Notes under the pieces: generated by a model
The model's database searches: none
Seen by the model: the letters and a program-made list of their open reading frames with translations, nothing else
Told to the model about the DNA's origin: nothing
In this document: positions 1-39,811 of the stretch, piece by piece
Layout: each line of letters opens with the position of its first letter
Position numbering within the stretch: position 1 is the stretch's first letter
Program-made: the position numbers and the translations under genes
Source of the DNA: Chiloscyllium plagiosum
Taxonomy: Eukaryota
Assembly: GCF_004010195.1 (NCBI RefSeq)
Contig: NC_057752.1
Coordinates: 2,563,440-2,603,250, forward strand
Direction of reading: 5' to 3'
DNA length: 39,811 nt

Positions 1-453
1 GACTACAGAATCCCCTAACACAATTGATCTCTTGGAAGCCGACATAACCCTCGTTGCACTCGAGCCAGTCTCAATGCCAGAAACTTGGCTGTTTGTGCTA
101 CGTTCCCCTGAGAATCTATCACCCCCTACATTTTCCAAAACAGCATACCTGTTTGAAATGGGTATATCCACAAAAGACTCCTGCTCTAGTTGCCTACCTC
201 TCTTACCCTTCCTGGAGTTAACCCATCTATGTGACTGTATCTGAGACTTTCTCCCCCTCCTATAACTGCCATCCATCACATACTGCTGCTGTTGCAAATT
301 CCTCATCGCTTCTATCTGTCTCTCCAACCGATCCACTCGATCTGATAAGATTCACTTCCAACAGCATTTATGGCAGATATAATCCGCAGTAACCCTTAAA
401 CTCTCTTTAAACTCTCACATCTGACAAGAAGTACATATCACTGCAAAGGCCAT
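1..453 (-). pseudogene. CR1 LINE ORF1 N-terminal remnant (CxxC...CxxC zinc finger, coiled coil, start of SGNH/GDSL esterase)
   Basis: Manual minus-strand translation from the ATG at 453: MAFAVICTSCQM*EFKESLRVTADYICHKCCWK*ILSDRVDRLERQIEAMRNL...IPISNRYAVLE...KRSIVLGDSVV. Two in-frame TGA stops. The last ~70 nt match 27232-27304, the start of the long CR1. Confidence 0.88.
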
Positions 454-499
454 TTTTGCTCCTTCACAATCTACAGACCTCTTCTGGCGTTCAGCCAAA

Positions 500-664
500 A
501 GGACAGAGGGGACATTGATTTCAAATCTGACCTTCAAGGTGGTGCCAGTGACAGTGTGGCACTCCCTTCAGTTCTGCAATGAGAGCACCAGCCTTGATTT
601 TATGCTCAAAGACCAGTGAATCCGTGACATCCTGAGGTGCTTTCGGAAGGCAATGCCACTGAGG
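500..664 (-). mobile_element. Decayed DeuSINE-like (SacSINE1-like) 5' fragment
   Basis: gacagtgtggcactcccttcagttctgca resembles the recalled shark DeuSINE segment; a similar copy is at 24311-24340. Confidence 0.5.
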
Positions 665-674
665 TGAGAACGAT

Positions 675-775
675 CAATAAGGGAATTGAGGTCTATTGGT
701 TGGGGGAGGTGCATGGATATGCAATTTAAGCAGGTTTGAGAGGCCGAATGGCCTGCTCCTGCTCCTAATTCTAGA
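675..775 (+). mobile_element. CR1 3' UTR fragment
   Basis: Contains ggccgaatggcctgctcctgctccta, the CR1 3' stem-loop/tail repeated throughout the window. Confidence 0.7.
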
Positions 776-1473
776 GACATCAATTCCAGCAGCTAAAAAA
801 ATTGAAGTTGATACATATTTCCCACATGTCTAATTGGGAACATATCGAAAGAAAGAGTCTTGCAAAAGTATTAAATGCCCCGAGGCAAAATTTCAGCTTT
901 GTGCCACCCCCAGAGTTAACTTTCAACAATGACCATTTTGCATTAGCATGAAGAAAAACTCTGTATTTATAATTACACTTTATTTTACATGATAGTGATT
1001 GTACATTCTCATTATTTGACACTATTCCCAGGATCTGTACTGTTCAAAGTGCACACCAGAGTGTGTGATACGTTGTAATACAAAGCGCTCCTGCCACAGT
1101 TCAGGTTTCACGTATAATTTACACCCTCTGTAGTCATTATGATGGAAAGGGGCGTGATTAAATTGCATTCTTTCATACTAGTGACTGGCTCACAGCTTGT
1201 GAATAGTCAAGTCGATGTACAGAATGAGGAATAGAATGTGTACATGTTGGGAAAAGCTACATGGGAAATCGAGATGTATCTCAGGGTATGTGGATGTCTA
1301 GCAGTAGATCGGGGTTTCCCAGAAGACAGAAATTCCCAGAAAGCACCACACTGCCCCCCATCCCCAGATTTCAGCTGGGGGCCAGGGGGTGGGGGGGTAG
1401 ATTCAACATTCAAGTCTCGAAGTGTGCTCACAGTGGGAAAAAAATGTGAGATCAGTCATGATTAGAACAGGGT

Positions 1474-2470
1474 TGAAAAATGTGGTGCTGGAAAAGCACA
1501 GCAGGCCAGGCAGCATCCGAGGAGCAGGAGAATCGACGTTTCGGGCATAAGCCTTTCTTCAGGAATGAGGCTGGTGTGCCAAGCGGGCTGAGATAAAGGG
1601 TAGAGGGGAGGGAATTTGGGGGAGGGGCGCTGGGAATACATAGGTGGAAGGAGGTGAGGGTGAGGGTGATAGGCCGGAGAGGGGGTNNNNNNNNNNNNNN
1701 NNNNNNNNNNNNNNNNNNNNNNNNNNNNNNNNNNNNNNNNNNNNNNNNNNNNNNNNNNNNNNNNNNNNNNNNNNNNNNNNNNNNNNNNNNNNNNNNNNNN
1801 NNNNNNNNNNNNNNNNNNNNNNNNNNNNNNNNNNNNNNNNNNNNNNNNNNNNNNNNNNNNNNNNNNNNNNNNNNNNNNNNNNNNNNNNNNNNNNNNNNNN
1901 NNNNNNNNNNNNNNNNNNNNNNNNNNNNNNNNNNNNNNNNNNNNNNNNNNNNNNNNNNNNNNNNNNNNNNNNNNNNNNNNNNNNNNNNNNNNNNNNNNNN
2001 NNNNNNNNNNNNNNNNNNNNNNNNNNNNNNNNNNNNNNNNNNNNNNNNNNNNNNNNNNNNNNNNNNNNNNNNNNNNNNNNNNNNNNNNNNNNNNNNNNNN
2101 NNNNNNNNNGGCGGAAATGACGGAGGATGATACGATGTATCCGGAGGTTGGTGGGGTGGAAGGTGAGGACCAGTGGGGTCCTGGTGGCGATTGGAGGGGT
2201 GGGGTTCAAGGGTGGAGGAATGGGAAGTGGACGAGATGCGGTGGAGAGCATCGTCGACAACGTCGGAGGGGAAATTGCGGTCTTTGAAGAAGGAAGCCAT
2301 TTGGGTTGATCGGTATTGGAATTGGTCCTCCTGGGTGCAGATGCGGCAGAGGTGAAGGAATTGGGAATACGGGATGGCGTTTTTACAGGGGGCAGGGTGG
2401 GAGCTGTGTTTTTCCAGCACCACATTTTTCAACTCTGGTCTCCAGCATCTGCAGTCCTCACTTTTCTCCC
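1474..2470 (-). mobile_element. Penelope-like element (family A, Neptune-like) fragment with inverted terminal segment and 17-bp TSD
   Basis: Minus strand encodes SSHPAPCKNAIPYSQFLHLCRICTQEDQF...FFKDRNFP (PLE RT C-terminal region). 1472-1500 is the inverted copy of 2405-2433. Direct repeat catgattagaacagggt at 1457-1473 and 2471-2487. The element spans an N gap. Confidence 0.88.
1531..1565 (-). ncRNA. Minimal type-I hammerhead ribozyme motif (PLE family A)
   Basis: Minus strand: ttc-CTGAAGA-a-aggc-ttat-gccc-GAAA-cg-TC-ga. One helix-II mismatch; ACGT helix III intact. Confidence 0.75.
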
Positions 2471-2781
2471 CATGATTAGAACAGGGTCGACGGGCTGAAT
2501 GGCCTGCTCCTCGTTCTTACGATCCACCGAGGCGCACCTTCCATTCTCAATGCTCAAGCTTGCTTTCGACATGGGTGGCTTCAGAAATAATTCATCCTGT
2601 TACTTTTTAGGTTTGTTTGCGGCATTGGCCCTGCGTCTAAATCCCACCCCTCCCTCACTGGACATGAGGGTGGCCCAATGCGTGTGTGGAGGGGGAATGG
2701 GGGAATGGTGCTGGCGCTAGGACCTGGTAGTTGGAGCAAGCAACGCTCAGTCCCAGTTCAGATCATTCCAACTTCCCGTGC

Positions 2782-2789
2782 TGACGTCA
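2782..2789. promoter_or_regulatory. Palindromic cAMP response element (CRE)
   Basis: Exact TGACGTCA within a CpG-rich region. Confidence 0.6.
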
Positions 2790-2819
2790 GCCTCCTCCTT
2801 TGACATTAAAAAAAAGAAA

Positions 2820-2885
2820 ATGTTGCTGTCGGTGCCCCGGCCAGGATTTACTCCGTATCCCTATCCGAGCCGTACATCAAAGAAG
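2820..2885 (+). CDS. Candidate short first coding exon (MLLSVPRPGFTPYPYPSRTSKK), gene unidentified
   Basis: AAAATG start (A at -3), 22 codons, AAG|GTAACG donor in phase 0, downstream of the CRE. No homology recognised; it could be UTR or purely regulatory. Confidence 0.3.
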
Positions 2886-3151
2886 GTAACGAAAAGTTCG
2901 AGGCTCCCTCTGGGCCGCGGGGCGCCGGTGGGGAACTGGGAGTGACGGGCTGGAAGGGTGTTTTTTTCTTGTACTCTCGGGGATTGAAGGGGCACCGTGG
3001 AAGCTGGAGGGGAGAAAGAGAGAGAGAGATGTTCCTGCACTTTCAGCAATTTCCCAACAGTTTAGAGCGGATTTTGCAACTTGGAAGGAAAATGGACTTT
3101 GTTTCTATTTTTTTTGGTCTGTGTTTTTTTTTGCTGTCGGGAGTTTGCAAT

Positions 3152-3188
3152 ACAGACAGACAGACAGACACACACACACACACACACA
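3152..3188. repeat. (ACAG)n-(AC)n compound microsatellite
   Basis: Read directly from the sequence. Confidence 0.95.
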
Positions 3189-3337
3189 AAAGTTTCTGCC
3201 AGTTCAGCCCAAGCTCTCGGGGAAAGCTGATCAGCCGCATTTTGTACAGACTGCGAATTCCGAAATGAAAACACAGCCGAGGGAGGAGGCTGGGAGGAGT
3301 GGGGTGGTGCTGAGATGTCGAACCTGGACATTGACAC

Positions 3338-3360
3338 TGTGTGTGTGTGTGTGTGTGTGT
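3338..3360. repeat. (TG)n microsatellite
   Basis: Read directly from the sequence. Confidence 0.95.
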
Positions 3361-4627
3361 ATTGCTGCCTCTGTTGAAGCTGCTCACATAATGTTGGTGG
3401 GGCCCACCATGTACCCAGAATGTTTGATTAATCCAAAGGGAATTAGGACCTCATTAAATGTGCATCCAAAGGTGGAGACAGCAATTCTTTTCCGCCGTTG
3501 GATGGATATGGTCGTTTACTATCTCTGATTTTTAAAAAAAACTGAATTATTTAGATCCAAGTCATGTTTTCGTTTTTTATTTGAGAGTCTGGGCAGTTTT
3601 GTCCTGTTCTGGGGCTGCATTTTTCCCTGTAATGGTTCAGTTCGCCCCTATTTCTTATTGGATTCCCCCCTCCCCCAGGGCAGGTAGAGAAGGAAGGGAA
3701 GGGGTACATGAATGGCAGTTCCTTGAACGGAGCTGTCGCCTTCCTTTAGTGGTACTGGGATATGTTCCTGGGACAGTCCCGGTGTGACAAGTGTTTACGC
3801 TGGGAGCATTTGGGAGAAATTTAATTCTGCATCCGCAGCGGAGGGCGGCTGGTGTCTGGGAGGTACAATGCTGGGTTCTAATGCCCATTTGAGCCCACAC
3901 TTGAAGTGATTTAAAATTGAGTGGCGACGTCTCAAATGAACCTGGTCCTTCTCTGTACAGTTCATCTGTCTCTTTGGGAACGTTAAATTGTGTGTGTGTG
4001 AGAGATAACATACCGAACCTTTCAGATACCTGGAGAGACATGACAAAAGAGCGAATGATGTTAGATACCCAGGATTCTGGGGCATGTGTGTGTGTAAGAG
4101 ACATTAAAGGATACTCACAGCATGGTCTAAAATAGATGGTGTGGGCTACAATATCTATGACCGGAATCTCTCCTGTCCGATTTTCCTCAATATTTCATCC
4201 CTGTAACTGACTGACTTTTATTTCTTTTGCTGAGAACTTGCTAGTGGCTTTTCACTGTCCGGCTTTCTATTCAGACTTTATGTTTTAACCTATTGGTGCG
4301 GAGATTTAACTACCACTGAGATGGAGCTATTGTTTGTGTCCGTGTCACGGTAGTTCCTCTCGTTTCAGTTGGAAGTTCTCTCAGAGCTACAATGTCCCTC
4401 CTTTTTTTAATATCAAATGCAGATAAGAGGTTACAGTATCCAGTTCCCATAATCCCAAGAGTTTGAACAAAGGAGCTGGATTTTTTTTGTCATATAAAAC
4501 GAATGAAGTTGCGTCAAATAATTCGCATTGTGTCCAGGTTCGCCCTCCCTCACGTAACCGAAATATTCAGTGTCCAATTAGCCTAGTGGCCATTGGAAGA
4601 TTCAGCTTCCCATTCCATGAACAAGGG

Positions 4628-4935
4628 GTTAAATGTACAAACTAGCGGGAGAAGGCTATTCAACCCCTCGAGATTGCTTTACTATTTACTAAGATTATGG
4701 TTGATCTAATTACTGCACATTCTCCCCCCATAACCTTTTCACTTCTATTTTGTCGATCTACCTCGGTCTTACAAATATTCAAGGACTTACGACTTTGAGA
4801 AATAATTTCACCTCCTCTCTGTTTAAATGGGTGACTTTTTAAAAGTGACATCTCTTCCCACCCCCCCACACACACACATCCCCGGAAGTTCTAGAATCTC
4901 TATCAGGGGAAAATGATCACCCCCCAGGATCTTAT
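4628..4935 (-). mobile_element. Old CR1 3' fragment
   Basis: gaaggctattcaacccctcgag...aagattatggttgatcta is the reverse complement of the CR1 3' tail. Confidence 0.6.
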
Positions 4936-4943
4936 AGATATTT

Positions 4944-5045
4944 TAGTCAACCTGTTCAAACATGTTATTATACACCTCTGGAGCGGGTGGGATTTGAACT
5001 TGGGCCTCCTGTCTCAGAGGTACGGACATTGCCATAAAAAGCCCT
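4944..5045 (-). mobile_element. ~100-bp tRNA-derived short SINE, copy 1
   Basis: B-box-like gttcaaatcccacc on the minus strand; homologous to 16424-16530 and 24727-24838. Confidence 0.7.
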
Positions 5046-5089
5046 TTCTGTTATGTTTGGGGCGGTGGGAGGTTTTACACACAATTCTT

Positions 5090-5492
5090 AGACAATTTGA
5101 CAGGAGAGATTGTTTCCCTTTATGGGGGAGTCTCGGGCCAGGGGGCATCATCTTAGAATTAGGAGTTGTACATTTAAGATGAGGAGTTTGTTCCCTCAGA
5201 GGGGAATGAATCTATGGAATTCTTTACCACGAAAGGCTGTGCAGGCTGGCTCATTGAAGAAGGGCTTATGCCCGAAACGTTGATTCTCCTGTTCCCTCGA
5301 TGCTGCCTGACCTGCTGCGCTTTTCCAGCAACACATTTTCAGCTCATTGGGTATATTCAAGGCCGAGGATAGATGTTTAATCAGGAGGGGAATGAAGAGT
5401 TTAAAAAAAGCTGGAGAGTGGGCTAGAGGGTTATCAGATCAGATATGATCCGATTGAATGGTGGAGCAGACTGGATGGGCTGAATGGCCTTT
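5090..5492 (+). mobile_element. CR1 3' fragment hosting a mini-PLE
   Basis: CR1 ORF2 end (gaatctatggaattcttt...gctgtgcaggc...tatattcaagg) and tail gggctgaatggcct. Confidence 0.75.
5257..5341 (+). mobile_element. ~85-bp PLE family A mini-insertion starting at the hammerhead core, 8-bp TSD
   Basis: (t)TGAAGA-a-gggc-ttat-gccc-GAAA-cg-TT followed by gattctcctg...ttccagcaacacattttc. TSD gctcattg at 5249-5256 and 5342-5349. Confidence 0.85.
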
Positions 5493-5504
5493 GTCTAGTC
5501 AGCG

Positions 5505-5635
5505 AAAAGCAAAGAACTGCGAATGCTGGCAATCCAAAACAGGAGCTGCTGGAGAAACTCACGCCTGGCAGCATCTGTGGAGAGAAAGCAGAGTTAACTG
5601 TTCAGGTCCAGTGACCCTTCTTCAGAACAGTTCTG
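5505..5635 (-). mobile_element. PLE family B short element with degenerate hammerhead
   Basis: Minus strand: gtt-CTGAAGA-a-gggt-cactgg-acct-GAAc-ag-TT-aac then tctgctttctctccacagatgctgccagg. Ends in the micro-palindrome cagaac-a-gttctg. Confidence 0.75.
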
Positions 5636-6427
5636 CTCCTATGTCTTATGGACTGGAGAGGGGTCATATCTCCATTGATATCTATTTTATAGGAGTACAG
5701 GGAGAGGTGGGGGACAAGTGATTCGTTGACCCCAATAAAATACGTTTCCAGCCCACGAACAGGTCGTTCGATCCAATAAGCCGTCCTTGCATTTGGACTG
5801 AGTCTCCTCGCCCTCTGTCTCACCTTCGGCCGTCAGACTGGAATAGAATGGGTGCATAGTAGAACGGAACGGTGTAATGTGAACAGTTATGAAGTGAGGA
5901 GAACCCCCACTCGGGGGGAGGGGTGGGGGGGAAGAGAGAGGAAGCAAGAGGAGAAACAGCCCCATTGTTTTAAAAAAAAACTTAATTCTGACCCTGAAGA
6001 CGATAACGTTGCAAACGACACGTGTGTTAATACCAGTTCTCCTCTTGCATTTCTGAACTGTTTGATTTAGCATTTATTGCCAATTCCAAGTGAGGTGGCT
6101 AAGATTTGAGTGTGTGGGAAAGGGGGTATGACAGAAAGGTGAGGCGGGGAATAGGGGGGAGGAGGAGGAAAAGGCGGGGAGAGACAGAGAGATATGGAGA
6201 GTTCCTGGATTAGAATCACTGCTGGAAAATGTTTAGTTTATAACGTGCAGGCAAATGTTTTATTTTTTTTAAAAAAGGGGACGAGGGTATTAAATCCACC
6301 CAAGATGCTCCCCCACCCCCCCAAAAATAAACAATGGGGCAAGGTTTCCAGGTCAGAGTTATCACATTTTTAAAAAAATTATGAAGAGGAAGTTAGCTAA
6401 AAAAAACGCAGTGTAAGATATCTTGTA

Positions 6428-6548
6428 AAAGCAAAATCCTGCCGCTGCTGCAAATCTGAAAGAAAAAAAACAGAAAATGCTGGAGAAACTCGGCAGGTCT
6501 GACACTATCTGTGGAGAGAAAGAGAATCAAAAGTTACCGTATCGAGTC
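6428..6548 (-). mobile_element. PLE family B tail fragment
   Basis: aaatgctggagaaactcggcaggtctgacactatctgtggagagaaa matches 5546-5590 and 11230-11282. Confidence 0.7.
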
Positions 6549-7577
6549 TGGTGTGCCTGTAGATTTTAAGACACTTCAAGTGTAGCGGAAAGGGGGGAAA
6601 AGTCTTTACAAAAGATTGATATTGACTTATGGGACCGCTGCTTTCGAACTGTAGCTCTTCTCTCCGCGATTAATGACTGGGCTCAGGGAGAAAGGCCATC
6701 TATTAAATTATTTGAGCGGGATAACAGTCGAAGCTTCAACCTCTGCCCTTTCAAGATTGCCAGCAAGGTCTGAAGGCTCCTGCCCTGACGAATGGTTTAG
6801 CTGTGGGGAGCTGGGGAGGGGGGCAGGGTGCGAGCTTTGGGTCAGAGCTGTTGTTTGGGAGAGGCAGATATATGAAAGCTGTCCACACCTTACTCCAGGC
6901 TGGGCCAGTGTGAGAAAGAGGACTCAGGCTTGAGTGGGTCGAGTGGTGTGTGGTGGTGGAGGGAAGGGGCATGTGTTGGCCGTTGGGATGCGAGGGAGAG
7001 CCATTCCTGTGTGTGTATCTGGGCCGTTGGGGTAAGGTATACGACGGGAGGATGGAATTAGGTGAGGGAGGNNNNNNNNNNNNNNNNNNNNNNNNNNNNN
7101 NNNNNNNNNNNNNNNNNNNNNNNNNNNNNNNNNNNNNNNNNNNNNNNNNNNNNNNNNNNNNNNNNNNNNNNNNNNNNNNNNNNNNNNNNNNNNNNNNNNN
7201 NNNNNNNNNNNNNNNNNNNNNNNNNNNNNNNNNNNNNNNNNNNNNNNNNNNNNNNNNNNNNNNNNNNNNNNNNNNNNNNNNNNNNNNNNNNNNNNNNNNN
7301 NNNNNNNNNNNNNNNNNNNNNNNNNNNNNNNNNNNNNNNNNNNNNNNNNNNNNNNNNNNNNNNNNNNNNNNNNNNNNNNNNNNNNNNNNNNNNNNNNNNN
7401 NNNNNNNNNNNNNNNNNNNNNNNNNNNNNNNNNNNNNNNNNNNNNNNNNNNNNNNNNNNNNNNNNNNNNNNNNNNNNNNNNNNNNNNNNNNNNNNNNNNN
7501 NNNNNNNNNNNNNNNNNNNNNNNNNNNNNNNNNNNNNNNNNNNNNNNNNNNNNNNNNNNNNNNNNNNNNNNCCTAAC

Positions 7578-7622
7578 ATGATCTTTTCAAATGTCCCTTT
7601 AAGAATCTCCACAGCGAAGCAG
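7578..7622 (+). CDS. Candidate alternative first exon end (MIFSNVPLRISTAKQ), gene unidentified
   Basis: AACATG start, 15 codons, strong CAG|GTATGT donor in phase 0, immediately after a 500-N gap and followed by CpG-rich sequence (7720-7930). It may be a 5'UTR exon. Confidence 0.35.
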
Positions 7623-7668
7623 GTATGTTAACAGTATCTACCCCTTGTCTGTGTATATTTTACATATG

Positions 7669-7690
7669 TCTCTCTCTCTCTCTCTCTCTC
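7669..7690. repeat. (TC)n microsatellite
   Basis: Read directly from the sequence. Confidence 0.95.
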
Positions 7691-8109
7691 ATTTTAGTTT
7701 CGTATCCTTGTTGGTGATGTTGTGTTCCGCGCGGTTGATTTTTAAGCTGACGGTGTTTTCTTTCTGTTTCACGCGTTGAAATCATGATCAGTTGCGCAGG
7801 GTTTTTTGTCACTGGGAGCAAGTTTGGGAGGATTGCTTGCCCGGGGTGTCGGGGGTATATCATCCGCCGAAGCTCTCTTGTACAATTTTGAACGAGTTGA
7901 GATTAAAGCCGCTATCTTCCCCCCCCCCCCCTCCCCCGAATGTGTGCAACCTTCACTTTGTGTCTGTCAGATCAATGCCCTTGGGCAGTGACCCATTGTC
8001 AATGAGCTTCATAGGAACATCCTATACAACACACGATTGAGACATCAGGAATTGGTTTTGCTCAGAAGGTGGTGGACTTGCGCTGGTCCTTTCTGTCTGC
8101 ACCCCAGCT

Positions 8110-8510
8110 TTTGCAGGGCATTGTAGCTGAGGGCAGGAGTTGGGCAGTGTTTCATGGCATAACAGTGGGCAGAAGTGGCACTGTCACTGTGTCTTTTGTG
8201 GTGCAGCGAATTATGTTACTTCCATGTAATGTTGATGCCATGCCTAGTAGGCTGGTGCCATGCATGATGTCTTCGTCCCATGTGTGTTGTGATCACATGG
8301 TGCAGTGGTAGAATGAAGGGTGTGGTGGTGCCCTGAATGGCATGGCACCATAATGGTTCCATGAATGGTGTGGCATGACAGTGCTGCTCATGTACAGCAG
8401 TGTGGCACAATGGGACCATGCATGGCATCATTGAATGGCATCTGCATACCCATAGTTGTGCAGAACTTTCCCATGTCCTGCTGTGGACTGTGCCATTGGG
8501 CAGTGGTTGG
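8110..8510. repeat. Degenerate TGGCA/CATG-rich low-complexity tract
   Basis: Recurring tggca, tgcca, catg and atgg words without a strict period. Confidence 0.5.
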
Positions 8511-9169
8511 TATCCTTACTATTGGATATATGTTGCCATAACGCAGATCTCTAACCATGGCAATTCAACTCACTGGCAACATTCTTGCCAAAGCAGGGCC
8601 CCTTCAAAGCAAACTCCGAATTAGCCACATAATTTTCCACCCCCTGGAAAAAGTGTGGAGTGATTGCCAGTAATATCACTGCACAGCCCCTTCGCAATTA
8701 TCTTGTTCTTGCAGTTCCAATCCAGCCCTGATAGATTCCAAATATTAACTCGGAACTGCTTAACCTCATTTTGCTGTTGAAACAGCCATCACTTTGCATT
8801 CAGTTGCTTTTCTCAGGGATTTTGCCTTATTCCAAATCCAGGCATGTTTGTCAGTTTTCTAAAATTTATTTCTTCCTTTTCGGGCATATTTTTAACATTG
8901 CTACAAATGTTGTAAAGAGAATATACATGTTATGGAATAGATGCTGGCCTGCTAAGATTTGAGCTGGAACAGTTGGGCTGTGAGGATAATATCTAACTTT
9001 GGTTTGCCCTTGTGTGTCTGACGACTGCTGTCCTATAACTGAGAGGAGTGAAATTGGCCAGTGGCATTTGTGAAATTGACCAACATATGATTTTCTGACA
9101 GTGTTGTTTTGATCCTCCTTTTTAAATGCTTATTAAAGAGAGATTCTCCATCCTCTGTTCTATTGCATA

Positions 9170-9418
9170 TGTGGCTCGGGTGGGAACTCACTTTCCTTGA
9201 AATCAGAGGGCTGTGGATTCACGCCCTGGCACCAGAGAGGGGGTAGTGCTATCAGAGGCATCATCTTCTGAATGAGTCTTCTGTCTGCCACTTAGATGTC
9301 ACTTTGCAATTTCAACATCTGCATTTCACTTGCGGAATTCCAGCTGATGTGGCCACAGCATGCGCTGGTCACTGATGCTTGTGGGAGCTCGCTGTTATGT
9401 TTCTTGACATTACAATGT
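9170..9418 (+). mobile_element. Decayed DeuSINE-like element
   Basis: tRNA-like head, atcagaggcatcatcttctgaatgag, and 3' gcttgtgggagctcgctg...acattacaa. Confidence 0.5.
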
Positions 9419-9426
9419 GCATTTAA

Positions 9427-9792
9427 CGGGGAAGTGGTGACACAGTAATCCAGAGGTTCGGGCTGGTGAGTCTGGGGACCTGGGTTCAAGTCCCATCTTG
9501 GCAGCGAGTGGAATTTAAATTCCATGAATAAATCTGGAATTGACAGCTCATCTCAGTCTTGGTGACTGTGACAACTATAATCAATTATTAGAGATGCCCA
9601 TCTAGTTCACTAAATGTCCTTTAAGGAAAGGAATCTGCTGTCCTTACCCAGTCTACATGTGACTCTAGACCCACAGCAATTGACTCTTAACTGCCCTCTG
9701 AGGGTTGAGCAAGACATTTTAGTTCAAGGGCAATTAAGGATGGGCAATAGGCTGGTATTTCCAACAATGCCCACATTCCATGGAAGAATAAA
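9427..9792 (+). mobile_element. Near full-length tRNA-headed SINE with LINE-derived 3' tail
   Basis: B box gggttcaagtccc; body gttcactaaatgtcctttaaggaaaggaatctgc...gactctagacccacagcaat; tail gggcaattaaggatgggcaat...gcccacattcc, shared with the LINE ends at 24905, 31880 and 38830. Confidence 0.8.
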
Positions 9793-10524
9793 GCAAAGAC
9801 TACTCTTTTTGAAAAGCTTGTCACTGGCTAGTTGTGCTTTGGAGTGTCCTGAGAGCACACCTCTCTGGAGAACCTATTTTTAAAATTTACTGACTGAACA
9901 GAGGTATACTACCAGAAGTTACATTTTATTGAGGAGACCGGAAATGGACTGAGTTTGACCAGCTGATGAGTCCACACTGAGGGGTTAACCAGAGAATGTT
10001 CACCTCGAGCATCCAAGTTTGTTTCCTCCAGATGGCTGTATTCAAGCTGAAGGAATGTTCATGCTAGGAAATGGAACAGCTCCCACTTCAGGCACCCAGT
10101 GTCCACATCGCACTCTCCCATATCAGGGAAAGTCCAGTCAGATACAGAAGAAAGCTTTTGGACTAGATTTGAACCCAAGTTGTAGCGTTGAAAGGTTAAT
10201 ACCTACCCTACCCCAGTTCTGTGAAGGCCTCCTTTTAATATTTAACATAAAGCTGTTCGAACAGCAAAGCAAGAGGATTGTGGCATTTGCATTGTTTAAA
10301 TTGGATTCCCTTCCCCTAGCCATGGAAATGTAGACCTGATCTCTCTCGGTCCTGGGATTCTGGCTGGATCTGGGAGCTTTGAGGCTGCAAGGCAACTCAA
10401 GGTTAGGCAAGCTCTGAGCACAACAGCCGATTATCATTTTTAAAGAGTTGTAGAATTGAAAAGGGAATGAGAGCTTTCCAAAGATGGTGAACATGAAGGC
10501 GGGTGAACAGTACGAAGTGAGTTT

Positions 10525-10690
10525 TGTTATTTATTCACGAGATAAGGACATGACTGGCTGGGCGAACATTTATTGGCCATCCCTAATTACCCAGAGGGCA
10601 ATTGAGTTTTAACCATATTGCTGTGGGTCTGGAGTCACATGTAAGTCAGACCAGGTAAGGATGGCAGATTTCATTCCCTAAAGAACATTT
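10525..10690 (-). mobile_element. 3' half of the same tRNA-headed SINE
   Basis: attgctgtgggtctggagtcacatgtaagtcagaccaggtaaggatggcagattt. Confidence 0.8.
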
Positions 10691-10904
10691 AGAAACACGA
10701 GTAGGCCATTCACCCTTTCAATCCTGTCCTTCCATTCAACAAGACTGTGGCTGATCTGTGGTGTAACTCTATATACCTGCCTTTGGCCTATATACCTTAG
10801 ACATGTTTTTGTTATGCAAAGGTATTACTTCAGATTTAGAATGAACAACTGATCCAGAATTCATTGATGTTTGTGGAAGAGAGTTTCAAACATCTTTTTT
10901 TAAT

Positions 10905-11105
10905 TTTGATTTATTATTGTCACATGTACCTAGGTACCGTGAAACCTTTTGTTTTGCGTGCAGTGCAGGCAGATCATACTGTACGAAGTGCATTAGGGTG
11001 ATAGAACCGAGCGAGGAATAGTGTTATGGCTGCAGCGAGGGTGCACAGAGAGCGAGATCAACATTAAATATGAAATTGGAGAAGTCCATTCAGAAGTGTT
11101 GGTAT
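10905..11105 (-). mobile_element. Probable Rex1/Babar-like LINE 3' end
   Basis: tttattattgtcacatgtacctaggtaccgtgaaacc resembles recalled Rex/Babar 3' termini. Confidence 0.45.
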
Positions 11106-11185
11106 GTGTTTTTAAATTACTGTATCTTCTGCTCAATGGAAGAGGTCTGTCATCCTTTGTGTGGAGAAGTGCTTCCTAACATCTC

Positions 11186-11436
11186 AATAAAAATGGAAAT
11201 AACTCTGGACGTTGTAAATCAAATGAAAACAGGAATTGTTGGAAAAGCTCAGCAGGTCTGGCAGCATCTGTGGAGAGAGAAATTGTGTTAATGTTTTGGG
11301 TCATACAGTCATCGAGTGACCTTTCCTCAGAATGTTCTGAGGAAGGGTCACTCAACCCGAAATGTTAACTCTGATTTCTCTCCACAGATGCTGCCAGACC
11401 TGCTGAGCTTTTCTAGTAATTCCTGTTTTGGTGTCT
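11186..11436. mobile_element. Fold-back (palindromic) PLE family B element with 9-bp TSD
   Basis: Arms at about 11226-11332 and 11335-11429 are reverse complements, centred on ctcagaa-tg-ttctgag. TSD taacatctc at 11177-11185 and 11437-11445. Confidence 0.88.
11334..11369 (+). ncRNA. Minimal type-I hammerhead ribozyme motif (PLE family B)
   Basis: gtt-CTGAGGA-a-gggt-cactca-accc-GAAA-tg-TT-aac: helix I gtt/aac, helix II gggt/accc. Confidence 0.75.
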
Positions 11437-11479
11437 TAACATCTCTCCTGAATGGTCTGGCCCTAATTCCCAGATGACA

Positions 11480-11872
11480 TGAACCAGATGGGCTTTTCCT
11501 GACAACTGTCAGGAAGTGTGGCGCTGGATAAGCACAACCAGTCAGGCAGCATCCGAGGAGCAGGAGAGTTGACATTTCGAGCATGACGTTTATGCTCGAA
11601 ACATCGACTCTCCTGCCCCTCTGATGCTGCCTGACCTGCTGTGCTTTTTACAGCGCCACACTTTTCAACTCTGACTCTCCTGCATCTGCAGTGCTCACTT
11701 TCTCCTTTCCCTGACAATTGGCAACAGTTTCATGGTCATCATTAGCTTCTTAATTTCAGATTTTTATTGTTGAATTCCAATTCCACCATGCCAAGATTTG
11801 AACCCAGGTTCTCCAGGACATTATCTGGGTCTTAATAGCTTAGCGATAATACCACCAGGCCATCACCTTCCC
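11480..11872 (-). mobile_element. tRNA-headed SINE 5' half, split by the palindromic PLE at 11513-11706
   Basis: gaaccagatgggc...catggtcatcattag...gatttgaacccagg...gataataccaccaggccatcacctt. Confidence 0.75.
11513..11706. mobile_element. Fold-back PLE family A element folded inside hammerhead helix II
   Basis: 11513-11585 is the reverse complement of about 11592-11663, centred on tttcgagcat-gacgtt-tatgctcgaaa, plus the extra tail caactctgactctcctgcatctgcagtgctcactttctcct. Imperfect TSD cctgacaa(c/t)tg on both sides. Confidence 0.85.
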
Positions 11873-12451
11873 TTCTGATGCTTGTTTGGCAAGCCAGCAC
11901 AGACATGATGGGCTGAATCGCCCCCTTCTATGCTGCAGTGATTGTGATTCAAGTTGGTGATTGTGGGACATGGCATTGGGATGGGGGATGTGGCTGGTGC
12001 TGAATCAGCAAGTGGAACTGTAGGTCTGGGAGCAGAGGTCTGAAGTTGCAGCTAGCTGGCTCCATCATTATCTGACCTGCGAGACGTTTACTGACCATGA
12101 TTTAAAAAGCCTTTCTTTCTCTCCCTCACCTTGACAAACACCATGCTCAGCACATAAGTGCAGGTCCTGTCGAGGAAAGCTGTAATACAAACACAGCAAG
12201 TGTGTAAACACACAGGCACGACTTGAATTTGAGACAGCCCCAGTGTTGAACCTCAAGGTCAGTCCAATATATTTTTGCTGTGTGGGTTTTATTGCTGCTG
12301 GGAAGGTGCAGGCACTGATGGCAACCTCAACAGCATTGCAGCTATCTGTTCTTCCCCACCCCCACACTCCAGTGGGATATACAACCCTTGTACATGAAAA
12401 TAACTGAAAACAGAGTCTGCTGGAGAAACTCAGCAGGTTTGGCAGCAGGCT

Positions 12452-12900
12452 CATAGTTCCTCGTAGGTGGAGTCGCAGGTAGACAGGGTGTAAGGGCAGC
12501 GTTTGCTACGCTTGCCTTCATTGGTCAGTGTATTGAGTATAGGAGTTGGGCCGTCATGTTGTGGCTGTACAGAACATTGGTTAGGCCATGTTTGGAACAT
12601 TGTGTGCAATTCTGGTCTCCCTGGTATTGTTAAACTTGAGAGGGTGCAGAAAGGGCTTATGCCCGAAATGTCGATTCTCCGGTTCCCTGGATGCTGCCTG
12701 ACCTGCTGCGCTGTTCCAGCAACACATTTTCAGCTCTGATCTCCAGCATCTGCAGACCTCACTTTCTCCTGCAGAAAAGACTAACCAGGGATATGGGCCA
12801 AATGCTGGCAAATGGGACTAGATTAATTTAGGATATCTGGTTGGCATGGATGAGTTGGAGCGAAGGGTCTGTTTCCGCGCTGTACAGCTCTATGACTATC
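12452..12900 (+). mobile_element. CR1 ORF2 3' fragment with internal deletion and tail
   Basis: High similarity to 29795-30010 (...VKLERVQK) and 30370-30478 (gaagggtctgtttcc...ctctatgact). Confidence 0.85.
12653..12769 (+). mobile_element. ~117-bp PLE family A mini-insertion starting at hammerhead helix II, 8-bp TSD
   Basis: gggcttatgcccGAAAtgTCga...ctccagcatctgcagacctcactttctcc. TSD tgcagaaa at 12645-12652 and 12770-12777. Confidence 0.87.
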
Positions 12901-13140
12901 GGTGGAGAGAGAAACTGAATCAATGTTTCAAGTCCAATACAACTCTTCTTTGGAACTGAAGAGGGATGAGAAGTAGTGATAGGTTTTATTTGGAAGAAAA
13001 GGTGGGGAAAGGGGCAAGTGGGACAGAATGTTAAAGGCTGAGGGTGATTAGAAATAAAAAAAACATAAATGAAAGGGAATGGTAATGGTTGCAGAGAAGT
13101 GACCAAGCCTCGTTTCAGAGTAGGTGTTAATAGCAGAATG
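12901..13140 (-). mobile_element. Older PLE family B-related fragment
   Basis: gtggagagagaaactgaatcaatgtttcaagtccaatacaactcttctttggaact is a degenerate hammerhead region followed by a purine-rich body. Confidence 0.5.
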
Positions 13141-13399
13141 AATGTCAACTCTAACTTAAATGTTTTTGAACCTGATTTATTGAAGGGTTATGTATGTTGG
13201 TGAATACTTTAGCTGCAAAATGCAAGAGCAGATTATTTTCAAATCCCTTTTCTTTTTCTCCCCCTATAGTAATTATAATCTGCTCCTATTTCCTATGTAT
13301 TTGTCCAATGGGCCATCTCCAGGAGCAATTTTAGTCTGAAGAATTAGCAATTTTACGTGAAGTAAGGGTTTGGTGGTGAATTTGAAACCAGTGAGTAAA

Positions 13400-13552
13400 G
13401 GCTTACATCTATGTAGCACCTTTTAACGGTTCCCCCATCAGGTCTCCAAATGCTCGATATGCATTCAATTTGCCTTTTGACGTTATGGTAGCTGTTGCTG
13501 CTGAGGTAAACCCAGCAGCCATCTTGTGCCCTGCAAGATCTTGCAAACAGCC
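13400..13552 (-). mobile_element. DeuSINE-like 3' fragment
   Basis: cttacatctatgtagcaccttt...cagcagccatcttgtgccctgcaagatcttgcaaacagc. Confidence 0.55.
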
Positions 13553-13594
13553 TGCAGGTAGGTCACCCTTTCTCCAGAAAGATGAAGATCTTTA

Positions 13595-13830
13595 TGATCT
13601 GATGGAGATCTTTAGGAATAAGAAAGGCTTTGGTATGGTAGATTTTTTTTTCCCGCAATTCTAGAGGAGTTTAAAACTTAGGAGGCATTGAATATAAGCT
13701 TGTTATTTATAAATCCAACAGGGAGTTCAAAGGAAATCTTTGCCCAGAGAATGGAGGACTCACTGCCACAGGGAGCCGTTGAGGTGACTAGCATTCATGG
13801 GAAGGTACGGGAATATATATTAATGGAGTT
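13595..13830 (+). mobile_element. Old CR1 3' fragment
   Basis: gatctgatggagatctttaggaataagaaagg (DLMEIFRNKKG, like CR1 DLIEVYKILRG). Confidence 0.55.
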
Positions 13831-13965
13831 AGATAACAGTAAGCAAAGATGATGGCTTTGGTCTCCCAAATGCTACTCAGGAAAAAACTGCAGGTCATTT
13901 AAGACTGGACGTCAGACGTGATGTGATGGCCTAGTGGTATTATCGCTAGACTATTAATCTCCAGT

Positions 13966-14510
13966 CAAAAATTGTGGTGCTGGAAAAGCACAGCAGGTCA
14001 GGCAGCATCCAAGGAGCGGGAGAATTGATGTTTCGGGCATAAGCCCTTCATCAGGAATGTGGGAGGAGGTGAGAAAGGGGCTGAGTAATAAATTGGGTGG
14101 TGGGGCTGGGAGAAGATAGCTGGGAAGGCAATAGGTAGATGAAGGTGAGGGGTAATGGTGATAGGATGGAGCAGATAGGTGGGAAGGAAGGTGGACAGTT
14201 CAAGAGGGTGGTGCCAAGTTGGAGGGTTGGATCTGGGATGAGGTGAGGGGAGGGGAGGGGAGATGAGGAAACTGGTGAAGTCGATGTGGTTGGAGGGTGC
14301 CAGGAGGAAGATGAGGCATTCTTCCTCCAGGTGTCGGGTGGCTAGGATTTGGAGATGGAGGCGGCCCAAGATTTGCATGTCCTTAGTGGAGTCTGAGGAG
14401 GAGCTGAGATTGTCAGCCACAGGGAGGCAGGGTTGTTTGGTGCGTGTGTCCCAGAGATGTTCCCTGAAAAGTTTTGTGGGTTGGCGTCCTCTCCCCAATC
14501 TAGAGGAGAG
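13966..14510 (-). mobile_element. PLE family A 3' fragment: GIY-YIG C-terminal part plus hammerhead-bearing terminal repeat
   Basis: Minus-strand ORF LFREHLWDTRTKQPCLPVAD...DMQILG...RHLEEECLIFLL. Hammerhead at 14023-14058: ttc-CTGATGA-a-gggc-ttat-gccc-GAAA-ca-TC. Inserted in a SINE head (13923-13962, resuming 14514-14529). Confidence 0.85.
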
Positions 14511-14529
14511 CAATATTAGTCTAGAGACC

Positions 14530-15022
14530 TGTTACAGACCAGACCAAACCCCCTCAAGCTATTCCAATGATAGTCTAAACGCTAACTTTTTCTTACTTTA
14601 AAGGTAAATGTAATGTGTTGCATTCCAGATGTAGTTAAATTGGTCAAACTACTGGACTTAAATCAAAACACATTTTATTCATCCACTATAATTAAAATAC
14701 AACAAAATCAAGAAGGAATTGGAATAACTTAACTCTACTGGAAAACTTAACAGACCAATAGATACAGTAACTATTACTAATTTAACTGTTCCAATATAGT
14801 AACATCCCATAAATGCACCCTTGGTAAAAGGCAAATTCAGATACCGATTATCTTACTGTAACTTCAGTAGCCTAAGAGAAGAACATCAAGAGAACTTTGA
14901 CTGTAGCAGGCAGGAGAGATTTACTGCAGCTTTCAACCCTGCTGAGAACCCCAGCAACAACTACTGAATGCCAAAACTAAAGATCCTGGTTTTGTGGGTG
15001 GGAGCTTGACCACGCCCATTCA
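14530..15022 (-). mobile_element. Possible solo-LTR fragment (Gypsy-like)
   Basis: Starts abruptly with TGTTAC where the SINE head stops; AT-rich; AATAAA on the minus strand near 14673. No second terminus is visible. Confidence 0.4.
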
Positions 15023-15177
15023 GAGTCGAGAGGGTGGTGCTGGAAAAGCACAGCAGGTCAGGCAGCATCCGAGGAATGAAACAATTGATGTTTCAGGCAT
15101 AAGCCCTTCATCAGGAATGAGGCTTGTGGTCCAGAAGGCTGAAGATAAATGGGAGTGGGGGTGGGGTTGGGGCAGTC
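15023..15177 (-). mobile_element. PLE family A terminal repeat with hammerhead motif
   Basis: Minus strand 15083-15117: ttc-CTGATGA-a-gggc-ttat-gcct-GAAA-ca-TC-aa; body matches 1481-1575. Confidence 0.85.
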
Positions 15178-15359
15178 TGCAAGGAATAGAGTCCCATGAA
15201 AATCTTTTTTGTAGCTTCCAGCACAAAGCAAATGCAGCACATCACAAGCTTGTCTGACAACTCAAAAGTGTAATTCTTCATACACGCTTGTCGGATAATC
15301 CTGAGCAGGGGAAAAGTTATACTTTCAACCAATTTCAGGTTGTCTGTTGGTATTCTTGC

Positions 15360-15560
15360 GAAGTGTCCTGATCCCCAGAGAGTGGCAGAGGCTGGCTCCC
15401 TGTATAGCTTTAAGTAAAAGGTGAATAGGTTCTTGACTAAAAAAGATCATGGGAGGGCAGTTAATGGGTATGTGGAGTTGAGGCCTCAGTCTGATCAGCC
15501 ATGATCTTTATTTGAATGGCGGGGCAGGTCAGAGGGACCTAGTGACTAACCCCTTGCTCT
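15360..15560 (+). mobile_element. CR1 3' UTR fragment
   Basis: gatcagccatgatctttatttgaatggcggggcagg. Confidence 0.7.
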
Positions 15561-16423
15561 GGACAGGTGAGTGATGATCTTGAACTTTGCTCAGTTATTG
15601 TTGGTGGCACTGCCATCTGACAAGGTGAGGGAGATGAATTCTGCCCATCTGTGGTACCTTGTCTTGTGGGTGGGTTTGAAGAGTTTTCATGTGAAATGGT
15701 GCATTACCTTCCTGGAGACTGGCAGCAGCAATCTGCATAAATGATGCCCACTGGTTATGGGTCTCAGCTTGAGCCTGGCGTGGCCATCAACTCTACCCTC
15801 CAGGTTTTGGCATGTTGGACTTGCATAAATGGGGTGGGGTGGGGAGAGTGGAGAGGTTGATGGGGCTGAGTGAAGGAGTTGGTAGAAATGTGATACGATT
15901 AATTTTAAAGAAGAAATAAAATCATCTTCTGTATTTTTCTTTGGGGTTTGTAAATGGCTAACTTGAGAAATAATTCTTGGTGGAAAGACCGGAGAATAAA
16001 GCATAACATTGAGATGCATAATAGAAAGTACGTTTTCACTTGTTGCCTGGGTACTCTCCAACAGCTTAACCTCTATCGCTGCTCTCACTGCAGGGTATTG
16101 GCCCTAATTGGCAATCTCAGGTTATTGTTGATTTGGAGGAGCATCATCCTGCAGTGAACTATTCTGCACTAGAGCTCGAAGGCTTGGTGACTAAGTGCTC
16201 GAAGGGGAAAATATTGTATCCCACATCTTAATGAGCTGAAATACTAACAGTTTTTTTTTACACCCATCGCCCTTGTGTATTAGAACTCAGTATACTTGCT
16301 TTGGTGCTACAACCCTCAGGATCCAATACAAATCTGAGAGTTTTGGATTTCCACTCTCTACATGAAAACATCAGCCCTGAATGACCTAGCCCTTACTTTC
16401 AGACTATCTCCCTATCGATATTT

Positions 16424-16530
16424 CTAATCAATCTGTTCCAAGGTGTTATGACATGCACCTCGGGTGGGACTTGTACCCAAGTCTCCTGGTTCAGAGGTAG
16501 GGACACTTTCACTGTGCCACAACAGCCATA
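16424..16530 (-). mobile_element. ~100-bp tRNA-derived short SINE, copy 2
   Basis: Homologous to 4944-5045; minus-strand head tgtggcacagtg...gtacaagtcccacc. Confidence 0.7.
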
Positions 16531-17139
16531 CTATTTTTCCCTCTAAGCTAAACAGAAATTTCTACAAGTTAACATGGTGGTTCTGCACACAGCCCACTTG
16601 GTGCATAACTTGGGCTCCTGATTGCTTGTCTCTTGTGAACAGACTAAATAAAGCAAGTCGATCGAAACACCTCGCATCCCAGTTACTTGAAATATACAAC
16701 GCTTGACTTGATTTTTAATGGAATCCTTCTTTCCAGTTTGATCCACTCTTCCATAACCAATGTCTGTCTGAATCCCCAGTGTAATCAGCCAACTGCACCA
16801 TTTTTTTCAAGGTCAAAATGGCATCCATTCATCAAGTGGACCATGTTTTTGGTCCCCAACATTGTAGCATTATCACAATAATCTCTCAGCTGTTCATTTT
16901 TGCCAGATGTATGCCCGTGCATTATCGAGGGATTATCAAGTTGACATCTCTCACCAACAATGCCAGACTGATTTGGCAATGGTGTCCTACCCCTCAGTGT
17001 CACTGCCTCACCGTTGTAGAAAAATGGATAAGCATCCAGGAAACTACCCGAACTTCAGATGAGAAAATTGGGGGAGGGAAGAGGAGAATGTAGGCACTGC
17101 GCATCCCCAAATTAATATTATTTTTAGTTGTAGTAGTCA

Positions 17140-17465
17140 CGTTTTTATTTTATTGGATGTGGGCATTATTGACAAGGCTGGCATTTGCCCATCCCCTGAT
17201 TGATGTCGTGGCTTGCTCAGCCAATTTAGAGTTAACCCCGTTGCTGTCACATGTCACCAGGTTTCCTGCACTAAAGGACATTTGTGAACCTGATGGGTTT
17301 TTGCAATGTTGTCATGGACACCATGACTGAGATGTGCTTCCAATTCCAGATTTATTGATTTTAAATTTAAATTCCATCAGCTGCTGTGGTGGTGGGATTT
17401 GAACCCAGGCCATTGTGCACATATCCCTGTGGATGACTTGTCTGGTGGTACTGCCGCTCTCCTAC
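17140..17465 (-). mobile_element. tRNA-headed SINE (same family as 9427-9792)
   Basis: ggatgtgggcatt...ctaaaggacatttgtgaacc...aattccagattt...gggatttgaaccc. Confidence 0.75.
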
Positions 17466-17699
17466 CATCTCTCGCATTCTCTCACTCTCTCTGTCCCTCT
17501 GACCGAGGCCACACACCGGAGGGAGTGGAGGTCTTTCCTTTAATCTTGAAGGATGTTGCTGGGTTTGCCGAGCAATCCCAAAACTTGCATTGCCCATCAC
17601 ATGCACCACAGAAACAGGCTATTTGGCCCAACTGGTCTGGGTTAGGATTTGTGCTCCAAATGACCATCTTCCCAACCCATTTCATCTCACCTCATCCTG

Positions 17700-18850
17700 T
17701 AATTCAACACCGACCTATGTCAAAAATGCTTTAGATAAATCTAACAAAATGTCCCAAGATGCTTCACAGGAGTGTTATTAACAAAATCTGACCCTAAACC
17801 ATGTGAGATATTGGGTTTGGTAACCACCAGTTTGATCAAAGATATGGTTTTAAGGAGCATCTTCAATTCAGTAAGACATCCCAAGTCTGAACTTATGAGA
17901 GCACACCCAGAGTATTGTGTGCAGTTTTGGTCTCCCCATCTATGAAAGGATATCCTCTCCATTGAGGGAGTGCAGCAGGAGCTCATTAGGCTGGTACCAG
18001 GGATGACTGGACTGTCATATGAGGAGAGGTTTGTTAACTGGGTCTGTATTCACTAGAGTTTAGAAAAATGATTTGAAATGTGGGAAATTCAAACAGGGTC
18101 TGGACACACTAGATGGAGGGAGGATGTTTCCCCGGTTGGACAGTCTAGAACTAGTAGATACAGGGTAAATCATTTAGCACTGAGATGAGGAAACATTTCT
18201 TTACTCAGAGTATGGTCAACCTGTGGAATTTTCTCCCATACAATGCATTCAAGAAAGAGTTGAAGTGTAACAAGGAGTATGGAGAGAAATTAGGAAAATG
18301 GCATTGAGATGGATGGTTGGCCATGATCATATTAAATGGTGGGAAAGTCCTGCTCCTGTTCCTATTTTCTATGTTTTAAGGAGGGAAGCAGGATCAAGAA
18401 GGGTAAGGAGGGAATGACAGATCTTGGGGCCTAAACAGTTGAAGGCATTACCACCAATGGTGCAGTGATTAAAACTGAAGTGCTCATGAGGCCAGAGTCA
18501 GAGGAGTGCAGAGATCTTAGGGGACTGGGTGAGATGTTGAAATTGGGAGGGGGCAGGATCGTGAAAGAATTTCAAAAAGGGTGAGAATTTCTTTTAAATC
18601 AAGATGTCACTTGACTGGGAGCCTTTGGAAGTCAGTGAGCTTGGGGGTGAGGGAGAATAGGATTGGGTGCAAGTTGAGATATGGGTAGTAGAGGTTTGGA
18701 TGACTTGACAGTGATGGAGAATATGGAAGACCATCTTGGAAGTGTGTTGGAATAGTGGAGCCTTGAGGTAATAAAGGCATGGCTGAGGATTTCAGCAGCT
18801 GATGAGTTGGAGCAGCCAACGTCAGGTAGCATTACAGAGGTGGAAATAGT
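17700..18850 (-). mobile_element. L2 LINE 3' fragment interrupted by a CR1 (17875-18372)
   Basis: Minus-strand translation SSAAEILSHAFITSRLHYSNTL, the L2 RT C-terminal HAFxxSRLDY.N motif. Confidence 0.7.
17875..18372 (+). mobile_element. CR1 ORF2 C-terminus and 3' UTR
   Basis: gagtattgtgtgcagttttggtctcccc (EYCVQFWSP) ... tail cctgctcctgttcctattttctatg. Confidence 0.85.
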
Positions 18851-19189
18851 TCAGATGAACATTAAAGATCCCAGAGCCCCATTTAATAATTAGGTGTTTT
18901 TCTGGGAACGTCGGCCATGTTTGCTCCCACTGTCAACTCCAGCACATAGAGGTGAAAGGGGGCTTGCATCTCATCGCTTTTCACGTGAGATCTTGCACTA
19001 CGCAAAATGGCTGCCATAGAACAGCATGACTTGTGTTTTTTTTTCCCAGCTTTTCATCTTGTGTTTGAGTGCTTTTTCAAAATTGTAATCAGAATAATAC
19101 ACTTTTCAGTTCCCATTTTAATCATTGTCCCACTGACTAGAGTTTCACGTGTTGAACTCTGATATCATTTAACAACAAGGACATTTTGC

Positions 19190-20420
19190 ATCAAGCTGCT
19201 TTCGTGGCAGATATAGCATGGGCCCATAAAATGCTCTTAAGGAGTTTAATGAGACCTTATTTTCCATAATTTCCTGTGCTTCTGTGGACTTCTCCATTAA
19301 GCTCTCGTAAATGTAAAATGTGATTACATTTCTTCATTTCTCTGAAACTCTGTGGAAGCTGGGAGTTGAAGCCTGTCCCATTACATTATGTCCACTTTGT
19401 TCTGTTCTTCCTACTTAACACACTTTCCAAGAGCTACACAGTGTTATCAAAGGCCATTTGAATTTTTTTTTGTTCAGGCATTCTCTCTTTTGTCATTTTT
19501 TAGATTCCCAGTTGTAATAATTTTGTTTGTATGTCTCCAAATTCCAACCCCCCCACCCCCGCTTTAAACTCTCCATGACAGCTTTGCCAACTCTGCTGTA
19601 GTGCATGGGAAGCTATGTTTAAAAAAAAATTATTGATTAAACCCAAGAGATTGAAAGAATGACCTGGGTTCTGTTGCACCACACGCAATCAGCTGCTTTG
19701 GAAGAGCAGTCATGCTTCCAGATGGCAACCATTTTGCACACACCCAGCACGGTCTTGTTAATGTGGTTTTCTAGTGCTGGTGGGTGAAGGCATGTTGGCA
19801 CAGGATGCCAAAGAGACTCCTTGCCCTTTTTGATGAGTAGATCTCTGGGATCTTTCAGAGCCCCCTCAGCCATATGGTTTGTTGAAAATAAGAAATTGAG
19901 GGGGGAGGGGGCAGGCTGTTATTATGGCTGAGTTGACTGCAGCCTCAATTGTACTTTCCTCTCTGTCCCCATGACGTTGGGCTCCCTTGTCAATCAAAAA
20001 TCTGACTAACTTGGGCAGGCCTTGTGCATGCTCCATCCATCCACTGGAAAACGTGTGGGCAGTGGAAGAGGAAGTGACAAAAGGGCAAAGATGAGGGTCG
20101 ATGCAGTAGTTAAGCATGGCAAGGGGTCAAATGTGGTGATGAAATCATAGGCAAGAAATGTGGAGTAAAATTAAGTGGTATAAACAAGATCTTGTATTGA
20201 CCGTTCCCCAGCTCCCACAGCTGAGGCACTGACACCAGATAAAGCTCTCAAATGCATATTATCTCATTAATTATTGTCTAATTAAATCATTTGGAATTGA
20301 TCCAACAGTGCTCATAATTTTGACTTAACCTCAAAATAAAATTTTGATAAAGGTTACCATGTCCTCCAAGCACAAGCTAAATTAATCTTTTGCCCAAACA
20401 GGATCTTAATTTGGAACTAT
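19190..20420. promoter_or_regulatory. Repeat-free block with clustered homeodomain-type motifs (putative enhancers / conserved non-coding elements)
   Basis: cccataaaa and ctcgtaaa (posterior Hox-type) at 19223-19312; dense TAAT/ATTA at 20255-20410. No TE recognised. Conservation not tested. Confidence 0.4.
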
Positions 20421-21249
20421 ACTGTCCGGTTTTTGTTTAGCTCCTTAGTTAAACGTGTTCAAGGATGTCTGTGCCAGGGAATAAAACTGGGCACTCACTG
20501 GGTGAGGGGCAGCCTGGGCATCAGCTTAGGTTGAAGTAAGGCCAAGGCCCAGCTTTCATTGCTCTCCTGTTGTCTTCCTCACTAGCTGCTGTCGTGTGGC
20601 CTTTTCAAATCAGGTTGGAGATTTGTGCCCGTTGGATGCCAGGACTATTGAGACGATGCAAGAAAGCTTTGCACAAAGAGAGTCTTGCAGTCCAGTGGTG
20701 GCCTGTTGGGTTGGCACACTGGTTGAATTGATGGGCATATATCCAGATCTGAATTGTTATGGGCTGATTCAGGTTAGGGGGATAGTGGGCAACCAAGAAA
20801 ATGGCGCATTAGCCTGTGTGCCAATCTACCATCACTGTTGTTGACTCTGATGACTAGAGAGCTCCGTGTTCTCCCTTTTTCACCCCTTATCCTAGGTTGT
20901 GGGTCTCAATATATCCTCAGCAAGATTTGCAGGTTCCCTTTCTGATCAAGATAGTAGTGGCTGGGGAAGGGGCAGTTAAACTGATATCTTTCCCCACCTC
21001 TCCCCAGGGGTTGACTGCCTGCCCACCTTGAGGTGACCAAATAAGCCTGTACCAATTGTGGCTCCTGCTGGCCAGCCATTTTTGATTTTGGAAAGGGACT
21101 GTGTCCGAGGCATGGATACACACTTTGGGATTGAATTCCAATGTCAGAGTTTTCCTTTTATCGCACTCGGTCAAGACAGGATCTGGTGAATTGAGCAGAG
21201 GCAAAAGCTAAAGCTGGGTGCTAGGAAAAGAACCTCCCAACTTCTGCCC

Positions 21250-21792
21250 CTGTCTCAGCTCAACGACTGTCAAAACCCTTGTTTGTGCCTTTGATACCCT
21301 CCAGATTGGACTATTTCAATGCATTTCTGGTTCCTTTCCCACATTCCACCTTCCAGGAACTTGATTGTTCCTGTGTCAGAGCTCGCACCAAGTCCTATTT
21401 ACCCATTAGCCCCATGCTTGCCAACTGAATCGAGCTTCTGTGAAAGCAAAGTGTAAATTTGAGAATGTTCATCCTTGTTTTTCAAATCCTAACACGGCCC
21501 CACCCCTCTCTGTGAAACTTCCTCCAGCCCCACCATCACTGCACTCCTCTCATTTTGGCCTCTTGTGTACCCCTGATTTTGGCACCTTTGGCAGCCATGC
21601 CTGGACCCTCAGGTCAGGAATTCCCTCCCTACACCCCCCTCTCCTCTGATTTATAAAACCTAACTTTGTTTCTGTTTTTAAAAAAGGCTTTTAATCACCT
21701 GCCCCTTCTCTTAATGTGGCACAGGGTCAAACTTTGACTGTGTTCCTCAAGTCTTTTCCTCCCACACTCTGGGTGCTATATCAATGCAAGTT
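21250..21792 (+). mobile_element. L2 LINE 3' fragment
   Basis: acccttgtttgtgcctttgataccctccagattggactatttcaatgc (xAFxxSRLDY.NA) ... end ggtgctatatcaatgcaagtt. Confidence 0.7.
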
Positions 21793-21879
21793 ACCTTGGG
21801 GTGACTGGGTGGTGGTGGAAAGCAGTCCCAGTGAAAAATTTTCACTGATTTGTCTTTGATGTTCTGCCATTGTACACAT

Positions 21880-22210
21880 AGGGTGGTGGCAACAATTAAA
21901 TGGCAAAAACTGTATGGTGTTATGTTTCCTGCTTTCCTTGATCTCTTCTCGGTCTGTCTGCTTCACGCTGCTTGGCGAGAGGGATGATAATATTTTGGGA
22001 GCGGTTTGCAGTCAGTTTAAACATAGCCACAGCTGGGTCACAGGTGTAATACTCTCTGCGTGCAGTCAGTGTTTTTTCTTTGCACGTGTAAAAATATTTT
22101 TCGCCTCTCGACTGCACTGGCGCTACCTTCATCGCTAAAGGAGGAAGGCCAGTCGCCAAGCCTGAGTCCCTGTTTGGCCTACTCATAATGGCTTCCATTC
22201 TGTTTGAGGT
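21880..22210. promoter_or_regulatory. CpG-retaining unique block, putative enhancer
   Basis: Several CpGs, E-boxes cagctg, caggtg and cacgtg, caattaa. No repeat similarity seen. Confidence 0.35.
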
Positions 22211-23399
22211 CCCCCACCCCATATCCATTTCCCCCCCTTTTTTATTTTTGCTGTTTGTTTTATTTCCTCTTGCTCTGCAAGTATTGATTCATCATGGCCT
22301 ATGGATCGACAGCATGCGAGCAACCCAACATTGTGCCAAGGAGTTTAGATCTCAGAGTCCAGTTTAGAGTAGGAGTTTGAAAGCACTTGCTCATGCGAAA
22401 ACAAAATAGAAATCTGGAACTCTTGAGGTGAAGTTGATAGATATTTTTTCTTGCGTTCAGGGTGATAGAACTGAAGTCAGGATCTAATGGAATGGCTTGG
22501 TCCTGTTCACTTTTTCACTCATGGGACACTGGCGTCACTGGCTGGGCCCAGCATTTACTGCCCGTCCTTAGTTGCCCTTGAAGGTGGTGGTGGACTGCCT
22601 TTGTAGTGCTGGGGAATGGTCACCCCCAAGCCGCAAATGGCACAAGGTGGAGACATGGTGTGTTCCATGAAGTATTTATGAAATTCCTGTTTTGAAAGAT
22701 GCAGTTAAATTTGTTTCCTTCTGTCTTTCAGACAGAGTGGTTCAGATCACCACAACTCACTCTGTTAAATTAAAAGTGGTGGTGTGGGGGGGGGAACATC
22801 CCATATATCTCTCTTCTCTGGATCTTTTGCCAACGATCTGAATCTGGAGCAGCCTTTATGGCATGGCCTCATGCCCATGAGTAATAGAACAAGACAGGCC
22901 AACTTCATTTCACTTTCACTTCCACACAGTCGACAATGATCAGTCAGTCAGTGTGGCCTGGAAGTTGATCAGGTGAATAGAGTGGAGAGAGGAATGACGA
23001 TGAAATAAAAATACCATTTGTTTTTCTTTTTGTGGGGAGTGGGCATCGCAAGTTGGGCCAGCATTTATTCCCTGCCCCAAATTGCCCTGGTGAGGATGGC
23101 AGTAAGCTGCAGTCCTTGAGGCGGAGGTAGCATTCTAACATGCACACACCACTCAATTAGCCTGAGATTCCTTCATCAGAATCAGGAGAATTCACTGGCC
23201 TCCCTGCAAGGCCCATGCCTTAGGATCTGGCAGAATTCCCCAAAGTGTCGGAAGAAGCAGGGCCTGAAACAGGGTGCAAGCCCTGATCCATTAGAGAACC
23301 TGACTTCTCCTGAAACAAAGGCCAGATGTTTTGAGAAGATTTGTAGCTCGGGTTGAGGTTCTGGATGTAGGTTTGCTCACTGAGCTGGAAGATTCATTT

Positions 23400-23439
23400 C
23401 CAGATGTTTCGTCACCCTACTAGGTAATATCTTCAGTGG
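23400..23439 (-). ncRNA. Minimal type-I hammerhead motif (family C, left arm)
   Basis: cca-CTGAAGA-t-attacc-tagtag-ggtgac-GAAA-ca-TC-tgg. Confidence 0.72.
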
Positions 23440-23617
23440 GCATCAGGCGAAGCACTGCTGATGATTCCTGCTTTCTATTTATGTGTTAGGGTTTCTTTGG
23501 GCTGGTGATGTCATTTCCAGTGGGAATGTACCGCAGGAAATGACAACACTAGCCCAAAGCAACCCAAACATAGAAATAGAAAGCAGGAATTATCATTAGC
23601 AGTGCTTTGCCTGAGGC

Positions 23618-23657
23618 CCACTGAAGATGTTACCTAGCAGCGTGACGAAACATCTGG
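23618..23657 (+). ncRNA. Minimal type-I hammerhead motif (family C, right arm)
   Basis: cca-CTGAAGA-t-gttac-ctagcagc-gtgac-GAAA-ca-TC-tgg; helix I cca/tgg. Confidence 0.75.
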
Positions 23658-23825
23658 AAATGAACCTTTCAGCTCAGCGAGCAAACCTCCATCCATAAAG
23701 GCCAGATGCAACCAAGTGAGAGAGTTAATTAGTGGCAATGATCAATGTATTGATACTTCAGCAACTAAATATTGCGTCAGACAATCTCTCACTGTCTTCT
23801 TTCAAATAGTACCACGAGCTCTGTT

Positions 23826-24250
23826 GTAAGAACTGGAGGAGGAATAGGCCATCTCATGCCTCTAGCCCGCTCCGCCAATAAGATCAGCCACGATTTCACT
23901 TAACCCGCCTGCTCACCATAACCCTTAATTCCTTTACTCTTCACAAATCAATCTATCTTTGCCTTAAAAACATTCAGTGAAGTAGCCTCAACTGCTTCAC
24001 TGGGCAGGAAATTCCACAGATTCACAACCCTTTGGGTGAAGAAATTCCCCCTCAACTCAGGCTGAAATCTGCTTCCTCTTATTTTGAGGCTATGCCCCCT
24101 ATTTCTACTTTCATCTGCCAGTGGAAACAACCTCCTTGCTTCTACCTTACATATTGATTTCATAATCTTATATTTCTATAAGATCCTTCTCAAATTCCAA
24201 CAAGTAGTCCCAGTCTATTCAATCTCTCCTCAAGCCAACCCACTCAACTC
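23826..24250 (-). mobile_element. CR1 ORF2 C-terminus and 3' UTR
   Basis: Minus-strand ORF LFPLADESRNRGHSLKIRGSRFQPELRGNFFTQRVVNLWNFLP...FKAKID. Confidence 0.9.
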
Positions 24251-24251
24251 C

Positions 24252-24430
24252 CCACTTGAAACGGCAAGCAAGGCCTCCATTTGACAATGCATCTGGAGGA
24301 CAACATCGCTGACAGTGCAGCACTCCCTCAGCACTGGACAGGAGAGTTGGCCTTGCTTTGACTTGTGTAGGAGAATTTGAACCCAGAACTTACTGCCTGA
24401 GGTGCACGGACGCCACCCACTGAACCCATT
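24252..24430 (-). mobile_element. DeuSINE-like 5' half (3' part at about 23790-23825, split by the CR1)
   Basis: tgacagtgcagcactccctcagcactg...atttgaaccc...cccactgaaccca. Confidence 0.65.
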
Positions 24431-24726
24431 GCTGCCAAGCCTTTTTTATTTACCACAGATATCCCACCAGTAACCAAGGAAATAAAGTGCCCAAAACAAT
24501 CCAAAGAGAAACCACCCTGCTTTTCATCTTGCTATTTTGCTGGGAAGCATGAGAGAAAGATTAAAGTTCACACTCTGTTGGCTGTGCCAAATGTGTATTG
24601 AGCTGACAGCCCCAGTGACAGAGACTATTATTCACTCCCTCGAATTCTCTCATTAACAATACAACAAACAACACCTGGATTTCAGTGTTTAACAACACTG
24701 ATCTCGTGACAGCACAGATCACTCGA

Positions 24727-24838
24727 ATCAACCAGTTCAGAGATTTTTGTCAGTGAACACCTCTGGGGGCAGGTGGGTTTTGAACCTGGGCCTCCTAGCT
24801 CAGAGGTAGCAACACAACCACTGTGCCTTACGAACCCC
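24727..24838 (-). mobile_element. ~100-bp tRNA-derived short SINE, copy 3
   Basis: cacctctgggggcaggtgggttttgaacctgggcctcctagctcagaggtag...accactgtgcc. Confidence 0.72.
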
Positions 24839-24904
24839 TACCTAATGACAGCGCAATCTGAGGCTAATTCTGTTCTCTAAGGCACACAATATCCTAGCTT
24901 GGCT

Positions 24905-25565
24905 TTCTTTGTATTCATTCATAAGTGGACATCACTGGCTGGGCCCAGCATTTATTGCCTGTCCCTAGTTGCCCCTTGAGGAGGTGGTGAGCTGCCTTCT
25001 CGAATGCTGCAGTCCTGCTCTGAGGGGACCTACAATGCCCTGAGGGAGGGAGTTCCAGGATTTTGACCCAGCAACAGTGAAGGAACGGCGATAGATTTCC
25101 AAGTCAGGATGGCGAGTGGCTTGGAGGGGAACCTGTGGTGTTCCCATGTATCTGCTGCTTTTATCCTTTTAGGTGGAAATGGTCATGGGTTTAGAAGGTG
25201 CTGTCTGAGGATCTTTGGTGAATTTCTGCAGGGCATCTTGTAGATAGCACACACTACTGCTACTGAGCGTCAGTGGTGGAGGAGCAGCGCTTCAAAAGCT
25301 AGTTATTCCAAATAAACCTGTTGGACTATAACCTGGTGTTGTGTGATCTTTTAACTTTGTCACTGAGTATTCCTCACCTCTGACCTACTATTGTAGCCAC
25401 TGTATTTATATAGCTAGTTAAGTTCTGTTTCTGGTCAATGACAGCCTTCTGGTTGTTGTTATTGGAGGATTCAGTGACTGTAACACCATCAAAGGGTGGA
25501 GCTTAGATTGTCTCTTAATGGCGATGGTCATTGCCCGGCATTTGTATGGCGTGAATATTACCTTG
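24905..25565 (-). mobile_element. CR1/L2-group LINE 3' fragment (partner of the tRNA-headed SINE tail)
   Basis: Reverse-complement match to 37825-38053 and 38545-38885; SFTVAGSKSWNSLP motif. Confidence 0.78.
25281..25361 (+). mobile_element. PLE family D remnant starting at hammerhead helix II
   Basis: ggagc-agc-gcttc-aAAA-gc-TA then ccaaataaacctgttggactataacctggtgttgtgtga. It interrupts the LINE; the family assignment is from recalled shark repeats. Confidence 0.55.
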
Positions 25566-27231
25566 GATGACTAAATGTGGTTTCGGGGAGGCGGGTGCAG
25601 GGTCTCAGTGGGATGGCATGTTTGGCATGATGGAAGTTGGCCATGTTGGTGGTGATGGGTTGAAATCCAGAGCTGGTCTATTCAGGAAGCATGTGGATGG
25701 AAATCTGAACTTGTGTTTCTGTGTCTCTGTGTGTCTCTCTCCCCTGAGCTCCTGAGGCTGAAAATGTTTTTCCAAAGGAGTGTTTTTTTTTGTGTGTTGG
25801 GCTCCAGAACCAAAGTTAGTCGATTACGATATTGACCTAGCAATAAACAAACAAAATCATGGGATAGTTTCGAGGGGCTAAATTTCCTCTTGAATGGCTG
25901 TTTTTGCATTTTGATTTAACGGTGTTATTGCAGTCTGTTTGGTCATCCTTGCTTTTCTGTTCATAGGTAATCATCAGCATTTTTAACGAAGTAGTCAGCC
26001 TGTCTGTAGCCTTTAAAATAGAATGAGTCAGACAAGATGATTTTCGTAGATTGCAAGCAAATGAAGGGAGCTGCTATGAATGAATGAATGTTATTTATAT
26101 CTTAATTTAGCACAATAGTTGTGAACTATTATTTTCAACTTGCGGAGCTAGTTAAACTTGGTAAATATATATCGATATTGTTAGTGCTCCTATTTGCTTC
26201 GTTTACTGTCTACTGTTCACTGTTTGGACTTACAGCTGAAATCAAAGTCTAGATGTGTTGACACTTGGAAGAATCACGAGATTAAGAGCGAGAGCTGAAA
26301 TATATCTTAAGCAGGATCCATCCCAGAGCAAGCTACAAATCTGAGTGAGTGAAAACACTCGCTGTGGGACACAGGAGACGGCACCTCCTCTGTGAACTTC
26401 TGAAAATGGAAGCCAGAATTGTCTCGTCTTTTTAAAAAAAAATGTACAGAAAGCCACAGTTGTGGTTGAGTTCTGAGCCACAATGGAATCTACTTTCCCT
26501 GCAGGGCTTGCAACCCTATTTGAATTCTGCTCCGATCTTCTTTTAACCTCATTAAATTCTGTTCCCTGGAAGCCCAAATATCTTGGAGGACAAGTTAGTA
26601 CTTTGTGTGGCAGCTGCCAAAATTGACTGGCCTTGATAACAAGGGCTGCCCTTTAAGAAGGTCCCAATTCTCGGGAATGCTGGGGAGACATTCCAAGAAT
26701 CCCATTTGTTCAATAGGCCACTGAAAAGAGCTTTTCAGTCTGAAAGACCGTGACCACCTCAATAGATGAATGCGTCGCTCTCTGACCCCCTGCAAAACCC
26801 TCGGGTGATCATGCTAATAGTTGTCAATTGCCACACAACAAGGGAGACTCTGAGGCGAGCTGTGTTGAAGGACACTGCCATGCTGCCAAGGCGGATGAGT
26901 TTGACTGACGACAAGTTGGTTGACGGTGGCTCATGTTTTATTCTGCATGGAGACTGTCTTCGATTCTGGGGGCCTTTATGGAAGACCGTGTTAACCCAGC
27001 TTGGTTTGCCCTCCATGGTGAGGTGCCCAACTTGAAGTGGCAATGAGCTCCTTTCTTCTTGTTGTTATCCTTTTTCCCTCCAGTGTTGGTATCAACCAGT
27101 CCCAGTTTATCTCACATCTCTGGGGTTAGTTGGCTGGACAGGCTAATTTGTGATGCCAACAGCATGGGTTAAATTCCTCCACTGGCTGAGGCTACCATGA
27201 AGGTCACTCCTCCTCAACCTCTCCCCTCACC

Positions 27232-30200
27232 TGAGACTGGCTCTAATGCAATGAGGGGTATGTCACATTCCAAGAGATCAACTGTGTTCGGGGATTCTGT
27301 AGTCAGAGGTACAGGCAGATGTTTCTGTGGCCAGCAGAGAAAAAGCAGAATGGTGTGCTGTTTCCTTGGTGCCAGGATCAAGGAAGTCTCCGAGAGGGTG
27401 CAGAATGTTCTCACGGGGGAGAAGGGCCAGCAGGAGGTCATTGTCCACATTGGAACCAACGACATTGGAAGGGAAAAGGTTGAGACTCTGAAGGGAGATT
27501 ACAGAGAGTTAGGCAGAAATTTAAAAAGGAGGTCCTCAAGGGTAGTAATATCTNNNNNNNNNNNNNNNNNNNNNNNNNNNNNNNNNNNNNNNNNNNNNNN
27601 NNNNNNNNNNNNNNNNNNNNNNNNNNNNNNNNNNNNNNNNNNNNNNNNNNNNNNNNNNNNNNNNNNNNNNNNNNNNNNNNNNNNNNNNNNNNNNNNNNNN
27701 NNNNNNNNNNNNNNNNNNNNNNNNNNNNNNNNNNNNNNNNNNNNNNNNNNNNNNNNNNNNNNNNNNNNNNNNNNNNNNNNNNNNNNNNNNNNNNNNNNNN
27801 NNNNNNNNNNNNNNNNGTGGCATTTTTGATAAGGGATAGCATTACAGCTGTGCTGAAGGAGGATATTCCCAGAAATACATCCAGGGAAGTTATTTGGGTG
27901 GAACTGAGAAATAAGAAAGGGATGGTCACCTTATTGGGATTGTATTATAGACCCCCCAATAGTCAGAGGGAAATTGAGAAACAAACTTGTAAGGAGATCT
28001 CAGCTATCTGTAAGAATAATGGGGTGGGTATGGTAGGGGATTTTAACTTTCCAAACACCGACTGGGACTGCCATAGTGTTTAAAGGTTTAGATGGAGAGG
28101 AATTTAAGTGTGTACAAGACAATTTTCTGATTCAGTATGTGGATGTACCTACTCAAGGTGCAAAACTTGACCTACTCTTGGGAAATAAGGCAGGGCAGGT
28201 GAATGAGGTGTCAGTGGGGGAAGACTTTGGGGCCAGCGACCATTATTCTATTTGTTTTAAAATAGTGATGGAAAAGGATAGACCAGATCTAAAAGTTGAA
28301 GTTCTAAATTGGAGAAAGGCCAATTTTGACGATATTAGGCAAGAACTTTCGAAAGCTGATTGGAGGCAGATGGTCGCAAGTAAAGGGACGGCTGGAAAAG
28401 GGGAAGCCTTCAGAAATGAGATAACAAGAATCCAGAGAAAGTGTATTCCAGTCAGGGTGAAAGGAAAGGCTGGTAGATATAGGGAATGCTGGATGACTAA
28501 AGAAATTGAGGGTTTGGTTAAGAAAAAGAAGGAAGCATATGTCAGGTATAGACAGGATAGATCGAGTGAATCCTTAGAAGAGTATAAAGAAAGTAGGAGT
28601 ATACTTAAGAGGGAAATCAGGAGGGCAAAACGGGGACATGAGATAGCTTTGGCAAATAGAATTAAGGAGAATCCAAAGGAGTTTTACAAATATATTAAGG
28701 ACAAAAGGGTAAGTAGGTAGAGAATAGGGCTCCTCAAAGATCAGCAAGGTGGCCTTTGTGTGGAGCCACAGAAAATGGGGGAGATACTAAATGAATATTT
28801 TAATTAGCATTTACTATGGAAAAGGATATGGAAGATATAGACTGTAGGGAAATAGATGGTGATATCTTGCAAAATGTCCTGTTTACAGAGGAGGAAGTGC
28901 TGGATGTCTTGAAATGGTTAAAGGTGGATAAAACCCCAGGACCTGATCAGGTGTACCTGAGAACTCTGTGGGAAGCTAGAGAAGTGATTGCTGGGCTTCT
29001 TGCTGAGGTATGTGTATCATTGATAGTCACAGGTGAGGTGCCGGAAGACTGGAGGTTGGCAAACGTGGTGCCACTGTTTAAGAAGCGCGGTAAAGACAAG
29101 CCAGGGAACTATAGACCAGTGAGCCTGACCTCGGTGGTGGGCAAGCTGTTGGATGGAATCCTGAGGGACAGGATGTACATGTATTTGGAAAGGCAAGGAC
29201 TGATTCGGGATAGTCAGCATGGCTTTGTGTGTGGGAAATCATGTCTCACAAACTTGATTGAGTTTTTTGAAGAAGTAACAAAGAAGATTGAGGGCAGAGC
29301 AGTCGATGTGATCTATATGGACTTCAGTAAGGCGTTCCACAAGGTTCCCCATGGGAGACTGATTAGCATGGAATACAGGGGGAACTAGTCATTTGGATAC
29401 AGAAATGGCTCAAAGGTAGACAGAGGGTGGTGGTGGAGGGTTGTTTTTCAGACTGGAGGCCTGTGTCCAGTGGAGTGCCACAAGGATCGGTGCTGGGTCC
29501 TCTACTGTTTTGTCATTTACATAAATGATTTGGATGTGAGCATTAGAGGTACAGTTAGTAAGTTTGCAGATGACACCAAAATTGGAGGTGTAGTAGACAG
29601 CGAAGAGGGTTACCTCAGATTACAACAGGATGTGGACCAGATGGGCCAATGGGCTGAGAAGTGGCAGATGGAGCTTAATTCAGATAAATGCGAGGTGCTG
29701 CATTTTGGGAAAGCAAATCTTAGCAGGACTTATACACTTAATGGTAAGGTCCTAGGGAGTGTTGCTGAACAAAGAGACCTTGGAGTGCAGGTTCATAGCT
29801 CCTTGAAAGTGGGGTCACAGGTAGATAGGATAGTGAAGAAGGCGTTTGGTATGCTTTCCTTTATTGGTCAGAGTATTGAGTACAGGAGTTGGGAGGTCAT
29901 GTTGCGGCTGTACAGGACATTGGTTAGGCCGCTGTTGGAATATTGCGTGCAATTCTGGTCTCCTTCCTACCAAAGATGTTGTGAAACTTGAAAGGGTTCA
30001 GAAAAGATTTACAAGGATGTTGCCAGGGTTGGAGGATCTGAACTACAAGGAGAGGCTGAACAGGCTGGGGCTGTTCTTCCTGGAGCGTCGGAGGCTGAGG
30101 GGTGACCTTATAGAGGTTTACAAAATTCTGAGGGGCATGGATAGGATAAGTAGACACCGTCTTTTCCCTGGGGTCGGGGAGTCCAGAACTGGATGGTGTA

Positions 30201-30479
30201 GGTTTAGGGTGAGAGGGGAAAGATATAAAAGAGACCTAAGGGGCAACTTTTTCACGCAGAGAGTGGTACGTGTATGGAATGAGCTGCCAGAGGATGTGGT
30301 GGAGGCTGGTACAATTGCAACATTTAAAAGGCATTTGGATGAATATATGAATAGGAAGGGTTTGGAGGGATATGGGCCAGGTGCTGGCAGGTCGGACTAG
30401 ATTTGGTTGGGATATCTGGTCGGCATGGACGGGTTGGATCGAAGGGTCTGTTTCCATGCTGTACATCTCTATGACTCTA
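27232..30479 (+). mobile_element. 5'-truncated CR1 LINE (HER1-like), ORF1 esterase plus frameshifted ORF2 (APE endonuclease and RT)
   Basis: ORF1 GDSVVR...GARI...HIGTND. ORF2 YYRPPN, VGDFNFP, LDLLL, SDH, NYRPVSLTS, QHGF, YMDFSKAF, KFADDTK, EYCVQFWSP, FFTQRVV. Several frameshifts and stops. Tail gaagggtctgtttccatgctgtacatctctatgactcta. Confidence 0.97.
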
Positions 30480-30480
30480 A

Positions 30481-30663
30481 GTGGTTGAGGCAGACACATG
30501 AGCAACATTTAAAAGGTATTTAGATCAATACATGGGTCGGAAAGGATTAGAAGGATATGGGCCAAGTACAGGGAAATGGCATTAGCGTGGACAGACAGTT
30601 TGGTCGGCATGGACTAGTTTAGGCCAAATGGCCTGTCTCTGTGCCGCAGTATGTTATGACTAT
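30481..30663 (+). mobile_element. Second CR1 3' end of a different subfamily, directly abutting the first
   Basis: Diverged repeat of 30297-30478: gtggttgaggc...catttaaaagg...ggatatgggcca...ggtcggcatggac...ggccaaatggcctgtctctgtg...tatgactatg. Confidence 0.85.
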
Positions 30664-31324
30664 GTGGAGACTCTCCAGTTAAACCATCACCAGTCAGCTC
30701 TCTCTCTAATGTAAGTGAGACTATGGTGACTTTACCTTTTTACATTGAATCCATCTTAATTTAGTTTCTATGAAGGGGAGCGACTGGGCTTTTGAGAGAG
30801 TGTCTGTCTGAGAACATCAGGAAAGGGACAGACCCCTCAAACCATGCTGCCCTTCAATCTAGATCAGGATTGCGCTGTACCTTAACTTGATCTTATTTCA
30901 GTTGCCCTTATTTAACTGAAAATGTCTCCATTTCCGTTTTGAAATTTTCAAATGACTTTTGGCCTCTGCTCAGTTTTCCTTTTTTCATTTTGGGGATGAG
31001 AGATTTTTCAACCAGGTTTTCACTCTTTTTTTTTGAACAGTTCATTCCTGAATGGATTTGCCTCCCCAGGTTAATAGAGATCGCAAGCGTGGGCTGTAAT
31101 CAGAAGCCAGAGTTAACCTCTTTGATTACGTACCAGAAGGTGATTGAATTTGATGCTGTCAGCTTCCCTTGTCTAATGCCAGCCTTCCCTTGATTTCTGC
31201 CGGCTTTCTCAGTACACTATGATAGTCCTGGCATCCTGTCAAGTTTCCTTGCTCTCTGGTAAAACAGACACAAAGCTTGTAACCACAATCGAGCCCCTGT
31301 TAACTCGCAAGCCAAATACTGCAC

Positions 31325-31430
31325 AGGCTTGAGTAGATGGCAGATCTTGGTGAGGGTTGAGTGGAGTGTAAACGGCAGTGTGATTAGTTGGACCGGATGG
31401 CCTGTTTCTGTGCCGGTTGTAATATATGAC
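31325..31430 (+). mobile_element. Short CR1 3' tail
   Basis: ttggaccggatggcctgtttctgtgccggttgtaatatatgac. Confidence 0.55.
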
Positions 31431-31879
31431 CAAGGTAGGCTTCCGCTAGTAGTAGCCCAAGTCTTTGCATTGCCAAGGTGCCTCCTTGTTTGATCATCTC
31501 AGTTAAGCACCAAGTTTCCCAAAACCACCCCCTCGGAAACCTGGTGACTGATCTGTCAACTCACCCAAGTGAGGTCACTTCATGTAAGAACTAGGAAGCG
31601 ACACCCCCGCCCCCAAAATTTGGAACAGGAGGAGACCATTCGGTCCCCTCTGCCCTGTTGTGTTGACCAACTACGTCTTGACTGACCTACGCTCACTCTT
31701 GTAAAATTTCATTTCCACCAAATGGACCTTGAACTTGTGATCCGTGGTTCTGAATGTTTTACAACTCCTTAGTTATTCTGCCAACATTTGCAAAGCTTTT
31801 TATTTTTATTTGGTTAGTTTTTATGTTATCCAAAGGTGAGTATGGAAAATCATTTGGGCCAGTTTTTATATTTAAAAGA

Positions 31880-32088
31880 TTTGTTCCAAGGATGTGGGCA
31901 TTGCTGGCTGGGCCAGCATTTATTGCCCGTTCCTAGTTGCCCCATGAGGTGGTGAGCTGTCTTCTTGAACCACTGCAGTCTTTGGTGCAGGCAGACCCAC
32001 AATGCCCTTGGGAAGGGAGTTCCAGGATTTTGACCCAGTGTCGGTGAATGAACTGGGATATGTTTCCAGGTCGGAATGGTGTATGGCT
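31880..32088 (-). mobile_element. CR1/L2-group LINE 3' end
   Basis: Similar to 24925-25120. Confidence 0.8.
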
Positions 32089-32654
32089 TGGTCGTTGATA
32101 CGATGACATTATGATTAACTTGTGGACATCCCTAATCACTGGGTGGTACCATTAATTGGTTCAAGAACCACATCAGCTGAGGCTCAGGAGCAGGAAGAGG
32201 GAAGGGCCACACATCCTGTTGGAGGAAGCAAGTACATGACCTTGTGGCGATATAAAGGGCGGAAGAAAAACTGGAGAAGCTAAAAATAAAGTTGTCCTCT
32301 TAAAAAGACTGAAAATTGCCCAATTTGTTTAGCGGGCAAAGACACTTGCTGGTGTGGCACTCGGGTGCTCACACTGTAAGGTTACAGGTTCAAGCCTAGG
32401 CCAAGGCTGGGAATAGTAGTCAAGAAGTTAGTTTGGCTTCAATAAAAAGTGGGGGGATCAATTATTTTTTAAACTTTAATGAATATTATTATATAATTAA
32501 ATATCACAGGATAAAATTGAACAATGGTGGGGCAAGTAGGTTGTATTGTAGTTGAGAAAATGAGGTTCATGTTGAGTCTAGCATGAACTGGCACAGCTGA
32601 CTAGAAAAATACTGCCTGGAATTAAATAAAACAGTGTCCTAGTTTTTGTTTTGC

Positions 32655-33218
32655 TATTCTTTCATGTGGGATGTGGGCATTGCTGGCTGGGCCAGCATTT
32701 CATAGAATCCCTACAATGTGGAAAGACGCCGCTTGGCCCAACAAGTCCACACCAACCTTCCAAAGAGTAACCCACCCAGACCCATTTCCCTACCCTATTA
32801 TTCCACATTTAGCCCTGACTAATGCCCCTAGCCTACACATTCCTGAACACTATGGGCAGTTTAGCATGGCCAGTTCACCTAAGCACATCTTTGCCCATGA
32901 ACTGAGTGGTCTTGCTTGGCCATTTCAGAGGGCATTTCTGAGTTGACCATATTGCTGTGGGCCTGGAATCACGTAGGCCAGGCTGGGTAAGGATGGCAGA
33001 TTTCCCTTCCCCTATAGGATATTAGTGAATTAAAGTTGATTTTCACAACAATCTATGCTAGTTGTAATGGTCACCATCACTGAGATTATGTTTTATATTC
33101 TAGATTTATTCATTAAATTTCCATTCCTCCAGCTGCCTTGGTGAGGTTTGAACCCATTTCCCCAAGATCTTTCACCTGGGCCTCGGGATAGTTAGTCCAG
33201 TCATATTACCACCATCTC
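32655..33218 (-). mobile_element. tRNA-headed SINE interrupted by an HE1 fragment
   Basis: gggatgtgggcattgctggctgggccagcattt|...|ttgcccatgaactgagtgg...ggtaaggatggcagattt...ggtttgaaccc. Confidence 0.8.
32701..32892 (-). mobile_element. HE1-type V-SINE 3' fragment
   Basis: catagaatccctacaatgtgg...ggcccaacaagtcc...aacactatgggcagtttagcatggccagttcaccta; matches 35380-35480. Confidence 0.78.
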
Positions 33219-33254
33219 CTGTCATTCTCTTCAATTTCTGAAGACTCCATGATA

Positions 33255-34360
33255 GGATGTAGGTTTGCTCACTGAGCTGGAAGGTTCATGTCCTGACGTT
33301 TCGTCACCCTACTAGGTAACATCTTCAGTGGGCCTCTGGGTGAAGCACTGCTGATGATTCCTGCTTTCTATTTATATGTTTGGATTTCTTTGGGTTGGTG
33401 TTGTCATTTCCTGTTCTTTTTCTCAGGGGGTGGTAGATGGGGTCTAACTCGATGGGTTTGTTGATAAAGTTCCCGTTGCAATGCCATGCTTCGAGGAATT
33501 CTTGTGCGTGTTTGGCTTGTTCTAGGATGGATGTGTTGTCCCAGTCGAAGTGGTGTCCTTCCTCCTCTGTATGTAAGGATACTAGTGAGAGAGGGTCATG
33601 TTGTTTTGTGGCTAATGATGTTCATGTATCCTGGTGGCTAATTTTCTGCCTGTTTGTCCAATGTAGTGTTACAGTTCTTGCATGGTATTTTGTAAATGAC
33701 AGTAGTTTTGTTTGTTGTCTGTATAGGGTCTTTCAAGTTCATTAGCTGCTGTTTTAGTGTATTGGTGGGTTTGTGGGCTACCATGATGCCAAGGGATCGG
33801 AGTAGTCTGGCAGTCATTTCCGAGTTGTCTTTGATGTAGGGGAGAGTGGCTAGGGTTTCTGGATGTGTTTTGTCTGCTTGTTTGGGTTTGTTGCTGAGAA
33901 ATCGGTGAACTGTGTTCATTGCGTACCCATTCTTTTTGAATACACGGTATAGGTGATTTTCCTCGGTGCTGCAGTGTGTGTTGGCTCGTTGAAATAATGT
34001 TCTGATGCAGCTTCGTTTGTGGGTGTTGGGATGATTGCTTCTGTCGTTCAATATTTGGTTTGTATGTGTTGTTTTCCTGTAGACACTGGTTTGAAGTTCC
34101 CCATTGGTTGTTCGCTCTACTGTGACATCTAGGAATGGCAGTTTGTTGTTGTTGTTGTTGTTGTTTTCCTCCTCTTTAGTGAATTTTATGCCAGTAAGGG
34201 CATTATTGATGATCTTGAAGGTTTCCTCTAATTTGTTTTGTTTAGTGATGACAAAAATGTCATCCACATAGCGGATCCAAAGTTTGGGTTGGATGGTTGG
34301 CAGAGCTGTTTGTTCGAGTCTCTCTGCATTACTGCCTCTGCTAAGAACCCTGATATCGGA
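33255..34360 (-). mobile_element. Penelope/Poseidon-like element (family C): RT C-half, GIY-YIG endonuclease, hammerhead terminal repeat
   Basis: Minus strand PISGFLAEAVMQR/LEQTALPTIQPKLWIRYVDDIFVI...KLPFLDV...VYRKTTHT...SNHPNTHKRSCIRTLFQRA...TLPYI...VIYKIPCKNC, then frameshifted IGQTGRKLATRIHEH...GHHFDW...FLEAWH. Confidence 0.95.
33292..33331 (-). ncRNA. Minimal type-I hammerhead motif in the 3' repeat of the coding PLE
   Basis: cca-CTGAAGA-t-gttacc-tagtag-ggtgac-GAAA-cg-TC-agg; intact ACGT helix III and GUC triplet. Confidence 0.78.
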
Positions 34361-35377
34361 TTGCCAACCCTCGGAGCCTATATGAGCAAGGGCAAGGGGG
34401 GTATCTGGGTGTTTCCATTCCTGATCCCAATGTCATCCAGAGGTGGCAATGTTCAGGGGTTGGGAGAGGGGTACAGAGTGAAAGGGAGTAGGGAGGGAGA
34501 GAAAAGATTTTAAAATGGGGACAAAATGTAAGGTATGGGGGTGGGGGGTGTTGCTGTAAGATGCCAATCCCAAAAGATGGTGAACACTTTGCAAGACACA
34601 AAATGGCAGTCAGATAATTGCAGGGAGATGAATCTGGCGGCTTTGCTGATGGGCTGTCTGGAGGCTTACCACATTGGCCTGTAGACCAGCAGCCTGCACC
34701 GCAGGTCAAGCCTGGTATTTATCAATGTCAATTAAAATTGATTGGTGCATATCATCGAGATAGTGGAGGCTGTCAGTTTTGCTGCCTCTGTATCTGCTTG
34801 CTCCCAGCCTACGCGACGAGCTTGGGTTACCACTTCAACACCTGGCTCTCAAAATACCTTCTGGGTATTAAGATCGGCAGATGATCAGCTCGCAAGATGT
34901 AGCTGCAGACTTTGGGGGCGGTGGCAGAGTAGAAGATGCAGGATCCCTTCCTGCACAGGAATTGATGTCCTTGCATGTAATATCCAAACAGAGTACCAAG
35001 TATGCAGTGAAAGCAAAAACCTGTTGTTTCATCCAGCCATTACATAGCCTTGTCTGCGTCATTAACTTGTCTGGACTGACACAGGATCCCCATTATAGAG
35101 TGAATCGTTTAGGCAGCTTACACTGTGATTACTTTAATTAACAGTGGCTCTCCCCTCTCTTGTTTTTTTGTCCTGTCGAGTTTCTTCGACTGCCTTCTAT
35201 TTGATGGAACAGCATTTATACTCGACGTATCTTTCAGGCAGCACTCCTTAAACAGTGTTGTCATTTAGTTAGCAAGCACAGCCACCATTTTGTGTGTAGC
35301 AAGCTATCATGAGCACCAAACTCATTTTAAATCCGAGATTAGATTTTTGTTTAAGGTATATGGGAGAAAGAGTTATT

Positions 35378-35631
35378 AGAATTAGATTCCCTACTGTGGG
35401 GTACAGACCCTTCAGCCCAACAAGTCCCTAAACACTATGGGCAATGTAACTCAGCCAATTCACCTGACCTGCACACCTTTGGATAGTGGGAGGAAACTGG
35501 AGCACCTGGAGGAAACTCACGCAGACACGGGAAGAATGTACAAACTCCACACAAACAGTCGCCCGAGGCTGGAATCAAACCTGGGTCCCTGGTGCTGAGG
35601 CTGCAGTGCTAACCACTGTGCCATCGTGCCA
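35378..35631 (-). mobile_element. HE1-type V-SINE, near full length
   Basis: Minus head ggcacgatggcacagtggttagcactgcagcctcagcaccagggacccaggtttgattcc; V-domain gtgtggagtttgtacattcttcccgtgtctgcgtgagtttcctccaggtgctccagtttcctccca; CR1-type tail. Confidence 0.9.
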
Positions 35632-35744
35632 CTCAGAGCAGCCACTATCTCATTGGTGATACAGGATTGAGAGGCTGAATGGCCTACTCCTGTTCTGAAA
35701 TGCAGTGACTGTCCAGTAAATCTTTTTTCCTCCCCCTGACTGAG

Positions 35745-35910
35745 GGGACCTCTTCTGAAAAAGATGCCATGGGATCTTTGGCATGCATGTGACTGAATCG
35801 ACAGCTTGAGTATTGCTTTGATGTGCCACCCGAAGTGTGTTTTTGTTTGTTTTCCTGAGTAACAGAATGCTCCCTTGGTACTACCAGGTGAGTGCTGGCC
35901 TTTATGTATT
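35745..35910 (-). mobile_element. DeuSINE-like core fragment
   Basis: Minus strand aaagatcccatggcatctttttcagaagag resembles the Deu core; a similar motif is at 18864-18880 (+). Confidence 0.6.
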
Positions 35911-36524
35911 CCACAAACACCACCGCCCTGCCCCGCCCTGCCCCGCCCACAACAATCTTTGGGGAGAAAAGTGGGAGAAGACCCAAGGCTTCCTTGGAGC
36001 ACCTTGATCTTGGCCTCCACTATTCCAGGGCCCACCCCTGGGCAGGTCTGGTGGAAAGGGGAGGCTCCCTCTGTTCAGGCCTCACCAAAATTGCAGTCAG
36101 TCCCTGATTGCATCACTATGTGCCTTTTTTTTAAATCAAAGAACGGACCTCTCTGCAGGTGTCCTAGGTGCCTGTTCAAACAAGGATCTTTGTAGCTAAA
36201 CAACTGACCCTCCTATTATTGGCTCTTTGGCTGGTTTTGGTTGAGGGAGGGCCAGGCAGAGAGCTGGGTTAAAAATCAGGACTGGTGTGTTGTCTTTAGG
36301 ATTTAAAGAAAAATGAGAGTGTTAATGTTCGCATTTTATTCATGAAAGAAAATGAACAGTGGGCCTCCTGTGCATTTGACTGTTCTCTGGTAACCTTTGG
36401 GCAGAGACTATTTCCATATAGTTTACACTGTCTTGTTACTGTTTTGTTAGATTGAAAGTTTTAGCCTTCATTTTGTTATGAAAACAATTTGGTGCTTTAT
36501 CAGCCAGGGCTATTTTCCTATTGA

Positions 36525-36618
36525 TGCAAAAGTGAAATGCTGCAGATGCTGGAATTCTGAAACCAAAGATGTGGAAAGTGCTCAGTGAGGTCAGGTTACA
36601 TCTGGGAAGAGAGAAACG
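36525..36618 (-). mobile_element. Old PLE family B tail
   Basis: tgctgcagatgctggaattctgaaacc...gtgctcag...catctgggaagagagaaac. Confidence 0.55.
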
Positions 36619-36719
36619 AGGCACATAGGAGCAGGGAGCAGCAGTAGACCACCCAACTCTGTCCCCTATTCCCACTTTCTCCAAGTACGTAAAAACCTAT
36701 TTGTGGCATAGAATGTTTC

Positions 36720-37087
36720 ACTTCTGTGGGATGTGGGTATCACTGGCATTTGTTACCCATCCTTAATTTGTTCTTGAACTGGGTTGCTATGCTATCTAAG
36801 AGTATTTCCAAGTCAACCCCATTGTTGTGGGTCTGGAGTCACATGTAGGTCATACCAGGTAAAGATGGCAGATTTCCTTCCCTGAACGACATTGGTGAAC
36901 CACAGAAAACGATTCATAGCCTCAACAATGGGGGTTGAGAGATTAGCTTTTAATTCCAGAGTTATGAACTTAATTTAAATTCCCCAAATTGGCATGGTGG
37001 GATTTGAATCCGTGGCCCTAGAGCATTAGCCTGAGCTCTCTGGATTATTAGTCAAGTGATATTATCACTATGCTGCTGTCATCCCCC
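36720..37087 (-). mobile_element. tRNA-headed SINE, near full length
   Basis: Reverse-complement match to 9427-9792. Confidence 0.82.
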
Positions 37088-37824
37088 CGCGCCCCCGCCC
37101 GATGCCACAGAGTCAATGCACCCTTAATGCTCGAGATGCCGACTGAAACCGAAGCACTGTGCCACTGTTGTGAATGCCAGTGTGCCAAAAATGAGAAGGA
37201 GCAGTTTTGATTTTGTAAGTGGCCTGATTGGTATGATTAATAGGTGACTCCTCAAATTCAGCCCCTCAATTTTGGAGTAAGTATGGAGGAACTCACTGTG
37301 GCAAGCTGTGCAATCCAAGAAACTGCCTGGGAAGACAAGCTTTCTGTTACTACACTGTCCGGAGAGGAGTTTATAGAAATGCAGGCTGTTGTTGTTGTAA
37401 TACAAAGAGCAGCAAACCTGCAACATTCCAAGACTGGAGCTGTCGGGTTCAGTGAGTAGGGTCAGCCTGATCCTTTCAGAGGGTGCTAAAGCCTCCAGTC
37501 AGAGGTTTTACTTAATTAAAACTGCTCTGAAAGGCTCTGTGTCAGCAGTGTCTCCATTGTTTTATCTCTTTCCCAGTGGCAACTGGAGAAACCACATTTT
37601 GTGTTCGCTTGCTAAAATTAGCAAACGGAGGGAAGGCATCTCTTTATTATCAGCAGCAAAGACTAACAGATCATGTCATGCAATGCATTACAGTGTAAAC
37701 CTATTTTGCTGTGTCCCAATAACGTGCCGAAACTGACCCTGAGGAGAGGAGCTGGCCCTCTCCCCAAAGTTTGATGATTCTATTTCTCGCACAGGACACC
37801 CCTTCAGGGCAAGGTTTTTTCTCG

Positions 37825-38885
37825 CATTGGACAAGAGCAGGTCAGAGGCTAGGGATACTGTGGCGAGTGACTCACCTTGTGACTCTCCAAAGCCCAAGTC
37901 AGGAGTGTGATGGAATACTCCCCACTTGCCTGGATGGAGGCAGCTCCAACAACACTCAAGAAGCTCAACACCATCCAGGACAAAGCACTTGATTGGCACT
38001 ACGGCCACAAACATTCACTCCCTCCACCACTGACACTCAGTAGCAGCAGTGTGGATGATGTAAATGCTTTGGAGGTGGTTTATTAGATTGAGAGCCGCAA
38101 TGAGTGGCTTGTTTGAGGAAAGGTTAGACAGGCTGGGATTCCTTCCACTGGAGTTTAAAAGAATGAGGGGAGACTGAATTGAAATAAGATCCTGAATGGT
38201 CTTAACAAGGTTGATGTGGGAAGGTTATTTTCACTTGTGGGTAAGACCAGAACTAGAGGGCACTGTTTAAAAATTAGGGCCGCTGCCCTTTTAGGACAGA
38301 TGAGGAGATTTCTCTCCGAGGGCTGTGTAACCCTGGAGTAAATGGTTGTGTGGGGGTTGGGTGGGGCAGGTCACTGAATATTTTTAAGACTGAGCTAGAT
38401 ATGTTCTTGTGAGGCAGGGGAATCAAAGGCTATCAGAGATAGATGGGAACGTAAGATTTGGGACTCAAAAGTGATCGTTCATGATCTTATTGAATGGTGG
38501 AGCAGGTCCATGTGGATGTTTCTGATCCTAATTTGTATGTTTGTATGCATCTACAAGGAACATTGCAGACATTCACCAAGGATCCACAGACAGCACCTTC
38601 CAAACCCACAATCACTTCCATCTAGAAGGACAAGGGCAGCAGATACATAAACACCACCCCCTGCAAGTTTCCCTCCAAACCACTCACCATCCTGACTTGG
38701 AAATATATTTCTGTTCCTTCAGTGTCACTGGGTCAAAATCCTGGAATTCCCTTCCTAAAGGCATGTTGGTACATTTACAGTACGTGGACTGCACCTGTTC
38801 AAGAAGGCAGCTCACCACCACCTCTAGGGGCAACTAGGCATGGACAATAATGTCAACCTTGCCATTGATGCGCACATCCTACATT
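37825..38885 (+). mobile_element. CR1/L2-group LINE 3' fragment split by a CR1
   Basis: caagtcaggagtgtgatggaatactccccacttgcctggatg (QVRSVMEYSPLAWM...LKKLNTIQDKA); resumes near 38545 with SFSVTGSKSWNSLP and the shared tail. Confidence 0.8.
38085..38543 (+). mobile_element. CR1 3' fragment
   Basis: gaggaaaggttagacaggctggga...agaactagagggcactgtttaaaaattaggg...catgatcttattgaatggtggagcagg. Confidence 0.8.
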
Positions 38886-38954
38886 TTGAAAAACTGGGTT
38901 AACATTATCTCCATGTTTCACTTCTACTTCTAGCTGGCAGGGAAGGAGTAAACA

Positions 38955-39150
38955 AAAGACTGGATTTATAAAGGAGCTTATCACATTGGGAGCTGGCCAA
39001 AAGGTGCCCGTGCATGCAGTGACTTCTGAAGTGCAGCAGCAGTTGTTATGTGTGCAAGTGTTGCTCTCATTTTGTGCACGTCAAGATCCCACAGTCATGT
39101 GTGAAGTGGCTTGTATGGCTCCTCATGGTGGCTCTGGTTGAGGGAAGAAT
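38955..39150 (-). mobile_element. DeuSINE-like 3' fragment
   Basis: aagactggatttataaagg...ttctgaagtgcag...ttttgtgcacgtcaagatcccaca...ggttgagggaagaat. Confidence 0.55.
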
Positions 39151-39386
39151 TGACCAAAAGGTATTTCATCCTGTTGGCTGTGATTGGATTTGAGCCTTTG
39201 TGCAAGATGTCAATGCCATCTCATTGGCTGTAAGAGAAGCCCAGGGGTTGGTGGACCCTCCCATTGGTGATTTTGTGAAGAAAATTAGTCAACAATGAGA
39301 TACACCATGGCATTGCTGAGAGTGAGTTGGAACAAACACTGTTTCAGAGGCCAGGAGCATTGAGCCATATCTCTCTCTGTCAAATA

Positions 39387-39811
39387 TTAGAACATAGAAC
39401 ATAGAAAAATACAGCGCAGTACAGGCCCTTTGGCCCTCGATGTTGCGCCGATCCAAGCCCACCTAACTTACACTAGCCCACTATCCTCCATATACCTATC
39501 CAATGCCCGTTTAAATGCCCATAAAGAGGGAGAGTCCACCACTGCTACTGGCAGGGCATTCCATGAACTCACGACTCACTGAGTAAAGAATCTACCCCTA
39601 ACATCTGTCCTATACCTACCACCCCTTAATTTAAAGCTATGCCCCCTCGTAATAGCTGACTCCATACGTGGAAAAAGGTTCTCACGGTCAACCCTATCTA
39701 AACCCCTAATCATCTTGTACACCTCTACCAAGTCACCCCCAAACCCTCTTTTCTCCAATGAAAACAGCCCCAACTGCCTCAGCCTTTCTTCATACGATCT
39801 TCCTACCATAC
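39387..39811 (-). mobile_element. Young CR1 3' end running off the window edge
   Basis: Minus-strand ORF YEERLRQLGLFSLEKRGFGGDLVEVYKMIRGLDRV...TRGHSFKLRGGRYRTDVRGRFFTQ; (TTCTATG)n tail at 39388-39406; CpGs retained. Confidence 0.93.

Follow-up and report, generated by a model that had tools for sequence, protein, structure and literature searches.

Hammerhead ribozyme mini-elements in the Chiloscyllium plagiosum genome as probable pseudo-LTR pieces of Penelope-like elements

A 39,811-nucleotide stretch of Chiloscyllium plagiosum contig NC_057752.1 (the window) contains short segments bearing hammerhead ribozymes, and it raises the question of whether these are mobile families in their own right or pieces of larger elements. 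Profiles of four families (A, B, C and D) were run on the window, yielding 19 hammerhead-tail arms (8 A, 7 B, 3 C and 1 D), and the reversed sequence gave no family-profile match. As four arm pairs each represented a single insertion, the 19 arms reduced to 15 insertions. All sites and helix II sequences listed in a preliminary description of this DNA were recovered, although several of the copies that it had counted separately proved to be the two arms of one fold-back insertion. The insertions are listed below, with signed positions relative to the predicted cut site and TSD denoting target-site duplication.

1474-2470, minus strand: family A insertion; hammerhead (core 1539-1562) and short tail at the 3' end, N gap 1687-2109, a piece coding for the RT thumb at 2110-2402 and an inverted arm with long tail at 2403-2470; TSD 1457-1473 / 2471-2487
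5255-5341, plus strand: family A stub, -27 to +60, first core base missing; 8-bp TSD 5249-5256 / 5342-5349
5511-5630, minus strand: family B stub, -33 to ~+94, core decayed
6427-6558, minus strand: old family B stub, core lost
11186-11436: fold-back insertion of two family B arms, the minus-strand arm spanning -32 to +104 and the plus-strand arm (core 11337-11362) -33 to +70; TSD ~11177-11185 / 11437-11445
11506-11708: fold-back insertion of two family A arms spanning -14 to +57 and -16 to +96, joined within helix II; TSD ~10-13 bp
12402-12447, minus strand: family B tail fragment without core
12651-12769, plus strand: family A stub, -22 to long tail, without CUGA box; TSD 12645-12652 / 12770-12777
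12885-12960, minus strand: old family B-like hammerhead region, missing from the earlier list
13965-14530, minus strand: family A copy truncated at its 5' end; remnant coding for the GIY-YIG C terminus, 3' UTR, hammerhead with core at 14031-14054, short tail
15030-15175, minus strand: family A copy from ~-90, core 15091-15114
23329-23696: fold-back insertion of two family C arms spanning -127 to +75 and -122 to +44, with cores at 23407-23436 (minus) and 23621-23650 (plus); 12-bp TSD 23317-23328 / 23697-23708
25274-25361, plus strand: stub of family D spanning -28 to +60, with a degenerate core
33255-34360, minus strand: family C copy truncated at its 5' end; remnant of RT core/thumb and GIY-YIG, 3' UTR, intact hammerhead with core at 33299-33328, short tail
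36530-36618, minus strand: old family B-like tail fragment without core

Both the CUGANGA and the GAAA boxes were kept in 7 of the 19 arms (at 1539, 11337, 14031, 15091, 23407, 23621 and 33299), and only two arms passed our strict descriptor, the others being decayed or cut inside the core. An Rfam scan of the window returned no hammerhead family match at E values up to 5; its miRNA matches reflect the fold-backs. The consensuses of all five families (A to D and a fifth, E) contained the CUGANGA, GAAA and UH boxes, the spacer base and G10.1-C11.1. Helix I was paired as UC/GA, GUU/AAC, CCA/UGG, CAC/GUG or GCA/UGC according to family, and the palindromic two-base helix III varied between ACGU and AGCU, so that, by inspection, helices I and III covaried between families. 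G12, a CpG site, had decayed to 0.57-0.86 identity. Judged by these boxes and by the coding DNA upstream, the ribozymes are minimal type I hammerheads of Penelope-like elements (PLEs), as first called.

In each of the five families the hammerhead-tail block continued upstream into PLE coding DNA for a reverse transcriptase (RT) and a GIY-YIG endonuclease, and formed the 3' end of the long coding copies. The consensus ORFs upstream of A, B, C and D carried an RT motif (YIDD/YVDD) together with GIY-YIG. Pfam RVT_1 scored E values of 7e-6 (D) and 9e-6 (C) on these ORFs, and GIY-YIG 0.0035 on that of C, all below the curated cut-offs; the PLE fragments of the window gave no Pfam match. Atlas neighbours at 0.96-0.97 had GIY-YIG in 13-18% of their members, and the RT-endonuclease linker of A and D contained a zinc-finger-like CxxC, which C lacked and which was unreadable in B; this motif bears on a tentative placing of A, B and D in the Neptune clade and of C and E in Penelope/Poseidon. 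The reported joining of A and C to RT/GIY-YIG remnants within the window was borne out (for example at 13965-14530 for A and 33255-34360 for C) and must be widened, as B and D also adjoin PLE coding DNA at other genomic loci. The description of the copies as non-coding requires qualification, however, since the family C block is the start of an ORF, with an ATG at the start of helix II that is in frame in genomic copies. As full-length A and C copies also begin with this block, it is identified as the pseudo-LTR (pLTR).

In 780 kb of evenly spaced genome stretches the strict descriptor gave 56 matches, against 0-3 in each of ten shuffles, which extrapolates to ~250,000 matches genome-wide. Arms extrapolated from the sample to ~1.3 million, in keeping with the predicted great abundance, and hammerhead-tail pieces made up ~3.7% of the sampled DNA. 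A special enrichment of the window was rejected, its density (19 arms per 38.6 kb) being ordinary against 376 per Mb in the sample.

We consider it probable that the mini-elements are pLTR-only pieces of at least four RT and GIY-YIG PLE families, remade at each insertion by the enzyme of the full element and immobile afterwards; the stubs look like by-products of autonomous elements. Across the sampled copies we observed 5' truncation with an adjacent inverted truncated copy. Of 57 fold-back pairs, 50 combined a long with a short arm, none two long arms, and seven were scored as short with short; the long-and-short pairs carried a tail of 30-40 nt at one end only. The 3' ends of copies fell at two fixed sites 35-40 nt apart. 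TSDs of at least 10 bp flanked 33 of 56 pairs, compared with 19 of 668 mismatched controls, which upholds the claim that copies were individually inserted; less favourably to this reading, they flanked only 21 of 168 solo copies, and TSDs of at least 8 bp only 6 of the 15 window insertions. A single fixed palindromic unit copied whole, as in a MITE, was not found, the 57 junctions all differing from each other by inspection.

The same junctions count against the SINE-like or retrozyme-like population originally envisaged, in which stubs would be non-autonomous families amplifying from short masters of their own via PLE enzymes. Such amplification would account for copies that are short, number about a million and share a narrow 5' boundary, and pLTRs are able to function in trans (Arkhipova et al. 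2013, PMC3846280). Regular head-to-tail arrays, however, were absent among 18 near neighbours (780 kb plus the window), a simple pattern scan of the five family ends found no Pol III A or B boxes, and every diagnostic subfamily with more than one copy contained both long and short members, with identical tails in both. In the family A tree short copies stood alone in some clusters, yet short and long copies were interleaved overall, with 22 label changes against 25.0 when shuffled; the tree comprised 84 columns and was mostly unresolved, and 46-49 of 500 shuffles were equally low. Moreover, the stubs begin downstream of a TATA-like box and stop where RT starts, whereas RNA extending well past that point is required by the anole enzyme (Frangieh et al. 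2024, PMC11167929). Amplification from short masters is therefore improbable, although some mobility of stubs may occur, as pLTRs have been reported to suffice for mobilisation in trans (PMC3846280).

What sets the narrow 5' boundary is a separate matter. Among A, B and D arms reaching -25, 115 of 165 ended between -40 and -26, within 15 nt of the core, a rate of 0.047 per nt as against 0.003-0.010 elsewhere (~9 times background). This pile-up lies 25-40 nt upstream of the cut site and ~30 nt downstream of a TATA-like box (TATAAA at -63 in B and -69 in D; TTTATC at -63 in A), and initiator-like CA follows the box by 29-32 nt (-34 in B, -37 in D, -32 in A). A mapping artefact was rejected: a simulation of end-calling placed 43 ends in the bin against 42 true ones, 51 of 84 arms in tightly abutting pairs ended there, and the upstream flanks of 61 pile-up solos were unrelated save for one duplicated pair. 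A splice junction was likewise rejected, there being no common upstream sequence. TSDs of at least 10 bp flanked only 13 of the 61 pile-up solos, versus 12 of 302 controls.

On balance, we favour the reading that the RNA of A, B and D begins at the pile-up, behind the TATA-like box, with the stubs as strong-stop-like cDNAs. Three of eight full-length A 5' ends lay at -31, -28 and -28, and five of eight skips of more than 1 kb joined a stub starting at -37 to -29 to the middle of the element. Against an RNA start, the D ends peak at -33/-32 rather than the predicted -37, A ends reach -39 and none of 39 long A copies has a canonical TATA, C and E copies mostly extend far upstream with a weak pile-up (6 of 36 C ends in -55 to -41; E nearly flat), and the promoter of the Drosophila virilis element is TATA-less and internal (PMC2377424). 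RNA reads displayed no start pile-up; as 98% of X21 reads ran on into unlike sequence, they speak neither for nor against a transcription start.

It is also quite possible, if somewhat doubtful, that RT instead pauses or drops off at the upstream edge of a folded or protein-bound ribozyme in the 3' copy, a reading that keeps the by-product origin and competes with the RNA-start step only. In A, B and D the peak falls on the 5' strand of helix I, the D mode of -33/-32 fits the ribozyme edge better than a start 30 nt past TATA, and template jumps would follow any stall. An enzyme moving 3' to 5', however, should stall at the 3' foot of the stem, where the rate was 0.005 per nt (-10 to +4); C and E, with the same kind of ribozyme, showed little pile-up at the edge, and the weak peak of C was shifted to -57 to -40, in parallel with the TATAAA of that family at -81.

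Solo pLTRs could also be left behind when both repeats of a full-length copy recombine, an origin proposed in a rotifer (PMC3846280), and full-length A copies that start at -31/-28 do exist. We regard this as very improbable, however: copies of the 5' body are few, with 560 first-look candidates beside several hundred thousand A arms, the pile-ups in both fold-back arms are left unexplained and the -32 boundary would still need a cause. Stubs as monomers bounded by hammerhead self-cleavage are hardly credible and are contradicted by the end distribution: both arms of one family C pair (L067) do start at the cut site, but the end rate there equalled background (16 of 210 in -10 to +4), genomic copies span the site uncut, and the main template of the anole element is uncut RNA (PMC11167929).

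Under the reading of the stubs as by-products, the endonuclease would nick both target strands and RT would initiate internally on the RNA, at either tail site, as the anole element does in vitro; in A, B and D it would mostly leave the template 25-40 nt upstream of the cut site, probably where the RNA begins. The hammerhead would be a passenger in the stubs, kept by selection only in master elements. Minus-strand strong-stop DNA of LTR retroelements is a short first cDNA that starts near the RNA 5' end and leaves the promoter box upstream. The stubs resemble it by analogy only, being target-primed and without LTR machinery. We tentatively extend this to a general scheme, rather unlikely as it stands, in which reverse transcription in Neptune-type PLEs mainly begins at the 5'-proximal tail site and reaches the RNA 5' end, where it runs off, after 90-130 nt, longer copies and promoter-restoring partial tandems needing a template jump to the 3' part of the RNA. 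If true, strong-stop and jump would supply the missing mechanism of pLTR regeneration, which has been called unexplained (PMC2377424), with a million genomic footprints for testing; the pile-up and the stub-to-body joins make the model directly testable. For annotation, hammerhead-tail pieces belong under PLE ends rather than MITEs, SINEs or retrozymes.

The ribozyme, the tail, the inverted arm and the target duplication have all been published for PLEs, so that neither the ribozyme nor the insertion anatomy is new. Endonuclease-positive PLEs of the Penelope/Poseidon and Neptune clades (Craig et al. 2021, PMC8557442; PMC3846280) share RT with a C-terminal GIY-YIG, the hammerhead pLTR, heavy 5' truncation, an adjacent inverted truncated copy, a 30-40 nt tail at one end, TSDs and partial tandems, and TATA- and Inr-like motifs have been noted in the pLTR of a rotifer element. 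In contrast to them, most copies here are pLTR-only, ~1.3 million arms are extrapolated, and three families have a sharp 5'-end pile-up beside the ribozyme. In the main-text passages of the open literature that were consulted, we found no description of this pile-up or of these families in sharks.

The Anolis Poseidon element PAc resembles family C in the ORF starting at the start of helix II and in two 3' end sites ~35 nt apart, and inserts uncut RNA as here; the main sections of that paper do not describe short run-off products or genomic 5'-end positions (PMC11167929). The minimal hammerheads described in metazoan PLEs (Cervera and De la Pena 2014, PMC4209133) share the spacer base that follows A9, G10.1-C11.1 and the palindromic two-base helix III, and likewise form several consensus families per genome, mostly as single motifs ("probably related to truncated PLEs") with opposite-strand pairs 100-700 bp apart. 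They differ from the present set in helix I, here 2-4 bp, and in number, with ~4,000 in coelacanth and ~9,000 in Xenopus against ~250,000 extrapolated strict matches here, the descriptors being different. Finally, non-LTR retrozymes (Cervera and De la Pena 2020, PMC7229834; bioRxiv 10.64898/2026.07.22.740005) have in common the type I hammerhead, kinship with PLE pLTRs and non-coding dispersed monomers, but they are defined by circular RNA and by head-to-tail repeats in which each unit has a hammerhead, whereas the copies here are single or inverted.

Family profiles placed 19 arms (single hammerhead-tail blocks) in the window, grouped into 15 insertions, and every hammerhead site listed in the preliminary description was found there. 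The hammerhead call was a real observation, and in form the hammerheads are genuine. Both core boxes were retained in 7 of the 19 arms, a target-site duplication (TSD) of at least 8 bp was present at 6 of the 15 insertions, and an Rfam scan of the window found no hammerhead model matching these sites. A weak tRNA-like match at 16456-16526 (- strand; 22 bits, below the Rfam cut-off) is possibly a SINE head. At 27173-30400 (+ strand) lies a long remnant of a different RT-coding retroelement with RVT_1 matches, which we take to be CR1-like; several stubs (short arm-only pieces) of Penelope-like elements (PLEs), including those at 5255 and 12651, were inserted within LINE fragments resembling it.

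The elements had been proposed to be very abundant genome-wide, and sampling bore this out. In 80 evenly spaced 10-kb stretches from large contigs (780,113 non-N bases), the suggested descriptor scan, using a strict minimal hammerhead, gave 56 matches vs 0-3 in ten shuffles, which is not chance, and brought to light family E in addition to families A-D of the window. Profiles trained partly on the same 80 stretches detected 293 arms in them (376 per Mb, 3.7% of bases) and 0 on reversed DNA. Extrapolation to the 3.56 Gb genome gives 1.15-1.53 million arms if the large-contig sample is representative, and the arm density of the window is ordinary relative to the sample. Family E (Poseidon-like; L058:7651-7736, L064:9160-9282), with no copy in the window, has helix I GCA/UGC and an ATG where helix II starts. 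Assembly N gaps are frequent in family A copies, within the C-rich 3' portion (L001-L010, L113, L119, L122-L126, window 1687-2109), and given these gaps long family A copies may be under-assembled.

CUGANGA, a spacer base, a G-C-initiated helix II and GAAA were present in all five family consensuses. Helix III is palindromic in each, reading AGCU in D and ACGU in the others, and helix I has 2-4 bp, its two strands changing together between families by inspection of the five consensuses. Conservation of the core over the tail held for non-CpG columns in A (0.97 vs 0.89 in the tail), B, C and E and failed in D, which displayed no excess (0.93 vs 0.93). G12, a CpG site, was down to 0.57-0.86. We infer selection on master elements and decay of inserted copies.

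Long copies were 5'-truncated in steps, and the long-copy consensuses of A, B, C and D encode RT and GIY-YIG, with weak Pfam matches, all below cut-off; GIY-YIG occurs in 13-18% of members of Atlas neighbours. A first look at the genome yielded 49,838 candidates for the family C protein. At 25 loci each for A and C, picked for 5' body, the hammerhead-tail block was directly continuous into the 5' body, the cut-to-cut unit being 3,516 nt in A and 2,451 nt in C. Because the block directly precedes the 5' body in A and C, the stubs are equated with the pseudo-LTR, the terminal repeat block of a full-length PLE. In all families the stub corresponds to one end of a long PLE, and the elements belong to a known class, PLE insertion stubs.

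Each family has two 3' end sites 35-40 nt apart (long and short tails). Among 57 inverted pairs (fold-back insertions of two arms), 50 combined a long and a short arm, 7 were scored short-short and 0 long-long, and on inspection no two fold-back junctions were alike. With stretch-edge elements left out, TSDs of at least 10 bp flanked 33/56 pairs, 21/168 solos (single arms) and 19/668 controls. In one family C fold-back (L067:6986-7104) both arms begin at the predicted cut site, unique among the 57 pairs. Introns in PLE 5' UTRs are known; the family A long tail terminates in a pyrimidine tract and TAG (L197 2389-2400, a family A locus), and in family B a pyrimidine tract and CAG stand ahead of ATG (window 11375-11392), both resembling 3' splice sites, and no splice donor was found.

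The quantified pile-up of 5' ends is the sole lead worth pursuing. With all arm positions numbered from the predicted cut after UH (0), 165 of 250 A, B and D arms from evenly spaced stretches extend to -25, and 115 of these 165 end by -40; the end rate is 0.047 per nt in the peak vs 0.003-0.010 in the remaining bins, the cut site among them. The peak recurs in abutting pair arms (51/84), flanks of pile-up arms are mutually unrelated, and mapping bias was absent from a 400-copy simulation. Set against the consensus and spacing of TATA and Inr elements, TATAAA lies at -63 (B) and -69 (D) and TTTATC at -63 (A), with an initiator-like CA 29-32 nt past the box, at -34, -37 and -32 respectively. In long copies TATAWA occurred at -100..-55 in 14/32 (B), 25/35 (C), 29/36 (D) and 0/39 (A), and never in their control windows. 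Eight full-length A copies had 5' ends at -31, -28 and -28, two farther upstream and three stopping short. At family A skip loci, partly selected for 5' sequence, 6/29 forward skips restart in the peak, as do 5/8 of those >1 kb. One TSD-flanked insertion, L187 (G000:C2:119596966-119600315), consists of -31 to mid-RT followed by -31 to +63. At L187, L191, L196, L203 and L021:2805 a family A 5' body piece is fused directly with a stub beginning at -37..-29, and these joins look like template jumps after a first short cDNA. Similar, weakly supported joins are present at L197:2519-2522 (-32 to -35) in contigs of two other runs, of guessed RNA origin.

We lean slightly towards the pile-up marking an RNA start. 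Against this, no read-start pile-up was found in RNA reads, the D end peak lies 4-5 nt downstream of the predicted start, A ends reach -39, and the D. virilis promoter is described in PMC2377424 as internal and without TATA. Also against it, most arms extend far upstream in sets of young copies picked by tail identity (C, 42 arms; E, 46 arms); a weak C peak at -57..-40 is in keeping with TATAAA at -81, and E ends are distributed nearly flat. A pause of RT at this position is the less probable explanation. The RNA-start reading extends to a full strong-stop-and-jump scheme, in which RT runs off the RNA 5' end to give a short cDNA and longer copies need a template jump to the 3' part, and this we consider doubtful. 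In sequencing run X21, stub sequence (L197:2375-2524) was abundant in poly(A) RNA reads continuing into unlike sequence, likely as a passenger in host transcripts; fold-back copies in transcripts could be a source of double-stranded RNA.

The short copies had also been taken for a SINE-like or retrozyme-like population. No arrays of arms occurred in the 80-stretch sample or the window, and a simple pattern search of the five family ends found no A/B boxes. On a weakly resolved family A tree built from 93 arms, of which 61 were short, 30 long and 2 of intermediate length, there were 22 label changes vs 25.0 when shuffled, and identical tails occurred in short and long arms alike. The absent arrays, the absent A/B boxes and this mixed, weakly resolved tree speak against a separate mobile family, which is an unlikely reading. 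Retrozymes, as described in PMC7229834 and bioRxiv 10.64898/2026.07.22.740005, form arrays, unlike the arms here. The arm layout, pairs and TSDs match the PLE layout in PMC8557442 and PMC3846280, the five consensuses match the minimal hammerhead type of PMC4209133, and the CxxC linker found in A and D, and absent from C, is a Neptune-like feature according to PMC8557442.
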